Part shown: positions 1 to 64,000 of the stretch, piece by piece
Position numbering within the stretch: the first letter of the stretch is position 1
How the letters are laid out: every line of letters begins with the position of its first letter
Source of the DNA: a virus
Reading direction: 5' to 3' (one strand)
Virus record (IMG/VR): IMGVR_UViG_3300045971_001064
Span: 11,256 to 75,255 of that record
Length of the DNA: 64,000 bases
Position numbers and translations under genes: made by a program
The notes under the pieces: model-generated
Told to the model about the DNA's origin: nothing
The model's input: the letters and a program-made list of their open reading frames with translations, nothing else
The model's database searches: none

Positions 1-106
1 CACTCGGTGGAACGAGAAGAAGGTCCTGCGAGTCATCAACGTAGGGGTCGACGTGCGAAGGTACAGGCCTGTGACGCTTGAAGAACTGCGTGCGGCCGGG
101 CCCTAA
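1..106 (+). CDS. 3' end of a gene running in from the left, resembling a metallophosphoesterase C-terminus
   Basis: Frame 2 reads TRWNEKKVLRVINVGVDVRRYRPVTLEELRAAGP*. INVGVD..Y.PV.LEE is typical of phage calcineurin-like phosphoesterase C-termini. Partial. Confidence 0.45.
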   Translation, partial: TRWNEKKVLRVINVGVDVRRYRPVTLEELRAAGP

Positions 107-111
107 TCTAG
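104..111 (+). promoter_or_regulatory. Putative late promoter TAATCTAG
   Basis: Exact motif 25 nt upstream of ATG 136; recurs before most + strand islands. Confidence 0.6.
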
Positions 112-135
112 GCTGTAGACCTCGGAGGTCCCTCC

Positions 136-714
136 ATGCTGCTGTCTGCTCGAATCCTCAACAACGTCGTGGACGTGAACACCTTCGAGGTGTGCATGAC
201 CCTCGAACTCACGCAGGGCGACGCGCCCACCATCTACTTCGCCCTCATCGACGCCTCGGTCAACAAGCACAAGGACCCGCACGGCCAGCGCTACGTGGCC
301 CCGAGCGACGCGACCCTGAAGGTGGTCTTGCAGGACATCAACACCGCGGTGACGCTGACCAAGTACGCGACACGCCCCTTCCCCGGCGACCAGAGCATCT
401 GGTCCATCTCCTTCAACCCGGTGACCGACGCCACGTCCATGGCAAGCCTGCTCGGCACCTACGCGCTCAAGCTGACCCTGACCGAGCCCGGCACGACCCT
501 CCCGGCCGCGTGGTCTGCCACGACCGTCTACGCCCTCGACGACCTCGTGTCCTACAGCGGGGGGCTGTTCCGCTCGTTCCAGAGCCTCAACCTCAACAAC
601 ACGCCGGGCGAGGTGGCCATCTGGTGGGTGCAGATGAACACCGTCAACACCAAGGTCATCTCGGGCTTCGTCTCGCAGGCCATCTCCATCGCGCGCTCGT
701 CGCCGGAGTTCTAG
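136..714 (+). CDS. Putative virion protein with an inserted CBM5/12-like carbohydrate-binding module
   Basis: Contains AWSATTVYALDDLVSYSGGLFRS...NTPG....WW; high-GC codon usage; lies in a structural island. Confidence 0.55.
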   Translation: MLLSARILNNVVDVNTFEVCMTLELTQGDAPTIYFALIDASVNKHKDPHGQRYVAPSDATLKVVLQDINTAVTLTKYATRPFPGDQSIWSISFNPVTDATSMASLLGTYALKLTLTEPGTTLPAAWSATTVYALDDLVSYSGGLFRSFQSLNLNNTPGEVAIWWVQMNTVNTKVISGFVSQAISIARSSPEF

Positions 715-717
715 GCC

Positions 718-1602
718 ATGGCCATCTTCACCACCCCATCACCTCCGGGCTCGGTCGGCTACGGTGCTGGCGACAAGGTCAAGGTCGGCTCCGAGTACGA
801 CAACGCCGTCGACGCGCAGGCGGCAGTCACCCGCGTCGAGCCGCTCATCACCGTCGACCAGTTGAAGGACCGCTACCTCTTCGGCATCCCGCTCGTGGCG
901 CCTCTGCCCGACCCGCTCACCAAGAAGCGCGCGGTCATGTCGGATGAGATGCTGAGGGACGCCATCGTTCGCGCGGTGAGCACCGTCGAGGCGGCCATCG
1001 GGGCTGGCTTCCACATCATCCCCACCCAGATTCAGCGCCGCCTGCCCTTCGACCGCGCCGAGTACATGTCGCTGGGGTTCTTCCGCATCCCTGAGACACC
1101 CATCCTCCGCGTCTCGGAGTTGAAGGTGAAGACGGCCGACGGCGCCGGAGTCTACGAGGTGCCGTGCAACTGGCTCGACCCGGGCCAGTTCAAGAAGGGC
1201 CAGATTTCCGTCATCCCCCTCATGCCCGCCAGCCTCTACGGCGGCAGCGCACTGCCCGCCTCCTCCGGCGGCGCGGCGTGGATTGCCATCCTCGGCAACA
1301 TGGGCTGGGTGGCGTCGTACTGGACGCTGACGGCCATCGTGGGCTTCGAGGAAGGGCACATCCCGATGCAGGTGAACGAGGCCGTCGGCCTCACCGCCGC
1401 CATCGACGTCCTCGGCAAGCTCGCCGCACTCTACCGCGTCCAGAGCTACAGCACCGGGCTCGACTCGGCCAGCCAGTCCGTCAGCACAGCCGGTGTCGCC
1501 CTGTACGACAACGCCATCCAGCGCATGCAGGATGAGTTGAAGAGCAAGGTGAACCAGTTGAAGGGCCGCTACTACAAGCGCATCTTCGTCGACAACGTCT
1601 AG
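718..1602 (+). CDS. Putative head-tail adaptor / head completion protein
   Basis: N-terminal helix DEMLRDAIVRAVSTVEAAIG, a beta-rich insert, and a C-terminal LDSASQSVS..helix layout typical of myovirus adaptors. Confidence 0.5.
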   Translation: MAIFTTPSPPGSVGYGAGDKVKVGSEYDNAVDAQAAVTRVEPLITVDQLKDRYLFGIPLVAPLPDPLTKKRAVMSDEMLRDAIVRAVSTVEAAIGAGFHIIPTQIQRRLPFDRAEYMSLGFFRIPETPILRVSELKVKTADGAGVYEVPCNWLDPGQFKKGQISVIPLMPASLYGGSALPASSGGAAWIAILGNMGWVASYWTLTAIVGFEEGHIPMQVNEAVGLTAAIDVLGKLAALYRVQSYSTGLDSASQSVSTAGVALYDNAIQRMQDELKSKVNQLKGRYYKRIFVDNV

Positions 1603-1611
1603 AGGCCTCGC

Positions 1612-4600
1612 GTGAGCAACGGCTACTGGGTGTCCAAATGCGGCCTTCGAGTGCCGAAGGCCGACAACCCGCTGCGCAAGCAGTGGGACGCCGCCTATCT
1701 TGCGCGCGTGTCCGACTACTTCGGCGACAAGGACCGCGACCTCGTCCCCGCCCACATCCCGGTCTCGAAGCTCATCGGCGGCCATGGCGCCAGCGCCGAC
1801 AACAGCCGCGGCCAGTTCTACGTCCGCCTCCTGAAGCTCGGTGAGCGCATCCCGCCCATCGTGGTCTCGGAGATGGGTGACGGCAACTACCACGTCCTCG
1901 ACGGCAACCACCGCGTCGCCGCGGCTCAGGTCTCAGGCACCTCGCACCTGCACGCGCTCGTCATCAAGGACAAGAAGGGCGCCAAGCCGCGCTCGACCTC
2001 GCCCCACGTCTTCACCGGCACCAAGGTCAAGAAGCTGGGCGCGAAGCCGATGAAGAAGAGCGAGGGGGCCGACATCCTCGACCTCTCGAAGCACGAGCGC
2101 GAGGTCCCGCCCGAGTTGCCTCAGCGCATCATCCACGCTCTCTGGGCCATCCGCCAGCCGGGCGTGCTGACCGACGAGCTTCGCCAGCCCCAGTACCGCT
2201 CCAACCCCGACCCGTTCGCTGGGCACTGCTTCGTCGCGACCAACGCGCTCTACCACCTCATCGACGGCCCGAAGACCGGCTGGAGCATGAAGTGCATCCA
2301 CAAGGAGCACATGGAGGGGCTGGCGGACGACTCGCACTGGTTCCTCCAGCACAAGAAGACGGGCCACATCATCGACCCGACCGCGGACCAGTTCGACTCG
2401 GTGCCGCCGTACGAGAAGGCCGTGTCGAAGGGCACCAGCCAGACCGGCGAGGACGTGGGCAAGCCGACTCAGCGCGCCGAGAAGGTCATCAAGCGCGCGA
2501 GGGCTGTGATGGCTGGCGAGCCGCTGACCAAGGGCGAAGAGGAGATGGAGAAGGCCGAGTCGAGCCCCGAGTTCGAGTCGTGGTTCTCGGGCTCGAAGGC
2601 TGTCGACCACGAGGGCAAGCCGCTGAAGTTCTTCCACGGCACCTCGAAGGACAGGGACTTCCACACCTTCAAGACGGGCCAGCGTGGCGCGTGGTTCACT
2701 GACGACCCCGAGGAGGCCAGCCTCTACGCGGACCAGAACGACAGCCGCGGGGCCAAGCTCGACCGCTACACGATGCAGTACAAGGAGCACAACACCGCGG
2801 GCCGCGTCATCCCGGTGCACCTGTCCATCAAGAACCCCTACACGCCGAGCTTCGAGGAGTTCAAGGAGATGAAGCACGCCCAGAACTACGCTTGGGCGCA
2901 GCGGAAGCTCTTCGAGAAGGCGAAGCTGGCAGGGCACGACGGCGCCAACATGGGCGCTGGCATCTGGGTCGCCTTCAACCCGAACCAAATCAAGTCGGTC
3001 TTCAACACCAAGCCGACTCAGCACCTCGCCATCCACAAGGCGGAACTCGCCAAGGCCATCGCCCCCGGCACGCAGACGGGCAGCTTCAACAAGGACGTCG
3101 CGCAGGAGTGGGACTACAGCCACCTGCTGCCCCAGCACGCGCGTGACGAGGGCTACCGCATCCGCCTCATCGCCCACAAGTACAAGGGCGGCGCGGGCAA
3201 CAGCGGCCACGTGCAGGTCCTCGCTCGCCAGACCGTCGACGGCCGCACTCGGCATGTTGGTGCGACGACCGGCCACTTCGACGGCGGGACCGTGCTGGTG
3301 CGTGACGCGCTGGTGGAGGAGAAGGACCGTGGCGCCAGCCGACGCAAGGCCGGGAAGAAGCCGCTCGGCGTGGGCACGGCGCTGTACGAGGCGCTCTACG
3401 CGCACGCTCGTGCTCAGCTTGGCTGCACCGCCGCCGAGGGCGACATCCACTCGACCTCCGCCCACAACGTGCACCGCAAGCTGTCGCGGAAGCACGGGCT
3501 CACCTACGAAGGCAAGCCGAACATCAGGCGCACTGGCGGCCTCGGGTACCGCGACATGGACGAGTGGCGTGAGACTCCTGCCTCCGACCACGACGGCAAG
3601 TACGAGGAGTACGGCTACCGGCTGCCCGACGTCCTTGAGCCGAAGCAGACGAACAGCTTCGCCGAGCACAAGCTCCCCGGCTCGCTGCACGCTGAGGGCT
3701 ACCGGCTCAACATCTCCCACAGCCCCGACACGACCATCGGCACCATCCACCGCCACGGCGAGGTCCTCGGCCACATCGAGTTGACGCCCAAGGGCCACGC
3801 CTTCGAGGAGTGGACGGGCGAGAACAACCGGACCGGGCTCAGCGACGCCGTGCTGTCCGTGCTCCGCGGCCACATGGGAGGCGAGGCCGGGCACGACGAG
3901 TGGAATAACGCCTCCAAGCCCGAGCAGATGATGAAGGCTGAGCAGGTCGACCTCACCGACTTGCTCAAGGCCATCCGCCCCACGAAGCAGGTCAAGTTCG
4001 ACAAGCTGCCCGAGCCTCCCACTGGCAGGCGCCCCGACAGCACCCGCCCGCCTCTGCCCGGCTACAAGGCGCAGCCGTACGGCAGCGATAAGAACAACAC
4101 CTTCGACTACAGCCACCTCCTGCCGAAGGAGTTCCAAGGCAAGTACCGCATCTACGTCCACACCACGGACTACACTGGCGAGAAGGGCCACGAGCGTCAG
4201 TCCACGGTCACAGTTCACCGCGCGCCGCAGCCCGGGCCCACGCCCGTCGACATGGCTGCTCGCGAGCCCATCCTGACCGCCTACGGCAACCACATCAAGG
4301 TGCCGACCAACAACATCCGCACCGAGGGGCTGTACAGGCAGGCCATCCAGCCGCACATCATGCCTCTCACGGACCGTCGCGCTGCGGGCATCACCCCGTA
4401 CGCCATGATGGCCCTGCTGGCTCACGCGCGCAACAACCACGGCATCAAGATGCTCGACATCCCTGAGCACACGCCTGCGGCCTCCAACATGATTCGCCGC
4501 TACTTGGGGCTCATCGGCGCCAAGTACGAGGGGCAGCAGGTCCCGAACCCCCAGCACGGCGATGCCCAGTACGACCCCTTCGTCCGCGACCCCGAGCACA

Positions 4601-7600
4601 TGTTCACGGGCCAGCGGGTCATGCTGAAGGCCGAGGACATCGGACCGGCGGACGGCAGCCACATCACCGCCCCGCACCAGAGCTACGTCCACGGCGCCGC
4701 GGCCAAGCCCTTCGGCACCGAGTACGAGGGCGGCAAGAACGTCTGGGGACGCAACCACCCGGGCAAGAGCAACAAGGGTCGCACGCTGATGGTCCAGTTC
4801 TCCTCCGACCTGCTTCAGGGCGGGCGAAAGAAGGATGAGGCGGACCAGTACTACGACAAGCTCTACTCGAAGCGCGAGGGCTACCACCGGGGACAGGATT
4901 TCTGGGAGGTGCCGCAGTGGCAGGCTCACATGGCGCACTCGATGCCGAACGCCGACCACTACACGGTGCGCGACCCCGAGGAGGCCATCAAGTTCATGGG
5001 CGCGGCGGGCTACGACCACGTGGCCTTCTCCGCTCTCGACGTCAACAAGGACTTCGTCCGTCGCCTCGCTGAGGGCGCTCCTGACCAGCACGTCGTCGTC
5101 GGCGGCTACACGGACATGGCGCACTTCGGGGACCTGAAGAACGTCTCCGTGCACCCGAGCATCAAGAGCTTCGTCGAGTCCGAGGGCCACACCTACCAGC
5201 CCGGCTACGACTACCGGCACTTCACCGGGATGAAGACCATCCCGCGCCTGACCCTGAGCGACGGCTGCCGCCACCAGTGCACCTTCTGCTGCGTGCCCAA
5301 GCAGGTCAACGAGAAGACCCGAGAGGAGATTCTCCAGCAGGCCGACAGCTTCGCCACGCACCTGCCCAGCGACCTCATCTACCTGAACGACAAGACCTTC
5401 GGGCAAGCGAAGAACCACGCGATGCTGCCGGAAATCTACCAGCGCATCAAGGCGAAGAACCCCGGCTTCAAGGGCTTCATCATCCAGACGACCGCGGCGC
5501 AGATGAAGCGCTTCACGCCCGAGTACATGAAGCAGGCGGGCATCAAGCACGTGGAGCTTGGCGTGGAGTCGGTCAACGACCCCATCCTCAAGGCCCACAA
5601 GAAGCCCGCCACCGAGGCCATCATCGAGGACGCCGCCAACAAGGTGCGCGCCGCCGGGGCCAGCCTCATCCCGAACATCATGGTCGGCCTGCCGGGCGAG
5701 GACCGCACCACGTACGCGCGGACGCTGGGCTGGCTCCAGAAGCACCGCGACATCATCAGCCACGTGAACGCCTACAACCTCGCCCTCTACGACGACAGCG
5801 AGCTTGGGAAGAAGCTCCAAGTCATCAACGCGGCCGACCGTGACGAGAACGTGCAGCAGAAGTCGTGGCACACCGACCCGCAGGCGCACGCCGACTTCGC
5901 GAAGGCGCTCTTCGGGTTCGCCAACGGCCAGTTGGACCAGCCCATCGGCCACACGCAGTTGGTGAAGTTCGAGGACCTCGTCCTGCTGGACCTCAAGAAG
6001 AACCAGCCCCTCCCCGGCCACGAGCAGGTCGGCGAGCAGCTTGGGTCGAACCCGGGCGGCGTCTACCAGCACAAGAAGACCGGTAAGCAGTACTACGTGA
6101 AGTTCGCGCCGACCAACGACCACGCGCACAACGAGCACCTCGCCTTCCACCTGTACCAAGCGGCTGGCGTCCCGACCCCGAACGTCTCGCTGGTCGAGCA
6201 CCAGAAGGGCAAGCTCGCCACCACCTCCGAGATGCTCCCGGCCGTGGACCTTGAGACCAACGCGGACTACCACAACGCGGCCCAGCACTTCGGGGCTCAT
6301 GCGTGGCTGGCCAACTGGGACGCGCTCGTCTCGGGCAACACGGTGAACGTCGAAGGCGTGCCCCACACCATCGACGCTGGCGGCGCTCTCCAGTACCGCG
6401 CCATGGGCGGGCCCAAGGGCAACCTCTTCGGCACTCAGGTCGGCGAGTTCAGCACGATGCGCGACCTGAAGATGAACGGCGCCGCTCGCGCCTTCCAGCG
6501 CCTGTCCCCTGACGAGGTCGCTGCCTCGGTCGCTCGTGTCGGCAACGTCTCGGACCAGACCATCGACGAGTTGGTGCGCGCCTATGGCCCCGTCGAGAAG
6601 GAGAAGGCGGAGTGGCTGGCCAGCACCCTGAAGGCCCGCAAGCAGCACCTGCTCGCTCAGGCTCACGCTGAGACCGGCATCAAGCCGCTGGGGAAGGCGG
6701 AGGGCCCGCACCCGTACTTCGCCGCGGCTGACGAGGCTCCGACGAACGAGGGCATCGAGGCGGCTGAGCAGGCCTACCACGGCGGCGTGGCCAACCTCGG
6801 CGACCCGGACGCGGCCCACCACATTCAGGGCATGGGCGGGTACTTCGACTACCGCTCGCACTTGGAGAACGCCGCGCACCAGCACCTCGGTGCCGAGTTC
6901 CCGGTGTGGCGCAACATGTCGGTCGAGCAGTACCGCGGCTGGCGCAACGGTGAGAACGTCGGGCCGGTGAGCGTCACCCTGAACCCCGACGTGGCGCGCA
7001 ACTGGAGCAAGCTCGCAGCGGTCAAGGGCGAGCGCTCGGTGGTGCAGTTGAAGGCTACGCCCGCCTCCATCCTGATGCGCGGCCGTCCCGAGGAGCACGA
7101 GTTGGTCATCGACGGCGACCAAGTCGAGCTTCCCATGGCCAAGGCTCAGGCCTTCATGAAGAGCCCCGCCTTCCGACACATCGCCTCAGGCAAGGTCGTG
7201 GCGACGCCCGTCTTCCACGACACCGCGCACTTGGGTCGCGTGGCGAAGCTGAAGTTCGACAAGGAGAACGACGAGTACCCCGAGGCATACACGCACTGGG
7301 AGGCGGGCTTCCTCGACCACGCTGGCAACTTCTTCAACCGCGAGGACGCGCTCAGGGCCGTCAGCACTTCCAAGACCCCCTCCTCGACCATCAGCGCCGC
7401 GATGCAGGCCGACGGCGGCTTGGAGTCGACGCAGTACGCCGCGGGCCAGAGCAAGGGCATCTTCAAGGCTGAGGTCGACCGCCACGACCCTGTCTCCTGC
7501 GTCGTCATGGTGCAGGACGCGCTGGGCCGCACTCTCTGGGGCAAGCGCAAGGACGGCAAGTACACGATGCCCGCCGGTCACGCCAACCAGAACGAGTTGC

Positions 7601-9627
7601 CTCCCGACTGCGCCAAGCGCGAGTTGATGGAGGAGGCGGGCCTGAAGGCTGAGGCGCTCTGGCTCATCGGCTCCGCCAACGGCAACGAGGGCCCTGTCCA
7701 CGTCTACCACGCCGTCAGCCACGGCAAGGCGTGCACCGACCTCGACCCGGACCGCGAGATGGCTTCGTGGGAGTGGGTCGACTGCCTTCGCGGCCCGCCT
7801 CCGCACATCACCGCCAACCTCGCCCACAACCCCAACGCCGTCTACGCGCTCATGGGCTGGGAGCAGCCGCTGGCGAAGGGCGCCATGCAGCGCGTCGCCC
7901 CGATGAAGCACCCGCCGAACAAGAACCCGTCGTACCCTGACCCGAGGATGCTGCACAACTGGCAGGAGGGCGCGGAAGACGTCCCTTCCGACGGCCGCAA
8001 CAGCATCAAGCCCATGGCTGGCCCAGTGTTGGCGCGCGGCCTTCACAGGCTGCACGGTCACACTCAGGTCCGACGCAGCGCTGAGACCGGCGAGCGCGAG
8101 TTCCTCCTGCACCGCGGCGTGGGCGCTCTGGAGTACAGCCTCGGTGACCGAGGGCCCGGCAGCTTCGCTCCCAACGAACTGTCTTCGTGGACGCCTCACC
8201 GCGATGTCGCTGAGCGGTTCTCTCGTAACGTAGTGACGGCTTGGATTCCCGAGGGGCACATCCATGCTCTGGGCTCCATGAACCCGTGGAGCAATGACTC
8301 GGACCTGAAGAGGGAGAGCGAGGTCATCGTCCGCCCGGGGCAGTTCGAGCGGCACCAGCCTGCGATGGCCAAGTCCGAGGACGACGAGCAGGAAGCTCCT
8401 CCTCGTCCGCCGCCCGACCGCAGCTACGAGCGCCGCTTCCCTCTGCCTGAGTACTCGCACTTCGGGCCGAAGAACATCCACAAGCAGTGGAAGAACACCC
8501 AGTACCTCGACGAGCCCAGCAGGGAGAACCCGGGCGAGCGCAAGAGCATCTGGGACCTCGACCAGCGCGACATCGACCCAATCCGCGAGATGGACTTCAA
8601 GAGGAACGCTCCGCACCTGAGCACCATCTCGAAGGCCGTCCACAAGATGGTGGGCGGGACCAAGGCGTACTCCTCCGACCGGATTCACGACTTCATCGTC
8701 GACTCCGACCTGCCTTCGCAGAGTGAGCACCCCGACTTCCCCGGCACGTTCACTTCTCAGGCCTTCCACAGCGACACCGGCAACCACATCGCGAAGGAGG
8801 ACGCCAAGCGGCTCGCGTACCTCTTCGGCGACGACGAGGCGGTGAGCCACAAGGACTCCGTCCCCTCCTTCAAGATGGCTCTGCACGAGATGATGCACGG
8901 CGCGTCCGGCCAGTACAAGTACGACACGCACGACCGCCGCTTCATCGAGGAGGCGACGACCGAGGTGCTGGCTCAGCACTACATGCCGCAGGTCCTCAAG
9001 CACTCGCACGACATCGACCTCAGCTACTACGGCGGCGGCCATGAGAACCCTCTGGTCCGCATCGACTCGAAGACCGGCGAGACCTACCTCGACCGGCCCG
9101 TGTCCTACCACGGCTGGGTGGACAAGTTCGCGAAGGTCGTGGCTCACATCGAAGGACTCGACGAGCCCGCCAAGCTCGACGAGACCGGGCACTACAGCGG
9201 CGACGAGCACGACGAGAAGGAGCGCAAGCTCAGCCACATGGTCGCGTGGTACGCCCTCAAGATGAAGCAGATGGGGCATCACGAGTCCTCGCGCTCGACT
9301 TGGTTGCAGCAGATGTGGATTCACAGGAAGCTGGGCGTCAGCCCGCCCGCGGTCGCCGTCTCGCATCCGTACTACGGCATCCGCAATCGTCTCCACGACC
9401 TCGCCTTCGACCCCATCGGGAAGCACTACGTCTTCAATGCGGAGACCAACAAGCACGAGGAGGTCGACCCGCCGCGCGGCATCTTCCACCACTCGCGCGA
9501 GGTCACCCGGGACACCCTAAAGGCCATCACCGAAGAGCTTGCCAAGACGCACCGGCTGAGCTATGTTAGGGTGAGCGACCCCGGCTACGAGGCCGCCAAC
9601 CCGGAGAAGGACCCTTATGCCCCGTAA
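1612..9627 (+). CDS. Giant polyvalent polyprotein (2671 aa): ParB-like, papain-like, ART, 2-3 GNAT-like, B12/radical SAM, HipA/PI3-4K-like kinase, ART, unknown, Nudix, ART, zincin
   Basis: Motifs in order: VLDGNHR; GHC..SHW..IDPTADQF; FHGT..GAWFT..VHL.IKNP..AFNPNQIKS; GVGTALY; CxxxCxxC with VELGVES and GLPGED; YYVK..NEH..NWD..IDAG; WRN..SVT..EEHELV; Nudix box GHANQNE...RELMEEAGL; HRG..SSW..ESEVIV; HEMMH..EE. GTG start with GAGG upstream. Confidence 0.8.
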   Translation: MSNGYWVSKCGLRVPKADNPLRKQWDAAYLARVSDYFGDKDRDLVPAHIPVSKLIGGHGASADNSRGQFYVRLLKLGERIPPIVVSEMGDGNYHVLDGNHRVAAAQVSGTSHLHALVIKDKKGAKPRSTSPHVFTGTKVKKLGAKPMKKSEGADILDLSKHEREVPPELPQRIIHALWAIRQPGVLTDELRQPQYRSNPDPFAGHCFVATNALYHLIDGPKTGWSMKCIHKEHMEGLADDSHWFLQHKKTGHIIDPTADQFDSVPPYEKAVSKGTSQTGEDVGKPTQRAEKVIKRARAVMAGEPLTKGEEEMEKAESSPEFESWFSGSKAVDHEGKPLKFFHGTSKDRDFHTFKTGQRGAWFTDDPEEASLYADQNDSRGAKLDRYTMQYKEHNTAGRVIPVHLSIKNPYTPSFEEFKEMKHAQNYAWAQRKLFEKAKLAGHDGANMGAGIWVAFNPNQIKSVFNTKPTQHLAIHKAELAKAIAPGTQTGSFNKDVAQEWDYSHLLPQHARDEGYRIRLIAHKYKGGAGNSGHVQVLARQTVDGRTRHVGATTGHFDGGTVLVRDALVEEKDRGASRRKAGKKPLGVGTALYEALYAHARAQLGCTAAEGDIHSTSAHNVHRKLSRKHGLTYEGKPNIRRTGGLGYRDMDEWRETPASDHDGKYEEYGYRLPDVLEPKQTNSFAEHKLPGSLHAEGYRLNISHSPDTTIGTIHRHGEVLGHIELTPKGHAFEEWTGENNRTGLSDAVLSVLRGHMGGEAGHDEWNNASKPEQMMKAEQVDLTDLLKAIRPTKQVKFDKLPEPPTGRRPDSTRPPLPGYKAQPYGSDKNNTFDYSHLLPKEFQGKYRIYVHTTDYTGEKGHERQSTVTVHRAPQPGPTPVDMAAREPILTAYGNHIKVPTNNIRTEGLYRQAIQPHIMPLTDRRAAGITPYAMMALLAHARNNHGIKMLDIPEHTPAASNMIRRYLGLIGAKYEGQQVPNPQHGDAQYDPFVRDPEHMFTGQRVMLKAEDIGPADGSHITAPHQSYVHGAAAKPFGTEYEGGKNVWGRNHPGKSNKGRTLMVQFSSDLLQGGRKKDEADQYYDKLYSKREGYHRGQDFWEVPQWQAHMAHSMPNADHYTVRDPEEAIKFMGAAGYDHVAFSALDVNKDFVRRLAEGAPDQHVVVGGYTDMAHFGDLKNVSVHPSIKSFVESEGHTYQPGYDYRHFTGMKTIPRLTLSDGCRHQCTFCCVPKQVNEKTREEILQQADSFATHLPSDLIYLNDKTFGQAKNHAMLPEIYQRIKAKNPGFKGFIIQTTAAQMKRFTPEYMKQAGIKHVELGVESVNDPILKAHKKPATEAIIEDAANKVRAAGASLIPNIMVGLPGEDRTTYARTLGWLQKHRDIISHVNAYNLALYDDSELGKKLQVINAADRDENVQQKSWHTDPQAHADFAKALFGFANGQLDQPIGHTQLVKFEDLVLLDLKKNQPLPGHEQVGEQLGSNPGGVYQHKKTGKQYYVKFAPTNDHAHNEHLAFHLYQAAGVPTPNVSLVEHQKGKLATTSEMLPAVDLETNADYHNAAQHFGAHAWLANWDALVSGNTVNVEGVPHTIDAGGALQYRAMGGPKGNLFGTQVGEFSTMRDLKMNGAARAFQRLSPDEVAASVARVGNVSDQTIDELVRAYGPVEKEKAEWLASTLKARKQHLLAQAHAETGIKPLGKAEGPHPYFAAADEAPTNEGIEAAEQAYHGGVANLGDPDAAHHIQGMGGYFDYRSHLENAAHQHLGAEFPVWRNMSVEQYRGWRNGENVGPVSVTLNPDVARNWSKLAAVKGERSVVQLKATPASILMRGRPEEHELVIDGDQVELPMAKAQAFMKSPAFRHIASGKVVATPVFHDTAHLGRVAKLKFDKENDEYPEAYTHWEAGFLDHAGNFFNREDALRAVSTSKTPSSTISAAMQADGGLESTQYAAGQSKGIFKAEVDRHDPVSCVVMVQDALGRTLWGKRKDGKYTMPAGHANQNELPPDCAKRELMEEAGLKAEALWLIGSANGNEGPVHVYHAVSHGKACTDLDPDREMASWEWVDCLRGPPPHITANLAHNPNAVYALMGWEQPLAKGAMQRVAPMKHPPNKNPSYPDPRMLHNWQEGAEDVPSDGRNSIKPMAGPVLARGLHRLHGHTQVRRSAETGEREFLLHRGVGALEYSLGDRGPGSFAPNELSSWTPHRDVAERFSRNVVTAWIPEGHIHALGSMNPWSNDSDLKRESEVIVRPGQFERHQPAMAKSEDDEQEAPPRPPPDRSYERRFPLPEYSHFGPKNIHKQWKNTQYLDEPSRENPGERKSIWDLDQRDIDPIREMDFKRNAPHLSTISKAVHKMVGGTKAYSSDRIHDFIVDSDLPSQSEHPDFPGTFTSQAFHSDTGNHIAKEDAKRLAYLFGDDEAVSHKDSVPSFKMALHEMMHGASGQYKYDTHDRRFIEEATTEVLAQHYMPQVLKHSHDIDLSYYGGGHENPLVRIDSKTGETYLDRPVSYHGWVDKFAKVVAHIEGLDEPAKLDETGHYSGDEHDEKERKLSHMVAWYALKMKQMGHHESSRSTWLQQMWIHRKLGVSPPAVAVSHPYYGIRNRLHDLAFDPIGKHYVFNAETNKHEEVDPPRGIFHHSREVTRDTLKAITEELAKTHRLSYVRVSDPGYEAANPEKDPYAP

Positions 9628-9847
9628 GGACTACCGCACGCTCATCGCCGCCGAAGCGGTCGTCATGGAGCCGCGCTCGACGGCCGAGCAGGTCAAGGCT
9701 GCAATCGCCTCGGTCGACGCACTCGGGGACCGCGAGCAGTCGGTCGCCATCCGCCAGACCCTCACGCACGAGGCCCACCACCGCGCAGACGCCCCGGGGA
9801 ACGACGCAGAGGGCTCGGACGAGGCCTCGGAGGGGTCCGGCCACTAG
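9617..9847 (+). CDS. Hypothetical protein
   Basis: Overlaps the upstream stop; plausible codon usage. Confidence 0.45.
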   Translation: MPRKDYRTLIAAEAVVMEPRSTAEQVKAAIASVDALGDREQSVAIRQTLTHEAHHRADAPGNDAEGSDEASEGSGH

Positions 9848-9893
9848 AATCGCTCCACGGGGCACGCAGGAAGTCTGGCGCGGCTTGGCGAGG

Positions 9894-9904
9894 CGTGCTA
9901 GGAT
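9894..9904 (+). promoter_or_regulatory. Extended -10 promoter CGTGC-TAGGAT
   Basis: Same CGTGCTA core as eight - strand promoters. Confidence 0.45.
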
Positions 9905-10151
9905 GAAGGGAACAGGCAGTGAACCAGCGGAAGGAGACCGACCCTGCGAGGGAGTCCGTCAAAGCCCTCTACCACCAAACCTGCTTAAACCCACGTTCTT
10001 TCAGACCAATCCTTGAATCGCAGCACGGTCCACTGACTCTGGCCGATACAAAGAGTCGAGGAATGGCGGCCACTTACGACCGCCCCCGGGCCACCGGGTG
10101 CTGTGAACAGGACGGGGGCGTGCGCCGCCCGCGGTAGTCATCGAGGAAGTC

Positions 10152-10421
10152 ATGGTCAAGCTGGTCATCAAGCTGCTGGACTCAGGCAAGAGCGAGACGT
10201 TCATCGGGTCCGAGAAGGACGCCGAGCAGCGCCTGCGCGTCCTGTTCCCCCGCGAGACCGAGCACACCGGCCGCCTCATGTCGTGCATCTCGGCCATCAA
10301 CGCCGAGGGCTTCGGCGAGGTCGACGTGGCTCCGTACATGCCGCCTCCCGAGCGCAACCTGCTGCCCAAGGACTACGACGCCGACGTGCACCGCGAAGAC
10401 CCGTGGCCGCGCTCCGAGTAG
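10152..10421 (+). CDS. Hypothetical protein
   Basis: SD GAGGA; typical codon usage. Confidence 0.65.
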   Translation: MVKLVIKLLDSGKSETFIGSEKDAEQRLRVLFPRETEHTGRLMSCISAINAEGFGEVDVAPYMPPPERNLLPKDYDADVHREDPWPRSE

Positions 10422-10448
10422 CAGCAATCTGTAGAGCGTGCCCGCCGG

Positions 10449-10456
10449 TAATCTAG
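10449..10456 (+). promoter_or_regulatory. Putative late promoter TAATCTAG
   Basis: Exact motif; ATG 10463 follows within 8 nt of the hexamer. Confidence 0.6.
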
Positions 10457-10462
10457 GTGGGG

Positions 10463-13400
10463 ATGGCCCCTCCCAAGAGCAACGTCAACCCCGCGGGCTC
10501 TGGCCCCTTCTTCCACGCGAAGGGGCACGAGGTGTCGAAGGGCCACAAGCTGGCCAACGGCGGCAACTCGTGGGACTGCCAGTCGTGCGGTCAGGACTAC
10601 GACCCCGACGAAGTGTTCGCCGAGCACGAACTTCCTGAGGACGACGGGCTCGGCGGCGAGACCGTGAAGGTCACCAAGCCCTCGGTCACTCCGTCGCTCT
10701 CACCTATGCAGGCTGCTCAGAAGGTGAGCGCGCTGCTCGATGGCACGCCCGACGTCAAGCCGTCCGGCGTCGTGCAGATGGAGGCGCCTGCTGGCTTGGC
10801 CAACATGGGCGAGCGGCTGGTGGGGCAGAACAAGACGGCGAAGCAGAACCGCCGCTGCTGGCAAGGGCCCGGCAGCGAAGCCCTGCACGCCCAGTTCAAC
10901 CACCGCATCCACACGCCCCTCGCCAACGTCTCGCTGGAGGGTGAGCACTTCGACCACCATCACGGCGCGTGGCTCAAGATTCAGGGCAACTCGCTCTACG
11001 TCGCCAACAAGCTCATCGGCGACTCGCGCGTCAGCCATGACACGCCCCTCAGTCACATCGACCTGTACAGCGCCTACAAGAGCACCCCGCACGCTCCGGC
11101 GTCGACGTTCCTGAAGTACCTCGTGCACCGCATCAACCACGTCGAGGACTACGAGGACCCGACCAAGGGGCACAAGCTCGACGTCGCCTTCAAGGAGTTG
11201 GTCCAGCGCGGCGGCGCGGCCGAGAAGAACGGCCACATCTCCATCCAAGACCTGCACGACTGGACCGACAGGCACGCCACCACCGTGGTGCCGCAGTTGC
11301 TGGCCGAGAAGCAGCGCATGCAGATGGACGTGGCGCGCGGCATCGGGCTCAACGTCCGCAGCATCAACGGCGAGCCCCACGTGGCGCTCACCCGCGGGCT
11401 CAACTCGGACATCATGCAGGACGAGCACTCGCTCTCCTCGCATGCTGACACGGTCGACACCGGCTTCGGCTCCGACATGCACCACTCGTGGGTGCCGCTG
11501 AAGGACCTCTGGTTCCTGTACGACCTCGACCGCACCGCGCGCTCCCACATCCACATGGGGCCCGAGGACGAGGCGCTCATCTCGAACACGGGCCCGCGCT
11601 ACGAGGCCTCGGCGCACGACGTCAAGAAGAACCGCATCAAGCGCTGGCCGAGCCAGCACCCCTACGTCTACGACGACATGTCGGACGAGAGCCTCGCCAA
11701 GCTGCTGAGCGGCGCGTCGTCCAACCCTGACGCCGACAACGAACTGAAGTACGCCATCAAGGACCACAAGAACGCTGGCCCGGCCGTCTGGGCGTTCGAG
11801 CGCAGGCGGTTCGAGGATGCCGGGATGACGCCTGAACTGGGTCGCCCGCCCATCGGCGCCTTCGGCTACAAGTGGTACCCTCGCGAAGAGGTGATGAAGG
11901 CCGCTGCGCTCTCGAAGGTCAGCGTCGACGGCCCCGCGTGGTTCCGCAACCAGAACCTCAACGCACAGGACTTGGAGACGTTGTCGGCGAAGCTCTTCGA
12001 CGGCGAGCCGAAGAAGAACAGCTACTCGGGCCTCGTCGATGAGGGGGCTCAGCAACTGCTCACGCACCCCGCGATGAACTCGCACGTGCTGGAGCGCATC
12101 TGGAGGGCGCAGCACGGCTCGCCGTGGGCTCCGACGCTGCTGGAGTCGCCTCTGGCCACCCACCAGATGCGCGAGGACGCCATCGAGCAGGCGAAGTTCA
12201 TGTCGGGAGCCGGGCTCCTCGCGCCCCTGAAGCTCATGCGGGCAGTGACGAGCAACCCTCACCACACCGAAGAGCAGGCGCAGAAGGTCTTCGACTGGGC
12301 CGTGCAGAACGGGATGTTCAGGGACAACGAGGACCTGCACAACGCCATCGCTCGCGCGAAGCTCCCGGCCGAGACGGTGCTGAAGCTGTACGACCGCCGC
12401 GACGAGTTGGGTGAAGAGCAGGCCGTCAGGAACTCCTCCCGCGGCTTCGAGCCCGGCGGGCACCTCACGCCGGATGAGCGGCGAGAGTACAATACGCTCG
12501 GGGCCATCAAGAACGACTTCATGCAGGTGCACCCCGACGCCAACGTCGTTGCCCGGGTCGCGGCGTCCAAGCCCGGCCGAGTCTCGCCGCTCACGCTCCT
12601 CCAGCGCCTGAGTTGCAACGGCGGGACCTTGGAGCCCGTGTTGCAGGCTGCCCTCATCACCGAGTGCGAGCACCTCTACGGCCACGGCACCCCTCACCTC
12701 GGCTCGACTCGCCAGCCGGTGGTGGAGTTCTTGGAGAAGCTGGCCGGGGCGAAGGGGCTCTCGCAGGAGAGCATCAACTACCTCGCGCACTACAAGGACA
12801 ACTTGGTGCGTGAGGTCCTCGGCCTCAACAAGAGCATCGCGCCCGAGCAGCTTCGCGCCGCCTTCCCCAAGGGCGTCCAGTTCCCCGAGCGCTCGAACAT
12901 CCACTACGAGACCGGCACCCACACCGGCACCATCGCCGAGGAGCTTGGGCAGGCCTACTGGCGCCGCAAGCAGTACGCTGAGAAGAAGGCCAAGCTCCAC
13001 TTCATCAAGCCCCTGCCCGCGGACCTCGCCAAGTCGAGCGAGGAGGACCTGTGGCGCGCGGCTGCACGGCACTGGCTGGCCGACCAGACGACCAAGGGGT
13101 TCTACGCCGTCATCCACAAGGACGTCGCCGAGGGCGCTCTCCGGGACAAGGCCATCGAGCCCCAGTTCACGGACGAGTTGCTGGACGGCGAGGCCGTGTT
13201 CGGTCGCCCTGCCACGCCCGAGAACCTCATCAAGCTCCAGAAGCTGGCTGGCCCGGACGAGGTGGTGGCCTACTTCGAGACACCTGTCGCTCCTCGTGAG
13301 CACACCGACGGCAGCCTGTACTGGACCGAGCGCGTGCCCTGCGAGACCATCCAGTTGGCGGACGTGGGCGACGAGCCGCTCGCCAAGATGCACACGCCCC

Positions 13401-16400
13401 TCACCTTCCCGAAGCTGGGCGTCGAGGACGATAGGCGCGAGACGAAGGTCGTCACCACTCCTCGTGAGCGCCAGACCTTCAACCGCGCCGCGGGCAACAT
13501 GTTTGCCCGTGAGAGCTACGTCACCGACGACAGGAGCCAAGGCGACATCTACGAGAGGTTCCGCGAGAACCCGGCGATGAAGCAGGCCACCATCGACCGC
13601 GACACCGCGACCATCGCCAAGGACAGGCACGTCGGCGCCCAGTACACAGGCAACGCTGGCGTCGGCCACCCGGGCCACGGCGCCCCGCGCGACGAGCGCG
13701 ACCTCATCCCCGACGCGGGCACCGGGGCGTCTGCCACGTCGGCCGCCTTCGCGCCTTCGTCTGCTCCTCGTCGGAAGCTCAACCCGGCTGAGGCTGCCGC
13801 GTGGAGCGACCCGACCTACCTGCCGAGCACGCTGCATCACGAAGACCTCCACCGCATCTTCGCGCGGGTCCAGCACAAGCACGGCGAGCGCGGCCGGGAG
13901 ATGTTGGCCCGCAACCTCGTCCACGTGCTGCCTCAGGACCTCCAGTCGGCGGTGATGAAGCACCTGTTCTACGCGCAGCCGAAGAACATGAACGAGCCCT
14001 TCCCCGAGGAAGAGGCCATCACCGAGTTGACGTCGTACCTGAACAGCCCTCAGATGCGCGACGGCTTCCACAAGAAGCAGCAGCACTCGTCCGAGCAGCA
14101 GAAGGCCTTCCACGACAAGATGAAGCGCGCCTACCGGCTCCTGCTGGCGGTCTCGCCCACGGTCGACGAGGGCTGGCTGCACCACGAGAAGCCGTGGATG
14201 AAGCGTGGCGTGGCCATGCGCAAGTTCACCGAGCCCCAGTCCGGCACCGGGCTGTCGGCCGCCGAGGCCCACGAGGTCTTCCGCGGCTCGAACAAGCTGA
14301 CGAAGTCGCGCCCAGACCTGCTCGACGCCAACTCCTTCGCGTTCGCCTTCGAGACCGACCCGACCTTGATGGACAGCATCGACGCGCGCCACTGGGAGTT
14401 GGAGTTGCGCAAGATGGGGAGCTTGAACGAGTACCCTACGGCCGCCTCGAACTTCATCAAGGAGTTCCAGAAGCGGACCGTGCACAACGGGTTCGACGAG
14501 CGCCTCGGCCGCTACCACAACACCACGGGCGACAACACCGAGGGCACTCTCATCGTCATGTCTCCGCGCATCAAGGCATGGAGCGACAAGCCGACCGTGG
14601 GCCTCGACTGGATTCAGGCGCTGAAGCAGGGTAACGGCGACGGGCACCGGTCCATGAAGTTCATCACCGACCTCGCCGACAAGCATGGCGTCAGCGTCGA
14701 GTTGCACGTGGGCAGTGACGGCGGCGCCAAGACGTCGCCCAAGTCGATGCTCCACAAGTTCTACAAGAAGCACGGCTTCGTGAAGCGCGGCAAGTTCGAG
14801 AAGGACATCCTCGTCAGGCACGCGACCACGCACGCTGTCACCGAGCCGGGCGAGACGTTGAAGCTGGGCTCGACGATGCGGACCATCAAGAAGGCTGAGG
14901 AGGAGTTCGACCTCGCCAAGATGGCCGTGGTCCACGACGACCCCGAGAGCCCGATGACGGTCTACCGCGTCGAGGACCCCGAGACCAACCTCGGCCCCTA
15001 CACCGACCCCGACGAACCGCCCTCGAAGGTGGAGCCTCCGCGCGGCCAGACCCTCCGCGACCGGACCACCGGCTACCGCCGCGCCAAGACGCACCCGAAC
15101 CCCGAGCCCGAGACCGACTTCGATGCGCGCGACTACCGGGACTTCGAGGCCCAGTACAAGAAGGTGCGCTTCGGCTTCATGTCCCGGCAGGACGCCTACA
15201 ACTGGTTCGGCCGCGACCTCTCCGGCGCTGTCCGGGAGCAGGAGCACCCGCCTTCCTACAAGGTGGTGAAGGTGCTGGCGCGCAAGGTGTGGAAGTCGCG
15301 CACGGGCAAGCAGGTCTTCTTCGTGCCGCACAAGCCAGTCAAGAAGAGCGAGCCCGAGGGCGACGTGCTGGAGAAGATGTCGGTCTTCCACGACGACCCG
15401 AAGAATCCGCGCAAGGTCTACCGCGTCGAGGATTATCATGGCCGCGGCCCGTACCAGAACAAGTACGACGTGATGCCGGACAAGGAGCGCGACCCCCGGT
15501 GGGCCGCGAAGCGCCCGAACCCCGGTCGCGACTTCCCGGCCAAGGAGTGGTCGCAGAACCCCGAGGGCGGCGTCTTCGGCTTCGCTCGCCCAGAGGATGC
15601 TGTCGAGTGGTTTGGTCCGCATCGCCTCGCTCGCCTTAAGGCCACAGGCTTCGAGCTTCGTGAAGTGCTGGCTCACAAGGCCTACCTCTCGAACTCCGGT
15701 AGGCAGGTGGTGTTCCAGCGTTCTCCTCCTCCGCCATCTGGCGCGCGACCAGCCAACCCGGTAGTCCCTGTACCGAAGGTCAAGGGGCCGTGGGTTCCAC
15801 ATCCTGAGGCCGCTGAGCACGCGGTGACGGCTCTGCGTAACGCCCACGACCAGCACCTCGACACGCTCTCGGCGGCCTTCGGCAAGCTGCCCAAGCAGAA
15901 GCAGGTCAAGGTCGAAGGGTTGGAGGACTCATTCCAGCAGGCTCTCTCGGAGAAGGATGCCGAGTCGCTGAAGGACCACCCCTTCGTCCAGTGGGCTCGC
16001 ACCGTGGTTCCTGAGTTCGGTCAGTCCATGCAGAAGAGCGAGGACTTCGTGTTGCCCACCGAGAGCATCCTGAAGCCCGGCGAGGAGTCGGCTGCCAAGC
16101 TCATGCTCGGCCACCGCAAGGACCACGAGACCGCTCTCAAGGCCGCTCGCTTCCTCACCGGCCGCAAGGAGCCCGTCGACGAGAACCTGTTCACGCTGGC
16201 CCTCAACGTCTTCGACGGCGACTTCGAGCGGGCCGCTCTGTTCGCCGTGGGGATGACGGACTCCGAGGCCAACCTGAAGGCCTTGCGCGCCGCCCTCAAG
16301 CTGGGTGAGTTCTCGCAGGAGACCACCGAGTTGTCGAAGAACGAGCCGGGCACGCCTCACATCGAGAGCGTGAACCCGGGCGCTCCTGACGCGACGCCCA

Positions 16401-17242
16401 CCGCCGACGAGGTGAAGCGCGGCGTGACGGCCGGTCTGGTGCAGCCGCTCAAGCTCGGCGGGAAGCACTCGAAGGGCTCCATGGCTGTGCGCGACCCGAA
16501 GACGGGCAACACTTGGTTGCTCAAGCCCGGCGCCGGGAAGGCTTCGCCCGCGGCTGGCGTGCGTGATGGAGCTTCGTCGCAGTCTGCGCGCGAAGCCGCC
16601 TTCTGGCACTGCATGGACCGAACGGGTCTCGGCAACTACGGCCCCAAGTGCGACCTGCTCGAAGTGAATGGCGGACAGGTTGCGGCGATGAAGCTGCTGG
16701 GCCCGTCTTGGAAAAGCGCCGACGAACAGAACCGCAAGGTCGACGGTTGGGCACGTGAGATTCTCCAGCCCTACCTCGACCGCGGCGACGTCCACCGTAT
16801 CGCGGCTTTGTTCTGGGTCTTGGGCGAAAGTGACGCCCATGGTCAGAACGTCCTCGTGCACGCAGAGTCAATCGCTCTCATCGACCACGGCTCCTCGTTT
16901 GCTGGTCCGAACTTCAACCCCGGCCGCGACAGCAAGTCGTTTACCCCCTACATCCTGCGCGTGTTCGCTCCGGCGGGCTACACCAAGAAGAAGCCCGAGG
17001 ACCGCATCTCCGGTCTGCCCGTGTTGATGCCTGCTGGCGACATCGCGCTGAGGAAGTGGGTGCACAGCATCGACCCCGGGCTCATCTCCGAGACCATGGG
17101 CTCGCACGGCATCGGGCAGGTGGAGCAGGAGGCTGTGCTGGAACGACTCAACGACCTCCAGCACCACGAGGGCCCGAGCCTGAGCCGCTACGTCAACGAA
17201 CTCTGGGCGGGTGTGGTTCTTCCTCCGCACTTGAGGAGCTAG
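10463..17242 (+). CDS. Second giant polyvalent polyprotein (~2260 aa): ART-like, helical repeats, unknown, zincin, GNAT-like, two tandem VYRVE domains, PI3/4K-like kinase
   Basis: Motifs LTRG..LSS..EDEALI; HEDLH..EEEAITE; GNGDG..ADKHGV..HKFYKKHGF; duplicated VYRVE..GPY..FGF..WF; WLLKP..REAA..DAHGQN..IDHG. Confidence 0.75.
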   Translation: MAPPKSNVNPAGSGPFFHAKGHEVSKGHKLANGGNSWDCQSCGQDYDPDEVFAEHELPEDDGLGGETVKVTKPSVTPSLSPMQAAQKVSALLDGTPDVKPSGVVQMEAPAGLANMGERLVGQNKTAKQNRRCWQGPGSEALHAQFNHRIHTPLANVSLEGEHFDHHHGAWLKIQGNSLYVANKLIGDSRVSHDTPLSHIDLYSAYKSTPHAPASTFLKYLVHRINHVEDYEDPTKGHKLDVAFKELVQRGGAAEKNGHISIQDLHDWTDRHATTVVPQLLAEKQRMQMDVARGIGLNVRSINGEPHVALTRGLNSDIMQDEHSLSSHADTVDTGFGSDMHHSWVPLKDLWFLYDLDRTARSHIHMGPEDEALISNTGPRYEASAHDVKKNRIKRWPSQHPYVYDDMSDESLAKLLSGASSNPDADNELKYAIKDHKNAGPAVWAFERRRFEDAGMTPELGRPPIGAFGYKWYPREEVMKAAALSKVSVDGPAWFRNQNLNAQDLETLSAKLFDGEPKKNSYSGLVDEGAQQLLTHPAMNSHVLERIWRAQHGSPWAPTLLESPLATHQMREDAIEQAKFMSGAGLLAPLKLMRAVTSNPHHTEEQAQKVFDWAVQNGMFRDNEDLHNAIARAKLPAETVLKLYDRRDELGEEQAVRNSSRGFEPGGHLTPDERREYNTLGAIKNDFMQVHPDANVVARVAASKPGRVSPLTLLQRLSCNGGTLEPVLQAALITECEHLYGHGTPHLGSTRQPVVEFLEKLAGAKGLSQESINYLAHYKDNLVREVLGLNKSIAPEQLRAAFPKGVQFPERSNIHYETGTHTGTIAEELGQAYWRRKQYAEKKAKLHFIKPLPADLAKSSEEDLWRAAARHWLADQTTKGFYAVIHKDVAEGALRDKAIEPQFTDELLDGEAVFGRPATPENLIKLQKLAGPDEVVAYFETPVAPREHTDGSLYWTERVPCETIQLADVGDEPLAKMHTPLTFPKLGVEDDRRETKVVTTPRERQTFNRAAGNMFARESYVTDDRSQGDIYERFRENPAMKQATIDRDTATIAKDRHVGAQYTGNAGVGHPGHGAPRDERDLIPDAGTGASATSAAFAPSSAPRRKLNPAEAAAWSDPTYLPSTLHHEDLHRIFARVQHKHGERGREMLARNLVHVLPQDLQSAVMKHLFYAQPKNMNEPFPEEEAITELTSYLNSPQMRDGFHKKQQHSSEQQKAFHDKMKRAYRLLLAVSPTVDEGWLHHEKPWMKRGVAMRKFTEPQSGTGLSAAEAHEVFRGSNKLTKSRPDLLDANSFAFAFETDPTLMDSIDARHWELELRKMGSLNEYPTAASNFIKEFQKRTVHNGFDERLGRYHNTTGDNTEGTLIVMSPRIKAWSDKPTVGLDWIQALKQGNGDGHRSMKFITDLADKHGVSVELHVGSDGGAKTSPKSMLHKFYKKHGFVKRGKFEKDILVRHATTHAVTEPGETLKLGSTMRTIKKAEEEFDLAKMAVVHDDPESPMTVYRVEDPETNLGPYTDPDEPPSKVEPPRGQTLRDRTTGYRRAKTHPNPEPETDFDARDYRDFEAQYKKVRFGFMSRQDAYNWFGRDLSGAVREQEHPPSYKVVKVLARKVWKSRTGKQVFFVPHKPVKKSEPEGDVLEKMSVFHDDPKNPRKVYRVEDYHGRGPYQNKYDVMPDKERDPRWAAKRPNPGRDFPAKEWSQNPEGGVFGFARPEDAVEWFGPHRLARLKATGFELREVLAHKAYLSNSGRQVVFQRSPPPPSGARPANPVVPVPKVKGPWVPHPEAAEHAVTALRNAHDQHLDTLSAAFGKLPKQKQVKVEGLEDSFQQALSEKDAESLKDHPFVQWARTVVPEFGQSMQKSEDFVLPTESILKPGEESAAKLMLGHRKDHETALKAARFLTGRKEPVDENLFTLALNVFDGDFERAALFAVGMTDSEANLKALRAALKLGEFSQETTELSKNEPGTPHIESVNPGAPDATPTADEVKRGVTAGLVQPLKLGGKHSKGSMAVRDPKTGNTWLLKPGAGKASPAAGVRDGASSQSAREAAFWHCMDRTGLGNYGPKCDLLEVNGGQVAAMKLLGPSWKSADEQNRKVDGWAREILQPYLDRGDVHRIAALFWVLGESDAHGQNVLVHAESIALIDHGSSFAGPNFNPGRDSKSFTPYILRVFAPAGYTKKKPEDRISGLPVLMPAGDIALRKWVHSIDPGLISETMGSHGIGQVEQEAVLERLNDLQHHEGPSLSRYVNELWAGVVLPPHLRS

Positions 17243-17245
17243 ACG

Positions 17246-17253
17246 TAATCTAG
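17246..17253 (+). promoter_or_regulatory. Putative late promoter TAATCTAG (leaderless)
   Basis: ATG 17258 lies 6 nt after the TAATCT hexamer. Confidence 0.55.
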
Positions 17254-17257
17254 AGGC

Positions 17258-17740
17258 ATGACCCTCACGTGCCCAAGGTGCAAGGCTGCTAAGCCGTCCG
17301 ACCAGTTCAATCGCGACGTGAGTCGCCCAAGCGGAAGGCAGGTGTCCTGCCGAGCGTGTGAGAAGGTCTACCGCGACACGATGATGGACAGGACCAAGAG
17401 GTCGGCCGACAACAAGGCTTGGCGCTTGGCCAATCGCGAGTACGTTCGTGCCGAGAACCGCGCGTGGCACTACCGCGCCAACTACGGCATGACCATCGCC
17501 GACTACGACGCGCTGTTGCTGAAGCAGGGCGGTGGATGTGCGGTCTGCAAGACTAAGAAGACCGGCACGCGCAACCACTTCTTCTGCGTCGACCACCGCC
17601 ACGTCGATGGCTACGACGCGCTGGTGGCCGAGGAGAAGCGGCGTCACGTCCGCGGCCTGCTCTGTGTGACCTGCAACTTGGTAGCCGGGAAGCTGGAGGA
17701 GTTCCCCGGCGCCTTCGAGGCCTACGTGGCGGGGCTCTAG
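17258..17740 (+). CDS. Endonuclease VII-family HNH homing endonuclease
   Basis: YGMTIADYDALL.KQGGGCAVC...VDH.H...VRGLLC..CN, plus an N-terminal CxxC/CxxC. Confidence 0.85.
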   Translation: MTLTCPRCKAAKPSDQFNRDVSRPSGRQVSCRACEKVYRDTMMDRTKRSADNKAWRLANREYVRAENRAWHYRANYGMTIADYDALLLKQGGGCAVCKTKKTGTRNHFFCVDHRHVDGYDALVAEEKRRHVRGLLCVTCNLVAGKLEEFPGAFEAYVAGL

Positions 17741-18267
17741 ACGTCCAGCCTCATCTGCTTGGCCTGCTGCGCCTTCCACATGGTGCCGAAGCTGGTGCCG
17801 GTGACCGCAGCGGCCCGGCGGATGGACATGCCTGACGCCATCAGCTTCAGCCCCTTCGCCACCGCCTTGGGGTCGACCGGCCGCCGCCCGTTGCCCACGC
17901 GCCTGTCCGGCTTCACGTAGCGGTCGTACTCCTTCAGCGCCTTCCGGATGGTGGCGATGAGCTTGCGCTCGGCCTTGACGATGGCCAGCGCCGTCAGCGC
18001 ACGGTCACCGACGCCCGGCATCATCGGCCCGCGCGCCATCTCCTCTAGACGCCTCGCCGCTTGCTCCTTCTCGATGTCCGTCGTCCGCAAGGGCCGGAGG
18101 GGCGGCAGGCCAGCGGCGCGGCGCTCGATGGGGGTGTAGCCCGCGTACCCCGGCTCGCCCTCGCGCAGCGCCTTCTTCTTGTAGTCGGCGTACTCCTTCT
18201 GCGTCTTGATGGAGCCCTTGATGCTGATGTTGGGGTCGAGGCCACTGATGCGGTCGAGGAAGCTCAC
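17737..18267 (-). CDS. HTH DNA-binding protein
   Basis: GTG start with SD AAGGAG; C-terminal KGLKLMASGMSIRRAAAVTGTSFGTMWK helix-turn-helix. Confidence 0.6.
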   Translation of the reverse strand: MSFLDRISGLDPNISIKGSIKTQKEYADYKKKALREGEPGYAGYTPIERRAAGLPPLRPLRTTDIEKEQAARRLEEMARGPMMPGVGDRALTALAIVKAERKLIATIRKALKEYDRYVKPDRRVGNGRRPVDPKAVAKGLKLMASGMSIRRAAAVTGTSFGTMWKAQQAKQMRLDV

Positions 18268-18746
18268 AGGTTCTCCTTGGGGTAGCTGAGGATGGGGATG
18301 ACGTCGCCCCAGTACGCGCGGACCCGCTTGCCAGCGTCCTGCGTGCGGCGGTAGCGACGGCTGAAGGCGCGCTCGATGACCATGCTCTCGTAGACTTGGA
18401 TGGGCAGCGGGTAGCCGATGCCGGGGTCGTGGACCACGCCGTTGAGCAGGAGCACCCAGTGCCCCCACATCGTCTTGTTGTCGACCACGGACATGACCGC
18501 GAACTCGGGCAGGCGGGTGAGCTTGCCCTTGCGCCGGTAGAAGCTGGAGCACTTCCCGACCTTCATGCCGAGCTTGCGCAGGCCTCGGACGAGGTCCTCG
18601 ACGTCGGTCCCGGCTTCACGCAGGGTGGAGACGCCGACTGCCGCGGTGGCCTCGTCGAGCGTCACGTTGGCAGCCATGGCAACCACCGCCTGACCGCACA
18701 TGCCGCTTGAGTCCGGCTGGAGGAGCGGCTTGACGGAGAAGGTCAT
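18264..18746 (-). CDS. Peptidase C39-like papain-fold protein
   Basis: LQ....CGQAVVAM ... GHWVLL.G.VHDP (Q-C-H-D). Confidence 0.7.
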   Translation of the reverse strand: MTFSVKPLLQPDSSGMCGQAVVAMAANVTLDEATAAVGVSTLREAGTDVEDLVRGLRKLGMKVGKCSSFYRRKGKLTRLPEFAVMSVVDNKTMWGHWVLLLNGVVHDPGIGYPLPIQVYESMVIERAFSRRYRRTQDAGKRVRAYWGDVIPILSYPKENL

Positions 18747-19042
18747 GTCGCCTGCCGCACGTCGTGGACGGTGAGCTTCCAGCCGCAGTTGGGGCACTTG
18801 TGCCCTTCGGTCTGGTAGGTCTCGGTGAAGCCGACCAGCCTGTACTTCCACACGCCGACCTGCCCCTCGACCGGCTTGCCCTCGATGACCCAGCAGGGCT
18901 GCTCGCGGTCCTCGTTCAACTCGCCCTTGCGAAGCTGGAGAATCTGGGCGCCGAACCGGTGGCCGACCTTCTCCACCAGTTCGAGGTTGGTGTGCTCCTT
19001 CCCGTCGGCGAGGATGGCTGCAAGCTGGTCGAGGCGGTTCAT
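18743..19042 (-). CDS. Winged-helix / zinc-ribbon hypothetical protein
   Basis: HTNLELVEKVGHRFGAQILQLRK; C-terminal CPNC; TAGGAT 6 nt upstream of the ATG. Confidence 0.55.
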   Translation of the reverse strand: MNRLDQLAAILADGKEHTNLELVEKVGHRFGAQILQLRKGELNEDREQPCWVIEGKPVEGQVGVWKYRLVGFTETYQTEGHKCPNCGWKLTVHDVRQAT

Positions 19043-19051
19043 GGCCCTATC

Positions 19052-19390
19052 CTAGCTCAGGTGCGTGCCCTGCGCCACGTTCTTGCCGGAGAACATCATG
19101 AACGAGCGGGAGGTGAAGACCTTGCCGTCGTAGGTGCTCTTGCTCACCTTGGTCTCGGTGGCGATGACCTGCCAGCGGAGGCCCGGCTTGGGCTTGACCA
19201 GCGCGAGCGCGTCGGCGACCAGCTTGTCCATCTCGAAGGTGTCGATGGGCGCGTCGAGGGCCCGGTCGGCGAGGTGGATGGTCTGGAACTTCGCCGTCCG
19301 GTTGCGGCCGTAGACGCCCTTGACGTGCAGGCGGTACTCCATCACGGTGGTCTCGGCGTCGGCGGCGGTCACTGCGGTCTGGGTGGTCAT
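19052..19390 (-). CDS. Hypothetical early protein (leaderless)
   Basis: ATG 7 nt after the TAGACT -10 of a TTGACA-N17 promoter. Confidence 0.65.
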   Translation of the reverse strand: MTTQTAVTAADAETTVMEYRLHVKGVYGRNRTAKFQTIHLADRALDAPIDTFEMDKLVADALALVKPKPGLRWQVIATETKVSKSTYDGKVFTSRSFMMFSGKNVAQGTHLS

Positions 19391-19426
19391 AGGAAGCAGT
19401 CTACTCCTTCTCGGGTTCGATGTCAA
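19388..19426 (-). promoter_or_regulatory. Sigma70-type leaderless promoter P1
   Basis: TTGACA-N17-TAGACT-N7-ATG. Confidence 0.8.
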
Positions 19427-19694
19427 GCGACCATTCCGGCCAGCCGCTGCCGTAGTACTTGGGGCCGAAGCTGATGTCCCAGCGCTCGACCGGCGCCTTG
19501 GCGCACTCGGCCATGGTGAACCAGCAGAGCATGTCGTGCTCGCCCTTGTCGGCCTTCCTGAGCCTGACCGACCAGCAGCAGGTCCCGGCCGAGCGGGTGC
19601 CCCAGCAGCGCCACCAAGCGTTCGGGCGGGGCTGCTCTAGGACCTCGAAGCCAAGGGCCTCCAGACGCTCCCTGATGACCTGAGAGGCCTTCAT
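19401..19694 (-). CDS. Hypothetical protein
   Basis: MKASQVIRERLE...; ATGA overlap with the upstream gene. Confidence 0.55.
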   Translation of the reverse strand: MKASQVIRERLEALGFEVLEQPRPNAWWRCWGTRSAGTCCWSVRLRKADKGEHDMLCWFTMAECAKAPVERWDISFGPKYYGSGWPEWSLDIEPEKE

Positions 19695-20026
19695 CCGGCG
19701 TCCTTGACCACTTCGTCGAGGCGGGTGACGACGTGCCCTCTCTCCCGCGACCGCTCGTGCCCGCCATATTCGGAGCGGAGCATGCCCGCCGCGGTCTGGC
19801 AGATGTGGACCTGCCGACGCCGCTCGCTCTTCGAGGTCGACTTCACACTGACCAGCCACGAGGCCGTGCCAGCGATGATGTCGCCGAAGTAGACGGCCAT
19901 CTTCTGGTAGTTGCGCAGGGCGAAGAAGAGGGTGCGGATGTCCTCGTCCGACATGCCCGGCTTCCCGGTGTCGACCATGGACTGCATGTACTTCTTCTCG
20001 ATGTCGTCGATGTTGAAGGTGCTCAC
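19691..20026 (-). CDS. Hypothetical protein
   Basis: GTG start overlapping the upstream stop. Confidence 0.55.
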   Translation of the reverse strand: MSTFNIDDIEKKYMQSMVDTGKPGMSDEDIRTLFFALRNYQKMAVYFGDIIAGTASWLVSVKSTSKSERRRQVHICQTAAGMLRSEYGGHERSRERGHVVTRLDEVVKDAG

Positions 20027-20265
20027 ATCGCCCCCATGCCCGGGAAGGTGGGGTTCTTGTCGCACCAGTCCTGCGCGCCCTCGCGGGTCAGGAAGGGCTT
20101 CCGGCCGAGGCCCGAGGTGCCGTCCGGGTGCACGACGGTCCAGCCGACGTTGACCATCTTCCAGTTCAGCTTGTCGGCCTCGGTGGTCCACGGGCAGGCG
20201 CCGCGGACAGAGGCGGTGAGGCCGGAGGTGTGCTTCCAGACGCGGGCGACGGCGACGGTGCTCAT
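20023..20265 (-). CDS. Hypothetical protein
   Basis: ORF in a tightly packed - strand block. Confidence 0.55.
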   Translation of the reverse strand: MSTVAVARVWKHTSGLTASVRGACPWTTEADKLNWKMVNVGWTVVHPDGTSGLGRKPFLTREGAQDWCDKNPTFPGMGAM

Positions 20266-20266
20266 G

Positions 20267-20563
20267 CTAGACCCCCTTGAGGAACGCGAGGATGGCGTTG
20301 CGGGTGTGCTTGATGCCGAGCGCCTTGCAGGCGTTCTTGAAGCCCTGACCGTCGTGGTTGAAGGAGCCGGTGCACAGCGCCCCCATCATCTTGATGTGGA
20401 CGCCAGCGACGCCGCCGAAGAAGGGCGCGTCGCCCATGACGCTGGCCACCATGTTGGGGCTGTAGTCGCTGGGGTTGGCGCGGACAGCGGCTTCGAGGCC
20501 AGCGCGGTAGGCGTCGGAGAAGGCGGCGAAGCGGTCGTCACGGAAGGCGTTGGGGTCGTTCAT
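20267..20563 (-). CDS. Hypothetical early protein (leaderless)
   Basis: MNDPNAF...; start set by promoter P2. Confidence 0.65.
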   Translation of the reverse strand: MNDPNAFRDDRFAAFSDAYRAGLEAAVRANPSDYSPNMVASVMGDAPFFGGVAGVHIKMMGALCTGSFNHDGQGFKNACKALGIKHTRNAILAFLKGV

Positions 20564-20599
20564 GGGAAGGAGTGTACCAGAGCCGGGGCCCGGTGTCAA
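20561..20599 (-). promoter_or_regulatory. Sigma70-type leaderless promoter P2
   Basis: TTGACA-N17-TACACT-N7-ATG; the upstream gene's TGA lies inside the -35. Confidence 0.85.
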
Positions 20600-20934
20600 G
20601 CCCGCCCGGAGAGCAGGTTGGCGATGGCGTAGGCCACGAGCCAGTGACGCGGGCGGTCGAGGATGTCCGTGGCGGTGATGGGGCCCGGGGAGGTCTGGCG
20701 GAAGGCCTTGACGTTCAGGGCGAAGCGAGCGCGCTCGTCGTCGGTGTAGCGGTCGATGGCGGTCGAGGTCTTCCGGGCCCGCGCGTAAATCATGCGCTCC
20801 CGGACGGAGGTGGCGATGGCCGAGTCGATGTCGTGCCAGTAGCGGTTGAACAGGTCCGCGGCGTGCAGGTCCTCCACGAGGCTGTACCACGTGTAGTCGG
20901 AGAGGTCGTTCCCGGCGGCGAGCTTGGTGGTCAT
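20596..20934 (-). CDS. Hypothetical early protein (leaderless)
   Basis: MTTKLAAG...; start set by P3. Confidence 0.65.
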   Translation of the reverse strand: MTTKLAAGNDLSDYTWYSLVEDLHAADLFNRYWHDIDSAIATSVRERMIYARARKTSTAIDRYTDDERARFALNVKAFRQTSPGPITATDILDRPRHWLVAYAIANLLSGRA

Positions 20935-20970
20935 GGGAAGGAGTATACGCTGGTCAGGGTGGGAAGTCAA
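20932..20970 (-). promoter_or_regulatory. Sigma70-type leaderless promoter P3
   Basis: TTGACT-N17-TATACT-N7-ATG. Confidence 0.85.
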
Positions 20971-20973
20971 GCT

Positions 20974-21375
20974 CTACAGCTTGGTCTCGGAGCCGCAGAA
21001 GCCGAAGCCGCGGAGGGAGCCCGAGACCTTGCCGCGCTTGCCGATGACGAACCAGCAGCCAGCGCCGCCCGAGATGTGCCCGTTGACCTCGACCATGACG
21101 CTGCCGGAGATGACCTTGTTGGGGCTGCCCTTGCGGCCCTCGATGACGGTCTTGAGGTCGACCTTGACGGTCAGGTTCGGCTTGTTGCCGAAGTAGTCGG
21201 CCTCGACGAGGGTCTTGCGGGCCAGCAGCCTGACGGCCGCCACTTGCGTGGAGGTCATGCTGAGCTTCATGTACTGAGCCCACGGCCGGAGGGCAGCGTC
21301 GACCCGCACGGACTGGGCGGCGTAGCGGACGTTCTCTTCGGCGCGGAAGGCGGCGATGGTCTCGGTGTCGGTCAT
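20974..21375 (-). CDS. Hypothetical early protein (leaderless)
   Basis: MTDTETI...; start set by P4. Confidence 0.65.
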   Translation of the reverse strand: MTDTETIAAFRAEENVRYAAQSVRVDAALRPWAQYMKLSMTSTQVAAVRLLARKTLVEADYFGNKPNLTVKVDLKTVIEGRKGSPNKVISGSVMVEVNGHISGGAGCWFVIGKRGKVSGSLRGFGFCGSETKL

Positions 21376-21410
21376 GGTGGTGTTGTACCATGGGGCGTCT
21401 CAGGTGTCAA
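21373..21410 (-). promoter_or_regulatory. Sigma70-type leaderless promoter P4
   Basis: TTGACA-N17-TACAAC-N6-ATG. Confidence 0.8.
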
Positions 21411-21499
21411 GACCCTCCTCCTACGGACTTTCTCCCGGACATCTCGGGCATCGAGGGTGATAGAAGCCCCCAATCTTCCTAGTAGAAAGAGGGAACACC

Positions 21500-21718
21500 A
21501 TGCCCGTCTACCTGAACGTGAAGCAGATGTCCTTGAGCCACACTCCGCCCGGCGCCGCCATCCCGCTGCCGGTGGCCTTCCTCGTCATGCCAGTCGTGGG
21601 GCTGGCGTTCCTGATGTTCCTCCCGGCCGTCGGCTTCGTGCTGGTCGGCAAGCACCTCGTCGTCGAGTGCGCCAAGACGCTGCCTCGCATCAGGGCGTGG
21701 TTCTGGCGCGAGGCCTAG
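21500..21718 (+). CDS. Small membrane protein
   Basis: Hydrophobic segment PVAFLVMPVVGLAFLMFLPAVGFVLVG; CAATCT at 21471 and SD AGAGGG upstream. Confidence 0.55.
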   Translation: MPVYLNVKQMSLSHTPPGAAIPLPVAFLVMPVVGLAFLMFLPAVGFVLVGKHLVVECAKTLPRIRAWFWREA

Positions 21719-21984
21719 CGCAGCATCCGGCACAGCAGGTTGGTGTCCTCGGGGCGGCTCTTCAGGTCGAGGCTGCTCGACTGGCCGATGCACTTCCAGT
21801 CGCCACCAATCTGAGCCACGAAGCCAGCCGAGAGCAGGACCTCGCGGCACGCCTTGTTGTTGTCGTACCACTTGTCGCCGAAGTAGCGCTGGCAGAAGTC
21901 GGCGTGCGTGATGAAGGCCGGGAAGATGAGGACAGCGCCGCCGCCCTCCAGCGTGTCGATGCAGACGTACTTGGCGTTCTCCAT
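21715..21984 (-). CDS. Hypothetical protein
   Basis: MENAKYVCID...; overlaps the sigma gene stop. Confidence 0.6.
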   Translation of the reverse strand: MENAKYVCIDTLEGGGAVLIFPAFITHADFCQRYFGDKWYDNNKACREVLLSAGFVAQIGGDWKCIGQSSSLDLKSRPEDTNLLCRMLR

Positions 21985-22643
21985 CACTCCTCCAGCATGC
22001 CGCGGGTGCGCTGGAGGATGACGGACTCCAGCTTGCGAACGGTCTCGCGTGCCACGCCGTAGCGCAGCGCCAGCGCGTCGAGCTTCATCGGCCGCTCGGA
22101 GAGCAGACGGTTGTAGACGAGGTCGCGGCAGAGGGCGAGCTTGTCGTACTTCTTCGAGGCGTCGGCGTGCAGGCTCGCGATGATGCGCTCCATGGCCTGC
22201 CGCACGCGGTCGGTGTTGTCGTAGGACAGGGCGATGTCCTCGGGAGTCGGGGCGTCGTCGGGGAGCATGTCGCTCCAGTCGCGGCCGTCCTCGCCGACCG
22301 GCGCGTCCAGCGAGACGTCGCTGCTGGCCGTGCGCACGTTGACCACCACCACCGAGGAGTTGGTGTTCCGCGAGCGCTTCACCTCGGTGCGGGCCCACTG
22401 CGCCGCCCAGAAGCGGAACTGGTAGCCCTTGGTCGGGTTGAAGCTGGGGATGGCGCTCTCCAAGATGGCGAGCCGCGCCACCTGCGCGAGGTCCTCCCGC
22501 TCGGCCTCCGTGCAGCGCCACTTGCCGACGATGGCCAGCACGTCGCGCTCGCAGAAGGCGAGGACGTCGCTGACGGCCTTGCGGTCACCGGCCTTGGCGC
22601 GGATAGCGAGGTCGTTCTGCTCGGCGGGGGTGAGACTCTTCAC
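21984..22643 (-). CDS. Phage RNA polymerase sigma factor (sigma70 family)
   Basis: Region 2 EREDLAQVARLAILESA..FNPTKGYQF; SLDAPVG..WSDMLPD; region 4 HTH KLDALALRYGVARETVRKLE; SD AAGGAG; TTGACG upstream. Confidence 0.85.
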   Translation of the reverse strand: MKSLTPAEQNDLAIRAKAGDRKAVSDVLAFCERDVLAIVGKWRCTEAEREDLAQVARLAILESAIPSFNPTKGYQFRFWAAQWARTEVKRSRNTNSSVVVVNVRTASSDVSLDAPVGEDGRDWSDMLPDDAPTPEDIALSYDNTDRVRQAMERIIASLHADASKKYDKLALCRDLVYNRLLSERPMKLDALALRYGVARETVRKLESVILQRTRGMLEE

Positions 22644-22779
22644 GTGTGACTCCTTGGCTGTGGACGGATGTTATCTCACGAATGGCTGCGCGCGTCAACT
22701 ACTTCCGCTTGGGGCTCGTACACCTTCGAGATGACCCGAAGTTGCTGGAGCGCGCGGCGGCGTACGTGCGAGAGCATGC

Positions 22780-23934
22780 TCAGAGTGCCACGTAGAGGCG
22801 AGCCTTGGGGAAGCGCGGGATACCGTCGGCGGTCAGGTCCTGATACTTGACGGTCAGCTTCTTGCCGACCATCGCCGCAGCCAGCTTCGCGACGACTGCA
22901 AGCTCCCCCATCATCGGCGTGTTGAAGCTCTTCCCGCTGGGCGTCTCGCAGGTGAAGACGGGGTACTCGACCGTCCGCTGCTCGCCGCCGCTGATGACCG
23001 TGCGGGTCTCGTACTGCACGCCGATGCACTGGTACTCGGCATCGAGGAACTTCTTCAGCTTCAGCAGGTCAGCGGACCGCTTGCCCACGTAGAGCCCGGC
23101 GAGATTGCGCGCCATGGCGCCCTCGTAGCCCGCCTCCAAGAAGGCCTCGAACAGGGCGTTCATCTCGGTCTCGTTCTGCACGATGACCGTGGGGGCGAGG
23201 ACGAGCGGGTGCTGCTGGGCGCAGGCGAACTCCTTCGTCAGCCAAGCCAGCCGCTGCGCGTAGGTCTCGGCCGTGACGACGTCGTAGATGTGGTACTCGA
23301 CCACCTCGTGGCCCACCTTGGGCTCCGCGGACCGCAGGATGGAGGTGAGCCCCTCGAACGTGAGGCTCATGGTGTAGGCCTCGCCGTCGAACCAGTGCTC
23401 GCCGGTCGGGAAGGTCATCTCCAGCGCCCGCTGGATGTGGGGCACGGAGTTGATGGGCTTCCGGGTGCGGGACCAGAGGGTGCAGACTCCTCCCTTGACG
23501 TGCGCCAGCGTCCGGTGGCCGTCGTACTTGCGCTGGATGGCGCACGGGAACTTGAGCGCCTTGGGCTTCTTCTCGATGGGGAAGGCGAGCATGGGGTCGA
23601 CACCGCCCTCGACGAGGTCAGACCCCTCCCCCGTCATGGCTGCTTCCTTGCTGGCGCAGTACCCCTTGGCCTTCTGCTGCTTCTCCCACTTCGACAGCGC
23701 CTGAGCGCAGGCCTGCTCGTAGGGCGAGGTCTCGTTCTTCTTGCCGACGTTCTTGCCCTTGGCGATGATGTCGCGGGTCTCTTGGAACTGGCCGCCCTCC
23801 TGCCCCCAGCGCGTGGAGATGATGGCGCTGACGGTCGGCAGAGCGCCACCCGAGTCCACGAGGATGTGCCACTCGATGACGTTGCCGTTCTCGGCCAGCT
23901 TGTAGAGAGTGGGGAATGTGGTCGGGTTGGGCAT
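22780..23934 (-). CDS. ATP-dependent DNA ligase
   Basis: Motif I QRKYDGHR, FDGEAY, YHIYDV, EGAMAR, LLKLKKFLDAEY, and OB-fold LTVKYQ..T.DGIPRFP. Confidence 0.92.
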   Translation of the reverse strand: MPNPTTFPTLYKLAENGNVIEWHILVDSGGALPTVSAIISTRWGQEGGQFQETRDIIAKGKNVGKKNETSPYEQACAQALSKWEKQQKAKGYCASKEAAMTGEGSDLVEGGVDPMLAFPIEKKPKALKFPCAIQRKYDGHRTLAHVKGGVCTLWSRTRKPINSVPHIQRALEMTFPTGEHWFDGEAYTMSLTFEGLTSILRSAEPKVGHEVVEYHIYDVVTAETYAQRLAWLTKEFACAQQHPLVLAPTVIVQNETEMNALFEAFLEAGYEGAMARNLAGLYVGKRSADLLKLKKFLDAEYQCIGVQYETRTVISGGEQRTVEYPVFTCETPSGKSFNTPMMGELAVVAKLAAAMVGKKLTVKYQDLTADGIPRFPKARLYVAL

Positions 23935-23943
23935 GGTGGTGTT

Positions 23944-24261
23944 CTACTCCCCTTTCGCCATCAGCGCAAGTCCCAAGATGGAAATCGCCATGCCGAGGTA
24001 CTGCACCCGGCTGGGGCGGAATCCGTAGTAGGCGAGCGCCATGAGGGCGGAGATGGTGAGGGTGACCTCGAAGATGAGGGTGATGAGCGGCAGGGACAGA
24101 GTCGAGAACTTGGCAAGGTAGTTCCACGCGAGCACCGGCACGAGCCCGGTCGCCGGACCCCACCACGCACTGATGGTGCCAGCGCGGATGGAGGTCATGA
24201 TGGTGGCCGAGATGTAGCCGCCGATGGCGATGAGCACGAAGCCGAAGAGCGTGTGGAGCAT
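23944..24261 (-). CDS. Four-TM small membrane protein (SMR/DMT-like)
   Basis: 105 aa with four hydrophobic segments. Confidence 0.55.
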   Translation of the reverse strand: MLHTLFGFVLIAIGGYISATIMTSIRAGTISAWWGPATGLVPVLAWNYLAKFSTLSLPLITLIFEVTLTISALMALAYYGFRPSRVQYLGMAISILGLALMAKGE

Positions 24262-24573
24262 CTACTTGCCCTTGGTGCAGTTGGTGGGGTTGCAGCCGGT
24301 CGGGCAGCAGAGGGGCTCGCCGATGAGTTCCTCCAGCGGACGCGGCACCTCTGGGTACGCCATCGACCTCGCGATGACGAGGTCCTCCCAGCACTCCCGC
24401 TCGCGCTCCTTGGCGTCGGCCAGCTTCTTCGTCTTGAGGTCGAACTCCTCCTGAGCCTCCTTCAGTCCGGCCTTGGCGTCAGCCAACTCATCCTGCACGC
24501 GGATGTGGTGCATGGTGGCGCGGTGGTAGGCCTCGGCAGCGACGACGGTCTTGGTGATGGGAGGGATGCTCAC
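24262..24573 (-). CDS. Coiled-coil hypothetical protein
   Basis: GTGA overlap start; heptad-rich. Confidence 0.55.
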   Translation of the reverse strand: MSIPPITKTVVAAEAYHRATMHHIRVQDELADAKAGLKEAQEEFDLKTKKLADAKERERECWEDLVIARSMAYPEVPRPLEELIGEPLCCPTGCNPTNCTKGK

Positions 24574-24857
24574 GGCGTCACCAGCTTCATCATGGCGCGG
24601 CCCATGGTGACGTCGCCGTTGCGGAAGGCGATGGCGAGGCACAGCGCGCCGTCGAGGGTCGGGGCGACGACGCTGGTGTCCTGTCCGTCGACGTAGGGGT
24701 GGAACTGGTTCAGATGGCCGCCAGCGGTCAGCCCCGTGTCCTTCTCCCGCTTCACGACCTCGGTCGGGGTGAACTCCACGATGGAGTAGGGCCCCACCTC
24801 GTGGGTCTGCTCGACGCGCCCCCAGACGAAGCGCAGGCCGTTCGGTCCGTTGGCCAT
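24570..24857 (-). CDS. Hypothetical protein
   Basis: Packed ORF. Confidence 0.55.
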   Translation of the reverse strand: MANGPNGLRFVWGRVEQTHEVGPYSIVEFTPTEVVKREKDTGLTAGGHLNQFHPYVDGQDTSVVAPTLDGALCLAIAFRNGDVTMGRAMMKLVTP

Positions 24858-24859
24858 GG

Positions 24860-25105
24860 CTAGTACCTCACCGTGCAGCCCTTGAAGACGAGGCCGCAGC
24901 AGACGGTGCCCTTGGCGCGCACGCCGAGCGCGTTGATGGCGCTGAAGCCGGTGGCCGAGAAGTCGCTCTCCGCGCAGGCGAAGGGCTCGTAGCCGGTGAT
25001 GCGGATGTCCCTGAAGCCCGCCGACTCCAGAGTCCGCCGGGCGTCGTCCTCGTTGGTGCAGGCGACGAGGGAGATGAGCAGCAGCGCGGCGAGGATGCTC
25101 TTCAT
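24860..25105 (-). CDS. Phage lipoprotein
   Basis: Lipobox LVAC; pattern ARR.LE..GF.DI.ITGY..F.C...D...TGF.A...G.VC.G..KG.T.R of a recurrent phage family. Confidence 0.7.
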   Translation of the reverse strand: MKSILAALLLISLVACTNEDDARRTLESAGFRDIRITGYEPFACAESDFSATGFSAINALGVRAKGTVCCGLVFKGCTVRY

Positions 25106-25734
25106 GACGCCTTCTTTCTGAGGTTGGAGGCGGCCTCCTTGGCAGCCTTGATGCGGTTCTGGCGGTCCTGCTCCAGCGCCTTCTCGTAGGCGTCGATGGC
25201 CTTCGCGGGGATGCGCTGGACGCCCTTGGGGACGCGCTGGACCTTCGGCTGGGGCTTGGCCGCCCGAGCGGGCTTCGAGGCCTTGGCGGCCTTGCGGAGG
25301 GCCTCCTTGCACATCTCCAGCCCCTCGACCACGACGAGCCGGTCGAGCACCTTGTAGCCCTCGGTCTTCATGTACTCGGCAGCCTTCTTCGGGTCGCGAG
25401 ACAGCAGCACCTTGAAGACGAGGACGGCCTCCTGCACCGCTCCGCGCTTGGCAGCGGCCTCCTCGTGCCGCCGCTTGTCGGCCAGCGCCGAGATGGGGAG
25501 CTTGGTCACGAACTCGTAGCGCCGCTCCTCGGGCTTGGCCGCGTCGGCCAGCACGCGCACGCGCTGGACGTTGTCCTCACCGCCGTACGGCTCGAAGTCG
25601 CGGCCGGTGACGGTCTTGCTGAAGGCGTCCATGGCCTGCTCGCGCTTGTTGAGGCTGCTGGCCTCCGGGGCACGGTCGTTCTTGAGGAACTCGTGCAACT
25701 CCGCCATCGAGAACTGCGTCTGCTCGGTCACCAT
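25102..25734 (-). CDS. Hypothetical basic helical protein
   Basis: SD AGGAG; CGTGC-TATCAT promoter upstream. Confidence 0.6.
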   Translation of the reverse strand: MVTEQTQFSMAELHEFLKNDRAPEASSLNKREQAMDAFSKTVTGRDFEPYGGEDNVQRVRVLADAAKPEERRYEFVTKLPISALADKRRHEEAAAKRGAVQEAVLVFKVLLSRDPKKAAEYMKTEGYKVLDRLVVVEGLEMCKEALRKAAKASKPARAAKPQPKVQRVPKGVQRIPAKAIDAYEKALEQDRQNRIKAAKEAASNLRKKAS

Positions 25735-25762
25735 GGTCGCTCCTGTTGAGGTGGGTCTCGGG

Positions 25763-25773
25763 ATGATAGCACG
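25763..25773 (-). promoter_or_regulatory. Extended -10 promoter CGTGC-TATCAT
   Basis: Intergenic, upstream of 25734. Confidence 0.6.
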
Positions 25774-25791
25774 CGGCTCAGCCGCGCGCCA

Positions 25792-26271
25792 CTAGCAGGG
25801 GGTCGAGGGGTAGGAGGCGTTGGCGCGCTTCAGCGCCTCGTTGTACTCGTCGGGCGACACGACGGCGAGGCCCTTGCGGACGAACTCGGTCTCGATGGTG
25901 CGCACGAGCTTGCCGTTGCGGCGGTCGTAGGAGGCGTTGGTCCGGACGTCCCAGATGACGTAGGCGATGTCGGAGATGCGCTTCTCGGCCAGCCCGACGG
26001 CCGGGTCGCTCTCGAAGACCTCGGTGCCGTTGTCGAGCGCGAACAGGGCGGCCTCCTTCCACGACTCGAAGCCGAAGATGACCATCTCGTTGTCGACCGG
26101 GTAGGTCGCGATGCTCTTGTGCTTCACGCCGCTCCGCGGGTTGGCGCGGGTGAAGGGCTGGCTGGAGTCGCCGCAGTCGCTGTGCCCGTGCACCGGCACG
26201 AAGACGAGGTGCGGGGTGCCGATGAAGTGCTTGAGGTACCGGGGCAGGTTCTTGACGGGGGAGTTGGTCAT
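25792..26271 (-). CDS. Hypothetical early protein (leaderless)
   Basis: MTNSPVK...; start set by P5. Confidence 0.65.
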   Translation of the reverse strand: MTNSPVKNLPRYLKHFIGTPHLVFVPVHGHSDCGDSSQPFTRANPRSGVKHKSIATYPVDNEMVIFGFESWKEAALFALDNGTEVFESDPAVGLAEKRISDIAYVIWDVRTNASYDRRNGKLVRTIETEFVRKGLAVVSPDEYNEALKRANASYPSTPC

Positions 26272-26306
26272 GGAAGGAGTGTACCCTAGTTCGAGGTGGG
26301 AGTCAA
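26269..26306 (-). promoter_or_regulatory. Sigma70-type leaderless promoter P5
   Basis: TTGACT-N17-TACACT-N6-ATG. Confidence 0.85.
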
Positions 26307-26309
26307 GGC

Positions 26310-26585
26310 CTACAGCTTCCCGGCGAGGTACTCGGCGAGGTGGATGGCCGAATCGGCGTCCGAGCACATGAAGTGGCCGACCATCGCGCGGCCGTTGGTG
26401 CGGCAGCCGAAGAGCACGGCCTCGACGGAGTGAGTGTCGCCGCCGCGGTCGGGCATGAAGGGGGTGACCTCGACCCGGACGGTCTCGCTCGACGCGGTGC
26501 CGTAGACGTGGCGGAACTTGCGGACCTTGCCGTCGACGACGCAGGGAGCCTTCTTGTCGCTGGAGATGCGGAATGAGTTGGTCAT
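26310..26585 (-). CDS. Hypothetical early protein (leaderless)
   Basis: MTNSFRI...; start set by P6. Confidence 0.65.
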   Translation of the reverse strand: MTNSFRISSDKKAPCVVDGKVRKFRHVYGTASSETVRVEVTPFMPDRGGDTHSVEAVLFGCRTNGRAMVGHFMCSDADSAIHLAEYLAGKL

Positions 26586-26620
26586 GGAAGGAGTGTACCA
26601 CCAGCCCGGACACGAGTCAA
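26583..26620 (-). promoter_or_regulatory. Sigma70-type leaderless promoter P6
   Basis: TTGACT-N17-TACACT-N6-ATG. Confidence 0.85.
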
Positions 26621-26803
26621 GCGCGCAGCCGCTCATTCTCGGTGATGTAGGGTCTGATGTCGGGAATAACCGACGTCATTTCGGGCGTTTCAACTATTAT
26701 CACCCGAAACTCCAGTGATTCCGCTGAGTCGTCTTTCCTCGACAGCCGATGTCGCCATCGCCCGACACAAGCGCGTGCAATCATTCATGTAAAGGAGCAA
26801 CAC

Positions 26804-27103
26804 ATGACCACCAAGAACTTCAGCATCGTCGGCGCCGGTCTCGGTCTCACTGCCTTCCTCGCGGTCGGGCTGCTGCCTGCCGTCCTGTACGGGGGCTACG
26901 CGGGCCTGATGCTGGCCAGCGGCATCGCGGGCACGCCTGTCCAGCCGACGGCCCTCGTCAAGGGGCTCATCGTCTTCGGGATGGTGCTCGGCGTGACCGG
27001 CGTGGCCTCGCTCTTCGCGGTGCTCGGCTCGGTGGCTGGCGCGGCCGTGGGGGCGCTCACGGCGCCAGTCAGGCGCTCGATGGCGCCTCAAGGCGACCGC
27101 TAG
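26804..27103 (+). CDS. Glycine-rich small membrane protein
   Basis: Strong SD AAAGGAG; 99 aa, almost entirely hydrophobic. Confidence 0.7.
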   Translation: MTTKNFSIVGAGLGLTAFLAVGLLPAVLYGGYAGLMLASGIAGTPVQPTALVKGLIVFGMVLGVTGVASLFAVLGSVAGAAVGALTAPVRRSMAPQGDR

Positions 27104-27789
27104 ACGCCCTTCGCGTCAAGCTCGTCGACCATGCCCTTGAACCGGGCGATGTCGACCAGCTTGGCGCGGCCCTCGTGGACCGTGAACTTGGAGAAGTCCT
27201 TGAGCGGCGCGTGCGGGCGCTTGACCTTCAGCAGGCTGGTCTTCCCGGCGGTCATCTCGATGCGTGCGTGCATGCCGTGGCGGTCGGCCTTCTTCACGAC
27301 CTCGAAGCTCGTGGGGAAGTAGGCACTGGCGCCGACGCTGACCCAGCTTTTGGCGCCCGGGATGCGGATGAGCGCCCAGCGGATGCCGTCGTAGACGCAG
27401 TCCCACCTCTGACCACCCTCGATGCCGCCGGACATCGCCTTCATCCACTCGGGGCGGTTCGGCTCCTTCACCTTGCGCTCCGGCTTCGGCGGAGGCGGCT
27501 CGTACGGCACTGGCGCGGGCAGCGCGGCGCCGCAGGACGGGCAGTGCTTCCACCAGTCAGGGCGCACGTGAAGAACGCAGCCGCAGGGGTAGCGGTACTT
27601 GTCGTCCTCGCAGACCCAGCGCGCTTCCTCGTTGTCGCCGCCGTCGTGAAGCCACTTGGGCACGCCATTCTCTTCGGGGATGGGCCACTTCGCAGCCGCC
27701 CACCCACCGCCGAACTTGGGCCAGATGACGTACTTGCCGTCGTTGGAGTGGTGGTAGCCCTCAGAGTCCTTCTTGCCGAAGACCAGCAT
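27100..27789 (-). CDS. Hypothetical protein with a zinc ribbon
   Basis: CGC..CPSC followed by a proline-rich linker. Confidence 0.55.
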   Translation of the reverse strand: MLVFGKKDSEGYHHSNDGKYVIWPKFGGGWAAAKWPIPEENGVPKWLHDGGDNEEARWVCEDDKYRYPCGCVLHVRPDWWKHCPSCGAALPAPVPYEPPPPKPERKVKEPNRPEWMKAMSGGIEGGQRWDCVYDGIRWALIRIPGAKSWVSVGASAYFPTSFEVVKKADRHGMHARIEMTAGKTSLLKVKRPHAPLKDFSKFTVHEGRAKLVDIARFKGMVDELDAKGV

Positions 27790-27986
27790 CAGTCCTCCGG
27801 GTAGAAGACGGTGTAGGGGTAGTGGAGCCCTTCCTGAGAGTCGAAGACCACCTTGGCTGCGGCCGACTGCTCGCGCGTCAGCGAGCCGAGGAAGTAGACG
27901 ACCTGCTCTTGGTTGGGGAAGTTGTCCCAGCGCCACGCAGGCTGCGTGTGGCGGCCGACCTCGTCGAGTTGCTGAACGCCGCCCAT
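27789..27986 (-). CDS. Hypothetical protein
   Basis: Packed ORF. Confidence 0.45.
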   Translation of the reverse strand: MGGVQQLDEVGRHTQPAWRWDNFPNQEQVVYFLGSLTREQSAAAKVVFDSQEGLHYPYTVFYPED

Positions 27987-27988
27987 GG

Positions 27989-28543
27989 CTACGCCCTCTT
28001 GGTCATGTACGTGCGGGCGGTGGCCAGCGCGTCACGGGGGAGCAGCACGTTGAAGAACTCCTCGCCGCAGGTGGCGCAGACGACCTCCTTGGCGGGGGCG
28101 TCGGGGTCGATGACTTGGGCGTCCGGGGACGGCTGCTGGTGCTCGCAGTAGACCGGGTCGTTCTCGACGGCCCACTCCGAGCCCAGCGAGCGCGGGATGT
28201 AGAGCATGCCGATGCGGTCGGAGTGGGCGATGCCCTCCTGCATGCCGCGCGAGACGCCGCGGTCGGTGTAGAGGGCGCGGAAGGCTCCCGCCGCCAACAG
28301 CGCCTCGGCCATCTTGAACCCGGCCTCGATGCCCTGCTTGCGCTGCTCGGGCTTGGTGTCGTCGAGCGCGCCGGGGAAGAAGCCGTGGGAGCCGTAGGGC
28401 ACCTCGCCGCGAGCGAGGCAGTCCTGAATCGCCGCGCGCAGGTAGGCGATGTTCCGGCGGTAGGCCACCGGGTTGGCGCCCGCGTAGGGGCTCTCGATGA
28501 TGCAGACGCGGGTGGCTCGGGTGTCGCTGTTGGGGCTGGTCAT
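27989..28543 (-). CDS. Nucleoside deoxyribosyltransferase-like fold protein
   Basis: VCIIESPYAG...N..Y.R.A..DCL.RGE.PY.SH...GI.AG...LYTD.G.S.GM..GI; C-terminal zinc ribbon. Confidence 0.65.
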   Translation of the reverse strand: MTSPNSDTRATRVCIIESPYAGANPVAYRRNIAYLRAAIQDCLARGEVPYGSHGFFPGALDDTKPEQRKQGIEAGFKMAEALLAAGAFRALYTDRGVSRGMQEGIAHSDRIGMLYIPRSLGSEWAVENDPVYCEHQQPSPDAQVIDPDAPAKEVVCATCGEEFFNVLLPRDALATARTYMTKRA

Positions 28544-28551
28544 GTGTGCTC

Positions 28552-28809
28552 CTAGAAGGCGATGTCGCCGGAGGTCAGGTAGCTGGTGCGGCGGCGGATG
28601 TAGGTGTCTGCGATGGTGATGTGCACCGTGCCGTCGACGAGGGTGTACTTCTCGCCCATCACGAGCATGTCGCCTGTGAGGATGGAGGTGCGGTCCTTCG
28701 GCAAGGAGCTTGCGTTGAGGAGGTTGAAGATGCGCTGGGCGGCTTCGTCTCGGCGCTCCTGACTGACGGCGGCACCGTTCCAGTTCTCCATCTTTGCGAT
28801 GTTGGGCAT
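28552..28809 (-). CDS. Hypothetical protein
   Basis: SD GAGGAGAG; extended -10 promoter at 28906-28916. Confidence 0.55.
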   Translation of the reverse strand: MPNIAKMENWNGAAVSQERRDEAAQRIFNLLNASSLPKDRTSILTGDMLVMGEKYTLVDGTVHITIADTYIRRRTSYLTSGDIAF

Positions 28810-28905
28810 GCGCTCTCCTCTGAGGTGGTGTCAGGCCCACCCTGCTACAGGGAATCGGCCGCTAAGCCATCAGGACGTTCATCCGTCGTGGAGCCTGACA
28901 CAGAG

Positions 28906-28916
28906 ACCATAGCACG
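28906..28916 (-). promoter_or_regulatory. Extended -10 promoter CGTGC-TATGGT
   Basis: Intergenic, back to back with TAATCTAG at 28945. Confidence 0.55.
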
Positions 28917-28944
28917 ACCCCTCGACGTGCGCCACTCTGGGCCG

Positions 28945-28952
28945 TAATCTAG
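28945..28952 (+). promoter_or_regulatory. Putative late promoter TAATCTAG
   Basis: Heads the 28976-35268 island. Confidence 0.65.
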
Positions 28953-28975
28953 GGAGGGTACAGGAGAACTTCCAG

Positions 28976-29293
28976 ATGCCCACGGTCACCGAGAAGCACA
29001 TCGCCAACAAGAAGCGCATCGGCACTCTCGACGGGAAGCCCGTCATCGAGTTGATGACCACGGGCGGCCTGTACATGGTGGTCATGAACAAGAATGGCAA
29101 CGTGGAGACGCTCGGCACTGGTCCTCACCGCGCTGTCGCCCGCTTCCTCGCCAAGAAGCGCGAGCCGAACCTCGTCGTCACCGAGCTTTCCAAGTCGGAC
29201 TGGCTCGACGAGGCGGCCATCATGTCGGTGGCTCCGAAGTACGAGGAGTTGGCCGAGCGCTTCAACGAGTTGGCTCGCGGCATCGTCAGGTAG
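28976..29293 (+). CDS. Hypothetical virion-associated protein
   Basis: SD AGGAG; first gene of a late island. Confidence 0.65.
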   Translation: MPTVTEKHIANKKRIGTLDGKPVIELMTTGGLYMVVMNKNGNVETLGTGPHRAVARFLAKKREPNLVVTELSKSDWLDEAAIMSVAPKYEELAERFNELARGIVR

Positions 29294-29295
29294 AG

Positions 29296-30135
29296 ATGGC
29301 GACTGGCAACAAAGCGCGCGAGGCAGGGACGACCCTGTTCACGCTCCTCCCTGAGGAGTCGACGACACTCGACGTCGTCGCGTTCGACCATCTCGTCCGC
29401 ATCCGCGGCGTGAAGTTCGTGCACCACCGCGCCATCCCGTGCCCTGTCGGCCTCACCGACGAGAACGACGTCCACCGCACCCACGCCGACCACTCGGGCT
29501 GCTCGAACGGCTTCATCTACAAGCCCATCGGCCGAGTCACGGCCGTCTTCACCTCGAACGCCACCGACCCGAAGAAGGTCAACGAGGGCATGTTCGACGG
29601 CTCGACGGTCGTCATCACGTTCCCTCGCTTCTACGACGAGCCCGCCGACAAGCGTATCATGGTCCGCCCCATCGACCGGCTGTACTTGGAGGAGGAAGAC
29701 CTCCTCGTGGCCATCTGGGACAAGACGCACCGCCGCAACGACGGCCAGCCCGACCGAGCGGAGTTCCCCATCGTGAAGGTGGAGCACCTCGTCGACGCCA
29801 ACGAGGCGTGGTGGACGCAGGGAGTGGACTTCGACGTCATCGCCGGGAACATCGTGTGGCGCGCGGGCCGAGGCCCTGCGACGGGCACGGTCTTCTCGGT
29901 CTGGTACCAGTACAGGCCCTACTGGTACATCGACCGCCTCATTCACGAGATTCGCGTCTCTCCTGTTCCCGACTACTTGGACGGCAATCTTATCGCCATG
30001 GAGCGACTCGCCTACGGCGCGATGTGCCAGCGCGAGTACGTCTACAGGAACCAGCAGAATGACGACCTCGCTCCTGACAACAGGGGTAGGAAGCAGCGCG
30101 GACCGGATAGTCCCGAACCCTCCGAGGTCTTCTAG
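29296..30135 (+). CDS. Putative neck / head-closure protein
   Basis: IPCP....C.NGFIY motif followed by a beta-barrel (RPIDRLYL, GVDFDV...I.W, FSVWY), typical of large myovirus neck proteins. Confidence 0.55.
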   Translation: MATGNKAREAGTTLFTLLPEESTTLDVVAFDHLVRIRGVKFVHHRAIPCPVGLTDENDVHRTHADHSGCSNGFIYKPIGRVTAVFTSNATDPKKVNEGMFDGSTVVITFPRFYDEPADKRIMVRPIDRLYLEEEDLLVAIWDKTHRRNDGQPDRAEFPIVKVEHLVDANEAWWTQGVDFDVIAGNIVWRAGRGPATGTVFSVWYQYRPYWYIDRLIHEIRVSPVPDYLDGNLIAMERLAYGAMCQREYVYRNQQNDDLAPDNRGRKQRGPDSPEPSEVF

Positions 30136-30711
30136 ATGAGCGCGAAGACCCATAGCGGCTCGCCGTGTAAGGTGTGCGAGATGACCGAGAGGTATGTCTC
30201 GTATCCTCACAACTGCGTCGCTTGCGCCCGTCGTCGGGCGAAGCTGCGTCTGGTAGAGCGTCGCGAACAGGTGAAGGCGACCGCTGACCGGTGGAGACTC
30301 GCTCACGTGGTGCAGATGAGGGCTTATCGCACCAAGTGGCGCCGGGCTCACCCAGCAAAGGCCCGGCAGTGCGCAGCGGCGTATCTGGAGAGCGGGCCCG
30401 AGGCGCGACTTCGGACACGCCTCCGGAAGAGGCTCTACCATGCGCTGGTGGACGGTTCCAAGGTTGGCTCCGCAGTCCGCGACCTCGGCTGCACCATCCC
30501 AGAACTTCGTCTTCATCTAGAGAAGCTCTTCCAGTCCGGCATGACATGGGAGAACTGGTCTCCGACTGGCTGGCACATCGACCACATCAAGCCGCTGGCC
30601 AACTTCGACCTGACTGACCGGCCGCAGTTCCTGAAGGCCTGCCACTACACCAACCTCCAGCCGCTATGGGCCAGCGACAATCTAGCCAAGGGCGCCAGAG
30701 AGGCAGCCTAA
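30136..30711 (+). CDS. HNH homing endonuclease
   Basis: LGCTI.EL..HLE..F..GM.WEN....WHIDHIKPL..FDL.......HY.NLQPLW..DN..KG. Confidence 0.88.
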   Translation: MSAKTHSGSPCKVCEMTERYVSYPHNCVACARRRAKLRLVERREQVKATADRWRLAHVVQMRAYRTKWRRAHPAKARQCAAAYLESGPEARLRTRLRKRLYHALVDGSKVGSAVRDLGCTIPELRLHLEKLFQSGMTWENWSPTGWHIDHIKPLANFDLTDRPQFLKACHYTNLQPLWASDNLAKGAREAA

Positions 30712-30713
30712 CT

Positions 30714-31505
30714 ATGAGCCACCTCAACTCGTTCCTCAAGGCCGTGCTCGGCGACGACGCGGCTGGTGCTCTGAAGAAGGCCGCTGACCGCTCCGACTCG
30801 CTCGCCACCGTACTCGGCGCGCGCACTGTCGTGGGCTGGGTGGGTCTTGCTTCGCGCTGGGGCTACGAGGGCGAGGTGCCCGGCCTGCCCGGCTCCTACC
30901 TGCGCTTCGCCAAGGCCGAGGGCGGGTTCGAGGGCCAGATTCGCCTCGGGAAGAACGACTACAGCTTCAAGGGCGTTGACCTGCCGCACGTTGCGGCCGG
31001 GCTGTCGGTGGCGCTGGGCGCCGACCAGACTCCGGATGTGGACCTCCGGGACGCCGAACTTGCCGCGCTCGGGCAGAACATCGACCTGCTGCTCAAGACG
31101 CAGGTCATCAAGAGCGAGGAGTCATCCTCCAGCGGGTCAGGGTCGGAGGAGTCGAGCGAGGAGCTTGAGAAGTTCGATGCTCCCGGCGCCGCGGCCACGC
31201 AGAAGGCTCCAGCCGGTCCGGTCGATGGCGGCTTCACGGCTCCCTTGGCCAAGCAGCCCGGCCGAGCCAAGAAGAAGAAGTTCGGCGCCAAGCTGACCAT
31301 GTCGCAGGCGTCCTCGAAGTGCTCGGTCTGCGATGCGCCCCAGTTCGCGGGAGACATCTTCGTTGGCTGCCACTGCCTCAAGGACCTCGCCAAGAACGCC
31401 TCGGCTACCGCTGTCGACGGCGGCTACTTCATCGAGTTCGACCCAGCCTTCTGGTCGCGCGAGGACGCCACTCTGCTGCTGGACATCGTCGGGGAGGGCG
31501 CCTAG
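30714..31505 (+). CDS. Putative head protein with K[S/A]E-type motifs
   Basis: FAKAE, VIKSEE, LEKFD, LAKQ, LAKN; CxxC..CxC near the C-terminus. Confidence 0.6.
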   Translation: MSHLNSFLKAVLGDDAAGALKKAADRSDSLATVLGARTVVGWVGLASRWGYEGEVPGLPGSYLRFAKAEGGFEGQIRLGKNDYSFKGVDLPHVAAGLSVALGADQTPDVDLRDAELAALGQNIDLLLKTQVIKSEESSSSGSGSEESSEELEKFDAPGAAATQKAPAGPVDGGFTAPLAKQPGRAKKKKFGAKLTMSQASSKCSVCDAPQFAGDIFVGCHCLKDLAKNASATAVDGGYFIEFDPAFWSREDATLLLDIVGEGA

Positions 31506-33008
31506 ATGGCTGACAAGAAGGCGACTCTGCACTGGTACGGCCACCCGGTCAAGGACGAGGCGCACGCCACGAACCTCGACCTGAAGGCCGCGACCTACCA
31601 GTTCCACCACGGCATGGACCGGCACGAGGCCGAGAACAAGGCCAAGCACGAGGACCGCGTCGAGCGGCACCAGAAGGCTGCCGCACACCACCTCGACGGC
31701 ATGAAGGCCGCGCACGCCGTGGGCAACCACGAGGACGCGCAGCAGCACCACATGATGTACACCCTGCACGCCAAGGCGCTCGGCTTCGAGACCAACGGCG
31801 CCGTGCCGCCCGAGGTGGCGAAGTGGCAGGGCTCCAAGGCAGAGAAGCACGCCTACACCTTCAAGGGCCACGGGGACGACCAGTTCCTCACCGAGCCCGT
31901 GACCATGTCGCCCGCTCCGCTCGGCAAGTCCGAGGAGAGCACGCTCGACGCGACCTGCGAGAACTGCGGCAACCAGCGCTCGCCCATCGAGGTCAAGAAC
32001 GACTACTGCTCCGGCTGCGCCAAGGAGATTGACGACGCGGCTCAGCAGGGGCAAGCCAACATGCACTGGCAGGAGAAGCCCAGCTTCGGCGGCTACGGCC
32101 ACGAGGCGAAGAGCAAGCTGGAGGGCTACCTCCGAGGCCTCGGCATCGAGGGCGCGCAGGTCGAGGACATCGAGCCCGAGACCGTCGTGCACCGCTCTCC
32201 TGAGATGCAGGACGCTGCCCAGAAGCGGGCCCACGCCAAGATGCGGGAGTTCATCGGCGGCGGCAAGTGGTGGCCGAAGCCCGAGCCCACGTCGCCCGTG
32301 GCTGCCGTCCCGTCGGCTGGCGCCCCGACTCTCTCGGCTCCCAAGTACGGCCACCTGCGCATCGTGAAGGCTGAGGCGTGGCCTCACATCCTCGCCTCGT
32401 GGCGCAACCTCGCCAAGGCCGACCCGGAGCAGGCGCAGGGCCGCGTGAAGCAGTTCGACGCGCGCCGCACGTGGCTGCGTCACCGCCACCTCCCCGAGGA
32501 GAAGGCCTTCGACTACTCGTCGTGGCTGACCCCGGGCCAGCACCAGAACGGCTACCGGATGTTCGTGCTCAGCCACGGCAACGGCAACCCGGTCCGCGTC
32601 CACATCACGCACAACAACCAGAAGGCGGCGACCGCCAGCGGGAACGTGGACCAAGGTGACTTGGAGGTCGAGAACTACTCGCTCTCGCACCCCTCCCATC
32701 ACGACCGCGGTCTGGAGGCTTCGGCCCTCAACGCGATGTTCGGACACGCGAAAAGCCATCTCGGAGCCAACTACTTGAGCCACGGTTTTTTCACCCCCGA
32801 GGCCTCTGGCTTCATCGAGGCCATGGCCAAGCCGCATGGACTGGAGTTGGGGGATGCGGAGGACATCGACGAAGGAGAGACTCCTGTCGACCAGAAGCCA
32901 GCCACTCTTGTGTCGGGTGGGGTGAAGATGTACAGTAAGGTGCGGGGGCGCCACCCTCGCTCAATGCCGCCACGTTGGTGGGCTACGGACAAGGAACTCG
33001 ACGACTAA
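31506..33008 (+). CDS. Putative head cargo protein: His-rich N-domain, zinc ribbon, GNAT-like C-domain
   Basis: LGKSEE, IVKAE and LAKAD linkers; FDYSSWL..GYRMFV module shared with the 2671-aa protein. Confidence 0.6.
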   Translation: MADKKATLHWYGHPVKDEAHATNLDLKAATYQFHHGMDRHEAENKAKHEDRVERHQKAAAHHLDGMKAAHAVGNHEDAQQHHMMYTLHAKALGFETNGAVPPEVAKWQGSKAEKHAYTFKGHGDDQFLTEPVTMSPAPLGKSEESTLDATCENCGNQRSPIEVKNDYCSGCAKEIDDAAQQGQANMHWQEKPSFGGYGHEAKSKLEGYLRGLGIEGAQVEDIEPETVVHRSPEMQDAAQKRAHAKMREFIGGGKWWPKPEPTSPVAAVPSAGAPTLSAPKYGHLRIVKAEAWPHILASWRNLAKADPEQAQGRVKQFDARRTWLRHRHLPEEKAFDYSSWLTPGQHQNGYRMFVLSHGNGNPVRVHITHNNQKAATASGNVDQGDLEVENYSLSHPSHHDRGLEASALNAMFGHAKSHLGANYLSHGFFTPEASGFIEAMAKPHGLELGDAEDIDEGETPVDQKPATLVSGGVKMYSKVRGRHPRSMPPRWWATDKELDD

Positions 33009-33009
33009 C

Positions 33010-33020
33010 CGTGCTACAAT
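33010..33020 (+). promoter_or_regulatory. Extended -10 promoter CGTGC-TACAAT
   Basis: Near-consensus, immediately upstream of the GIY-YIG ATG 33032. Confidence 0.65.
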
Positions 33021-33031
33021 ATAAGTTAACT

Positions 33032-33646
33032 ATGACCCCTCGCTTCCTTATCTATGGACTCATCGACCCGCGCTCGGGAGAGTTGCGGTACGTGGGGAAG
33101 AGTGTGACTGGGTTGGCGAGACCAAGACAGCACGTCCAGCCGGTTTTCTTGAAGCGTGAGGGCTCGACCCACAAGGCAAACTGGCTCCGTCAGCTTCTGG
33201 CTGCTGGGCTGAAGCCCGAGGTCGAGGTGTTGGAGACCCATTTCATCGCCTACTTCCGCAGCATCGGCTGTCGGCTGACGAATCTAACGGATGGCGGCGA
33301 CGGGCTGTTGGGGCGAAAGGTGTCTGCTGAGACGCGCAGACGCATCTCACTTTCCAACACCGGAAAGAAGCGTTCTGACTTGTCGCGGCAGATGATGTCA
33401 CAGAAGCGTCTCGGAGCAGCGCCCTACAACAAGGGATGCGTTATGTCGCCTGAGCAGAGAGCCAAGCTGTCGGCGACTCAAGGTGGTCGGCCGTTTGTGG
33501 ACCAGAATGGGGTGGTCTATCAGACGCAAGGCGAAGCTGTCCGCAAGCTGGGGCTGTGTCAAGGCAACGTCAGTCGAGTGCTGAACGGCAGCTACAGCGC
33601 AACCGGCGGCTTCACTTTCAAGTACGCGGAGGCCGTGTGCAGCTAA
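33032..33646 (+). CDS. GIY-YIG homing endonuclease (NUMOD3/HTH tail), probably inactivated by an in-frame deletion
   Basis: LIYGLIDPRSGELRYVGKS; lacks 12 aa that are present in the paralog at 45257. Confidence 0.85.
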   Translation: MTPRFLIYGLIDPRSGELRYVGKSVTGLARPRQHVQPVFLKREGSTHKANWLRQLLAAGLKPEVEVLETHFIAYFRSIGCRLTNLTDGGDGLLGRKVSAETRRRISLSNTGKKRSDLSRQMMSQKRLGAAPYNKGCVMSPEQRAKLSATQGGRPFVDQNGVVYQTQGEAVRKLGLCQGNVSRVLNGSYSATGGFTFKYAEAVCS

Positions 33647-35067
33647 ACTTTTCGTGGCACTTCGATGCGGACGCCGACATCGAACGCGCCTTGCTCTACG
33701 ACAAAGTGGAGGAAGCGGGCCGCATCGGCCAGAGCGTCGAGGCCGCGAACCGCGTGCTGGAGTCGTGGGTCCTGCGCTCGCACGGCCGCATCGTCTCGGA
33801 CGAGGGCACCTCGGGCGCCGCGCAGTTGGCTGCCGAGTACCTCGAAGAGCTTCCAGACATCGTGAGGCAGGTCGAGGAGGTCACCAGCGCCCGGATGTTC
33901 GTGGGCGTCGGCTCCGAGCCCAGCGAGGCTGCCATCGCTCGCAAGGTGGCCGAGAAGCGTGGCGGCTCGCCTGCCATCGTGCTCTACACCCCTGACCTGT
34001 CCTCCGAGGCCCGTGAGGACGACGAGTTCTCCGACGACGACGCTGACACGCTGGAGGTCGGCGACGGCGGCGGTGGTGGGGACGACGACACCGGTCTGGC
34101 CAAGGCCGAGGACAACCAGCAGGAGGGCGGGGAGGCCACTCAGGTCGCTCAGGGGAAGCTCTCGCCCGGTGCGGCGGCTCCGAGCCCACCCCCGAGCCCC
34201 GGCATCAGCGCAGGCTCTCCCAGCGCTCCACAGGGGCAGCCGCAGCAGGGTGGCCAGCCTCCGGGCGGCGGCCAGCCCTCCGAAGAGGACGTCATGGGCG
34301 CCGTCGGGCAGGCCTTGGAGCAGTTCAAGGCTCAGGTGCCCTTCTTCGAGCAGCAGGTGAAGCAGGCCAACCCGCAGGCCTACGCCGCGGTCATGGGGAT
34401 GGTACAGGGTCTCATCGCCCTCGCTCAGACTCTGGCTGGTGGCGATGCCGAGGGCACACCGCCTGAGGGCGCCGCTCAGGGTGGCGGGCAGCCGGTAGCC
34501 AAGTCCGAGACCAGCAAGGTCGAGGTCGACCCGCGCCGCCCGGCCTACGCGCCCGAGTTCCTCCGCAAGCTGTACGACGGGGCCGACGTGGTGAAGGGTG
34601 AGGCGTCGCCGACTGGCGCGCACTACAAGGAGTTCGTGGCTGGGTTCGAGCACGAGGCCATGGAGCACCCGCACCTGAACGCCGAGCAGGCCGCGCTCAC
34701 CGCCAAGCAGCATCTGGCCGAGGACCCCCAGTACTACTCGAAGCTCGGGTTGCTGGAGGAGTCAGGCGTCATCGGCGAGGGCTCGGAGCCGCTGGACAAG
34801 AACCTCAACCTGCCAGTCGGCTCGCGCGGTGTTGGACAGCACGCTCGCAGCATCGCGGTCGAGGAGCCCGTCACCGGCAAGAAGACGTGGCACCAGATGG
34901 CTTCAGGCCGCAAGCTGTCGGGCGATGGCCACGCCCTCTCAACGCTGGTGGGCGAGTGTCCGTCCGCTGACACACCAGAGTCCCGCGCGTCGAAGGCAGG
35001 CCTCGTGGGCACCCCAACTACCGCGCAAGAGAAGCCCCCTCAAACTGCACAACTCCCCGGGAAGTAG
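33637..35067 (+). CDS. Putative head protein with a degenerate mCpol/GGDEF-like N-domain and low-complexity linkers
   Basis: GTG start with GGAGG SD; MFVGVG.EPSEA.IA.KVAEKRGG; LAKAE, VAKSE, VVKGE, LDKN; GFEHEAMEHPH....A..HLAEDPQYYSKL. Confidence 0.65.
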   Translation: MQLNFSWHFDADADIERALLYDKVEEAGRIGQSVEAANRVLESWVLRSHGRIVSDEGTSGAAQLAAEYLEELPDIVRQVEEVTSARMFVGVGSEPSEAAIARKVAEKRGGSPAIVLYTPDLSSEAREDDEFSDDDADTLEVGDGGGGGDDDTGLAKAEDNQQEGGEATQVAQGKLSPGAAAPSPPPSPGISAGSPSAPQGQPQQGGQPPGGGQPSEEDVMGAVGQALEQFKAQVPFFEQQVKQANPQAYAAVMGMVQGLIALAQTLAGGDAEGTPPEGAAQGGGQPVAKSETSKVEVDPRRPAYAPEFLRKLYDGADVVKGEASPTGAHYKEFVAGFEHEAMEHPHLNAEQAALTAKQHLAEDPQYYSKLGLLEESGVIGEGSEPLDKNLNLPVGSRGVGQHARSIAVEEPVTGKKTWHQMASGRKLSGDGHALSTLVGECPSADTPESRASKAGLVGTPTTAQEKPPQTAQLPGK

Positions 35068-35070
35068 ACC

Positions 35071-35268
35071 ATGACCACCACGAAGAAGAACCTCATCGCC
35101 CTCTCAGCGGGCTTCGCCGTCATGGTCGGAACAGCCATCGCCGCTTACGCCATCCCCATCCCGTTCCTGCGCGACGCCATCAACGAGCACCTCTTCGCGC
35201 TCATCGTGTGGAGCGGCGTGACCCTGCTCGGCGGCAAGACCGCTCGCCTCGTCTACGGCAAGCTGTAG
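35071..35268 (+). CDS. Two-TM small membrane protein (holin-like)
   Basis: Two hydrophobic segments; similar to 39501..39713. Confidence 0.55.
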   Translation: MTTTKKNLIALSAGFAVMVGTAIAAYAIPIPFLRDAINEHLFALIVWSGVTLLGGKTARLVYGKL

Positions 35269-35387
35269 CGGCACGGGGACAGCGACCCCACATCTCCGGC
35301 AGCGCTGGTCGTAGGTCACGAACGGTTGGGCGCCGCAGTGGCCGCAGTTCGCCCAGAACTCCGAGCACGCCGTGTCGAGCGGCATCG

Positions 35388-35603
35388 TCATCCGCGACCG
35401 CCGTGCTTCAGGCCGAGCTTGTACCACGTGCAGGTCGACCAGTCCACGACGCCGTCGCACTTGAGGCAGCGGTGCTTCTCGTCGTGGCGCGTGCCCGTAG
35501 TGGAGGCCAGCACGAAGTCGTGAGGGCCGACGCAGCCCTCCAGTCGCTTCTGGTTGGCCTTCACCTCTTCCCACATCTTCAGCAACTCTTCGCGGCTCAG
35601 CAT
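35388..35603 (-). CDS. Small zinc-finger protein
   Basis: C..H ... C..C; SD GGAGG. Confidence 0.55.
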   Translation of the reverse strand: MLSREELLKMWEEVKANQKRLEGCVGPHDFVLASTTGTRHDEKHRCLKCDGVVDWSTCTWYKLGLKHGGRG

Positions 35604-35618
35604 GCTGCCTCCGTTCCT

Positions 35619-36017
35619 TTACTTGGAGTCGGTCTTGGACAAGGATGCGTTGAGAACCTTGCGCTCTGCCAGACGCTCGGCGATGGTCTTGTTGCCCTTG
35701 GCGAGCCCGCTGAGGCTGCCTGCGGGGAAGGCGCCGTCCTTGTCGGCCTCGACCTTGGTGACGCCCTTGTAGAACTTCGGGGCCCGCTTCGCCGACTCCT
35801 CCAGCGTCTCGACCTCAGGCGCGGGCGGAACGTAGACGGACTCCGGCCGCACTCGGTCCGCGTCGTACTTGATGGGCGCCCCGGTGTACTCGTCGTCGAA
35901 GCCATCAGCAGCGGCCCAGCCGTACTGGCCATCCTTGTGCTCGCCCTTGTGGCCCGTCTCCAACTCGCAGGTGAGCAGGTAGACGGGGTGGCTGAAGCGA
36001 CGGTAGCACTGGGTCAC
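35619..36017 (-). CDS. Hypothetical protein
   Basis: GTGA overlap; C.L..GH.G.H motif. Confidence 0.5.
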   Translation of the reverse strand: MTQCYRRFSHPVYLLTCELETGHKGEHKDGQYGWAAADGFDDEYTGAPIKYDADRVRPESVYVPPAPEVETLEESAKRAPKFYKGVTKVEADKDGAFPAGSLSGLAKGNKTIAERLAERKVLNASLSKTDSK

Positions 36018-37168
36018 TGAAGCTCCGTTCCGCCCTTGCGCAGCTTGTAGGCCTCGCTCACGCTCTTGAGGATGACCCGCTCCTCGGCGCTCTTGGTCTT
36101 GACCACGACGCCCTCTCGGATGTGGCTGGCGAGCGTGCTCGTGCCACTGGTCAACTCCAGCAGCTTCGCCTCGCTGAAGGGGCCGTCGTAGAGCACGGGG
36201 ACATGCTCCAGCCCGAGTGCCTCGCAGACGAGTTGCGTCCGGTGCCACGACAGCCACCGCTTGGCGTCGAGGTCGTAGATGTCGAAGACCTTGAACCATA
36301 CCTGCCCAGACTCGGCGCCGTACTTCAGGTCCTGCACAGCGCCGTACACCTCTCCGTACAGGAAGAGGCGGGCGAAGGCCTTGTTGAGCAGGTTGGCGAA
36401 GTCGTACTGGTCAGCCACCTGCCAGTAGAGGCTGCGCTTGAGCGGGCCCCGGCCCGGACGCTTGAGGACCTTGGTGCGGACCCACTCGCCGAAGCGCTCG
36501 CGGAGGAGCGGCACCCGGCTGGCCATGTCGCGCCAGAAGTGGTTGCGCGAGCCGACGTAGAGTTGCCCGTTGGCCCAGCCGAAGCGCGCGTTGGTGCCAT
36601 GGAGCTTCTCGGTGAGGACCACCTCGTCGCCGTCGGTCAGCAGGTGCCTGTTCCGCTTGTAGGGCTCGATGTCGTAGACCGGCACGCCGGGGTCCTCCTC
36701 GTGCGTGCGAAGCTGGTCGTGGAAGCACCAGTGCCAGAAGTGCCCGGCGAGCCCGCGCTTCGAGGGGATGCTCAGTCCCGGCGTCGACGTGCCCCAGTTG
36801 TCGGGGACCTTGTCCTGATGCTTGGCGATGCCGAGGTCGCCTGAGCAGTCGTGCCCCACCCCTCCATCCTTCAGGCCGTCCGAACCCAGCTTGAGGGGGC
36901 CGGTGAGAGGCAGCAGGAGCCCCTCGCTGTAGACGCCGCGCAGGCGCTTGGCCTTGATGCGGCGGTGCTCGCCGAGGAACTCGGTGCCGGGCACGGTGGG
37001 CGGGATGACGGCGTCGACGGGCACGTAGATGGCGACGTCGCCCTCGACGTAGTCGCCGGTCCGGATGACGACGGTCTCGCCCTCGACCACGGTGGTCGAC
37101 AGGGTGTCAGCGTTGGCGTGCTTCTCGACGGCGCCGATGCGAACGATGGGGCAGGTGAAGGTGCTCAT
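36014..37168 (-). CDS. RNA ligase (DRB0094/Rnl5-like)
   Basis: N-terminal OB fold HANAD.L...GD.AIY.P.D...RI....LRG.YSEGLLLP; motifs TEKLHGTN, GEVYG, FDI, VPVLY, REGVVVK, LKSVS..Y. Confidence 0.9.
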   Translation of the reverse strand: MSTFTCPIVRIGAVEKHANADTLSTTVVEGETVVIRTGDYVEGDVAIYVPVDAVIPPTVPGTEFLGEHRRIKAKRLRGVYSEGLLLPLTGPLKLGSDGLKDGGVGHDCSGDLGIAKHQDKVPDNWGTSTPGLSIPSKRGLAGHFWHWCFHDQLRTHEEDPGVPVYDIEPYKRNRHLLTDGDEVVLTEKLHGTNARFGWANGQLYVGSRNHFWRDMASRVPLLRERFGEWVRTKVLKRPGRGPLKRSLYWQVADQYDFANLLNKAFARLFLYGEVYGAVQDLKYGAESGQVWFKVFDIYDLDAKRWLSWHRTQLVCEALGLEHVPVLYDGPFSEAKLLELTSGTSTLASHIREGVVVKTKSAEERVILKSVSEAYKLRKGGTELQ

Positions 37169-37175
37169 GGCTCTC

Positions 37176-37808
37176 CTAGCGCTGGCCGTGGGTGCAGTGG
37201 CTGAGGGGGACGCGGCAGTACGAGCAGATGGGTTGCGCTGAAGCGCGCAGGTAGGGGTGGATGTGCTTGCGGCACCAGCGGCCTTCACCGCCGACTCCGC
37301 TGTACAGCCCGCGTTCTGGGCAGCCGGGCTCGGAGCAGGGGGTGTGAGCGGGGCAGTACTTGGTGTAGCCCTTGCCATCGAAGTAGCGGTAGCAGTCGGA
37401 GCAGTAGTCGTGTGGGTCGCACGTCGGCTCCGGCATCTTGACGGTGTGGTGCCCGGACACCATGGCGGGCTGCTTCTTCTTCCACTCCACGGTCGTGGGC
37501 GTCACGCCCTCGGTGGAGATGAACTCGCTGATGGCGAGGGTCATCTCGCCTCGCGCGGTGTGCAGCACCGCGTACCCCTTCGACGCTCCTCCCCAGTAAC
37601 CCCGCCCGACATCGACGCGCACCAGCACGGCGCCCTTGAGGAGGACACCGTTGAAGAAGACCTGCGAGTTCGGAAGGTCGGCGATGTTCGTCACTTCCAG
37701 CACGGCGCCCTTGTTGAAGTCGAGCACGGGCACGTGAGCTTCCTCGCGCACCTCCTCTTGGACGGTGACGGGCTTGGTGGTGATGCGCTCGAAGTGGGTG
37801 GTCTTCAT
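37176..37808 (-). CDS. Hypothetical protein with a Cys-rich C-terminus
   Basis: Multiple CxxC / CxxH pairs. Confidence 0.55.
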   Translation of the reverse strand: MKTTHFERITTKPVTVQEEVREEAHVPVLDFNKGAVLEVTNIADLPNSQVFFNGVLLKGAVLVRVDVGRGYWGGASKGYAVLHTARGEMTLAISEFISTEGVTPTTVEWKKKQPAMVSGHHTVKMPEPTCDPHDYCSDCYRYFDGKGYTKYCPAHTPCSEPGCPERGLYSGVGGEGRWCRKHIHPYLRASAQPICSYCRVPLSHCTHGQR

Positions 37809-38083
37809 CGCGTGGTCCTCTTGCGGGTAGGCTTGGGTGGCGGAACGGGTGAGGCGCTGTAGGCCCGGTCAGCGATGCGCTCGTTCCGCATCCACTGCTC
37901 CTTCGTGGGCAGGTCCTCGCGGAAGGCGCGACGCGCGCAGGCCTCGCAGCAAGCCACGGAGTCGCCAGTCACCTTGGCGCCGTCAGGCAGCAGGGCCCAG
38001 CACTTGGTGGGCGTGCGGCAGAAGCAGCAGCGCTCCTGACCCCAGACGCCCATGTCCTTCGGCTCCTGCTCGACGAAAATCAT
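37805..38083 (-). CDS. Zinc-finger hypothetical protein
   Basis: ERCCFCRTPT..W...VACC..CA. Confidence 0.55.
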   Translation of the reverse strand: MIFVEQEPKDMGVWGQERCCFCRTPTKCWALLPDGAKVTGDSVACCEACARRAFREDLPTKEQWMRNERIADRAYSASPVPPPKPTRKRTTR

Positions 38084-38532
38084 GGCGAGAACCTCTGGTA
38101 GCTGTGGGTGCAGACGTGGGTGCACCACTCGGCGTGGCGCGTGTTGCGCAGCTTGCCGCAGCAGGGCGATGGAGCTTCGAGGCAGACCTCGCAGTGGCGC
38201 TCGCGGAAGAGCGCTGCCTCCTCGGGCGTCCTTGTTCTCACCGCAGCCTCTCCGGGCAGCGGGTGGCAGATGTGGCAGGCCGAGCCGTCGCACTCATGCT
38301 GCTGCGTGAACCCCTGCCTGCCCGCGATGTAGCCGTGCTCGGGCTGGGTGGCCAGCATGTGGACGGTCTTGGGGTCGAAGCTCGGCCCGTAGCTGACGTT
38401 GTGGAAGATGCCGATGAGCCGCGGCACGCCGTCCGCGTCGTTGAGGTAGACGCGAGCCTTGGCGCCGTACCAGACCTTCGGCTTACGGCGGAGGCCGAGT
38501 CGGACCAGCAGTCTGTTCCACCAGAGTGGCAT
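38080..38532 (-). CDS. Partial tail-tube paralog fused to a Cys/His-rich domain
   Basis: KPKVWYGAKA...GIFHNVSYGPSFD matches KSKVLHGARA...GIFNNVSYGVTYD of the tube at 48354; leaderless start from TAGGAT-N6-ATG. Confidence 0.65.
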   Translation of the reverse strand: MPLWWNRLLVRLGLRRKPKVWYGAKARVYLNDADGVPRLIGIFHNVSYGPSFDPKTVHMLATQPEHGYIAGRQGFTQQHECDGSACHICHPLPGEAAVRTRTPEEAALFRERHCEVCLEAPSPCCGKLRNTRHAEWCTHVCTHSYQRFSP

Positions 38533-38538
38533 GCACAC

Positions 38539-38549
38539 ATCCTAGCACG
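38539..38549 (-). promoter_or_regulatory. Extended -10 leaderless promoter CGTGC-TAGGAT-N6-ATG
   Basis: Direct sequence. Confidence 0.65.
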
Positions 38550-38571
38550 GCCCTCCCGACGGCGCCACCGG

Positions 38572-38578
38572 TAATCTA
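38572..38578 (+). promoter_or_regulatory. Putative late promoter TAATCTA
   Basis: Heads the 38606 island. Confidence 0.6.
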
Positions 38579-38605
38579 TCAGGTGAGAGCGAGACCTACT
38601 TCGGC

Positions 38606-39499
38606 ATGAGCAACATCACCGTCACCCTCGATACTTCGGGCATCGGCGAGGTCATGCGCGAAATCGCGGCCGTGCAGGAGGAGGTCGCGAAGAAGGTCGG
38701 CGACCTCGCTGCCCAGACGCACCTGCACATCAAGGAGCAGGTCCAGCAGAAGCTGACGAGCCGCCGCCAGATGTACGACGACGCCCTCGACAACGTGGTG
38801 GAGGTCTCGCCCGGCGTCCACGTCATCACGCTGAAGAAGGAAGCGGTCTGGATTGAGGAGGGGATGGACGCCCACTCGATGGTGGACGACCTCCTCAAGA
38901 ACAACGCCAAGACCGCGAAGGACGGCTCGAAGTACAAGGTCATCCCCTTCGAGCACGACAAGGGCGGGGCGAGCCAGACTCTCCAGACCAACACACTCAA
39001 CATGGCCCTGCGCACGGAGTTGAAGAAGCGCAACATCCCGTACAAGGGCATCGAGCGTGGGCCGGGCGGCGCGCCGAAGTCGGGCCTGCTCCACAAGTTC
39101 AACATGATGGACTCGCCCAACCGCCCCGCGGGCACTGCTGGGAAGCCGGGCTGGGGCAAGGGCCCTGAGGGCGCAGTGATGCAGGGCCCGAACTCGCTCG
39201 GTGGCTCGGGTGGCGGGACGCCTCTGCTCAAGGGCGTGCGCATCTACCAGACCGCGCTCTTCAAGAAGGATGCTGCTGGCAACGAAGTCCCCGACCTCGA
39301 CAAGAAGGGCAAGCAGAAGGCCACGCGCAGCATCATGACCTTCCGCGTGGTGTCGTCCAAGCACAAGGGCGTGAAGTGGGAGCACCCCGGCATCGAGGGG
39401 ACGCACTTCTTCGAGGAGGCCGAGACGTGGGCCAAGCAGGAGTGGGACAACCACATCGTGCCCGACATCGTCAAGAAGTTCGATTCACCGGGAGGATAG
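38606..39499 (+). CDS. Putative neck / tail-completion protein
   Basis: ..RR.MY.DAL...W.E.G...HSM...LL..AKT.KDGS.Y..IPF.H...FR.VS.K...W.HPG......EEA pattern of large myovirus neck proteins. Confidence 0.6.
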   Translation: MSNITVTLDTSGIGEVMREIAAVQEEVAKKVGDLAAQTHLHIKEQVQQKLTSRRQMYDDALDNVVEVSPGVHVITLKKEAVWIEEGMDAHSMVDDLLKNNAKTAKDGSKYKVIPFEHDKGGASQTLQTNTLNMALRTELKKRNIPYKGIERGPGGAPKSGLLHKFNMMDSPNRPAGTAGKPGWGKGPEGAVMQGPNSLGGSGGGTPLLKGVRIYQTALFKKDAAGNEVPDLDKKGKQKATRSIMTFRVVSSKHKGVKWEHPGIEGTHFFEEAETWAKQEWDNHIVPDIVKKFDSPGG

Positions 39500-39500
39500 T

Positions 39501-39713
39501 ATGAGCTTCAAGTTCAACAAGGACGAGGCGTTGTCGTGGGCTCTGTCCTTCGCGGTCATGCTCGGCATCGGCGTCGCAGCGCACGCAGCCTTCCACACCT
39601 ACTCGGTTGCCCACGACAGCATCACGTTCGTCACGGTGATGGTGTGGGGCGCGGTCGCTGCCTCGGGCCGCGTGGCGAAGGACGTCTCGGCCGCGCTGCT
39701 CGCTAGACGCTGA
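39501..39713 (+). CDS. Two-TM small membrane protein (holin-like)
   Basis: Paralog-like similarity to 35071..35268. Confidence 0.55.
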   Translation: MSFKFNKDEALSWALSFAVMLGIGVAAHAAFHTYSVAHDSITFVTVMVWGAVAASGRVAKDVSAALLARR

Positions 39714-40230
39714 CCGGCTCGTCGAGCGGGTCCTTGGGGCTCAGGGGCTTCGCCTTCTTCGGCTCGGGCTTCTTCTCTGCCGCCTTGCACTCGTTGAACA
39801 GGTTGACGCTGGTCGCCTCGGCCCACTCCTCAGTGAAGCCGAGGATGGCCTGCTTCTCGTACTCCGTGCCGTCGACGTTCTCGACCGCCTTGAGCCCGCC
39901 GCGGATGACCGAGTCGTAGGTGAACTTGGCGAGCCCGGCGCACGTGGGCAGCTTGTCGTACTCCGCGACCGCCTCCGGATTCAGGCAGGTGGCCAGAGCC
40001 GAGTCCCCGGCGAGGTTGCAGGTGAGCTTGATGAAGCCGCGGCCGTTGTCGGTGGTGGCCATCGGCAGTGCGGTCCGGTAGCAGGCCTTCGCGGTCATCG
40101 CGGCCACCACGCGACAGACCTTGCCCATGTCGGGCTCGCCCGCCTTCGCCACGAGCGGCAGCGCGAGGAAGAGCAGGATGGCCACGATGAAGAAGGCGGC
40201 GACGAAGCGGGCGAAGCTGCGGTTGGTCAC
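39703..40230 (-). CDS. Secreted / membrane-anchored Cys-containing protein
   Basis: Signal-peptide-like N-terminus; SD AAGGAG; CGTGC-TACGGT promoter at 40256-40266. Confidence 0.6.
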   Translation of the reverse strand: MTNRSFARFVAAFFIVAILLFLALPLVAKAGEPDMGKVCRVVAAMTAKACYRTALPMATTDNGRGFIKLTCNLAGDSALATCLNPEAVAEYDKLPTCAGLAKFTYDSVIRGGLKAVENVDGTEYEKQAILGFTEEWAEATSVNLFNECKAAEKKPEPKKAKPLSPKDPLDEPVSV

Positions 40231-40270
40231 GTGACGCTCCTTGGGGGAAAGAGATACCGTAGCACGGCGG

Positions 40271-40561
40271 CTACTTCGCCGCCACGACCTTCCATCCGTC
40301 CTGCGACTTCTCGATGCCGTAGGCCACCCGCTCGGCGTAGGTGGGGATGCTCTTGACGAGCTTCCACCCGTAGCTGTGGCGCTTCGGCTTGGGGAAGCCC
40401 GGCGTCGGTGCGAAGATGACGGTGCGGTTGATGAGCACCTTGCCTGACTCCATGACCGCGATGACCTCGCGCTCCCACGAGATGAGTGGGCTCTTCGGCT
40501 CCTTGTTCTCCTTCACCAGCCGGTACTGCTCCTTCTGTCCGCCTGCGCTGAGCTTGGCCAT
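40271..40561 (-). CDS. Hypothetical protein
   Basis: SD AGGAG. Confidence 0.55.
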   Translation of the reverse strand: MAKLSAGGQKEQYRLVKENKEPKSPLISWEREVIAVMESGKVLINRTVIFAPTPGFPKPKRHSYGWKLVKSIPTYAERVAYGIEKSQDGWKVVAAK

Positions 40562-40700
40562 GTCGTCTCCTAGAGGAAGGTGAGGGTGTACCAGCCCGCG
40601 TGCGAGGCGCTCTCGTGCACGTGGAAGTGGACGCTGCCGGGAAGCTGGCTGATGAAGGCGGCGAGAGACGTCTCGGAGCGGAACTCGATGGTGCGGGCCA

Positions 40701-41129
40701 TTACTCCTCCCCGAGGGCGTTGAGGGCCTTGACGACGGAGTCGCGGACGTCGCTCTCGAACTCGCTGCGGAACTTCATGCGGCCGACAGGCGTGTTGAGG
40801 AGCGCGTTGGTGTTCTTGAGCGCGTCGACCAGTCCCTTCGCCGCGGGCATGCCGGTCCGGTAGTAGACCTCGCCCTTGTCGCTGTTCCAGCCGGTGCGGA
40901 CGAAGACGGCGCCGTCGAAGGCCATGGCGGCCGGGAGCTTCTTGACCTGCTCGTACTCGAAGGGCGCGTCGAGCTTCATGTGGAGCCAGCGGAAGCCGGT
41001 CTCCTTGTCGGTGAACTCGTAGCTGACCGGGTAGACGTCGTCGAGGCCGGTGGCGCGGGACTGGTGGGCCTTGCAGGCGTCGCAGGAGCCGCAGGGGAGG
41101 GCGTAGCCGGGGCGGGCGCAGTCGGTCAT
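40701..41129 (-). CDS. Hypothetical protein
   Basis: N-terminal C..C..C; packed ORF. Confidence 0.55.
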   Translation of the reverse strand: MTDCARPGYALPCGSCDACKAHQSRATGLDDVYPVSYEFTDKETGFRWLHMKLDAPFEYEQVKKLPAAMAFDGAVFVRTGWNSDKGEVYYRTGMPAAKGLVDALKNTNALLNTPVGRMKFRSEFESDVRDSVVKALNALGEE

Positions 41130-41130
41130 G

Positions 41131-41379
41131 TCAGACCTCGGTGGGCAGCATGTTGGAGGACCGGACGGCCGTCAGGCAGTCCGAGGCGTACTTCTCGGCG
41201 GCGGAGAGCTTGCGGCTCAGGTCGCAGTAGACGGCGTGCTCGTAGTCGCACTGCTCGCCTGCGCGCCGCTTCGCGTCGTACCGCTCCCGGGCGTCGTGGA
41301 AGTGGTTGTTGGCGAGGATGCAGTCGTGCTGCGCGCGGGTGAAGGCGTCCTGAAGATACTGCTTGGCGGCTCGGGTCAT
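41131..41379 (-). CDS. Hypothetical early protein (leaderless)
   Basis: MTRAAKQ...; start set by P7. Confidence 0.65.
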   Translation of the reverse strand: MTRAAKQYLQDAFTRAQHDCILANNHFHDARERYDAKRRAGEQCDYEHAVYCDLSRKLSAAEKYASDCLTAVRSSNMLPTEV

Positions 41380-41414
41380 GGAAGGAGTGTACCTGAAGTC
41401 GAGGTGGGTGTCAA
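41377..41414 (-). promoter_or_regulatory. Sigma70-type leaderless promoter P7
   Basis: TTGACA-N17-TACACT-N6-ATG. Confidence 0.85.
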
Positions 41415-41417
41415 GGC

Positions 41418-41774
41418 CTACAGGGTCACGGCCCACGCGAGGCCCAGCATCGTCAGCCCGGCGGCGTGGTGGCTGGTCTTCCGCACGAGCCCCATGGCCA
41501 CCAGCGACCGGCAGGTGCGGTGCCACGCCGAGGAGGCGATGCGGCCGTCCGGGGCCAGCGAGTAGCCGTGGCGGGTGAAGCTGCGGAGGAAGTCCTTCTG
41601 TGAATCCGAGAGCTTGACCTTGGGGAAGGTGTCGTCGCCCACCAAGTGCATGGTCATCGGGGCGCCGATGCGGGCAGCGGCCTTCTCTGCGGTCTCGCGG
41701 TCGTGGAAGGTGGCGAGGTCGGGCTGGCCGTCGGCGGCGATGAACTTGACCACGTAGAGGAGGGAGCGAGCCAT
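41418..41774 (-). CDS. Hypothetical early protein with a C-terminal winged helix (leaderless)
   Basis: KLSDSQKDFL...TC.SLV.MGLV; start set by P8. Confidence 0.6.
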   Translation of the reverse strand: MARSLLYVVKFIAADGQPDLATFHDRETAEKAAARIGAPMTMHLVGDDTFPKVKLSDSQKDFLRSFTRHGYSLAPDGRIASSAWHRTCRSLVAMGLVRKTSHHAAGLTMLGLAWAVTL

Positions 41775-41809
41775 GGATGCAGTGTACGCCATCTTGACGC
41801 CCGTGTCAA
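41772..41809 (-). promoter_or_regulatory. Sigma70-type leaderless promoter P8
   Basis: TTGACA-N17-TACACT-N6-ATG. Confidence 0.85.
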
Positions 41810-42147
41810 GTCGGCGTGTTCTCATCCTTTGGGGTGGAAGGCTGGAGGCTGGCCTCGACCATGTTCGCCGCGCCGCGGCAGATGTCGGCGAGGTCGAGCG
41901 CCGAGGCCATGTCGTCGGGGTGCCTCTTGTCGAAGTCGCGGCACATCAGCTTGGCGACGTTGACCATCTCCTCGATGCAGGCCGACATCCACTTCAGGCG
42001 GTAGTGCGGGAAGGGCTCGTTCTTGGAGAGCGCCTCGTACATGGCGGCTCGCAGCTTGAGCCCGTGCTGGAGGCGGACCGAGGTGCGCGATGACTCGACG
42101 GCGTCACCCAGCACGGTCGCGATGAGGTCGAGGTCCTGACGAGGCAT
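41806..42147 (-). CDS. Hypothetical protein (leaderless)
   Basis: CGTGC-TACAGT-N6-ATG; its TGA lies in the P8 -35. Confidence 0.6.
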   Translation of the reverse strand: MPRQDLDLIATVLGDAVESSRTSVRLQHGLKLRAAMYEALSKNEPFPHYRLKWMSACIEEMVNVAKLMCRDFDKRHPDDMASALDLADICRGAANMVEASLQPSTPKDENTPT

Positions 42148-42188
42148 GCGAGTACTGTAGCACGGCCGCACGCAATCTTCCACTCAGA

Positions 42189-42998
42189 ATGGCCACCACC
42201 GAAGTCACTGGCATCTTCCAGACGCCCATCATCGTCAGGAGCGCCATCATCAAGTCCTTGCAGGAACTTCGGGAGGACCCGACTCTCATCGAGGACGCCC
42301 TCGCCTGCCTCGTGCAGGACGACCTGACCGCGGCGCGCTACGGCGAGAAGACCGTGGCCCAGTGCGTGGAGTGGTTCACGAAGACCAACATCCCGGTCAA
42401 GCTCGGCCTCAGCCTGACGCAGTTGACCTCGCCGTGCATCTCGGTGGAGTTGAGCGGCGGCGACGAGACCGAAGCCACACTCGGCGACGTCAACTACACG
42501 CCCAGCGAAGAGGACCCGCGTCGCCCCGGGCACTACCGCCAACTCGCCTCGGTGCACTCGCGCGAGAGCGTGAACGTCATCGTCATGGTGCAGGGCGAGG
42601 TCGAGTACCTGCTCTTCCTGTCCTCGCTGCTGCGCTTCGCCGTCCTTCGCCACAAGGAGGACCTCTTCGACGACCGCGGCTTCGCTCGGATGACGTGGGG
42701 CGCTGGCGTGTTCGGCTCGATGCCCGAGGCTCCGGGACGCGAGAACTTCTTCGCCAACACCGTCCGCGTGACCGGCTACGTGCGCCACGTCTGGCCCGTC
42801 CCGCTCGCGAAGGACCAGCCCGACACCGCCATCAGCAGCGTGCCGTTCGGGCCGCGCGTCGCTCCTGTAGCGCAGAACACCGAGGGCACCGCGACAAGCG
42901 TTCCGGCGACGCCCTCCGAGCCCGGGCCCGCTGGAGCCAATCCCTTCGACCCGGCGAACTGGCTGGACAGGGACATCATCTCGGGGAAGAAGACCTAA
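42189..42998 (+). CDS. Putative tail terminator / sheath stabiliser
   Basis: P.I.V.L....E....LG..., position upstream of the sheath; CAATCT at 42173. Confidence 0.55.
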   Translation: MATTEVTGIFQTPIIVRSAIIKSLQELREDPTLIEDALACLVQDDLTAARYGEKTVAQCVEWFTKTNIPVKLGLSLTQLTSPCISVELSGGDETEATLGDVNYTPSEEDPRRPGHYRQLASVHSRESVNVIVMVQGEVEYLLFLSSLLRFAVLRHKEDLFDDRGFARMTWGAGVFGSMPEAPGRENFFANTVRVTGYVRHVWPVPLAKDQPDTAISSVPFGPRVAPVAQNTEGTATSVPATPSEPGPAGANPFDPANWLDRDIISGKKT

Positions 42999-43015
42999 CC
43001 CCGTGAGCCCGCACC

Positions 43016-43023
43016 TAATCTAG
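43016..43023 (+). promoter_or_regulatory. Putative late promoter TAATCTAG
   Basis: 8 nt before ATG 43031. Confidence 0.6.
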
Positions 43024-43030
43024 GGTCAAG

Positions 43031-45256
43031 ATGCCTCGACGCGCACCGCTTCCCCCGGGGACTGACCCACGTGAGCATCCTGCCCTCAAGGGCGGGCATG
43101 TGGTCATCCTTGGCGGCGAGAAGCCGCTCTTCACGGCGAGTGGTCCCGTCGGCCACGCCGCGCTCGGCCAGATGCTTGAGCAGAAGGGCTTCGACTATGA
43201 GCCCTGCCACGGCAAGTACCAAGGCGACAAGCAGCCCTCGTACATCGTCCACGTGCGCAACGACGGCGAGGACGAGACACTCAAGGGCATCGCCCGCAGG
43301 ATGGGGCAGGAGTCGGTTGTCCACTCCGAGGGCGGCAAGCACCAGCTTGTCTACCTGAACGGCGACAACGCGGGCAAGGCGACCGCCCCGGCTGGTGGGC
43401 TGGAGTGGTACGGCGACAACGAGCCCGACGACAACTACACCACGCTGTACGGCGCGAGCGGTGAGCCGCTCGGCCACTTCAAGTACAACATGGACTTCGA
43501 CAACCCGATGGTGCCCGATGGTCCGGGCCCGATGGTCGATGTTCCTGAGGCAGCGAAGCAGGTCCTGAAGTCGGCGGTTGAGTCCTACCGCGGCATCCTG
43601 CTCGACCTCCGCAAGCGCGAGACCGACAAGCTGTCCAAGAAGCTGAACCCGGGCATGGGCGCTGACCGTGACCAGCACACCGGCTCGCACCCCGACGGCT
43701 CAAGCCTCTCGCTCAACCGCCCGAGCCATCCCTTCAGCGAGCCCGCCCGAGCCACGAGCGGCGGCGCCATCGACGGTCGCATCGCCAAGTACATGACCGA
43801 GGGTGGACGCAAGGGCAAGGTCCGTGGCAACAAGCCCTCAAGCGACATCTCGACTCAGGGCCCACACGGCCGCTCATCTCCCCACTCAGGCAACATCGTC
43901 AGCAAGACGGAGAACCCGATGAAGCTCCATGACCTCATGAAGTCGCAGGCTCAGGCCGTCAAGAAGTTCGGGGAGGAGGGCTTCCAGCCCACCAACAAGT
44001 TCTCGAACAAGCTCGCCGCTGGCCGCGAGAAGTCGCCCGAGGGTTCTCCCGCCGCTGCTGGGGCGAAGGACACCTTCACGCAGCGCGCGACCACGCCGTC
44101 GAGCCCGGGCGCCTTCAAGGCCGAGGAGAGCATGGGCAAGGCCCAGTGCCAGTGCGGCAAGGGCGAGTGCAAGTGGTGCGGCAAGGCTCCTCCGAAGCCG
44201 CGCCCCGGCAACGAGCAGGGTGAGCATGGCGGCAGCCCGAAGAAGCCCGCCTACCAGCCCGGCGACGAGGTCAAGAAGAGCATCTGGAAGAAGATGCCTG
44301 AGATGACCAAGGCTCAGACCAACGCGCACGCCTCGGCGAAGCGCAACGGTGGGACCATCAAGCTCGGCAAGCAGGAGTTCTACCTCGACCACCAGAACCC
44401 CACCGTTCCGAAGGAGGACGATGCGTCCATCCCCGGCGGCAAGGAGACCGGCTGGCGCACGGGTGGGCAGAAGCCGAAGAGCGTCGAGCGCAGCGGCTCA
44501 GGCGGCGGCATCTCCGGCAACAAGCCCAAGGCGGGCCCTGACCAGAAGAACACCTCGGAGAACAGCGTGACCGAGGGCACCGTGCCGAAGTCGAGCGGCA
44601 AGAACGACCTCATCGAGAAGGCTGCTGCCGACTTCCATAAGCGGACCGGCAACAAGTTCAAGAAGTACGAGTACGACAACGGCAAGTGCAAGGAGTGTGG
44701 CGCCGGTCTCGACGACTCGGGCTACTGCTCCCGCACCAACCACGACGACGAGGATGAGAGGCCGTCCCCTGAGCAGTCCGCTCTGGACGAGGGCCGCCAC
44801 AACCCGCAGGACTTCGAGAAGGCCGCGCCGAGCATGGGCGCTCCGAAGGCCCCGTCTGCTGGTGGCGCTGGCTCGCCGACCTTGAGCGGCGGCGCCTCCA
44901 AGAAGCCGCCCACCACCCACGCGACCGCGAACGCTGTGGGCTTCGGCAAGGCGCTGATGCCGTTCTCGGCCCAGCAGCACGGCGCGCAGGCTGCGCACGG
45001 CGCCGCTGGTGGTGGCGCTGCTCCGACTGCCGCTCCTGCGGTCACTCCCAAGGCGCCCAGCCAGTTCGACCCGTCCCTCTACGCTCCGCCCGCGGGTGGC
45101 GTGAAGTCGGGTCTGCTCACCGACAAGGACTTCGCCAACGCCAAGGGTCCGATGTCCGGCGTTGGGGTCACTCCTCGTCCTGCTGCACCTGCCGGTCTGC
45201 GCTCGCCCGCCCAGCACAAGGGCATCACCGGCTTCCTCAACGGGAAGGGCGGGTAG
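43031..45256 (+). CDS. Putative head cargo protein: N-terminal SAM-lyase-like domain plus a long disordered region with K[S/A]x motifs
   Basis: GHAAL..ML...G....GKY.G.KQPSY.V....IARRMGQESVV..LVY..G..PDDNYT; LMKSQ, FKAEE, MGKAQ, VKKSI, MTKAQ, IEKAA, FEKAA, FGKAL. Confidence 0.65.
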   Translation: MPRRAPLPPGTDPREHPALKGGHVVILGGEKPLFTASGPVGHAALGQMLEQKGFDYEPCHGKYQGDKQPSYIVHVRNDGEDETLKGIARRMGQESVVHSEGGKHQLVYLNGDNAGKATAPAGGLEWYGDNEPDDNYTTLYGASGEPLGHFKYNMDFDNPMVPDGPGPMVDVPEAAKQVLKSAVESYRGILLDLRKRETDKLSKKLNPGMGADRDQHTGSHPDGSSLSLNRPSHPFSEPARATSGGAIDGRIAKYMTEGGRKGKVRGNKPSSDISTQGPHGRSSPHSGNIVSKTENPMKLHDLMKSQAQAVKKFGEEGFQPTNKFSNKLAAGREKSPEGSPAAAGAKDTFTQRATTPSSPGAFKAEESMGKAQCQCGKGECKWCGKAPPKPRPGNEQGEHGGSPKKPAYQPGDEVKKSIWKKMPEMTKAQTNAHASAKRNGGTIKLGKQEFYLDHQNPTVPKEDDASIPGGKETGWRTGGQKPKSVERSGSGGGISGNKPKAGPDQKNTSENSVTEGTVPKSSGKNDLIEKAAADFHKRTGNKFKKYEYDNGKCKECGAGLDDSGYCSRTNHDDEDERPSPEQSALDEGRHNPQDFEKAAPSMGAPKAPSAGGAGSPTLSGGASKKPPTTHATANAVGFGKALMPFSAQQHGAQAAHGAAGGGAAPTAAPAVTPKAPSQFDPSLYAPPAGGVKSGLLTDKDFANAKGPMSGVGVTPRPAAPAGLRSPAQHKGITGFLNGKGG

Positions 45257-45889
45257 TTGGAGGTCTACGGACTCATCGACCCGCGTTCGGGAGAGTTGCG
45301 CTACGTCGGCAAGACGGAGCGCTCGAACGTCGTGCGTCTGAAGAGGCACGTGCATAACGCTCATGAAGGGGTGTCGTCGCACGCCTACAACTGGCTGCGT
45401 CAGCTTCTGGCCGCAGGTCTCAAGCCCGAGGTCTCGGTGCTGGAGGTTCATGAGACCGCCGAAGCTCTGAACGAAGCCGAGCGCCACCTCATCGCCTACT
45501 TCCGGAGCATCGGCTGTGACCTCACGAACGCCACCGAGGGCGGCGATGGCTCTGTCGGGTATCGGCACACCGAGGAGTCCAAGCAGAAGCAGCGGTCCAA
45601 GATGACTGGCCGCCGGTTGACCGAGGAGCACCGAGCCAGCATCTCAGGTGGGCTGATGGGACGCATCGTGTCCCACGCGACGCGCGCCAAGCTGAGCGCC
45701 GCCAACTCGAAGTCCAACTCTTACCGCGCCCAGTCCGTCGTTGACGACGACGGCGTGGTGTACCCGAGCATCAGCGCCGCAGCACGGGCGCTCAATATTC
45801 CGTCAGGAAACATCGCCCGAGCCGTTCGCAACGGGTCTACTGCCGGAGGTCGCGCCTTCGCGCTGACCGACGGTAATCTAGCTGCTTAG
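45257..45889 (+). CDS. GIY-YIG homing endonuclease (NUMOD3 + HTH)
   Basis: VYGLIDPRSGELRYVGKT..RL..H..EAERHLIAY..LTN...GG; TTG start. Confidence 0.88.
   Translation: MEVYGLIDPRSGELRYVGKTERSNVVRLKRHVHNAHEGVSSHAYNWLRQLLAAGLKPEVSVLEVHETAEALNEAERHLIAYFRSIGCDLTNATEGGDGSVGYRHTEESKQKQRSKMTGRRLTEEHRASISGGLMGRIVSHATRAKLSAANSKSNSYRAQSVVDDDGVVYPSISAAARALNIPSGNIARAVRNGSTAGGRAFALTDGNLAA
45874..45881 (+). promoter_or_regulatory. Putative late promoter TAATCTAG inside the GIY-YIG 3' end
   Basis: Upstream of SD AGGAG and the sheath ATG 45898. Confidence 0.65.
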
Positions 45890-45897
45890 GAGAAGCC

Positions 45898-48330
45898 ATG
45901 GCTCAGACTTTCGTCGACGATTCCGGCACACTTGTGATTCCACAGGCCAACGCCAAGTGGGCGACGGCTCCGTCGAACTCCGGCATCGCCACTCGCGGCG
46001 TTGTGGTCCTCGTCGGTGAGGCCGACATCGGCCCCGACTTCTCGCAGGAGGCCGACGGCCTCGCTGGCGCGACCTTCGGGCCCGGCCAGTTCTCCGCCGT
46101 GCAGGCGAAGTACGGCAGCGGCCCCATCGTCGACGCCTTCCGCAACGTCGCCAACCCGTCTCGCGACCCGCAGGTCCGCGGCGCTCCGACTCAGGTCATC
46201 ACCATCAAGACCAACGTGGGCACCAAGGCTCAGGGCGCTCTGACTGGCGGCTACGCGGTCGCCCGCGCCAAGGCTGCTGGCGCCAACGGTAACCTCATCT
46301 CGGTCGAGGTGCAGGGCAAGACCGCCGAGCGCGCTGCGACCATCTCGAAGGCCTTCATCCGGTCCACCGGCACCGAGGCCATCGGCGTCGCTGCCAATGG
46401 CGGCACCCCGGCCACCCTCGTGGTCACCGACCTCACCCCGACCGCCTTCGTGGCGACCAACCTCGCGGCCCTCGGGCTCGTCGGCGTCACCGTCGCTGGT
46501 GGCGTGAACTCGAAGCCCGCCAACGGCCTCGTGGCCGTGACCGCTGAGGTCACCGTCGCTGGCGCCGTCGTCACCATCGCCATCTCCGGCGGGACGTGGT
46601 CGAACCAGCCCGCCGCTGGCTGGACGCTCCTCATCGGCGGCGCCTCGCCCATCATGGGCGGCACCGGACAGAACTCGGGCTACTACGTGGTCACCTCGGC
46701 AACCCCGAGCACCATCGTGGCGAAGAAGATTGTCGACATCGACGGCGCCACCTACACGGCCCCCGTCGCTGTCGCCCCCGGCGCCGCGGCTGACGCGACG
46801 ACCTGCGACGCCTACACCCCGGTGACCTTCACCAACGCCGTGGGCGTGGTCGAGGGGCTCGGCGGCTCGCTGAGCATCTACCGCCCGGTCGCCTCCACCG
46901 GCAGCCACTTCTTCGACACGAGCGCTGCTCCCCTCGCCGCCAGCGTGTTCACCACGTCGACGACCGAGCGCGTGGTCAGCGTCCTCGTCAACAGGAAGAA
47001 CGACAACCTGTCCGAGACCCTGAACGCCGGGGGCAACGTGGCCCTGTCGGTCGGCAAGACGGGCAGCACGGGCGCCACGGTCACCGTGGACGCCACCACC
47101 ATCACCCTGAGCGGCGGCATCGTCCTCACCAAGGCGAGCTTCCAGACCATCGGCGACGTGGCGGCCTACATCAACGCCCAGACCGGCTGGTACGCCTCCA
47201 CCCCGGCGGCCTTCCAGTCCAAGTCCCCGAGCGTGCTCGACCGCGGCGTCTTCAAGGCCGACCAGAACGGCATCGCCTCGACCGGCCCGGCGCGCATCAA
47301 GCTGGACGCCTACGCGGTCGTGACTGCCATCGGCACCAGCAACGGCATCGAGTTCGCCTCCAACCCCACCACCGGTCTCCCGGCGGTGCAGGCGGCGTCC
47401 TTCCTCGCTGGCGGCCTCAAGGGCGGCACCACTGACGCTGTCGTGGCGGCTGCTCTCGCGGCTGCCGGGCTGACCCGCTGCAACTTCGTGGTCACCTGCT
47501 TCTCGCGCGACGCCTCGCTGGACATCGCCGATGGCCTGACCGACTCGACGTCGACCTACACCATCGACGGCATCAACGCCTACAACGCGGCCCACGTGGC
47601 CAGCTTCTCGCAGTTCAAGAAGCGCCGCCCGCGTCAGGCCTTCGTGTCCAAGAAGGGCACGTTCACCGAGGCGAAGACCGCCGCTCAGACGCTGGCCTCG
47701 GCCCGCGTGGCGCTGGCCTTCCAAGACGTCGCTGCTCTGGGCGCCGCCGGGACGCAGTGGTTCCAGCCGTGGATGGGCGCCGTCATCGCCGCGGGCATGC
47801 AGGCCGCGGGCTTCTACCGGCCCATCTTCAACAAGAGCGTCGGGCTGACCGGCGTGACGCAGGCCGCTGGCGACTTCAAATCGCAGGACGATGACCAAGT
47901 CGAGGAGGCTCTGCTCGCAGGCCTGCTCGTCATCCGGCTGCGCGACGGCGGTGGGTTCTCCTTCGTGAGCGACCAGACCACCTACGCCACGGACGAGAAC
48001 TTCGTCTACAACTCGATTCAGGCCATGTACGTCGCCGACGTCATCGCCCAGACAGTCGCCCAGCGGATGGAGCGCGCCTTCGTCGGCCAGTCCTTCGCGG
48101 ACGTCACCGCCGGGGTCGCCCTGTCGTACCTCAAGGGCATCATGGCCGACCTGAAGCGCCTCAAGCTCATCGCCACCTCGGACGACGCGGTCGACGGCTA
48201 CAAGGACGCCAAGGTCGAGATTCGCCCGCCCGCCATGCTGGTGTCGGCTGAGGTCAAGGAGGCGACGGGGCTGTACTTCATCCCCATCAGCTTCCTCGTC
48301 ACGCAGGTCCAGCAGACCGCGCAGCAGTAA
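45898..48330 (+). CDS. Tail sheath protein (with a large insertion domain)
   Basis: N-terminal GVVVLVGEA..GP..YG.G; C-terminal DQTTY..D.NFVYN.I..MYVAD, F.G, VEI.P..M.V..EVK..TGLYFIPI; directly followed by the tube. Confidence 0.9.
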   Translation: MAQTFVDDSGTLVIPQANAKWATAPSNSGIATRGVVVLVGEADIGPDFSQEADGLAGATFGPGQFSAVQAKYGSGPIVDAFRNVANPSRDPQVRGAPTQVITIKTNVGTKAQGALTGGYAVARAKAAGANGNLISVEVQGKTAERAATISKAFIRSTGTEAIGVAANGGTPATLVVTDLTPTAFVATNLAALGLVGVTVAGGVNSKPANGLVAVTAEVTVAGAVVTIAISGGTWSNQPAAGWTLLIGGASPIMGGTGQNSGYYVVTSATPSTIVAKKIVDIDGATYTAPVAVAPGAAADATTCDAYTPVTFTNAVGVVEGLGGSLSIYRPVASTGSHFFDTSAAPLAASVFTTSTTERVVSVLVNRKNDNLSETLNAGGNVALSVGKTGSTGATVTVDATTITLSGGIVLTKASFQTIGDVAAYINAQTGWYASTPAAFQSKSPSVLDRGVFKADQNGIASTGPARIKLDAYAVVTAIGTSNGIEFASNPTTGLPAVQAASFLAGGLKGGTTDAVVAAALAAAGLTRCNFVVTCFSRDASLDIADGLTDSTSTYTIDGINAYNAAHVASFSQFKKRRPRQAFVSKKGTFTEAKTAAQTLASARVALAFQDVAALGAAGTQWFQPWMGAVIAAGMQAAGFYRPIFNKSVGLTGVTQAAGDFKSQDDDQVEEALLAGLLVIRLRDGGGFSFVSDQTTYATDENFVYNSIQAMYVADVIAQTVAQRMERAFVGQSFADVTAGVALSYLKGIMADLKRLKLIATSDDAVDGYKDAKVEIRPPAMLVSAEVKEATGLYFIPISFLVTQVQQTAQQ

Positions 48331-48353
48331 GCGGCATCCTCTAGGAGAGCAAG

Positions 48354-48854
48354 ATGGCCAAGAGCAAGGTTCTTCACGGTGCACGGGCGGTCCTCTGGAT
48401 TGGGACCACGCCGGTCGGCATCTTCAACAACGTGTCGTACGGCGTCACCTACGACATCGCCCCCGTCTACATCCTCGGCCGCGCGTCGGCTGCCGAGTTG
48501 GTGTACACCGGCATGGAGGTCGTGCAGGTCAGCGCCTCCGGCTTCCGCATCTTGGAGAACGGCCCGTTCGCGGTCGTCGACAAGGACACGGGCTCCAGCC
48601 TCCTGCCGAAGTTGCAGGACATCCTGAACTATCAGGACCTGACGGTCTCGCTGCATGACCGTCTGGAGACCGACCCGGCCAAGGGCACTCTGATGGTGCT
48701 CACCAACGTCAAGCCGCAGGGCTTCACGTCGAGCGTCGGCGCTCGCGGCTTGCAGGACATGACCGTGACCTTCCAAGGCCTCCACCTCTCCGACGAGTCC
48801 GGCGCGAACAACGAGGGCGCTGGCGCGGCTGACCTTCCGGCTGGCAGCGACTAG
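48354..48854 (+). CDS. Tail tube protein
   Basis: 166 aa, beta-rich, immediately after the sheath; SD AGGAGAG. Confidence 0.85.
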   Translation: MAKSKVLHGARAVLWIGTTPVGIFNNVSYGVTYDIAPVYILGRASAAELVYTGMEVVQVSASGFRILENGPFAVVDKDTGSSLLPKLQDILNYQDLTVSLHDRLETDPAKGTLMVLTNVKPQGFTSSVGARGLQDMTVTFQGLHLSDESGANNEGAGAADLPAGSD

Positions 48855-48857
48855 CCG

Positions 48858-49124
48858 ATGGTCAGGGCGAAGCTCACGAGGGCCGACGGCTCCACGCTTG
48901 AACTGGAGGGCACTTCGGAAGAGGTGTCCGCAGTTCTTGCGTGGGAGCGCCCGGCTGCCCCGCTGGGCCACTTGCAGCCCCTCGTCCTCCCAATCCCCTA
49001 CCAGCCGCCCGCGAGCCCCATCCCGGGCACGTGGGGGCCCTTCTCTGGCGGCGTCAGCGGGGGCGTCGTTCCCTGCACCGCCACTTCCCCCTTGGACCTG
49101 CCCGTGGCGGCAGCCTCGAACTAG
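48858..49124 (+). CDS. Hypothetical protein
   Basis: KLT..DG..LELEGT.EEV plus a proline-rich tail. Confidence 0.5.
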   Translation: MVRAKLTRADGSTLELEGTSEEVSAVLAWERPAAPLGHLQPLVLPIPYQPPASPIPGTWGPFSGGVSGGVVPCTATSPLDLPVAAASN

Positions 49125-49133
49125 GAGCACATC

Positions 49134-50273
49134 ATGGCCTTCAACCAGAAGCTCGCCCGCATGGGGCAGGACATCCTCGACGCGCTGGAGCAGTACAAGC
49201 TCACGTACGGGGTCTCGTACAACCGTGACCGGGACCTTCAGGTCACCGTGACCGACACCGACCTCGTCAACGGCGGCCCGACCTTGCTCCAGTTCGTCAA
49301 GGCTCCTCAGTTGAAGAACAACCTCTCCAACCCGGTCACCGGGCTGGTCGAGGACGTCTTCACTCCGCACATCATTCAGGTGATGTTCTCGGAGAAGGCC
49401 GCTGCCTTCGAGACCGTCACTGTCACTGGCGTGGTCGGCGGCACTCGCGCGAAGGGCACTATCACCGGGCTCAACGTGCTGGTCGGCAACACCGTCGTGG
49501 TCGGCGGGCACATCTACACCTGCGTCGCCACCGGCACCCGCGCCCCGGGCACGTACGACTTCGACTTCTCCGGCACCAGCGACGCGGACACGATGGCCAA
49601 CCTCGTCATCGCGCTCAACGACTCGCCCACCGGCAACCCGCGCGTGTACGCCGTGCAGGATACCGTCGCCCCGACCAAAATCAACCTGTTCTACGGGGAG
49701 CCGGGCGTCGTCGGCAACGCCATCACGCTGGCCAACGGCGCCGGTCTCAAGTTCACGGTCTCTGGCGCCACGCTGGCCGGTGGCGTCGACGGCGAGTGGC
49801 TTGAGTTCAACGCCAGTGCGAAGACCTTCGCCTTGGCCGCGGGCGAGTTGGTGTGGAACGACCTGTGCTTCCTCGTCGGCGCTACCGACGCTGCAACCAC
49901 CGCCTCTCTCAAGACGTTCCTGAACACGAGCGCCTTCAGCGCGTTCCTCACCGCCATCGACTCCGCCCCGCCTTCTGCCACCAGCCTCGACTTGGTCTCG
50001 CTGACCGCGGGCACGGGGAGCAACGGCCTCACGTGGACTGACTCTGGCGGCGGGCTGCATGCCGTCAACGGCGCTTGGGCCGGTGGCACCGACACGGGCA
50101 CCACCAGCCTCATGCGCGCCAAGATTCTGGCCGAGTGCTTCACCAAGGGCTCGCAGGTCGACATCTACCGCCCGAACGTGGAGACCGGCGTCCCGGCCAC
50201 GGACGCCTTCATCGACGGGAACCTGCTCTGGTCCTACCGTAACCTCTCGTGGGGCAACCTGTCCCACATGTAA
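49134..50273 (+). CDS. Virion protein with an inserted Ig-like / sheath-like beta module
   Basis: Thr/Gly-rich core with GNAITLA..TVSGATLAGGVDG; SD AGGAG. Confidence 0.6.
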   Translation: MAFNQKLARMGQDILDALEQYKLTYGVSYNRDRDLQVTVTDTDLVNGGPTLLQFVKAPQLKNNLSNPVTGLVEDVFTPHIIQVMFSEKAAAFETVTVTGVVGGTRAKGTITGLNVLVGNTVVVGGHIYTCVATGTRAPGTYDFDFSGTSDADTMANLVIALNDSPTGNPRVYAVQDTVAPTKINLFYGEPGVVGNAITLANGAGLKFTVSGATLAGGVDGEWLEFNASAKTFALAAGELVWNDLCFLVGATDAATTASLKTFLNTSAFSAFLTAIDSAPPSATSLDLVSLTAGTGSNGLTWTDSGGGLHAVNGAWAGGTDTGTTSLMRAKILAECFTKGSQVDIYRPNVETGVPATDAFIDGNLLWSYRNLSWGNLSHM

Positions 50274-50305
50274 GACACGGAGTCCTGCTCCTCTGTGCAT
50301 GAACG

Positions 50306-50333
50306 AGCCCCGCTGGTGCGGGGCTTTTCATTT
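50306..50333 (+). terminator. Rho-independent terminator
   Basis: AGCCCCGC-TGGT-GCGGGGCT followed by TTTCATTT, at the end of the tail island. Confidence 0.8.
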
Positions 50334-50558
50334 GGCGAGGCGGTACTCACTCAGGCACTGGAAGCAGACGCCGTTGTCGCGCGCCACGCGGCTGACGTCC
50401 GCGATGGGCACGCGCAGGTCCCAGCCAGCCGACACGCCGCCGCAGAGCGACTTGGTGTCGATGCCACCGCTGAACTTCTGGCCCTTCTCCGTGAGCAACC
50501 TGATGTGCCACTTCGAGCGGCTGGAGGCGTGCACGCTCTCGCAGAACGAGTAGGTCAT
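50328..50558 (-). CDS. Small zinc-binding hypothetical protein
   Basis: H..LCG...C..C pattern. Confidence 0.55.
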   Translation of the reverse strand: MTYSFCESVHASSRSKWHIRLLTEKGQKFSGGIDTKSLCGGVSAGWDLRVPIADVSRVARDNGVCFQCLSEYRLAK

Positions 50559-50821
50559 TTGCGGCAGTCCCCGTTGCACATGCCGTCCTCTTCGAGGATG
50601 GCCTCGGCGCCGCAGCCCGGGCAACGCTGCTCTGGACGTCCGTCCTCGACCTCCAAGATGACCATGTGGACCGAGCGCAGGCTCTTGCCCCAGCGCAGCG
50701 TCATCCTGTTCCCCATGAGCGTGACGCCGAGCCCTGCCTTGGTGTGGAGCTTCTCCCTCAACTCCTCCATCGCCTTCTCGGCGTGGTGAGGGAGCTTCAA
50801 CTCGTAGATGTCGTGTGTCAC
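50555..50821 (-). CDS. Hypothetical protein
   Basis: GTGA overlap; C-terminal CPGC..C..C. Confidence 0.5.
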   Translation of the reverse strand: MTHDIYELKLPHHAEKAMEELREKLHTKAGLGVTLMGNRMTLRWGKSLRSVHMVILEVEDGRPEQRCPGCGAEAILEEDGMCNGDCRK

Positions 50822-51618
50822 TTGTACTCGCTCTCGTGCTTCTGTTGGGCGCTCTCCACCAACTTGACCACGGTCTCGGACGGGATGGTGAAGGCCTTGG
50901 TCGCGTGGAAGCCCTTGCTCTCGTACTTGGCGAGGCGCATCGACACGCGGGCGTGGGACTCGACGCGGTGCTGGATGAGGCGTCGGCACGAGTAGTCCAC
51001 GGCGCCCATGGGGTTGAAGACGAGCGCCTCCCCGTGGAGGTCGATGGCAGCTTGCACCACGGTGAAGTCGAAGGAGTCGATGACGTGCTCGGCGCTCTCG
51101 TACCACCGAATCTTCACCAACTGGACGACCTTGCCGCCGAAGACGTGGCGAAGCTCGAAGGGCGGCACGAGCGTGATGTACGGAGCGCCCTCGAACTCCT
51201 TGGTCCAGAGCAGCTTCCCGTCCTCGCCCACGAACTTGAGCAGTTGCGGGTCCTGCACCTTGAGGCCTTTGGACAGGAGGTAGGCGTACATCTTCTCGAA
51301 GGACTCCTTGCCGTCGAAGAAGATGTCGATGTCGTTGGGGTCGCCGAGGCCCGCGTTGAAGAGCAGGTCCGCCACGTAGCCGCCAGCGAGGAAGACGCCT
51401 TCGACGCTGCAAGGCATGTGGTTGATGACGCCGAGGTTGAGGTCGCGCCCTTCGAGCGCTTGCCACATCACCGTCGCGTACTCCACGTCGCTGCGCTCGT
51501 AGTCCTGCGGCACGTACTCGGCCATCGGCAGGCCGGAGTCGGTGAAGAACTCGCCGCCTGACGCGAGGTCGAGCTTCATGGTGCCGTGGATGGGGGTCAT
51601 CGGGATGAGTTCGGTCAT
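50818..51618 (-). CDS. Nucleotidyltransferase (polyA polymerase / CCA head-like)
   Basis: VFLAGGYVAD....DIDIFF...VQLV...FDFTV.Q...R..KY..KGF. Confidence 0.75.
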   Translation of the reverse strand: MTELIPMTPIHGTMKLDLASGGEFFTDSGLPMAEYVPQDYERSDVEYATVMWQALEGRDLNLGVINHMPCSVEGVFLAGGYVADLLFNAGLGDPNDIDIFFDGKESFEKMYAYLLSKGLKVQDPQLLKFVGEDGKLLWTKEFEGAPYITLVPPFELRHVFGGKVVQLVKIRWYESAEHVIDSFDFTVVQAAIDLHGEALVFNPMGAVDYSCRRLIQHRVESHARVSMRLAKYESKGFHATKAFTIPSETVVKLVESAQQKHESEYK

Positions 51619-51836
51619 GGCAGTATCTCCAGCGGTTGGAAGTCGAAGCGGTTGCACATGCGGATGCTGCGGTTGTTCGGGTACACGGTGTCGACGGTCG
51701 ACAGCATGAACAGGCCTCGCCACGTCGAGTCGACTCTCATCACGGTGCCCGACGGGAACAGGTTGCCGCTCTTGGTCTCGACGCAGCGGACGAGGACGAC
51801 CTTCTGGCCGACGAGGTCACCGCACTTCTCCTTCAC
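51615..51836 (-). CDS. SH3-like hypothetical protein
   Basis: GTGA overlap; short beta-rich ORF. Confidence 0.45.
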   Translation of the reverse strand: MKEKCGDLVGQKVVLVRCVETKSGNLFPSGTVMRVDSTWRGLFMLSTVDTVYPNNRSIRMCNRFDFQPLEILP

Positions 51837-52090
51837 GACTCTCTCGGGGGCCAGCGCCAGACCCAGCCGTCGCCAGCGAGGCTGCGGTGCTCGTTGGGGT
51901 TCAGCGAGACCTTGACGGTCATGTCGAAGTTCTTGCCAGCCGGGTCGAGGATGCGCAGGTAGGCAGCGCTCTCGGCGACGAGAGTCACGATGGCAGCGTA
52001 GGGCTGCGCGTCGGGCTCGCGCCAGCAGTTGTTCTCCAAGTCGTGCCCCGCGTGGTGCGCGTGGACGGTGCGGCCGACGGTGAGCTTCAT
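51833..52090 (-). CDS. Conserved phage hypothetical protein
   Basis: TVGR.VH...AAIVT.V....L.....W.WP.R pattern. Confidence 0.6.
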   Translation of the reverse strand: MKLTVGRTVHAHHAGHDLENNCWREPDAQPYAAIVTLVAESAAYLRILDPAGKNFDMTVKVSLNPNEHRSLAGDGWVWRWPPRES

Positions 52091-52578
52091 GACCGGCCCC
52101 TCTTCCCGTGAACGTAGCAGATGAACAGCGGCTCCTGCCCCGGCTTGCAGATGCACATCTTCTTCTCGCAGGTCTGGGTGTGCAGGTCGAGAGCCCGCTG
52201 GGTGAAGGCCAGCTTCTCCTCGACCCGGCGGGTCTCCTGCCGCGCCTCGGTCAACTGCTGGTCGCGCGTCTGGAAGTCCTTGGTCTTCTCGGCCAGCTTC
52301 CACTCCAAGTCGTGGATGCGGTTCTGCGCCTCAGCCAGCTTGATGGCGGTCTTCATCACCGCGTCCGAGACCCGCTCCGAGGCGACGGCCGTCTTCAGGA
52401 CCCGCACGACCTGCTCGACCAGCTTGCGGCCGACGATGCGCTTGAGCACCTTCGCCTCGCACTGGCAGGCCTCGTTCACCAGCGCCGGGCACAGGACGTG
52501 GTGCGGCAGCCCGGCAGGCCTCGACGTCGCAGGCCGAGCCGGGTAGTCGCCGACGTCGTCCTCGTTCCACTTGCTCAT
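52087..52578 (-). CDS. Coiled-coil hypothetical protein
   Basis: Heptad-rich core; CxC..C..H tail. Confidence 0.55.
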   Translation of the reverse strand: MSKWNEDDVGDYPARPATSRPAGLPHHVLCPALVNEACQCEAKVLKRIVGRKLVEQVVRVLKTAVASERVSDAVMKTAIKLAEAQNRIHDLEWKLAEKTKDFQTRDQQLTEARQETRRVEEKLAFTQRALDLHTQTCEKKMCICKPGQEPLFICYVHGKRGRS

Positions 52579-52958
52579 CAGCGCACCCCTTGGTCGAACA
52601 GCGTGCCGATGCGGTGGTCGGAGTTGCGGCCGACGTGCAGGTTGATGCGGCGGATGGAGCACTTGTCGATGAGGTGCTCCTTGCGCGCCACGATGACGCC
52701 CTCGATGGACGGGTAGAGGATGCGCAGCCCGTTCTCCTTGAGGGGGGCCGGTAGCAGTTCGAGGTCCGCGAACAGGACGTCCTCGCGCCAGTGCAGCTTG
52801 GCGCGGCCGAGCGGAAGGGTCAGCGGCTGAGGGCTTGGGTCCATGTACATGCTGACCTCGACCTCGCCGTCAGGCACCTCGACACCCTCCTTGCGGAAGA
52901 CGTCGCCCGAGGAGTCAGGCACGCCGTCGCAGACCAGAACCGCTACCGTGCCCCTCAC
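52578..52958 (-). CDS. Hypothetical protein, possibly an HK97 prohead-protease-like fold
   Basis: DGVPDSSGDVF..EGV...LG.A.L...LFADLEL...LYPSIEG...I..I.L....N.D.RI. Confidence 0.4.
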   Translation of the reverse strand: MRGTVAVLVCDGVPDSSGDVFRKEGVEVPDGEVEVSMYMDPSPQPLTLPLGRAKLHWREDVLFADLELLPAPLKENGLRILYPSIEGVIVARKEHLIDKCSIRRINLHVGRNSDHRIGTLFDQGVR

Positions 52959-53137
52959 GGCTGCCGCCCGTGCCAGAGCACCGCGGTGAAGGCGACGGTG
53001 AAGATGAAGGCGCCGACGATGGCGCCGCCGTACGTCCACAGCGTGTAGGGGTTGAGCCGCGCGTCCTGCACCATGGCGACGAAGCCCAAGCTGAGCAGGA
53101 AGAGGATGCTCACGACGATGCGGCGCTCGATGCTCAC
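52955..53137 (-). CDS. Two-TM small membrane protein
   Basis: Two hydrophobic segments. Confidence 0.55.
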   Translation of the reverse strand: MSIERRIVVSILFLLSLGFVAMVQDARLNPYTLWTYGGAIVGAFIFTVAFTAVLWHGRQP

Positions 53138-53430
53138 TTGCGGCTCCGCTTCTTGGACACCGCCTTCAGCCCCTCGACGACCTCGTCGGCGAGCTTGCGG
53201 AGCTTCTTCATCGAGACCCTCTTCTTCAGGTCCTTCACCTTCGTGCCGGTCAGGGACTTCGCGACCGCGTCGCGCAGCCCGGCGATGACCTTGTGCTCGT
53301 CGATGTCGGTCGGGCCGCGGTAGCCCTTGGGCGCCGTCTCGGCCTCCTCCTTCACCTTCGCCCGGAGCCGGAGGGTCTCCGCCCGGGTCAGCGGCTTGGT
53401 CTTCTTCTCGACCTCGTAGAAGCCGCGCAT
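53134..53430 (-). CDS. Basic hypothetical protein
   Basis: Lys/Arg-rich. Confidence 0.5.
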   Translation of the reverse strand: MRGFYEVEKKTKPLTRAETLRLRAKVKEEAETAPKGYRGPTDIDEHKVIAGLRDAVAKSLTGTKVKDLKKRVSMKKLRKLADEVVEGLKAVSKKRSRK

Positions 53431-53432
53431 GA

Positions 53433-53633
53433 CTAGGCGACCTCCAGCCCGGCGAGCTTCAGCTTCTCGCGCCAGTCGGCAGCGTCGGCCTCGGCCCGGA
53501 CCTCGCCCTCGAAGCGCCCGTTGACCGGCTGCCCGGCGTCGAACTCGTCGCCGATGCGGGTGTAGCCGATGCGGCTGTTCTTGATGACCGCTGCGTAGCG
53601 GCCCTGCTCTGCGACGACCTCGACGGTGACCAT
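53433..53633 (-). CDS. Hypothetical protein
   Basis: SD AAGGAG; CGTGC-TATGGT promoter at 53661-53671. Confidence 0.6.
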   Translation of the reverse strand: MVTVEVVAEQGRYAAVIKNSRIGYTRIGDEFDAGQPVNGRFEGEVRAEADAADWREKLKLAGLEVA

Positions 53634-53686
53634 GTGCTGCTCCTTGTGCGGGTTGGAACTACCATAGCACGCTGCCTCTGCTGGCG

Positions 53687-53887
53687 CTACTTCACCACCT
53701 CCACTCGCGAGCCGCGCTCGCTGAAGAACCTCTCGGCCTTCTCCACCTTCGACGCCAGCGCGCCGTTCACGATGATGCAGCAGCAGGCGTCCTTGCAGAA
53801 GGTCACCCGCTCGCGGCCGAACATGGCCATGGCGTGCAGCGCCAGTTGGACGGTGCCGGGGCAGATGAGCAGGTTGACGGTCTTCAT
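53687..53887 (-). CDS. Hypothetical protein
   Basis: ATGA overlap. Confidence 0.45.
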   Translation of the reverse strand: MKTVNLLICPGTVQLALHAMAMFGRERVTFCKDACCCIIVNGALASKVEKAERFFSERGSRVEVVK

Positions 53888-54513
53888 GCGGCCCGAGCCT
53901 TCAGCATGTCGGAGTGCGCCGCGATGGCACGAGCCCTCAGGTTGTTCTCGACGAAGGTCTTGTAGGCCGCCAGCAGGCCGTGGGAGATGAGTTCGGCATC
54001 GACCTCGCAGGAGTTGAAGAGGAAGTGAGCCGCGCCGTTGCGCTCCCACCTGCGGAAGTAGTCGCCGAAGGAGGCGCGGTCCTGAGCCCAGATGGCCTTC
54101 TCGGCGTTGCGCTTGAGCCGGTACAGGCGGCAGGCCTCGAACTGCTCGATGTGCCGAAGCTCGTGCGCGATGGTGTGGACGACCTCGTCGACGATGCTGT
54201 TGGCCACGTAGCCACCGGCCCGCTTGCCAACGCGGCCCGGGTAGTACCGGGTGATGGGGTACTCACCTTGGCCGCAGATGCTCCTCGGCAAGGTGCCGAT
54301 GCGCACGACGCAGGACCACTCGCCCTTCTTGACGGCTCGGCGGCCCGTGTCCGGGAAGTAGGCCTTGCCCCACGTCCCGCAGTGACCCTTCTTCGACTCG
54401 ATGGTCAGGCGCACCGGCATGTCGACATGGTTGAAGCACGGAGCGAGGAAGTCCACGATGGCCTTCAGGGCTTCGTCCGACCACTTCGACTTGTTGACGA
54501 GGGTGACGTTCAT
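53884..54513 (-). CDS. Zincin-like metallopeptidase (leaderless early gene)
   Basis: WGKA...V.I...TIAHELRHIEQ...EVDAE. Confidence 0.7.
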   Translation of the reverse strand: MNVTLVNKSKWSDEALKAIVDFLAPCFNHVDMPVRLTIESKKGHCGTWGKAYFPDTGRRAVKKGEWSCVVRIGTLPRSICGQGEYPITRYYPGRVGKRAGGYVANSIVDEVVHTIAHELRHIEQFEACRLYRLKRNAEKAIWAQDRASFGDYFRRWERNGAAHFLFNSCEVDAELISHGLLAAYKTFVENNLRARAIAAHSDMLKARAA

Positions 54514-54549
54514 GGGAGGAAGTTTACCATCATCGAGGGTGGTTGTCAA
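54511..54549 (-). promoter_or_regulatory. Sigma70-type leaderless promoter P9
   Basis: TTGACA-N17-TAAACT-N7-ATG. Confidence 0.85.
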
Positions 54550-54610
54550 GCCCGAAGCTGTCACCGTTCCGTGACAGCCCTGACACGTACGGCCGCGCAA
54601 TCCTTAGAGC

Positions 54611-54730
54611 ATGGAACTCTTCAACGTCGGCGGCGCGACCTTCCACGACCTGCTCCTGTGGGCCCTGCTGGCCACGCCGGGCATCGTCATCACGGGGCTG
54701 GACCTCGCGGGCTGGTGGCCTCAGTGGTAG
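54611..54730 (+). CDS. 39-aa membrane peptide
   Basis: MELFNVGGATFHDLLLWALLATPGIVITGLDLAGWWPQW; CAATCC variant motif just upstream. Confidence 0.4.
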   Translation: MELFNVGGATFHDLLLWALLATPGIVITGLDLAGWWPQW

Positions 54731-54787
54731 CCGCCTGCCTGCTCGTGCTCGGCCTCGTGCGCTGGTGCATGCCGACCGACGACTGAG

Positions 54788-54955
54788 TCACAGCCCCTGC
54801 TGGACGTGGCGCTCCTCCTCCCCGTTCGGGTCGTAGTCGGGCTCGTTGTCCAGCGGCTCGCGGTGCTCCGAGCAGAGGGCGTTGTGCCCCACGTTGGGGC
54901 ATCCCGGCACGCAGCACTCCTGAAGCTCGTCGACTTCGATGTCTAGTGGGTTCAT
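54788..54955 (-). CDS. Small acidic zinc-finger protein (leaderless)
   Basis: C.VPGC....LC.EH; start set by P10. Confidence 0.55.
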   Translation of the reverse strand: MNPLDIEVDELQECCVPGCPNVGHNALCSEHREPLDNEPDYDPNGEEERHVQQGL

Positions 54956-54990
54956 GGTCCCGTTGTACCACGAGCTTTTCCCTTAGTCAA
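54953..54990 (-). promoter_or_regulatory. Sigma70-type leaderless promoter P10
   Basis: TTGACT-N17-TACAAC-N6-ATG. Confidence 0.8.
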
Positions 54991-55006
54991 GCCCAAGGTT
55001 GAGCCC

Positions 55007-55014
55007 TAATCTAG
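55007..55014 (+). promoter_or_regulatory. Putative late promoter TAATCTAG
   Basis: Heads the 55037-56148 island. Confidence 0.65.
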
Positions 55015-55036
55015 GTCCTAGACCCGGAGACAACCT

Positions 55037-55393
55037 ATGGCCAGCCTTCGCCTTCCAGCCGTCACCACCTCGACCACCGCCGTCGGTACCTCCACCGGGT
55101 ACCTCGCCCTCGCCACCACCGTGGGCATCACCCGCCACGCCGTGCTCCAAGTCACTGCCGCAGGCGGCGGCGACGGCGGGTGGCTGTTGCAGGTCGACAG
55201 CATCGTCGATGGCACGCACCTCATCGCGCGCCAGTGCGGCTTCATCGCCGACAGCCCGGTGAACCCGGGCGTGCGCAACCCGCAGAACCTGTCCATCATC
55301 CCGAACGGCGCCGTCGTCGTGATGCCTGAGCAGTGGGTCGCTGACCTGTACTCTGACGACGCTCCGGACTCGCTCTCCATCCCCACCAAGTAG
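55037..55393 (+). CDS. Hypothetical late / virion protein
   Basis: SD GGAGA; beta-rich. Confidence 0.6.
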   Translation: MASLRLPAVTTSTTAVGTSTGYLALATTVGITRHAVLQVTAAGGGDGGWLLQVDSIVDGTHLIARQCGFIADSPVNPGVRNPQNLSIIPNGAVVVMPEQWVADLYSDDAPDSLSIPTK

Positions 55394-55407
55394 TCGAGGG
55401 GTAGCAC

Positions 55408-55821
55408 ATGTCAGACCGCGCGCAGGGGCCAGCTTGCGAGTGGCATGAGGAACGCATCTCTCGCAACGAAGACTCCTTGTCTGACGTGGCGGTGCAGATG
55501 GCTGGCATGAGTGAGCAGTTGAAGCACATGGTCGAGAAGGTTGGCGAGGTCGGCACTCGTCTCGGCGGCGACATCGACCGCTTCCGCGAGGCCAACGAGG
55601 CCGGGCAGAAGAAGCTGATGGTCGAGGTCGAGGCTCTCAAGGTTGCCAACGCCGAGCAGGACGTCAAGCTCGGCACGCTGCTGGCTGACCGGGAGACGCG
55701 AGTGGCGCGCATCGAGGCGCTCAAGAAGGGCGCCGTCTGGGTCGTGGTGGCTCTTCTCGGTGCGGTCGCTACGAAGTGGGGCGAGGCGCTGTACGAGTGG
55801 TTCGCTAAGTCGAAGGGGTAG
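55408..55821 (+). CDS. Coiled-coil protein with a C-terminal TM (holin/hemolysin-like)
   Basis: Long heptad helix, then KKGAVWVVVALLGAVATKW. Confidence 0.6.
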   Translation: MSDRAQGPACEWHEERISRNEDSLSDVAVQMAGMSEQLKHMVEKVGEVGTRLGGDIDRFREANEAGQKKLMVEVEALKVANAEQDVKLGTLLADRETRVARIEALKKGAVWVVVALLGAVATKWGEALYEWFAKSKG

Positions 55822-55824
55822 CTA

Positions 55825-56148
55825 ATGGGAATGGCCGGAACGCGCGACATCCTCGGCAAGTCCGCCATCGCGACCGTGGGTGTCGTTCTGCTCAAGGTCC
55901 TGTTCGCTGGCGCCTCCGTGAAGCTGGGTGAGCAGGCGTACTCCTTTGGGACTATCGACGCGGGCATGGTTGCCGCCCTCCTGACGCCGACGCTCGGCGC
56001 GTACGTGGCCAGCCTTCACGAACGGTTCGAGGATGAGGGGGCCGCACATGTGCCTACCGTCGCGCCAGTCGCGCTCATCGCTCCGATTGCGCCCATCGCC
56101 CCGGTGGCCCCTGTCGCTCCCATCGCTCCCATCGCTCCGGTGGCCTAG
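55825..56148 (+). CDS. Holin-like two-TM protein with a (I/V)AP repeat tail
   Basis: Two TMs; C-terminal VAPVALIAPIAPIAPVAPVAPIAPIAPVA. Confidence 0.55.
   Translation: MGMAGTRDILGKSAIATVGVVLLKVLFAGASVKLGEQAYSFGTIDAGMVAALLTPTLGAYVASLHERFEDEGAAHVPTVAPVALIAPIAPIAPVAPVAPIAPIAPVA
56059..56145 (+). repeat. Degenerate 9-bp tandem repeat encoding (I/V)AP
   Basis: atcgctccc / gtggcccct / gtcgcgcca units, about 9 copies. Confidence 0.75.
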
Positions 56149-56260
56149 CAGGCCTCCAGAGCAGCCCGCGGCAGCTTGGCTGCCGCTTCCACCACCCCTG
56201 CCCGAACGACGCCCCAGCGAGGCGCCCAGCCCCTCCAGCGGGGGTGTCTGGACCATCGAC

Positions 56261-56521
56261 CTAGTCGGGGACGAGGACTGAGGGGCGCTTCCAGAACCCC
56301 TCGCACCCGCAATCGCTGCACCCGCTCCACCAGAACTCCGGCAAGGCCTCGTCGATGGAGTCGCCCCGGATGTGCATGGGGACCGAGATGAGGGCCTCCG
56401 AGTGTCTGGATGCGCTGTGGTGGCACACGCAGGTGTCGAGCGACGCGGCCTTGAGGTCCGGCACCTCACGGCCAGCGAGGAGGTCTTCGGGGTGCTGGAT
56501 GACGACTGGCTGCCAGAGCAT
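56261..56521 (-). CDS. Cys/His hypothetical protein
   Basis: C.C.H....H...C..C.C..F. Confidence 0.5.
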   Translation of the reverse strand: MLWQPVVIQHPEDLLAGREVPDLKAASLDTCVCHHSASRHSEALISVPMHIRGDSIDEALPEFWWSGCSDCGCEGFWKRPSVLVPD

Positions 56522-56524
56522 GTG

Positions 56525-56677
56525 CTAGTCCTTCGGGGTGGCGAGGGCGCGGACGAGGAGGATGGCTGAGGTGCCGACGACCACCGCCACGCCGTAGGTC
56601 ACGGCGAGCGCGAGGCGAAGGGGCATCGCGGTCACGTTGTAGAACTGCGTGAGCTTCTGGTACTGGCGCTCGGTCAC
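56525..56677 (-). CDS. Small membrane protein
   Basis: GTGA overlap; one TM. Confidence 0.4.
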   Translation of the reverse strand: MTERQYQKLTQFYNVTAMPLRLALAVTYGVAVVVGTSAILLVRALATPKD

Positions 56678-56919
56678 GACCTGTACTCCATCGCCGCGGG
56701 CTGGCTGATGAAGCGCCGGGGCGGGTTGTTGGCCGGAGCCGAGACGACGAACGTGCCCTCGGGAGTGGTGATGGTGTCGAAGGGCGAGACGAGCCCGGTC
56801 ATCCACCCGAGCACGTCGATGTCCTTCGCATCGGGGCCAGCGACGCCGAGGTTCTCGGTGACGCCAGCGGGTCCGTGGAAGACGACGCTGCGGTCCGCGT
56901 TGAGGATGAGCCTAGCCAC
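56674..56919 (-). CDS. Hypothetical protein
   Basis: SD GGAGG. Confidence 0.5.
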   Translation of the reverse strand: MARLILNADRSVVFHGPAGVTENLGVAGPDAKDIDVLGWMTGLVSPFDTITTPEGTFVVSAPANNPPRRFISQPAAMEYRS

Positions 56920-57337
56920 GGCGAGCCTCCTTCTTCTGCTGGTCGTACTCCTGCCACATCTGCCAGAGCGCGAGCAGGCTGATGGCCTCCTCGGGCGTGG
57001 AGACGTGCATCACCTGCGGCAAGCGGTAGAAGACGTTGCGGTCGCCCTGCCTGCCCTTGTCGTCGAACCAGCCCACGACGATGACGCGCTTGCCGTAGGC
57101 GAGAGCGGCGCCGCACTCGATGTTGGCGCCGAGCATGCCGTCCTCCCAGAGGAGCACCAGCACCTGCGAGGCCCGGACGGCCATCAGGTCGGTGGCGGCG
57201 ATGGCCGCGTCGGTGGCGTCGTAGGCGCACTTGGGGCCGATGGCCCAGTTGTGCGTGACCTCGTGGCCAGCAGCGTTCAGCAGGGCGACGAAGTCGATGC
57301 AGCGCTGGCGGTCACGGCTCGCAGGGTAGACCTTCAC
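56912..57337 (-). CDS. Nucleoside 2-deoxyribosyltransferase-like protein
   Basis: KVY.AS...GHEV...W...DL.AV..S..LV.....GA.IE.G.ALA.GK.V.VVG...N.FY. Confidence 0.75.
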   Translation of the reverse strand: MKVYPASRDRQRCIDFVALLNAAGHEVTHNWAIGPKCAYDATDAAIAATDLMAVRASQVLVLLWEDGMLGANIECGAALAYGKRVIVVGWFDDKGRQGDRNVFYRLPQVMHVSTPEEAISLLALWQMWQEYDQQKKEARRG

Positions 57338-57555
57338 GGGTAGTTCCTCCGGTCGGTGATGGCGTTGATGTTGACGCGGGTCGCGTACTTGAGCCCCACC
57401 AGCCGCTCTTCCTGCTGTGACGGGAAGAGAGTTGGGCTGTCGTCGCTGACGTTGACCTCAAGGCCAGCGGCCCTGAGAGCATCCGCGATGGCAGCGGCGA
57501 TGGTGCTCTTGCCCGAGTTGAGCGGCCCGTTGATGGTGATGTGGACGTTCTTCAT
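57334..57555 (-). CDS. Short P-loop protein (truncated kinase-like)
   Basis: ITINGPLNSGKST Walker A in only 73 aa. Confidence 0.6.
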   Translation of the reverse strand: MKNVHITINGPLNSGKSTIAAAIADALRAAGLEVNVSDDSPTLFPSQQEERLVGLKYATRVNINAITDRRNYP

Positions 57556-58064
57556 GGCTGCTTCCAGCCGAGCAGGTTGTCGAGGTGGTCCCACATGCGG
57601 ATGATGATGAAGCTGTGCTCGCGGGAAAAGAGCGCCTCGCGGAACTCGGTGTACTCCTTCACGTACATGGCGAGCTTCTTCTCGTTGGGGCCGCGGACCG
57701 AGGTCTCGACGTTGGCGATGCGGTCGGCCAGCTTCACCAGCAGGCCCTGCTGCCCGGCCGCCCTGATGCGCGGGTAGGTGCGGGCGTGGCGCTCCTTCCG
57801 GTTCTCGCCGGGCTGGTCGCTGACCGCGTCCACGAGGTAGGCCACCCGGGGGCCGAAGATGGTCGAGATGTCGTGGAAGGTGACCTTGGTGTCCTCGATG
57901 GTGTCGTGGAGGTAGGTGGCCTCGTAGACGTCGTGGTTGTCGTCGTCGACGTCGAAGCGGCGGAGCACGTCGACCGCGTGGTCGAGGTGGGTGATGTAGT
58001 GCCCGGAGCCGTACTGCTGCCCGATGTGGGCGGCGTAGGCGAAGGCGCGTGCTGGGGTGGTCAT
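57552..58064 (-). CDS. HD-domain hydrolase (SpoT/Mesh1-like)
   Basis: FA..AH.GQ....YI.H...V...A.YLHD.IEDT...LV.AV....LVKLADR..N. Confidence 0.88.
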   Translation of the reverse strand: MTTPARAFAYAAHIGQQYGSGHYITHLDHAVDVLRRFDVDDDNHDVYEATYLHDTIEDTKVTFHDISTIFGPRVAYLVDAVSDQPGENRKERHARTYPRIRAAGQQGLLVKLADRIANVETSVRGPNEKKLAMYVKEYTEFREALFSREHSFIIIRMWDHLDNLLGWKQP

Positions 58065-58099
58065 GGTGCTGTTGTACTCCTACTGGGGCTGGGTGTCAA
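58062..58099 (-). promoter_or_regulatory. Sigma70-type leaderless promoter P11
   Basis: TTGACA-N17-TACAAC-N6-ATG. Confidence 0.8.
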
Positions 58100-58517
58100 G
58101 CGCCTTCTTGCGGAAGGGGCGGAGGGCCATGACGAGGCGCTTCAGGTCGTCGTCGGACAGGGCCTCGACCAGTTCGCGGTCAACGACCGAGCGGTCGAGG
58201 TAGAAGAGGACGCTGTTGACCAGCTTGCGGCGAGCGAGGAGCTTGTCGATTTCCTCGGTCCACGGGCGCATGTACTCCGTCCAGCCCCACGAGCCGCCGT
58301 GTCGCGCAGTGCCGTCGGGAGAGAACTTGTCGATGCCGTCAGAGCCCTTCTCGCGGATGCGAAATGCGCCAGTCGGCGTGATGCGCTCGACGGTGGACTT
58401 GGTGTAGCGCTCGCCTTGAGGTCCGCCGCGCGTGTCGCAGTAGACGCAGACGACGTCACCGACCTTCAAGGACTTCAGCCACGCCTTGTGGGCGTCCGCG
58501 GGCCAGATGCTGCTCAC
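58080..58517 (-). CDS. Hypothetical protein (SH3-like N-part)
   Basis: LKVGD.V...VERITPTG..R...KF..DG. Confidence 0.55.
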   Translation of the reverse strand: MSSIWPADAHKAWLKSLKVGDVVCVYCDTRGGPQGERYTKSTVERITPTGAFRIREKGSDGIDKFSPDGTARHGGSWGWTEYMRPWTEEIDKLLARRKLVNSVLFYLDRSVVDRELVEALSDDDLKRLVMALRPFRKKALDTQPQ

Positions 58518-58657
58518 GGCTTTCTCCAGAAGATGGCGATGGTGGCGCGCAGCCAGTTCATGAAGCGCTCCTTCGTCTCGGCCCACTCGTCGACGTAGGC
58601 GAGATGCCAGCCGAGGCCCTTGCAGGACTCGCACGGCTTCTTGTAGGTGGCCGTCAT
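58514..58657 (-). CDS. Small protein with a CxxCxGxG motif
   Basis: CESCKGLG. Confidence 0.45.
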   Translation of the reverse strand: MTATYKKPCESCKGLGWHLAYVDEWAETKERFMNWLRATIAIFWRKP

Positions 58658-58812
58658 GACTGGCGCTCCTTGAGCTTCTTGTCGAAGGCGACCTGCTTCT
58701 TGTCGGTCCATCCGCAGGACGGGCAGCGCCCGTGGATGAGGTCGCTGCGAGCCATCGCAGCGCCGCAGTCGCGGCACTCGAACTTCTCGATGGCCACGTA
58801 CCAGCGGGTCAC
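58654..58812 (-). CDS. Small zinc-ribbon protein
   Basis: CRDC..CPSC. Confidence 0.45.
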   Translation of the reverse strand: MTRWYVAIEKFECRDCGAAMARSDLIHGRCPSCGWTDKKQVAFDKKLKERQS

Positions 58813-58997
58813 GTCGTCACCTTGGTCCAGCCGCCTTCGAGCAGCCTCTTGCCGTGGAGGGTGCAGGCGCGCTGCGGCTTGCCCCACGAGACCTCCTTCT
58901 TCTCCACGGTCATCGTCGCCGTGTTCTGGCATCGAGCCAGCGGGGCCAGCGGGTTGCGCCACGCCTTCTTCGTCGTCTTGCTCTCGCACATCATCAC
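58809..58997 (-). CDS. Hypothetical protein
   Basis: C...C...C..H. Confidence 0.45.
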   Translation of the reverse strand: MMMCESKTTKKAWRNPLAPLARCQNTATMTVEKKEVSWGKPQRACTLHGKRLLEGGWTKVTT

Positions 58998-59515
58998 GGG
59001 TGCTCCTTCTTGTACTCGGCGGCGACCTGCTCGGCCTCGGCGAGGAACTTGGCTGCCTTCTCACGGTTGGTCTGGGCGTACTTGCGGTGCTGGCCTGCCT
59101 TCTTCTCGTTCTTCATCTCGTCGAACTTGTCGGCCTTGTCGTCGTCGTTGACGGCCAGCTTGGCCCACTTCTCCGCCTCGTCGCGCAGCCGCTGGAGCTT
59201 GTTGGCGGTCTCGTCGTACTCGGTGGGCCTGCCCAGCGCCCGCCAGTGCTCGACAGCCGCCGATGCCGCGGAGGGCATGTGCGCCGACGAGTCGACCACC
59301 ACCAGCTTGCCGGTCTCGCGCCGCACGTCGTCGGCGTCCTCTTCCAGCTTGGTCACGTCCACGTCCCAGTCCTTCACCATACGCCCCTCGACGATGGTCT
59401 CGGCGAGGGTGCGAGCCTTGGGCTTACGCTCCCCGAGCGCGGCGCGCATCGCGGTGTACTTGGCTTGCTGGGCGGCTCGAATCTCGGCTGCACGCTGGGC
59501 GTAGGGATAGTTCAT
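58994..59515 (-). CDS. Helical hypothetical early protein (leaderless)
   Basis: Start set by P12. Confidence 0.65.
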   Translation of the reverse strand: MNYPYAQRAAEIRAAQQAKYTAMRAALGERKPKARTLAETIVEGRMVKDWDVDVTKLEEDADDVRRETGKLVVVDSSAHMPSAASAAVEHWRALGRPTEYDETANKLQRLRDEAEKWAKLAVNDDDKADKFDEMKNEKKAGQHRKYAQTNREKAAKFLAEAEQVAAEYKKEHP

Positions 59516-59550
59516 GAGAGGATTGTACCACGGCTACAGACGCTTGTCAA
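59513..59550 (-). promoter_or_regulatory. Sigma70-type leaderless promoter P12
   Basis: TTGACA-N17-TACAAT-N6-ATG. Confidence 0.88.
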
Positions 59551-59998
59551 GTTCTCCCGCGATGAGGTCGCCCACGTGGGAGTCGCCGAGGACGAGGAGA
59601 GTGGTGCCGTCGGGGAGGGTGCGCACGCGGTGGAGCAACTGGTCCGGCGGAAGAACGAAGGCCCTCAGGAGAGCCGCGGTCCGCTCGCGGGTGATGGCCT
59701 CGAACTCGTGCATGATGTCGCCGATGGGCTGGAGCATCAGAGGGGCGTTGTCGCCGCACGAGCCCCACGCGCAGCCGTGCTGGCAGCCGTACTTGCCGTG
59801 ACGCTTGTGGCCGCAGCGGCAGCCGATGACGTTCCACTGGCCGCGGATGGGCGTGCGGTGGCCGGGCATCCAGTCGTAGAGCTTGCCGCCCTGCGCCAGC
59901 CGGACGCGACGGCTCTTCGCCCAGTAGCGGGACCGGCGGTCCTTCTTCGCGTTGTGGAGGCGGCGGTAGTGCTTCTGGAGCTTGGTGACTCGGGACAT
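59534..59998 (-). CDS. Basic hypothetical protein with a Cys cluster (leaderless)
   Basis: TTGCGC-N17-TAGGAT-N6-ATG upstream (CGTGCTA class). Confidence 0.55.
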   Translation of the reverse strand: MSRVTKLQKHYRRLHNAKKDRRSRYWAKSRRVRLAQGGKLYDWMPGHRTPIRGQWNVIGCRCGHKRHGKYGCQHGCAWGSCGDNAPLMLQPIGDIMHEFEAITRERTAALLRAFVLPPDQLLHRVRTLPDGTTLLVLGDSHVGDLIAGELDKRL

Positions 59999-60043
59999 GT
60001 CGACATCCTAGCACGGCTCGAAGCCGCGCGCAATCTAGAACGC

Positions 60044-60430
60044 ATGGGACTGAAGCTCTACCTCGATGATAATCGCCCGACTCCGCCCGGCTGGACGGCC
60101 GCTCACACCGCCGAGGACGTGCAGCTTCACCTGCTCCACGGCGACGTCGACGACCTCAGCATCGACCGCGACCTCGACATGCCTCACTGCGAGACCTGCC
60201 AGATGCAGTGCGGGCACCACGGGCACAACCACCCCGACGGCCAGCCGCAGAAGGACTGCGCTCACCGCTGCGACTGCCACAACGCGGGCGAGGTGAACGG
60301 CGAGGACCTGACGGAGTGGATGGCTCAGACCGGCCGCTGGCCGAAGAACAGGCCCACGGTCCACTCGCACAACCTGCACGGGGGCATGCGCATCGCCACC
60401 ACCATCGGCGAGCACTTCCCCAAAAAGTAG
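60044..60430 (+). CDS. Cyclic-phosphate-processing receiver-like domain with a Cys/His insertion
   Basis: KLYLDD.R..P.GW....T.E.....LSIDRDL...G.D...W....WP....VHSHN..G; CAATCTAG 7 nt upstream. Missed by the ORF track, which fused it into a longer frame. Confidence 0.75.
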   Translation: MGLKLYLDDNRPTPPGWTAAHTAEDVQLHLLHGDVDDLSIDRDLDMPHCETCQMQCGHHGHNHPDGQPQKDCAHRCDCHNAGEVNGEDLTEWMAQTGRWPKNRPTVHSHNLHGGMRIATTIGEHFPKK

Positions 60431-60517
60431 TGAGCGGGCACGACGGTAGGCACGGCGCCCCGCTCTGTTCAAGGTGACCCGGAAACCTCCTACAAAGAGT
60501 CCGGCACCCAGAAGCTC

Positions 60518-60802
60518 TTACTCCTCCTGCTCCGCCGCGGCCTCGGCTGCCAGCGTGAGCGCCGCCTGCTCCAGCGCGGTCTCGAACTGCACCTCCAGCA
60601 GCGCCGCCTGCCCGCTCGGCGTCAGCGGCTTGGGGAGCACGACCTTGTAGCCCTTCTTCACGCCGAAGAGCACGGCCGCGTTCAGCGTCCGGAAGGTCTT
60701 GGGGAAGAAGTGGGGCGTGGAAATCTGGAAGCCGCTCGGGTCGTAGGCCCGGCGCGAGAAGACGTTGCCCTGCTTGGTGATGACGGCGGTCAACTGGCTC
60801 AT
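60518..60802 (-). CDS. Hypothetical protein
   Basis: SD GGAG; CGTGC-TATGGT promoter at 60869-60879. Confidence 0.55.
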   Translation of the reverse strand: MSQLTAVITKQGNVFSRRAYDPSGFQISTPHFFPKTFRTLNAAVLFGVKKGYKVVLPKPLTPSGQAALLEVQFETALEQAALTLAAEAAAEQEE

Positions 60803-60904
60803 GTGCTGCTCCGTGGACTGCGGGTTGCGTTGGGTGCCGATTCCCAACCCTCTGTTGGCGACAGGTCTACCATAGCACGCAGCCACATGCTCCGCCACCA
60901 GAAG

Positions 60905-60911
60905 TAATCTA
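60905..60911 (+). promoter_or_regulatory. Putative late promoter TAATCTA
   Basis: Heads the chaperone / tape measure island. Confidence 0.6.
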
Positions 60912-60971
60912 CTCCCTGAAGGCGACTGTCGGTCCCGACGGCGCCACCCTCACCCAAATAGGAGCACCGAC

Positions 60972-61376
60972 ATGGCTCAAGCCAAGACCCCCGAAGGCGT
61001 TCTCTTCTCCATCCACCTTGTCGGCGACACGACCGGCAAGCTCTGGACCGGCGAGTTCCGAGCCAAGCCTGTGCTCACCTTCCGTGACAAGCTCCAGTCC
61101 GACCGCATGAAGCGCGACATGCTCGGCGGCGACGGGGCTGGCGCGAGCGCCGAGTCCATCGTGGCCTCGACCATCATCGGCGACCTGACCGTCCGCCTCA
61201 CCGAGACGCCCGAGTGGTGGAAGGAGTCGCAGGGCGGGCTCGGCTTGCAGGACTACAACGTGCTGGAGGCCGTCTACGAGGGCGCCAAGAAGGTGGAGAA
61301 GGAGCACGTCAAGGCCATCGAAGAGGCTGGCAAGAAGGCCGAAGCCGCTCTGCGCGACCCGCCGGAGAAGAAGTAA
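60972..61376 (+). CDS. Tail assembly chaperone
   Basis: 134 aa upstream of the tape measure; G.F.A...LT..D...PEWW....D.NV...VY. Confidence 0.7.
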   Translation: MAQAKTPEGVLFSIHLVGDTTGKLWTGEFRAKPVLTFRDKLQSDRMKRDMLGGDGAGASAESIVASTIIGDLTVRLTETPEWWKESQGGLGLQDYNVLEAVYEGAKKVEKEHVKAIEEAGKKAEAALRDPPEKK

Positions 61377-61501
61377 TGCTGCACGAGCCCCGCTGCCTCA
61401 AGTGCGGCACCAACCGCTGCCTGCTCGTCTACCGTCGCAACGACGGCAAGCCTGAGTGGGTCTGCGCCATCTGCTCAGGCCTCGCTCGCCCGAAGGAATA
61501 G
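61376..61501 (+). CDS. 41-aa zinc-finger protein
   Basis: CLKC...CAIC; TAATG overlap. Confidence 0.5.
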   Translation: MLHEPRCLKCGTNRCLLVYRRNDGKPEWVCAICSGLARPKE

Positions 61502-62077
61502 GTGGACTACTACCAAGCACTCCAGCTTCGCTCGATGCTGGCCGTCAAGCAACCTGACGGCGAGGCCTTCATGCGTCGGGTGAAGAGGTACTACTCGAAG
61601 ACCTTCAGCGTGCCGCTGCCGGACGTTGACGACATCCCCGAGGAGGACGTGCTGGTAGCCTTCTACGAAGAGACCTTCAGCGAGATGTCTGAGGACGACC
61701 GCGACGAGCTTCTCGACGAAATCATGATGACCCCGGAGGAGCGCGTCGCCCGTGAGAAGGCTCACGAGAAGATGGACGAGCGCGACGAGGAGTTCATGAA
61801 GAAGCTGAACGAGGACATCAAGTCCGGCAAGCGCCGCGGGCCTCCTCCCGAGCGGCCCAAGCCCAAGGTCGCCGCATCCCCGGCCGACCCCAAGGAGAAG
61901 GCGCGGCTCATCAAGCAGCGCATCGCGACTGGCATCATGGTGCCGAGCGCGACCGACGGCGACTTTGCCCTGCCTCCTGCTCCTCCCGACATCCACATGA
62001 AGTTCGGGGAAGAGGGTGGCAATCTACCTGCTGAATGGGCCTCCATGGACCCAGTCGTCACTACCCCCAAGAAGTAG
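61502..62077 (+). CDS. Pre-tape-measure tail chaperone-like protein
   Basis: R..KRYYSKTF.VPL...; acidic; directly before the tape measure. Confidence 0.6.
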   Translation: MDYYQALQLRSMLAVKQPDGEAFMRRVKRYYSKTFSVPLPDVDDIPEEDVLVAFYEETFSEMSEDDRDELLDEIMMTPEERVAREKAHEKMDERDEEFMKKLNEDIKSGKRRGPPPERPKPKVAASPADPKEKARLIKQRIATGIMVPSATDGDFALPPAPPDIHMKFGEEGGNLPAEWASMDPVVTTPKK

Positions 62078-62083
62078 GTCATC

Positions 62084-64000
62084 GTGGCCGACAAGAAGTT
62101 CACAATCGCCCTTGAAGGCAAGGTCGCTCCCTCCGTCAAGGCCGTGCTGGCGACGATGGAGCAGGCCGAGCGTACGGGCGTCAAGATGTCCAAGGCCATG
62201 CAGACCGCCGCGGGCACGGGTGGCGGCAACGCTCTTCAGCAGGGGGCGGTGGCCAAGTCGCTGCTCACCCAGAAGAAGCTCTTCGACGACCTGAGCGTGA
62301 GCGGCACCAAGCTCGCCAAGGTCTTGAACGAGCAGGTCTCGCGGTCGCAGCAGGCCCTCCAGAAGTCCTTGATGCTGAACGCGAGCAGCTTGGGTCCTCT
62401 CGTCAAGCAGTACGAGGCGGCTCAGGCCAAGGTCGAGCGCATGGCGTCTGAAGGAGCCAGCGGGAAGACCTTCGACCTCTTCAAGCGCCACGCGCAGGGA
62501 CTCGGGACTCAGGTCACCCAGAACCTCGCCGAGCGGCAGCAGTTGCAGGCGGCAGCCGACACGATGTACGGCGACGGCACCCCGGGCAGCGGCGCCGGGG
62601 GTCCGGGCGGAGGCAGCGGTGGGTTCGGCATGGGCATCACGGGTCGACTGGCTGGCATGGCTGTCGGTCGGGCCGGGGTGCCGTTCGGCGGCGCCATGAT
62701 GGCTGCTGGTGGAGCCATGTCGGTGGTCGCCATCGCTGCGGCTGCGGCCATCGTGGCCGGGAAAATCATCATCGCCAACTCGCAGGGGCTCATCGCCTCG
62801 AACGCTCTGGCTGGCTCCCAGATGTCGCAGCAGTTCGCGAGCCAGCGTGACGCCACGAACCTCTACGGCCGAGCCGCGCTGTCCGCGGACCCCAGCCTCA
62901 GCCGCGACCTCAAGCAGAACACCACTCCCGGCTTCCTCAGGGCTCTGCCGGGCAACGTCTTGGACTCGTTCACCGCCTTGGCTGACATCGGCGGCGCGGG
63001 CTACACAGCCTCCTTCCGCGCGAAGGCAGCGAACCGCGAGCGCGAGCGCATCACGGAGCGCGTCGGCGAACTCGGTGCCGCGAAGGGCCCTCAGGGCGAC
63101 GTCGCCAAGGCTCGCGTGGCTGAGGCGACTCGCATCCTCGGCCTCGACCGCCGCTACGGCCTCGGCACGTACGAAGCTGGCTCTGCGATGGAGTCCAAGT
63201 ACGTGCTCGACCGCGGGTCGCATCAGGCGGCGCTGGGTGCTCTTGCACCGAACGTCGGCGCGAGGAGCGCCAAGTACTACGCCAACGCGGTGCTCGGCGC
63301 GCAGGTCGCGGGCATGGACCAAGGCGCGGCGGCAAGCATCATCGGCCGGACCGCGGTCGGCGGTGGCAACGTGCTGGGCGTGTCGGCTGGCTTCGACCCC
63401 ACCATCCGCGCCCTGATGGGTGAGTCCGTGGCCGGGACCATGGGCGCCAGCAGCATGATGTTCGAGGGCAAGGGCGTCGGGATGGCCCGGGCGCTGGCCG
63501 GTGGCGTCAACGCAGGCGGGGCCGAGGGCGTGCGTCAGGCTCAGCAGGTTGCGCAAGGCGCCTCGCTGTTCGGCGCTCGCATGGGCGGCAACGACCCGTA
63601 CCAGAAGTCGTTCAACATGGCGGCGGCGTCTGCGGCGTTGGGTGACGCCTCGCCCTACCAGAAGGACTTCTTGGCCACGCAGTTGCGCGACCCGTCCGTG
63701 GCCGCTGGCATCATCAAGGACGGGAAGCTGCCCGCCGACTTCCAGCGCATGGGCATCACGCTGGCCCAAGTGAAGACCTTCGCGGCTGCCACTGACCGCT
63801 CCTCGGTCGGCGCGCGGTGGATTGACACTGGCGGCAAGTCGGACGCCGAGAAGCAGATGCGCGCCTTCCAAGAGGCTGGCGGTGTGCGGTCGTGGATGGA
63901 AGGCAAGACGCGGTCGCAGCAGGAGGCCGCCATCAAGACGGCTGCGCCCCTGTACGCCGCCATCCATCGCGGCTCCACTGGCGGCGAGGTCGGCGCGGGC
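62084..64000 (+). CDS. Tape measure protein (5' part, runs off the window)
   Basis: GTG start, open to the window end; Ala/Gly/Gln-rich helical sequence (MADKKFTIALEG...); follows the sheath, tube and chaperones. Confidence 0.75.
   Translation, partial: MADKKFTIALEGKVAPSVKAVLATMEQAERTGVKMSKAMQTAAGTGGGNALQQGAVAKSLLTQKKLFDDLSVSGTKLAKVLNEQVSRSQQALQKSLMLNASSLGPLVKQYEAAQAKVERMASEGASGKTFDLFKRHAQGLGTQVTQNLAERQQLQAAADTMYGDGTPGSGAGGPGGGSGGFGMGITGRLAGMAVGRAGVPFGGAMMAAGGAMSVVAIAAAAAIVAGKIIIANSQGLIASNALAGSQMSQQFASQRDATNLYGRAALSADPSLSRDLKQNTTPGFLRALPGNVLDSFTALADIGGAGYTASFRAKAANRERERITERVGELGAAKGPQGDVAKARVAEATRILGLDRRYGLGTYEAGSAMESKYVLDRGSHQAALGALAPNVGARSAKYYANAVLGAQVAGMDQGAAASIIGRTAVGGGNVLGVSAGFDPTIRALMGESVAGTMGASSMMFEGKGVGMARALAGGVNAGGAEGVRQAQQVAQGASLFGARMGGNDPYQKSFNMAAASAALGDASPYQKDFLATQLRDPSVAAGIIKDGKLPADFQRMGITLAQVKTFAAATDRSSVGARWIDTGGKSDAEKQMRAFQEAGGVRSWMEGKTRSQQEAAIKTAAPLYAAIHRGSTGGEVGAG

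Follow-up and report, generated by a model that had tools for sequence, protein, structure and literature searches.

The window, the 64,000-nt stretch analysed here (positions 11,256-75,255 of IMG/VR record IMGVR_UViG_3300045971_001064), comes from an Mx1-like myxophage. Its 98.7-kb contig is a partial genome of a relative of Myxococcus phage Mx1, which propagates on Myxococcus xanthus; the contig begins just upstream of the scaffold gene, and no protease, portal or terminase gene was found on it. Between the capsid and sheath genes, in an order syntenic with Mx1, lies the gene for P0001 (1612..9627, + strand; 2671 aa), recognised from its Pfam matches and motif sites. The chain runs through a ParB_N-like domain, a YunG-like domain (Foldseek TM 0.70 by hit), ART-PolyVal, GNAT, an unknown domain, radical SAM, a HipA-like kinase, two further unknown domains, NUDIX, a DRAT-like ART and a C-terminal HExxH domain, with residues 332-469 matching PF18760 ART-PolyVal (E 2.8e-16, 61 bits, cut-off 31.2). 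With many unrelated effector domains in one chain, the ART-PolyVal signature and a virion-gene neighbourhood, P0001 is a polyvalent protein. The sequence-only reading had proposed a new system here; this we do not uphold, because P0001 belongs to the known polyvalent proteins, for which Iyer, Burroughs, Anand, de Souza and Aravind predicted in 2017 processing by embedded or assemblin-like peptidases (PMC5512222). A second polyvalent protein, P0002 (10457..17242, + strand, probable ATG start at 10463; 2261 aa), contains an HExxH motif, a tandem repeat domain and a C-terminal HipA/PI3K-like kinase. The HExxH sequence is HEMMH in P0001, where it lies in the last domain, and HEDLH in P0002.

Both giants carry a short motif, defined in its strict form as [LIVMF]-x-K-[SAGN]-E and in its relaxed or core form as Phi-x-K-[SAG]. 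All 20 of the 20 motif coordinates given by the sequence-only reading translate exactly as written. In P0001 (window coordinate of the first codon) the sites are MKKSE at 2050, LTKGE at 2524, MEKAE at 2545, IHKAE followed by LAKAI at 3031, MMKAE at 3928, LLKAI at 3961, MLKAE at 4621, LKKNQ at 5992, LGKAE at 6688, MAKAQ at 7135, IFKAE at 7459, LAKGA at 7870 and MAKSE at 8365; nine strict sites are present against 0.65 expected. P0002 has four strict sites against 0.59 expected (IKKAE at 14885, VKKSE at 15338, MQKSE at 16028 and LSKNE at 16331) and relaxed sites at 13025, 13379 and 14297. No strict site occurs in its residues 1-1470, and each unit of its tandem repeat (two units, 33% identity, E 3e-17) opens with the motif.

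Smaller plus-strand genes of the head island share the motif. A 279-aa protein (30666..31505, previously started at 30714) carries FAKAE at 30906 and VIKSE at 31104 (two strict sites against 0.07 expected), and its four core sites match the Mx1 homologue column for column. The adjoining 500-aa protein (31506..33008) has LGKSE at 31920, aligned with MNKSE in the Mx1 homologue, and IVKAE at 32361 (two against 0.12). In a 503-aa protein (33556..35067, previously started at 33637), whose N-terminus weakly matches an mCpol/GGDEF-like cyclase domain, LAKAE at 34096, VAKSE at 34495 and VVKGE at 34588 (three against 0.13) all lie in Gly/Asp/Gln-rich linkers. The claim that six genes carry the motif held for five at the level of strict sites. 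The sixth, a 741-aa protein encoded directly upstream of the sheath gene (43031..45256, + strand), has no strict site and carries the relaxed form only, with nine Phi-x-K-[SAG] matches against 3.2 expected (0 of 400 shuffles reach nine), among them LMKSQ, MGKAQ and MTKAQ.

Enrichment was assessed by a genome-wide scan with per-protein shuffles as baseline. Pooled, the head-island proteins hold 24 strict motifs where 2.0 ± 1.4 are expected (none of 200 shuffles reaches 24); 18 proteins of tail, sheath and baseplate hold 0 against 0.74, and all other proteins four against 2.6, a chance level. The tail sheath itself (45898..48330, + strand; phrog_279 match), used as negative control, has none. 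Shuffles and decoys thus bear out both the earlier claim of a non-random motif, here set against the rest of the proteome and confined to head-region proteins, and the by-eye impression that sheath and tube are not enriched. The outliers of this unbiased scan were the genes already named and one that the sequence-only reading could not see, a scaffold-like gene (L001:2823-3869) that immediately precedes the major capsid gene and has four strict sites against 0.12 expected. Counts fell to expectation when R replaced K, when the motif was reversed, when the first position was non-hydrophobic or when a non-small residue followed K; a decoy with D replacing E was weakly raised (4 against 1.66 here; 17 against 8.3 in homologs), as was one with K shifted by one residue (6 against 2.2; 3 of 200 shuffles). 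The DNA pattern of the motif is confined to coding phase 0 (39 against 1 and 0 in the other phases) and synonymous codons vary among sites, so the signal lies at the protein level. Across 27 polyvalent homologues of the lineage, 74 sites were counted against 9.5 expected, compared with 0-4 against ~1 in polyvalent proteins of 2000-5600 aa that have only the ART domain in common. The motif enrichment in polyvalent proteins is restricted to the Mx1-like lineage, represented here by Mx1 and seven more relatives (GC 36-68%).

Four tests put the sites at the borders of domains: the Pfam envelopes, the ends of ~400 homology blocks, the exchange of cassettes among close relatives, and an AlphaFold model. 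In P0001 they bracket the envelopes of ART (332-469), radical SAM (1215-1374) and NUDIX (1961-2057). Profile hits start within -3 to +12 residues of a site in 211 of 304 cases, against 35 with random site placement, and in 33 polyvalent proteins 185 of 505 BLAST HSP starts adjoin a site, against 52 ± 10. Over residues 1690-2300 of P0001, homology matches start or stop at K1695, K1844, K1952, K2089 and K2254. The relatives P0031 and P0032 show domain insertions and replacements that run exactly from site to site; IHKAE and LAKAI, for example, which adjoin in P0001, flank a ~115-aa cassette in P0032. The AlphaFold model of residues 140-800 (pLDDT 80) places segments with pLDDT below 50 across the sites at 147-151, 474-482, 773-777 and 784-788. 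The tests support the earlier placement of the motif at domain boundaries; on the other side stand the cluster at 305-316, modelled as an inter-domain helix (pLDDT 74-83) rather than a disordered loop, and certain core matches within folds, such as ILKAH in the radical SAM domain. The predicted linker 673-685 is without a site.

The motif is also enriched in proteins that build the head. In Mx1 the scaffold has three sites against 0.15 expected and the portal two against 0.2. The scaffolds of four metagenomic relatives have 4-5 against 0.1-0.5, and their portals three against 0.25 in two relatives and one against 0.28 in a third (GC of these relatives 36-62%); a scaffold fragment from another relative, of 68% GC, also carries several. 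In scaffolds and portals some sites are C-terminal. Phi-x-K-A-[L/M]-E-A-G is found at residues ~10-16 of all nine major capsid proteins of the lineage, the contig's among them. The site L-A-K13/A14 of the contig's capsid protein aligns with V-V-K24-S25 of the phi812-type capsid protein (PDB 5lii), and a shorter phi812-type chain (PDB 9row) begins at S25, its reading as the mature chain deriving from the deposited length and the register. The lineage site also aligns with L-N-K-A-L-E of SPO1 and resembles F-N-K103-S104 of HK97 gp5, of which PDB 1ohg begins at residue 104. The 244-aa SPO1 scaffold has 11 Phi-x-K-S sites, and the SPO1 protease matches Pfam Peptidase_S78. The sequence-only reading had suggested looking for a prohead protease and for the motif at capsid and portal. 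A protease gene is present in Mx1 and four relatives, the motif recurs in the relatives' portals and the core form in every capsid protein of the lineage; protease and portal are absent from the contig, and the protease of this phage is deduced from its relatives only. The N-terminal domain of the Mx1 enzyme aligns with the SPO1 protease at 27% identity (E 4e-12), and the alignment takes in the N-F-D-H and F-S-V-E-G stretches of the SPO1 enzyme.

Because scaffold, portal and polyvalent proteins share the motif, and the capsid site aligns with the start of a shortened chain and resembles that of HK97, the motif most likely marks a K/small-residue cleavage site of an S78 prohead protease. The previously drawn analogy with T4 and phiKZ, whose proteases cut after Glu, does not fit: in head proteins neither the T4-like [LI]xE (47 against 49.6 expected) nor the phiKZ-like [SAG]xE (124 against 128.5) is enriched. 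Since the invariant core is instead Phi-x-K-small, and the capsid site aligns with the phi812-type K/S and is akin to K103/S104 of HK97, the scissile bond more likely follows Lys, as for S78 (HK97/SPO1-type) proteases. Of the two functions once suggested, cleavage and capsid targeting, a prohead-protease cleavage code is the best reading; all-against-all BLAST of 12 head-region proteins (E < 0.05) found no targeting sequence common to the cargo, a search that could miss short or structural signals.

We therefore consider it probable that Phi-x-K-[S/A/G](-E) is the recognition site of the lineage's HK97/SPO1-type serine protease (MEROPS S78), placed between polyvalent domains such that head-packed proteins are cut into separate enzymes, which leave with the DNA. 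Beyond its usual substrates (scaffold, capsid N-arm and portal ends), the site would have been put between the domains of the two giants and into linkers of the four smaller head-region proteins. These proteins would be incorporated into the procapsid, where the active protease would sever the joints between Lys and the small residue, releasing single-domain enzymes of ~100-460 aa (ADP-ribosyltransferases, GNAT, NUDIX, kinases, radical SAM and ParB-like) that would exit with the DNA at infection; P0001 is predicted to be cut into ~12 pieces. From sequence comparison we infer the cleavage itself, the K/small bond, the location inside the head and the injection. The site also serves as a neutral joint where related phages insert, replace and reorder domain cassettes.

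The sites might instead be an uncleaved linker or junction signature (a structural cap, a scaffold or capsid contact for packaging, or a cassette passenger), the giants staying intact like P1 DarB or N4 vRNAP. The cassette swaps at sites and the helix predicted at 305-316 suit this reading, as does P1 DarB (251 kDa), packaged via an N-terminal signal with no processing described in the available text of PMC9024508. We nevertheless judge it unlikely: the motif fits the specificity of the protease family, K/(S or A) plus a hydrophobic residue at the second position upstream of K, and at the capsid N-arm it aligns with a shortened-chain start in a relative of solved structure. Scaffolds, which are degraded by proteases of this kind, are rich in it, and it is present in unrelated proteins without shared flanks.

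Were the sites cut by the polyvalent proteins' own embedded metallopeptidase domains, with the prohead protease uninvolved, the HExxH motifs of both giants could belong to the processing enzymes, and MPTase autoprocessing of polyvalent proteins is among the predictions of PMC5512222. This is improbable, given that neither HExxH region matches a Pfam MPTase or any other peptidase even at E 0.5 and that the motif is also over-represented in scaffold, portal and small head proteins without such a domain, stands at the capsid N-arm in register with the shortened phi812-type chain and is retained in relatives whose polyvalent proteins have other domain sets. We give hardly any credence to the motif as a relic of former gene starts, or as current internal translation starts, in recently fused or nested products. 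M-K-K-S-E does resemble an N-terminus, Lys-rich second and third codons are frequent at gene starts and eight of the 24 strict sites open with Met (ATG), but the other 16 open with Leu, Ile, Val or Phe, on codons (CTG, CTC, TTG, ATC, GTC, GTA, GTG, TTC) that are mostly not start codons, and further sites are found at the C-termini of scaffold and portal proteins and 10-14 residues into the capsid protein.

If the sites are cut, sequence alone would tell which proteins of these phages travel as head cargo and where a given mature enzyme starts and ends; two genes of 2000+ aa, unreadable until now, would resolve into some 20 defined enzymes that are candidates for anti-defence or host takeover. 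The exchange of cassettes at such neutral joints would then explain the evolution of polyvalent proteins, a design rule would suggest itself for HK97/SPO1-type capsids loaded with foreign proteins, and the 2017 prediction of processing, of which we found no experimental test in the literature, would be tested directly. More tentatively, the lineage may be using its capsid-protease site as a universal joint, a possibility to which we attach appreciable weight without favouring it: any domain flanked by Phi-x-K-S/A-E could be spliced in, freed in the capsid and delivered among >20 effectors, including a radical SAM enzyme, with the joints as swap points. This would amount to an RNA-virus-like polyprotein strategy in a dsDNA phage.

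Phage T4 Alt is a packaged, processed ADP-ribosyltransferase. T4 gp21 and the proteases phiKZ gp175 and SPN3US gp245 trim many internal, ejected head proteins at short motifs, at times at several sites each (PMC10052503). Their cuts follow Glu (L/I-x-E; A/S/G-x-E) and for the most part take off N-terminal propeptides, whereas here the predicted cuts would separate whole enzyme domains. The Dar system of P1 offers, in DarB, a very large, multi-domain, head-packaged anti-defence protein believed to enter the cell (PMC9024508). A signal of 30 residues at its N-terminus directs it, and the available text describes no processing, whereas here no shared signal was found and multiple internal cuts are predicted. 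The polyvalent proteins of PMC5512222 are alike in being giant chains of effector domains (ART-PolyVal, NUDIX, GNAT, ParB, kinase, radical SAM) whose genes neighbour virion genes, and in being predicted to travel with the DNA and undergo peptidase processing, including by assemblin-like enzymes. The available part of that paper describes no cleavage motif, and the 2000-5600-aa proteins of other elements are without the one seen here, a short defined site at the domain joints that matches the lineage's prohead-protease family. The protease of HK97 gp4/SPO1 gp3.2 type (Peptidase_S78) shares the hydrophobic-x-Lys followed by Ser/Ala, found in HK97 gp5, the phi812-type capsid and the SPO1 scaffold and aligned with the capsid N-arm here. 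The residue two positions after Lys is, in contrast, preferentially Glu in this lineage, and where the known substrates of the HK97/SPO1-type system are the scaffold or delta domain, capsid protein, portal and the protease itself, here they would also include enzymes of up to 2671 aa.

Genes were called by codon statistics, and the strict motif [LIVMF]-x-K-[SAGN]-E was counted in each protein against shuffles of the same protein. It is concentrated in the two giant polyvalent proteins, with 9 sites versus 0.65 expected in P0001 (2671 aa, window 1612–9627) and 4 versus 0.59 in P0002 (2261 aa, 10457–17242), and in three head-region proteins with 2 versus 0.07 (30666–31505), 2 versus 0.12 (31506–33008) and 3 versus 0.13 (33556–35067). 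A scaffold-like protein encoded upstream of the capsid gene (contig 2823–3869), outside the view of the sequence-only reading that had first described the motif, contains 4 versus 0.12. The pooled count of 24 sites against 2.0 ± 1.4 in shuffles confirms that reading's claim of a non-random motif, and all 20 of the motif coordinates it listed translate exactly as given. Its sixth gene (43031–45256), however, holds no strict site, although the core form Phi-x-K-[SAG] is present 9 times versus 3.2 expected. Its impression by eye that sheath and tube are not enriched was correct, as 18 tail, sheath and baseplate proteins contain 0 sites versus 0.74 expected; the other 65 proteins contain 4 versus 2.6. 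Decoys with Arg for Lys, a reversed motif, a non-hydrophobic first residue or a non-small residue after Lys remained at expectation, as did the T4-type [LI]-x-E and phiKZ-type [SAG]-x-E patterns. An Asp-for-Glu decoy was slightly up (4 versus 1.66), and shifting Lys by one residue gave 6 versus 2.2, a count equalled by 3 of 200 shuffles. Since the matching DNA pattern occurs 39 times in phase 0 and 1 and 0 times in the other phases, and the motif codons are varied (both Ser codon families, several Ala and Glu codons), we rejected a DNA-level signal and conclude that selection acts on the peptide.

P0001 is a polyvalent protein sensu Iyer et al. 2017 (PMC5512222) because of its multi-domain make-up, which includes ART-PolyVal (residues 332–469) alongside Radical_SAM (1215–1374) and NUDIX (1961–2057), all three Pfam envelopes being flanked by sites on both sides. 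Splitting P0001 in silico at the motif sites leaves at most one recognisable domain per piece, among them ParB_N-like, GNAT, HipA-like kinase and DRAT-like ADP-ribosyltransferase domains. Foldseek of the structure model revealed a YunG-like fold; for the four-domain model searched against Swiss-Prot, YunG and GNAT alone were convincing, and the earlier ‘papain-like’ assignment of residues 150–307 was unsupported. The DRAT-like domain is single in P0001 (residues 2090–2254) and present in 3 or 4 tandem copies in some relatives; in the metagenomic homologues P0011, P0012 and P0014 each tandem copy begins at a motif-type boundary. P0002 gave no significant Pfam match except for a weak kinase-like C-terminus, almost no matches came from PHROG or Pfam for P0002 or the four smaller proteins, and the C-terminal HExxH domain of P0001 matched only unnamed clusters in the ESM Atlas. 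Both tandem repeat units of P0002 begin with the motif.

The placement of sites relative to domain boundaries was examined further by profile and structure. A HMMER search with P0001 residues 1–1100 returned 4487 matches, and among 144 of the listed best, re-aligned to the query, domain starts cluster at 310–320 (after K307 and K314), 480–485 (after K481) and 1006–1014 (after K1006), and domain ends at 295–305 and 460–470. For these 144 of the listed best matches, 211 of 304 starts lie at −3 to +12 of a site, versus 35 for random site positions. Profile-match starts or ends within residues 1690–2300 coincide with K1695, K1844, K1952, K2089 and K2254, the boundaries in residues 1680–2300 being taken from profile matches. 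Across 33 polyvalent proteins, a site adjoins 185 of 505 BLAST block starts versus 52 ± 10. An AlphaFold model of residues 140–800 (58-row alignment with registration checked, mean pLDDT 80) agrees in part with the claim that sites occupy domain boundaries and disordered linkers: segments 140–163, 470–481, 757–781 and 787–800 (pLDDT <50) contain sites, whereas the site pair at 305–316 is in an inter-domain helix where pLDDT dips to 74–83. No site is present in the low-confidence segment 673–685 (window ~3628–3666), where a linker predicted to be disordered connects the GNAT domain to a small beta-rich one; cuts are thus not predicted at all joints, and the 482–775 piece would keep two domains. 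On a disorder-propensity index, the site flanks showed a modest signal only (p about 0.0015).

The window occupies bases 11256–75255 of one 98,738-base virus contig with a GC content of 66%. The major capsid gene (contig 3901–5337), just upstream of the window, encodes a protein with 54.6% identity to that of Myxococcus phage Mx1 (OR576727, 169.6 kb) and a distant relation to SPO1-type capsid proteins. From the scaffold gene through to the tail sheath, genes are ordered as in Mx1; megablast with the window found no match among GenBank phages, and the kinship with Mx1 is visible at the protein level only. The terminase, portal and prohead-protease genes of Mx1 are located upstream of its scaffold gene, near the equivalent of the contig's beginning, and have no counterpart on the contig, which is therefore a fragment, with ~70 kb of the phage genome missing; the prohead protease sought elsewhere in the genome is thus absent from it. 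The product of the first contig gene (314–1861) looks secreted; its 515 aa include two Ig-like repeats and a C-terminal region rich in Ala/Thr/Val, and tblastn with the Mx1 proteins encoded in that phage's first 39 kb gave no match to this gene. As for the wider distribution of the motif, 27 homologous metagenomic polyvalent proteins contain 74 strict sites versus 9.5 expected, with Mx1-like gene orders where the context was checked. Because polyvalent proteins of 2000–5600 aa that share the ART domain only are near expectation (mostly 0–2 sites, maximum 4, versus about 1) and the lineage homologues far above it, the motif is not general to polyvalent linkers; a generic linker property was rejected, giant proteins of other elements being without the motif. 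Instead, the motif tracks one phage lineage, as protease specificity would.

Domain order varies by phage, the ParB-like domain lying at the N-terminus here but at the C-terminus in Mx1 and the relative G001. Two close relatives, P0031 (2629 aa) and P0032 (1833 aa), match at 59–92% identity in blocks that are interrupted by cassettes, either inserted or replaced, and the block break points are the sites. For example, the IHKAE and LAKAI sites are adjacent here, whereas in P0032 a cassette of ~115 residues lies between them. Between this phage and Mx1, sites of the scaffold and three smaller proteins occupy the same columns despite ~30% identity. Endonuclease VII or HNH-type homing endonuclease genes directly adjoin the polyprotein genes here (window 17258–17740 and 45257–45889) and in a close relative (L023:9556–10008 and 24873–25280), and could promote cassette exchange at motif sites.

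Three lines of evidence, namely substrates, capsid site and protease family, appear from sequence comparison to tie the motif to the capsid maturation protease. The Mx1 scaffold contains 3 sites versus 0.15 expected, and its portal 2 versus 0.2, one near each end; the portal could be read in relatives only. Sites of this kind in Mx1 (M-K-K-A-E, L-K-K-S-E, L-E-K-S-E and V-M-K-S-E) also lie in a 1479-aa NUDIX protein (WNM70333) and a 619-aa kinase (WNM70334). Seven metagenomic relatives found via the capsid protein correspond to 5 distinct contigs (GC 36–62%); 4 of the 5 scaffolds have 4–5 sites versus 0.1–0.5 expected and the fifth 3 versus 0.19, while two portals have 3 versus 0.25 and a third 1 versus 0.28. 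Several sites are also present in a scaffold fragment of a further relative (GC 68%). At the capsid N-arm, all 9 lineage capsid proteins, including this contig's, carry the core form as Phi-x-K-A-[L/M]-E-A-G at residues about 10–16, with L-R-K before the Ala in Mx1. This site aligns with L-N-K-A-L-E of SPO1 and with V-V-K24-S25 of PDB 5lii (463 aa); in 9row (439 aa), the same protein, the chain starts at S25. HK97 gp5 similarly has F-N-K103-S104, and its mature chain in 1ohg starts at residue 104. The SPO1 scaffold has 11 Phi-x-K-S sites within its 244 residues. A small ORF (contig 8041–8328), some 3.2 kb before the window begins, copies the capsid N-arm in its first ~32 residues, including the L-I-K-A-L-E site (HMM score 26, E 1.6e-9); it could represent a decoy for the capsid interior, a targeting module or what is left of a duplicated capsid gene.

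As to the protease, that of SPO1 matches Pfam Peptidase_S78, and it is 27% identical (E 4e-12) to the N-terminal domain of Mx1's ‘putative prohead protease’ (WNM70322), in an alignment that includes the N-F-D-H and F-S-V-E-G stretches of the SPO1 enzyme. Every lineage prohead protease has a copy of the capsid N-arm after the S78 domain (K-A-x-x-A-G ... A-P-S-x-L ... G-S-A-L-Q), at residues ~240–270 in Mx1 (L004:13002–16721) and also in relatives (L009:7611–8570, L010:7620–8561, L012:7462–8406, L007:2669–7588), plausibly a means of docking the protease inside the procapsid. The proteases of Mx1 (1239 aa) and the 62%-GC relative (1639 aa, L007:2669–7588) are fused to a long polyvalent-like extension, which in the latter ends in a GGDEF-like region; this protease also contains a LAGLIDADG-like stretch. 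In the 62%-GC relative G001, the portal (L021:6467–9814) and large terminase (L021:10820–14092) are longer than in Mx1 (1115 versus 686 aa and 1090 versus 667 aa), each with two Mx1-matching blocks around a large insert. These inserts and the LAGLIDADG-like stretch of the protease are probably inteins. Alignment of the sites shows Lys and the small residue to be invariant, with E, D, Q, I or G at the Glu position, and for this reason we infer a cut between Lys and the small residue. The proposed analogy with cleavage after Glu in T4 and phiKZ does not hold, the Glu-type motifs being unenriched. A predicted cut after Lys would be invisible to the tryptic digests envisaged in the sequence-only reading. 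Literature searches for an S78 cleavage consensus published for SPO1, T5 or phi812, and for Mx1 proteomics, found nothing usable.

Our data establish the motif, its specificity, placement and conservation, and its match to a capsid site that aligns with the starts of shortened PDB capsid chains of relatives. We postulate that the polyvalent and small head-region proteins would enter the procapsid, where the S78 protease would cut them after Lys into single domains, and that the freed domains would leave with the DNA on ejection. A procapsid-targeting peptide common to the head-region proteins was looked for and none was found. The main, though less probable, alternative is that the motif is an uncleaved linker or packaging signature. 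Autoprocessing by HExxH domains embedded in the polyvalent proteins leaves unexplained why scaffold, portal and capsid proteins contain sites, and these domains matched no peptidase family. Were the motifs relics of gene starts, their first residues should derive from start codons, yet most do not.

Both the polyvalent-protein class and the S78 protease family are already known. We found no description of a defined S78-type site placed systematically, as it appears to be here, where the domains of giant multi-enzyme proteins meet, nor of a feature set that, as sequence comparison suggests, is confined to one lineage with the site doubling as cassette boundary. In T4, phiKZ and SPN3US, ejected head proteins are known to be trimmed at several sites (PMC10052503); T4 and phiKZ cut after Glu, whereas the cut here would fall between Lys and a small residue.

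Follow-up and report, generated by a model that had tools for sequence, protein, structure and literature searches.

The prohead proteases of phages T4, phiKZ and SPN3US are gp21, gp175 and gp245, respectively, and in the T4 and phiKZ enzymes the P1 residue is Glu. Glu is also the P1 residue of the SPN3US head protease (PMC5694885, PMC10052503), and several cut sites occur in some of the SPN3US proteins (PMC10052503). Among the polyvalent proteins, those of the DdrB type, which carry a ParB domain, adjoin virion genes and the processed DdrB of phage P1 is packaged in the head; the vRNAP of phage N4, a giant multi-domain protein, is packaged uncut (PMC5512222). In the text of the same survey radical SAM is absent, and Nudix occurs only as a neighbour or a fusion partner of InPase (PMC5512222). 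The gene described here lies in a window of 64,000 nucleotides (IMG/VR record IMGVR_UViG_3300045971_001064, positions 11,256 to 75,255), the whole stretch of DNA that was analysed, and encodes a chain of 12 modules with at least nine different folds.

Genomic Context and Integrity of the Gene

A nucleotide search of phage records gave no match, and the best phage match of the contig was Myxococcus phage Mx1. Judged by its sequence, the contig is that of an Mx1-like myophage, the host of which is probably a myxobacterium. The gene order was collinear with the structural module of Mx1 (MCP ... adaptor-like ... polyvalent ... kinase ... sheath), and the contig lacked the portal, protease and terminase region. 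The location between head-completion genes given in the original prediction was roughly right in view of this collinearity, as an adaptor-like gene was found upstream and a second polyprotein downstream (Table 1).

The open reading frame began with GTG and was devoid of internal stops over 8 kb of DNA with 66% GC, with a frame GC2 of 0.42 and a GC3 of 0.83–0.95 in each of the 12 modules. The expected series of about 12 domains in one unbroken frame was recovered, and the module boundaries agreed with those first proposed to within a few codons. The Logan contig of the source sample showed no difference from the window over positions 1–11,000, and in a second pond sample identical short contigs spanned three linkers (nt 2065, 3046 and 6703), with no credible joints. 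Four contigs carried P0002 (2629 aa), the closest homologue, and at least two of these came from different runs; homologues of the 1.5–4.4 kb-aa scale were found in many independent samples. The Logan identity, the contigs of the second sample and the presence of P0002 on several contigs together establish that this is one real gene and not an assembly chimera. Assemblers can be misled by a mosaic family such as this one in metagenomic data, but a chimera joined at the linkers is contradicted by the identical independent assembly over 11 kb and by the linker-spanning contigs, and either this or a set of separate genes read through as one is very improbable given also the uniform GC3, the absence of stops and the homologues of similar scale.

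Table 1. Features of the locus in window coordinates, with the linker peptide and linker Glu of each module.
Feature	Position (nt)	Strand	Description	Terminal peptide	Linker Glu (aa; codon end, nt)	Basis
Upstream neighbour	718..1602	+	Adaptor-like structural protein (phrog_772), 294 aa			Homologous to Mx1 23551-24396
Whole gene (P0001)	1612..9627	+	Polyvalent polyprotein, 2671 aa, 297.7 kDa (~298 kDa)			
Linker motifs	2050..8379	+	Ten copies of [MILVF]-x-K-[AFGS]-E			10 against 0.64 expected
D1 (aa 1-151)	1612..2064	+	ParB/sulfiredoxin-like, LDGNHR	MKKSE	151; 2064	Motif and weak HMM
D2 (aa 152-316)	2065..2559	+	YunG-like, transglutaminase/papain-clan fold	MEKAE	309; 2538 and 316; 2559	Fold/profile
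D3 (aa 317-478)	2560..3045	+	ART-PolyVal ADP-ribosyltransferase	IHKAE	478; 3045	Pfam PF18760
D4 (aa 479-777)	3046..3942	+	GNAT-like, with a truncated further copy (~aa 685-777)	MMKAE	777; 3942	Profile
D5 (aa 778-1008)	3943..4635	+	Pro-rich linker and divergent D4-type GNAT-like copy	MLKAE	1008; 4635	hhalign
D6 (aa 1009-1454)	4636..5973	+	Radical SAM, CRHQCTFC	LVKFE	1454; 5973	Pfam Radical_SAM
D7 (aa 1455-1697)	5974..6702	+	HipA-like / protein-kinase-like	LGKAE	1697; 6702	Motifs and weak HMM
D8 (aa 1698-1847)	6703..7152	+	R-S-ExE ADP-ribosyltransferase	MAKAQ (degenerate)		Fold and motifs
D9 (aa 1848-1954)	7153..7473	+	Small T4_Y16D-like domain	IFKAE	1954; 7473	Atlas and alignment
D10 (aa 1955-2087)	7474..7872	+	Nudix hydrolase, intact Nudix box GHANQNELPPDCAKRELMEEAGL			Pfam NUDIX
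D11 (aa 2088-2256)	7873..8379	+	Probable second R-S-ExE ART (LLHRG, SSWTP, ESEV)	MAKSE	2256; 8379	hhalign, motifs
D12 (aa 2257-2671)	8380..9627	+	Putative zincin metallopeptidase, HEMMH then ~17 residues on EEATTEVLAQHY			Motif
Downstream second polyprotein	10457..17242	+	2261 aa, 3 copies of the linker motif			C-terminus homologous to Mx1 'kinase' gene (PI3_PI4_kinase)

Domain Composition

The predicted ART-PolyVal, radical SAM and Nudix modules were significant by Pfam. D3, expected to be a polyvalent-type ART, matched PF18760 with an E-value of 2.8e-16 (61 bits, cut-off 31.2). D10 matched NUDIX at 1.5e-10 (41.7 bits, cut-off 21.1) and Nudix hydrolase 1 in the PDB at 1.3e-4, and its box conformed to GX5EX7REUXEEXGU, so that the Nudix label was retained. 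The radical SAM core of D6, which carried the CX3CX2C motif, matched PF04055 at 8e-15 (55.8 bits, cut-off 29.5) and, in PDB profile searches, TM_1862 and RimO at 6e-10. Ahead of the core lay approximately 200 aa of N-terminal sequence specific to the family. D6 was also the best conserved module, its DNA being 92% identical to that in the P0002 gene. It had been labelled B12-binding/radical SAM. The second half of this label stood, and the B12-binding part was left without confirmation: D6 did not qualify as a class B (B12-binding) radical SAM enzyme or a MiaB/RimO methylthiotransferase, since the NCBIfam models for MiaB/RimO, HpnJ, PhpK and B12-type rSAMs matched the core only (40–50 bits against cut-offs of 250–600), Pfam gave no PF02310 match and no Cys triad was seen on reading the N-terminal part.

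The R-S-ExE ART of D8, the YunG-like/transglutaminase-like fold of D2 and the GNAT-like copies were supported by fold or profile comparisons, with AF2 models made for D2 and D8. In D8, residues R70, SVT and E131-x-E133 were invariant. Pfam and PDB sequence searches gave no match for this module, but its model (pLDDT 92.7) had ARTs as all of its best 50 PDB Foldseek matches, and in AFDB-SwissProt the best Foldseek match was the EFV Arg-ART (E 2.1e-4); the fold thereby confirmed the first of the two R-S-E ARTs that had been proposed. The D8 family is widespread, has no Pfam model and also exists as stand-alone proteins of approximately 155 aa. For D2, described earlier as papain-like with a C-H-D triad, the transglutaminase/papain-clan fold was recovered with a low Z, the Cys was not invariant, and neither PDB sequence and profile searches nor Foldseek against the PDB (no significant match) placed it further. 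The model leaves D2 as a candidate Cys-His-Asp peptidase. D4 itself scored under the cut-off for Acetyltransf_1 (E 0.038, 14.7 bits against 20.7), and the homologous module of P0007 reached 3.1e-10 (40.8 bits). Comparison by hhalign linked the C-terminal extension of D4 to the profile of its N-terminal half (86.6%, E 4.5e-6) and D5 to the D4 profile (96.6%, E 4.9e-10), and the protein atlas gave a GNAT lead for D5. The acetyl-CoA motif (GNAT pattern R/Q-x-x-G-x-G/A) was of the RRKxLGxA type in D4 and degenerate in D5 (RRAAGIT). These results support a GNAT-like content of two and a half copies across D4 and D5, and both GNAT-like labels, with the possible further copy, were borne out by the P0007 score and by hhalign.

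The ParB-like, HipA-like kinase, second ART and HExxH zincin modules are putative assignments made from motifs or weak HMM matches. The ParB-like reading of D1 agreed with the LDGNHR motif and with matches to the PHROG ParB-like family (2e-4) and TIGR00180 (1.5e-3), and ParB_N matched five of the eight D1 family members (best 2.2e-4), all of these scores being under the curated cut-offs. In D7 the kinase claim was favoured by motifs (GSNPGG, YYVK, NE, NWDx5N and IDxGG) whose residues were invariant in eight homologues, and weakened by HMM scores under cut-off (HipA_C E 0.0013, 18.9 bits against 30.5; HipA_2 E 0.037); a PDB sequence search gave no match. The profile of D7 showed no relationship with that of the Mx1 PI3/PI4-type kinase, and therefore the kinases of the two polyproteins appear to belong to different families. 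D11 was linked to the D8 family by hhalign (74%, E 2.7e-5) with the R, S-x-T and ExE positions aligned, and had a weak DRAT match (E 0.056 for D11; among the 43 module sequences pooled for the scan, one reached 8.6e-4), which suggests a second R-S-E ART as first proposed. In D12 the zincin claim kept its motifs, EEAxTExLA being invariant and the HExxH region conserved in the homologues covering this module, and found no match in Pfam, NCBIfam or PDB sequence searches; the atlas gave a weak Peptidase_M78 lead.

D9, previously an unknown domain with the pattern GFLD..G.F..RE.A, was located as a distinct module and resembles Pfam T4_Y16D (PF26092), itself of no known function. Its atlas score was 0.89, with 206–213 of the 256 features common to PF26092 clusters. 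The PF26092 assignment was precomputed for P0003, and the D9 alignment displayed AFRH, FHD and GFxDHxGxFxxR.

The reading of the whole as a polyvalent protein was sustained by the significant ART-PolyVal hallmark and by the succession of about 12 unrelated modules in the late/structural module of a phage. The breadth of the set (radical SAM, kinase, Nudix) had been called unusual; in the survey text radical SAM is absent and Nudix is confined to InPase contexts.

A Repeated Peptide at the Module Boundaries

None of 2000 shuffles reached the ten motif copies of the 2671-aa protein. All ten were located in inter-module linkers, nine of them ending a module and E309 lying seven residues before E316. 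The linker-bearing termini of both AF2 models had a low pLDDT. Two junctions were degenerate (MAKAQ and LAKGA), and the segment LxKGAMQRxAPFNP was conserved as part of D11 itself, not as a linker. Synonymous codons differed among the motif copies, and the conservation is therefore at the peptide level.

Of the 193 homologous proteins of at least 400 aa that were retrieved, 31 showed a 6–25x enrichment of the motif, located at their module boundaries. In this contig, 24 sites fell in six proteins (approximately 1.3 expected), compared to four in the other 99 proteins (4.8 expected). These six are encoded by a scaffold-like gene that precedes the MCP, by the two polyprotein genes and by three genes of the structural module. 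In Mx1, the portal-to-sheath block contained 19 sites against 2.7 expected, and the remainder four against 4.4. The enrichment was limited to structural-module (portal-to-sheath) proteins in this contig and in Mx1; a strict copy was looked for in the major capsid protein and was absent. In a second lineage, another repeated peptide, FMA[ED]K, flanked the radical SAM module of P0014, with eight copies (nine FMA sites in total).

The comparison of homologous loci suggested with the original prediction revealed gain, loss and replacement of modules relative to the closest relative, with breaks at the linker motifs. Between this gene and that of P0002, blocks of DNA homology (72–92% identity) ended at most approximately 12 residues from the motif Glu at eight of eight junctions. 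In P0002, D5 and D11 were replaced and D7 and D8 were absent. The identity per module was mosaic, and the module order was altered in P0005 and in Mx1. On the strength of these alignments, the linker peptides are the places where modules are exchanged, lost or reordered among related phages.

Proposed Processing and Delivery

We propose, with a probability of roughly 60%, that the 2671-aa protein is a polyvalent effector polyprotein of an Mx1-like myophage, cleaved after Glu in head maturation and delivered into the host, where cleavage and packaging are the parts that we infer. In this model, the 298-kDa chain would be loaded into the prohead and cut after each linker Glu into approximately 11–12 enzymes of 12–50 kDa, either by a head maturation protease or by the embedded candidate peptidase D2. 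The pieces would be ejected with the DNA and would act before any phage gene is expressed, on host proteins, nucleotides or nucleic acids, through ADP-ribosylation, acetylation, phosphorylation, Nudix hydrolysis and radical SAM chemistry. With a single gene and a single loading signal, the phage would obtain an effector set of fixed stoichiometry that is easily re-assorted.

Neither Peptidase_S77 (T4-type) nor S78 (HK97-type) was detected when Mx1, this contig and one relative were searched. The Mx1 'prohead protease' annotation corresponded to a 47-residue PHROG match (E 1e-4), and the N-terminus of that protein had no match in the PDB. The lack of a detectable S77/S78 protease stands against the cleavage proposal, as do the capsid protein without a strict motif and the two degenerate junctions. 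Against packaging, a radical SAM Fe-S enzyme would be awkward in an aerobic virion unless its cluster were inserted after delivery.

It is rather unlikely that the protein processes itself, with the transglutaminase-like cysteine peptidase of D2 (or the D12 zincin) acting on the linkers inside the capsid or once injected and no separate head protease involved. This follows the model of Iyer et al. for MPTase-bearing polyvalent proteins; unlike that class, the present protein has between its modules a regular peptide that ends in Glu and is common to scaffold and portal proteins, which points to head-protease processing and not only to MPTase self-processing. We regard as unlikely an uncleaved 298-kDa multi-enzyme chain, in which the peptide would be a flexible spacer or a cassette-recombination joint and the product would be packaged like N4 vRNAP or act late in the cytoplasm. 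Such a chain would agree with N4 vRNAP and several plasmid polyvalent proteins being transferred uncut (PMC5512222), and with the recombination breakpoints falling at linkers. However, the motif is kept as a peptide with varying codons and not as a DNA joint, and single-domain proteins of the head module (scaffold-like, portal), which need no joint between cassettes, have it too. Outside the structural module its frequency is that of the background, and its last residue, Glu, is the one that the known head proteases of T4, phiKZ and SPN3US have at P1. The assembly artefact treated above comes far behind both.

Beyond this gene, we tentatively suggest, at less than even odds, that in a lineage of dsDNA phages the product of a single head-module gene gives rise to about a dozen enzymes through cuts at a lineage-specific linker code (h-x-K-[A/S]-E, and FMAEK in another lineage), that the code also marks the points of cassette exchange, and that the set may include the first virion-delivered radical SAM enzyme, which would have to acquire its Fe-S cluster in the host once ejected.

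Polyvalent proteins are thought to be the first phage weapons deployed, and the locus makes it testable how one giant chain reaches many targets. It supplies defined and countable predicted cut sites with natural module swaps exactly there, and a cultivable relative, Mx1, has the same code in its head proteins. The gene's radical SAM enzyme, putative HipA-like kinase and Nudix-ART pair widen the effector repertoire known so far. Should the linker code prove to be that of a protease, packaged effectors of uncultured phages could be found from sequence alone.

Comparison with Known Systems

As in the polyvalent proteins of Iyer et al. 2017 (PMC5512222), which combine 2–15 unrelated conflict-type domains per polypeptide, the gene lies among late/virion genes and its architecture is mosaic and fast-evolving. 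ART-PolyVal and ParB-like domains are common to both, as are GNAT, kinase and peptidase domains, which are putative here. The kinase is HipA-like here, in contrast to the truncated Ser/Thr/Tyr-type described there, and the putative zincin does not match the Pfam model of MPTase, a hub domain of that class.

A close counterpart is found in Mx1 (OR576727.2), where WNM70333 ('NUDIX hydrolase', 1479 aa) and WNM70334 ('kinase', 619 aa) occupy the same position after the adaptor-like gene and also carry YunG-like, GNAT, ART-PolyVal, Nudix and ParB-like modules with K-[A/S]-E punctuation. This counterpart is approximately half the length, lacks radical SAM, R-S-ExE ART and zincin modules and differs in order, the YunG-like module being first and the ParB-like module last. 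The YunG-like module gave the sole direct protein match, at 41% identity.

The internal proteins and Alt of T4, and the inner-body and ejection proteins of phiKZ and SPN3US, are packaged in the capsid, cut after Glu at short motifs as the head matures and ejected into the host, and Alt is an ADP-ribosyltransferase. In these phages mostly N-terminal propeptides are removed from single-function proteins, whereas here about a dozen enzymes would come from one chain, and the motif, in which P3 is Lys and P5 hydrophobic, is unlike the L/I-x-E or A/S/G-x-E type. P1 DdrB/DarB and N4 vRNAP are likewise multi-domain proteins of very large size; they are packaged in the head, and once injected they protect the incoming DNA or serve its expression. 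DdrB undergoes a single cut and N4 vRNAP none, and the regular linker code and this set of enzymes distinguish the present protein from both.

Gene Integrity and Genomic Context

The polyvalent polyprotein P0001 was encoded by a single open reading frame of 2671 codons, with a GTG start ten bases past the stop of the preceding gene. The IMG/VR source contig is 98.7 kb long (66% GC, estimated completeness about 60%), and the window corresponds to its bases 11,256–75,255. GC3 was 0.92 across the gene and 0.83–0.95 module by module, with GC2 at about 0.42, indicating a native coding sequence over the whole length. A Logan assembly of what is probably the source run, made independently, reproduced window positions 1–11,000 with no difference, and identical short contigs from a second pond sample spanned three of the P0001 linkers, the sides of the reported "joints" being just 21–22 letters long. 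The gene of the closest homologue, P0002 (2629 aa), was present on four contigs, and the two shown came from two different runs. A chimeric assembly is ruled out for practical purposes by the Logan match, the second-sample contigs and the recurrence of P0002. The 2671-aa multi-domain protein of the original prediction was therefore confirmed as a single, native and independently assembled ORF, and its interpretation as a polyvalent protein was supported.

A nucleotide search of 50,697 phage records gave no match to this phage. The best relative by tblastn was the Myxococcus phage Mx1 (OR576727.2), and the contig was collinear with its structural module. In both phages, a scaffold-like gene is followed by the gene for the major capsid protein (55% identity) and by two small genes. 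Next come an adaptor-like gene (phrog_772/442), the gene of the polyvalent protein and one bearing a kinase, and, after six more structural-module genes, those for the tail sheath and tube. The portal, the terminase and the gene called "prohead protease" in Mx1 fall outside the contig, past its start. Compared to Mx1, the structural module was broken by islands of short minus-strand genes. The Endonuclease VII/HNH genes dispersed across the structural module look like mobile homing-type insertions; the P0002 phage possesses an additional one immediately before the polyprotein gene, missing from the window. The second polyprotein showed almost no Pfam signal. Its residues 1652–1756 matched phrog_1106 (E 2.4e-21 for the protein), and its C-terminal 380 aa were homologous to the Mx1 "kinase" (WNM70334), of the PI3_PI4_kinase type, a family different from that of module D7. 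Its counterpart in the P0002 phage has 1834 aa.

Features of P0001, of the contig and of related loci
Feature	Position	Strand	Description
P0001 gene	window 1612–9627	+	
D1	aa 1–151		ParB-like, LDGNHR; matches repeated but weak
D2	aa 152–316		YunG-like; transglutaminase/papain-clan fold
D3	aa 317–478		ART-PolyVal (E 2.8e-16)
D4	aa 479–777		GNAT-like plus truncated repeat; sub-threshold in P0001
D5	aa 778–1008		Divergent copy of D4 (hhalign 96.6%, E 4.9e-10), preceded by Pro-rich stretch
D6	aa 1009–1454		Radical SAM, CRHQCTFC (Pfam 8e-15)
D7	aa 1455–1697		HipA-like kinase (best profile match HipA_C, E 0.0013, below cut-off)
D8	aa 1698–1847		R-S-ExE ART
D9	aa 1848–1954		T4_Y16D-like
D10	aa 1955–2087		Nudix, box intact
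D11	aa 2088–2256		R-S-ExE ART (LLHRG, SSWTP, ExEV)
D12	aa 2257–2671		Putative zincin
Nudix–D11 pair	window 7474–8379		
Second polyprotein, 2261 aa	window 10457–17242	+	Directly after P0001; 3 linker-motif copies
Minus-strand gene islands	window 17737–28840, 35104–38293, 39703–42183	−	
DNA ligase	window 22780–23934	−	In minus-strand island
RNA ligase	window 36014–37378	−	In minus-strand island
Endonuclease VII/HNH gene	window 17258–17740	+	In structural module
Endonuclease VII/HNH gene	contig 5453–5938		Upstream of window
Endonuclease VII/HNH gene	locus L016 9556–10008		
Scaffold-like protein, 348 aa	contig 2823–3869		About 7.4–8.4 kb upstream of window start; just before capsid gene
Third giant ORF, 2231 aa	contig 81110–87805		GC2 0.52; past window end, tail/baseplate region
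515-aa protein	contig 314–1861		Contig start; repeated Ig-like segments, signal-peptide-like N-terminus
Mx1 "putative prohead protease", 1240 aa	Mx1 13002–16721 (L014)		
Same gene in IMG/VR relative G001	about 36–39 kb (L019)		Conserved

Modules of P0001

Module boundaries were set by the recurrent linker and agreed with the ends of BLAST alignments to homologues. Eleven modules are plausibly catalytic. Three were significant by Pfam, four to five were assigned by fold, profile or transitive matches, and three to four by motifs. The module of the homologue P0007 corresponding to D4 matched GNAT at 3e-10, and the C-terminal 90 residues of D4 repeat its N-terminal half (hhalign 86.6%). The core of D6 was similar to MiaB/RimO and B12-type enzymes, yet far under all family cut-offs. 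D6 had been predicted as a B12-binding/radical SAM domain: the radical SAM part held, whereas B12 binding was left unconfirmed because the N-terminal 200 residues are family-specific. In D7, all residues of the kinase motifs were present and spaced much as in kinases, and none of them varied across eight homologues. In the homologues covering D12, the HExxH region was conserved and EEATTEhLAQHY, about 17 residues after it, was invariant; database searches with D12 gave no match.

The D8 family is large, gave no sequence match in Pfam or PDB, and conserves R, S-x-T and E-x-E. The predicted structure of D8 (pLDDT 92.7) matched ADP-ribosyltransferases only. D11 aligned to D8 by hhalign with the catalytic residues in register, and its DRAT matches were weak. 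D8-type ARTs are widespread (P0064, P0073, P0112, P0131 and about 50 more proteins in alignment A3) and have an invariant N-terminal AE..W.GGVAD.GD helix region. Some form part of giant phage proteins; others, about 155 aa long, stand alone on small contigs. The Nudix–D11 pair recurs in many unrelated large proteins, including P0055, P0071, P0084 and P0104. D11 always starts with the conserved peptide L-x-K-G-[AS]-h-Q-R-x-A-P-F-N-P, usually with K-S-E just before.

A Linker Code Confined to the Structural Module

The motif [MILVF]-x-K-[AFGS]-E was present in ten copies in P0001 against 0.64 expected, a number reached by none of 2000 shuffles. The linker Glu (positions 151, 309, 316, 478, 777, 1008, 1454, 1697, 1954 and 2256) mark module ends, and two more junctions carry the degenerate forms MAKAQ and LAKGA. 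Linker-bearing termini of the structure models had low pLDDT. The codons varied from copy to copy, which indicates selection at the peptide level. Among the retrieved homologues of at least 400 aa, 193 in all, 31 showed a 6–25-fold enrichment of the motif, at module ends there too. More distant polyvalent proteins were devoid of it. One of these, the metagenomic P0014 (3301 aa), contains the same radical SAM module as P0001 but eight copies of a different junction peptide, x-F-M-A-[ED]-K, some of which flank this module on both sides.

The linker code was restricted to structural-module proteins. On this contig, 24 sites (about 1.3 expected) were found in six proteins, namely the two polyproteins, the scaffold-like protein encoded just ahead of the capsid gene and the products of three structural-module genes, as compared to 4 sites in the remaining 99 proteins (4.8 expected). 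Similarly, Mx1, counted over its first 86 kb, had 19 sites in the block from portal to sheath against 2.7 expected, and 4 elsewhere against 4.4. Among the Mx1 proteins with sites are the portal and scaffold-like proteins, the "protease", and the polyvalent (WNM70333) and kinase proteins; the capsid protein lacks the motif. The scaffold-like protein of the contig also contains a long Pro/Ala/Gly-rich repeat (PPGADPSA...) and four to five K-[AS]-E sites grouped at both ends.

Exchange of Modules at the Linkers

Cassette exchange takes place at the linker code. The P0001 and P0002 loci were collinear with flanks 84% identical, and the two genes shared homologous DNA blocks (72–92% identity) ending at aa 301/314, 772, 1004, 1450, 1846, 1947, 2086 and 2268, each at most about 12 residues from a linker Glu. 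The domain gain and loss for which the original prediction had proposed a comparison of related loci was seen in P0002: unrelated modules replace D5 and D11, D7 and D8 are missing, and two modules are not found in P0001. In the homologue P0005, D4 precedes D3, and in the Mx1 polyvalent protein the YunG-like module comes first and the ParB-like module last.

Proposed Processing

We propose that P0001 is cleaved at the linkers, with a probability of about 0.7. In this model, the chain would be packaged in the prohead and cleaved behind each linker Glu, and pieces of 12–50 kDa would be ejected to act on host targets by ADP-ribosylation, acetylation, phosphorylation, hydrolysis or radical chemistry. 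The main alternative to an external cutter is that D2 itself cuts the linkers; its modelled fold resembles that of site-specific processing peptidases. However, the motif was retained in proteins whose D2 has no Cys or which have no D2, and it also marks the scaffold and portal proteins. For these reasons, we lean towards a trans-acting head protease, if cleavage occurs. S77 and S78 proteases were not detectable in Mx1. The annotation of the Mx1 "putative prohead protease" is weak: it matched a head-protease PHROG over 47 residues only (E 1e-4 with the protein, 3e-5 in the genome search) and no Pfam peptidase family.

Comparison with Known Systems

P0001 belongs to the polyvalent-protein class (PMC5512222). 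The paper describing this class makes no mention of radical SAM, refers to Nudix solely where it adjoins InPase domains, and attributes processing to embedded MPTases; the kinase type of its proteins differs from the HipA-like kinase of P0001 (PMC5512222). A full-text literature search found no paper connecting radical SAM enzymes with polyvalent proteins. The new element is the regular protease-like punctuation coinciding with recombination breakpoints, and at the P0001 locus the processing hypothesis is testable. In phages T4 and phiKZ, the substrates of the head protease are head proteins carrying a short motif that ends in Glu. The same holds for the substrates of SPN3US-type head proteases (PMC5694885, PMC10052503). 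The linker motif described here, short, Glu-terminal and found only in head-module proteins, resembles the substrates of all three.

Follow-up and report, generated by a model that had tools for sequence, protein, structure and literature searches.

Polyvalent proteins of phages and conjugative elements are giant strings of unrelated enzymes that Iyer et al. 2017 (PMC5512222) predicted to be injected along with the DNA. The repertoire described there comprises ADP-ribosylation, phosphorylation, acetylation, nucleotidylation, proteolysis and nucleic-acid enzymes; the main text, with its 131 domain types, mentions no radical SAM, Fe-S or cobalamin domain. As the same source summarizes, Alt and the internal proteins of T4, as well as the virion RNA polymerase of N4, are made late, trimmed by a prohead protease, packaged and ejected so as to act ahead of phage gene expression (PMC5512222). 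These proteins serve as the model for the lifestyle proposed below for P0001, a phage protein known here from sequence alone that carries a radical SAM module; unlike this module, the T4 and N4 enzymes need no oxygen-labile metal cluster. No relevant link between radical SAM or Fe-S enzymes and polyvalent or virion proteins came up in a literature search, the N4 paper mentioning radical SAM just in passing, in connection with an HExxH fold, and radical chemistry as a module of giant phage proteins apparently has no earlier description.

P0001 is encoded by a single open frame (1612-9627, + strand, 2671 aa, GC3 0.92) within the window, i.e., the whole analyzed stretch of 64,000 nucleotides (positions 11,256 to 75,255 of the IMG/VR record IMGVR_UViG_3300045971_001064). 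A Pfam search identifies three domains, all above the curated cut-offs: ART-PolyVal, a marker of polyvalent proteins (PF18760, residues 332-469, 2605-3018, +, 61 bits vs 31.2), Radical_SAM, and NUDIX (PF00293, residues 1961-2057, 7492-7782, +, 41.7 bits vs 21.1). PHROGs profiles match a ParB-like stretch and the NUDIX domain (phrog_1198). After the radical SAM module lies a kinase-like domain for which the PDB yields no sequence match and which shows no similarity to DUF7178, a domain found in some relatives. With at least two domains of disparate activity in one phage polypeptide and a domain family that was defined on polyvalent proteins (PF18760), P0001 is, as judged from its predicted domains, a polyvalent protein in the sense of Iyer et al. 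2017. The likeness extends to the composition, with ART-PolyVal, NUDIX, ParB-like and peptidase-like parts, and to the shuffling of domains between relatives, which the carriers of the module display as well (PMC5512222). A preliminary description of this DNA had placed a complete radical SAM enzyme within a polyprotein, and the module is indeed an internal part of the 2671-aa ORF.

The module encompasses about residues 1010-1448 (4639-5955, +), as delineated by the region common to 201 carriers, an alignment of 65 sequences and an AF2 model. In whole-protein BLAST comparisons, the similarity common to P0001 and the 201 carriers is confined to residues about 1000-1450 and the flanks differ; the coordinates originally proposed, 4636-5960 (residues 1009-1449), coincide with this conserved block. 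The core barrel (residues 1215-1374, 5254-5733, +) matches Pfam Radical_SAM (PF04055; E 1.3e-16) with a score of 61.7 bits, the cut-off being 29.5; the same profile scores 58.3 bits, also above the cut-off, in a six-frame search of the genome and is matched by 65/65 relatives. The CxxxCxxC motif, CRHQCTFC, is exactly where it had been reported (5266-5289, +, residues 1219-1226), and its cysteines C1219, C1223 and C1226 are the predicted [4Fe-4S] ligands. In the alignment (A1, 65 sequences that span the module, 39-94% identity), these are the only invariant or nearly invariant cysteines (C210, C214 and C217 of the module), and each of the 13 loci examined retains an intact motif. The strings VAFSA, VVVGGY, LNDKTF, VELGVES and IMVGLPGED, to which the preliminary description had drawn attention, are all present and correspond to invariant or nearly invariant columns; the conserved ELGVES and IPNIMVGLPGE segments align with the corresponding strands of RimO. 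Altogether, 42 columns are invariant, the 3 cluster cysteines and 39 others, with the motifs DKTFGQ, QTT, ExGxE and IPN. The C-terminal part of the module (residues 1375-1448, 5734-5955, +) contains conserved ISHxN, DxxEN and KS motifs and the last helix. The AF2 model (pLDDT 94.9, pTM 0.91) and the alignment reveal a partial TIM-barrel core with the SAM-side motifs. By the alignment and the model, the module is a self-contained, two-domain predicted radical SAM enzyme of class-B-like architecture, with all the parts predicted to be needed for binding a [4Fe-4S] cluster (through C1219, C1223 and C1226) and SAM, and it appears catalytically competent by every sequence criterion.

Polyvalent proteins are known to contain degenerate domains, so the radical SAM fold could conceivably have been retained as bulk or as a scaffold in head cargo. 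Such an inactive relic is hardly credible in this case. The cluster cysteines are intact in every locus examined and in every aligned sequence, and the SAM-side motifs are invariant even though overall identity spans the wide range given above. Furthermore, the module is the best-conserved segment of its carriers and evolves more slowly than every other carrier domain: it shares 92% identity with that of a relative, P0003, compared to 40-73% for the other segments, and the same slower divergence is seen in seven further relatives. The preliminary description had stated that its proposal would be overturned if the closest homologs were inactive structural derivatives; the invariant cysteines, the 39 further invariant columns and the strong conservation of the module contradict this possibility.

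Comparison with known enzymes places the module in the cobalamin-type/methylthiotransferase clade of radical SAM proteins. Structural alignment of the barrel with solved radical SAM enzymes succeeds in many cases (Z 14-22), and the closest structures, AprD4 (Z 21.9), MgmA (21.2), CysS (20.0) and MiaB (19.9), all lie within 2 units of each other; among curated subfamilies, every NCBIfam match to the core is weak and far below its cut-off. The class B enzymes MgmA, CysS, TokK, TsrM and OxsB have their architecture in common with the module (Z 18-21); P0001 differs from them in lacking a match to the B12-binding profile PF02310, and all the subfamily scores are far below the cut-offs. The N-terminal domain (about residues 1055-1194, 4774-5193, +), as defined by the AF2 model and structural alignments, is Rossmann-like, with strands and helices alternating at model residues 49-171. 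It includes the segments FSALDVN and VGGY, which, in our reading, resemble SxL and GG, the motifs found at equivalent places in B12-binding domains; S131, G155 and G156 are conserved in the 65-sequence alignment. Structural alignment matches model residues 46-185 to the N-terminal domains of TsrM, OxsB, CysS, TokK and MgmA, and model residues 46-435 to AprD4, TsrM, OxsB, CysS and MiaB at Z 18-22.

The designation of this region as B12-binding-like thus holds at the level of the fold but finds no confirmation in the sequence: PF02310 produces no match in P0001 even at E<=10. Only 2 of the 65 relatives match this profile, both below the threshold (best E 4.4e-5), and a homologue from Aliirhizobium, named 'B12-binding domain-containing radical SAM protein' by NCBI, does so with E 3.5e-5 and 24.1 bits against a cut-off of 32.1. 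In the ESM Atlas, the module adjoins B12-binding clusters. The fold of the N-domain alone does not demonstrate cobalamin use because MiaB and the cobalamin-free AprD4 share it.

The closest solved relative by sequence is RimO, the best PDB match of the family profile (E 1.4e-10), the top NCBIfam match of P0001 is TIGR00089, and the structures of MiaB, MtaB and RimO align with the module over the full length. This combination would suit a MiaB/RimO-type methylthiotransferase that acts on host tRNA or on ribosomal protein uS12. Nevertheless, such an activity is very improbable: the three N-domain auxiliary-cluster cysteines of MiaB and RimO are absent from the module throughout the 65-sequence alignment, which comes close to refuting it. 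In addition, there is no Pfam match to the TRAM domain and no TRAM-like beta domain in the model, which ends in a helix, and P0001 falls well short of the TIGR00089 cut-off (50.2 bits vs 251). Cobalamin-type families match the 65 members at least as well; the models with the widest coverage (63-65 of 65) are those of PhpK, the ladderane-lipid B12 family and HpnJ, with PhpK reaching 65/65 and a best E-value of 2e-23.

The best structural match is AprD4, the apramycin 1,2-diol dehydratase (PDB 6fd2; Z 21.9, rmsd 3.4 over 357 residues, and the best TM-score), which shares with the module the two-domain layout, a Rossmann-like N-domain followed by the barrel, without an auxiliary cluster. This similarity raises the possibility of an AprD4-like enzyme that would dispense with cobalamin and convert a sugar-, nucleoside- or inositol-like metabolite, thereby creating or removing a metabolite or signal instead of modifying a macromolecule, a function that fits either of the delivery routes discussed below. 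The rare cellular homologues are found in small-molecule gene contexts: in Saccharimonadales, next to an APH-type kinase and a member of the inositol-monophosphatase family, and in Aliirhizobium, with an ABC transporter, class II aldolase, aldehyde dehydrogenase, PduO adenosyltransferase and nucleoside phosphorylase. The kinase-like domain that follows the module in P0001 is compatible with such a role too, but is not conserved among the 201 carriers. The cellular contexts are few, the proteins are only 30-37% identical to the module, and some of these loci could reflect mere disposal of 5'-deoxyadenosine. AprD4 itself shows 14% sequence identity to the module, which has no aminoglycoside context; the AprD4 family model (NF033070) was rejected as an assignment, with 15.8 bits against a cut-off of 500 and matches at E<=1e-5 in only 12/65 members, and its lead in Z over MgmA, CysS and MiaB is within the 2 units noted above. 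On balance, a small-molecule enzyme is possible although somewhat unlikely.

At E<=1e-30, the module matches 306 clusters (50% identity). Proteins longer than 1000 aa account for 128 of the 150 best-scoring clusters, and there are about 80 stand-alone forms. Only 6 loci were detected in 185,579 prokaryotic species, and further cellular relatives were found neither in 400 additional genomes from the same class as the Aliirhizobium genome nor in 400 additional ones from the phylum to which the Saccharimonadales MAG belongs. These sequence searches define a distinct, almost phage-only family, apparently undescribed. In 7/7 viral loci, the module lies within ORFs of 1514-2876 aa, and the embedded forms comprise one clade (SH-aLRT 95) nested in the stand-alone diversity; in this phylogeny, a single clade of the family gave rise to the portable module found in giant polyvalent proteins. 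The borders of the module are sharp and the flanking sequence is variable across the carriers, which include GNAT, His_Phos_1, InPase and other domains and also match PF18823, PF18857, PF18838 and PF18834. DUF7178, for which no naming paper was found in the literature, lies at the C-terminus of 85/201 carriers and also adjoins stand-alone genes; it was rejected as a partner domain because neither P0001 nor P0002 contains it and it is not encoded in the 98.7 kb of the genome that were searched. With the flanking domains variable and DUF7178 missing here, the gene context yields no clue to the substrate.

The carrier phage is an uncultured relative of Myxococcus phage Mx1, its closest cultured relative. 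Its gene content includes a major head protein, a tail sheath and endonuclease VII, with the P0001 gene located near the head genes, and the genome is syntenic with Mx1 and with a 166.8-kb relative. A megablast search of window positions 1-20000 against 50,697 phage records returned no match, nor did a tblastn search with the module, so that no cultured phage in this set carries it. Mx1 possesses the carrier protein without the radical SAM module, which implies that the module is dispensable for this phage type. In the 98.7 kb searched (about 60% of the genome), there is no gene for flavodoxin, CobT or a second radical SAM protein, and no MuF or portal fusion was found. The suggestion of a low-oxygen host, made in the preliminary description, is not supported, the closest cultured relative being a phage of Myxococcus. 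Myxococcus is an obligate aerobe, and radical SAM enzymes such as MiaB, RimO, LipA and BioB function in aerobes. The carrier contigs range from 37 to 66% G+C, which probably reflects many hosts. The whole stretch was found in one pond metagenome only, possibly the source sample, with small shares in other runs; this match does not show an anoxic niche, and we draw no conclusion on habitat or oxygen from it.

The run of genes 112-714, 715-1602 and 1612-9627 is preceded by TAATCTA (104-110, +), a candidate late-gene signal by motif count, with 9 copies, all on the + strand, compared to 0.22 expected; other copies precede the second giant ORF (10449) and the tail sheath gene (45874). A second motif, [LIMVFAP]-x-K-[ASGN]-E, is enriched in P0001, with 10 copies compared to 1.2 expected. 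One copy, MLKAE (residues 1004-1008, 4621-4635, +), is a candidate protease site just before the module, and an imperfect copy, LVKFE (residues 1450-1454, 5959-5973, +), lies just after it. Similar motifs bracket the module in close relatives, where M-x-K-[A/S]-E is found within about 40 residues downstream of it. Cleavage at K-[A/S]-E-type motifs can be inferred from this pattern, and the polyvalent architecture, the TAATCTA signal shared with the tail sheath gene and the cleavage-like K-[A/S]-E motifs at the borders are the grounds on which virion packaging and injection are proposed here.

The same signal would be compatible with an enzyme that acts late, within the cell that produces it and with a cluster inserted there, on phage DNA, virion proteins or the polyprotein itself, any later packaging being incidental: with TAATCTA upstream, as in the case of structural genes, the protein would be present while DNA and capsids are made. 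Such an enzyme would need no new metal cluster after ejection, and the stand-alone members of the family, which are surrounded by small non-structural genes on phage-like contigs, are regular phage genes with expression in the infected cell, which counts as support for action there. However, the ART-PolyVal, NUDIX, kinase-like and peptidase-like companions are typical of host-directed polyvalent effectors (PMC5512222); a gene set for DNA modification, such as glycosylase, transferase or base-synthesis genes, was not seen adjoining P0001 in the window, and no conserved partner domain suggests a substrate in cis. Action confined to the producing cell therefore seems rather unlikely.

The explanation that we consider probable is that of an active radical SAM bead in a late-made polyprotein that is cut, packaged, ejected, supplied with a new cluster by the host and engaged in a modification that favors infection. 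The polyprotein would be produced alongside the structural proteins, and proteolysis at hydrophobic-x-K-[A/S/G]-E sites would release the individual enzymes, or a piece that combines the radical SAM and kinase-like domains; the products would enter the head and leave it together with the DNA, in an unfolded state. The radical SAM enzyme would then refold and acquire a cluster from the host Isc or Suf machinery, with electrons supplied by a host flavodoxin or ferredoxin. The reduced [4Fe-4S] cluster would cleave SAM, and the resulting 5'-deoxyadenosyl radical would abstract hydrogen from the substrate, while the Rossmann-like N-domain might accommodate either cobalamin, like its class B counterparts, or a portion of the substrate, like that of AprD4. 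The modified molecule could belong to the host or to the phage. We rank a host protein or RNA, subject to C-methylation or another radical modification, first among the candidate substrates, followed by a nucleoside- or sugar-like small molecule and, last, phage DNA. An oxygen-labile cluster would be lost in the free virion or while the unfolded protein passes through the tail, which counts against injection, and an injected enzyme that relies on slow re-metallation is a poor fit for action immediately after injection, as the preliminary description had envisaged. A narrower form of the packaging scenario, in which a phage-only, possibly cobalamin-using apoprotein is ejected from the capsid, re-metallated by the host and irreversibly modifies, e.g., by C-methylation, a component of defense, transcription or translation, is, in our estimate, improbable.

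Represented in hundreds of sequence clusters, the radical SAM module adds a chemically different class of activity to the polyvalent repertoire. Its conservation, higher than that of its neighbors, implies a bacterial target, probably an important one. The family is a sizeable orphan subfamily of radical SAM enzymes, and the confidently modeled, well-delimited domain (about 445 aa) is ready for expression. For phage biology, the question is whether an oxygen-labile metalloenzyme is delivered via the virion or whether late, cargo-like polyproteins are active in the cell that produces them. Should the apoprotein indeed be ejected to attack a host component, Fe-S enzymes could be virion cargo, and this strategy would be common to hundreds of uncultured phages.

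The giant ORF P0001 (1612-9627, plus strand; 2671 aa, uninterrupted, GC3 0.92) encodes a protein that carries an embedded radical SAM enzyme (residues 1010-1448, window positions 4639-5955, plus strand; hereafter, the module). The identity proposed in the preliminary description is confirmed by the Pfam profile Radical_SAM, which covers residues 1215-1374 and scores 61.7 bits (cut-off 29.5). The CRHQCTFC motif lies at 5266-5289 as reported there, the remaining quoted strings are all found in the translation, and the suggested borders (residues 1009-1449) coincide with those of the conserved block. A comparison of full-length P0001 with 201 proteins that contain the module shows similarity to all of them between residues about 1000 and 1450, but only sparse similarity elsewhere. 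AlphaFold2, given 65 relatives, predicts the fold of residues 1010-1448 very confidently (pLDDT 94.9, pTM 0.91): a five-stranded Rossmann-like domain (model residues 49-171) is followed by the radical SAM barrel and a C-terminal helical part; an N-terminal extension of about 45 residues is present in embedded forms only. Among the 65 relatives (39-94% identity), 42 columns are invariant, including the three cluster cysteines, DKT-Q-N after strand 2 and QT(T), along with the motifs E-G-E, K-P, (IP)N-G-E and S-H-N. No other conserved cysteine occurs among these relatives, and the module is therefore predicted to lack an auxiliary cluster. No signs of function loss are seen in the alignment of the 65 relatives or in the model. 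No part of the carriers evolves more slowly than the module: its identity to the nearest relative is 92%, whereas the other shared segments reach 40-73%, and the ranking recurs in seven further relatives.

Full-length structural matches to the model are confined to enzymes with the identical two-domain layout, namely AprD4 (Z 21.9), MgmA (21.2), CysS (20.0), MiaB (19.9), RimO (19.1), OxsB (18.7) and TsrM (18.0), a spread too small to rank the seven structures. A search of the PDB with the family profile identifies RimO (E 1e-10), AprD4 and MgmA. The NCBIfam models that match most members are PhpK (65 of 65, best 2e-23), a ladderane-lipid B12 family, HpnJ and RimO, each scoring about 50 bits where the cut-off is 250-600. 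On these matches, the module is placed as an orphan subfamily in the clade to which both the cobalamin-type enzymes and the methylthiotransferases belong. Membership in the methylthiotransferases themselves is rejected, given that the auxiliary-cluster cysteines and the TRAM domain are missing. With respect to class B, the modeled fold of the N-terminal domain fits cobalamin-type enzymes, and the FSxL and GG motifs occupy what we take to be the SxL and GG places of B12-binding domains. The B12-binding profile has no match in P0001 and matches 2 of the 65 relatives weakly, so that the B12-binding-like region of the preliminary description holds at the level of the fold but not by this profile.

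Searched exhaustively with HMMER, a set of 1.84 billion cluster representatives gives 306 matches at E<=1e-30; among the best 150 of these, 128 exceed 1000 aa, the longest reaching 5531 aa. In all seven IMG/VR loci (49-60% G+C), the module is embedded in ORFs of 1514-2876 aa and its CxxxCxxC is intact; one of these loci is a complete phage of 76 kb that has terminal repeats. The accompanying domains are those customary in polyvalent proteins and come in changing combinations of ART-PolyVal, NUDIX, GNAT, ParB, His_Phos_1, DUF3293, PF18823 and others, and DUF7178 (PF23802) forms the C-terminal end of 85 of 201 carriers. A DUF7178 gene also adjoins stand-alone forms of the module (L012, 3435-4079, and the contig of P0233); the domain is absent from the 98.7-kb contig studied here, and we found no paper that names it. 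There are about 80 stand-alone forms (370-470 aa), which on long contigs are surrounded by many small phage-type genes. In a tree of 108 sequences, rooted only at the midpoint and with rows picked by similarity to two queries, 36 embedded forms and one stand-alone form make up one clade (SH-aLRT 95) nested inside the stand-alone diversity, which suggests a single main capture of the module into polyvalent proteins.

In cells, the family is rare: scanning 185,579 species by motif yields six loci, and no more copies turn up in 800 genomes sampled from the relevant class and phylum. Two of the six are giant ORFs on MAG contigs of 37-43% G+C, probably phage contigs binned with bacteria: a 4229-aa carrier on a contig binned with Polyangiaceae (37% G+C, a composition that looks discordant with the bin) and a 1702-aa carrier in a Dehalococcoidia MAG (43% G+C). 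The remaining four loci hold the gene in its stand-alone form; two belong to Saccharimonadales MAGs, one to a Neptuniibacter MAG and one to Aliirhizobium smilacinae. In the latter (L014, 7404-14869), an amino-acid-type ABC transporter is encoded on one side, and class II aldolase, aldehyde dehydrogenase, PduO-type cobalamin adenosyltransferase and nucleoside phosphorylase on the other; these genes possibly form an operon for catabolism or for 5'-deoxyadenosine disposal. In one Saccharimonadales locus (L015, 8960-12120), Pfam identifies an APH-family kinase, the radical SAM member and an inositol-monophosphatase-family protein, in that order, and the flanking ORFs of the other (L013, 8989-12169) match in size and position.

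The window (66% G+C) comes from a 98.7-kb IMG/VR virus contig, estimated to be about 60% complete. Major head protein, thymidylate synthase and phosphoesterase are encoded immediately upstream of the window, and a tail-fibre-like protein (715-1602), P0001, the second of the giant ORFs (2261 aa, 10457-17242) and the tail sheath (45877-48330) within it; endonuclease VII, a sigma factor, DNA ligase and RNA ligase are further phage genes of the contig. The sole close cultured relative is Myxococcus phage Mx1, whose tail sheath shares 44.6% identity with the one encoded here. A 537-aa protein (33454-35067) shows weak, sub-threshold matches to the mCpol (minimal CRISPR polymerase) domain and DUF5661; a 'nucleotide cyclase' is annotated near the Mx1 head genes, and a GGDEF gene is found in the same area of a relative. 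Two other proteins are unusually large, the putative prohead protease of Mx1 (1240 aa; L016, 545-4264) and a 1590-aa protein with a weak PI3/PI4-kinase match that opens the corresponding gene run of a relative (L020, 1-2477).

P0001 is probably virion cargo, an inference with four points in its favor. One is that it conforms to the definition of polyvalent proteins, which have been argued to be packaged and injected (Iyer et al., PMC5512222). The head genes precede the P0001 gene, and Mx1 has a 1479-aa 'NUDIX hydrolase' and a 'kinase' in the corresponding place; the gene order is kept in a 166.8-kb relative. The heptamer TAATCTA occurs nine times in the window, always on the plus strand and directly 5' of gene starts (104, 10449, 17246, 28945, 38572, 43016, 45874, 55007 and 60905; 0.22 expected by chance), preceding, among others, the run of genes with P0001, the second giant ORF and the gene for the tail sheath. 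This candidate late-gene signal suggests co-regulation of P0001 with structural genes. The motif hydrophobic-x-K-[A/S/G/N]-E occurs ten times in P0001, against 1.2 expected, at domain borders (residues 147, 305, 312, 474, 773, 1004, 1693, 1803, 1950 and 2252). MLKAE stops one residue short of the module and an imperfect LVKFE starts two residues past it; close relatives, unlike distant carriers, have the motif on both sides. It looks like a clade-specific protease site, and the pattern resembles the processing of T4 internal proteins by the prohead protease. Alternatively, the module might work in the producing cell and not as injected cargo. A [4Fe-4S] cluster would perish on exposure to air or during unfolded passage through the tail, and once ejected the enzyme would have to be re-metallated in the new host, which weighs against the cargo route; because of this cluster loss, the alternative stays serious, even if we consider it rather improbable.

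By analogy with the superfamily, the module would cleave SAM reductively, and the resulting 5'-deoxyadenosyl radical would abstract hydrogen from the substrate. Gene context provides no clue to the substrate, the flanking domains of carriers being variable and the DUF7178 companion missing here. The few cellular neighborhoods, including that of Aliirhizobium with its cobalamin adenosyltransferase, point weakly to small-molecule metabolism or 5'-deoxyadenosine disposal. The stretch of P0001 that follows the module (residues about 1470-1700, window 6000-6700) resembles a small kinase, in which a glycine-rich loop is succeeded by a lysine and a D-x-G-like motif; other carriers do not share this stretch, and neither Pfam nor the PDB sequences yield a match to it. 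The full sequence is present only in a pond sample, probably the source itself. The low-oxygen host previously proposed is not supported because the nearest cultured relative infects Myxococcus, an aerobe, and carriers span 37-66% G+C.

In its main text, the paper that defined polyvalent proteins (PMC5512222) says nothing about radical SAM, Fe-S or cobalamin, and a full-text literature search found no link between radical SAM or Fe-S enzymes and polyvalent or virion proteins. Of the candidate targets, each of them held with low confidence, a host protein or RNA that undergoes radical modification ranks first, ahead of a small molecule and then phage DNA. Polyvalent proteins themselves are already known; we class the module as a new, widespread enzymatic module of these proteins, and its family as an orphan radical SAM subfamily.
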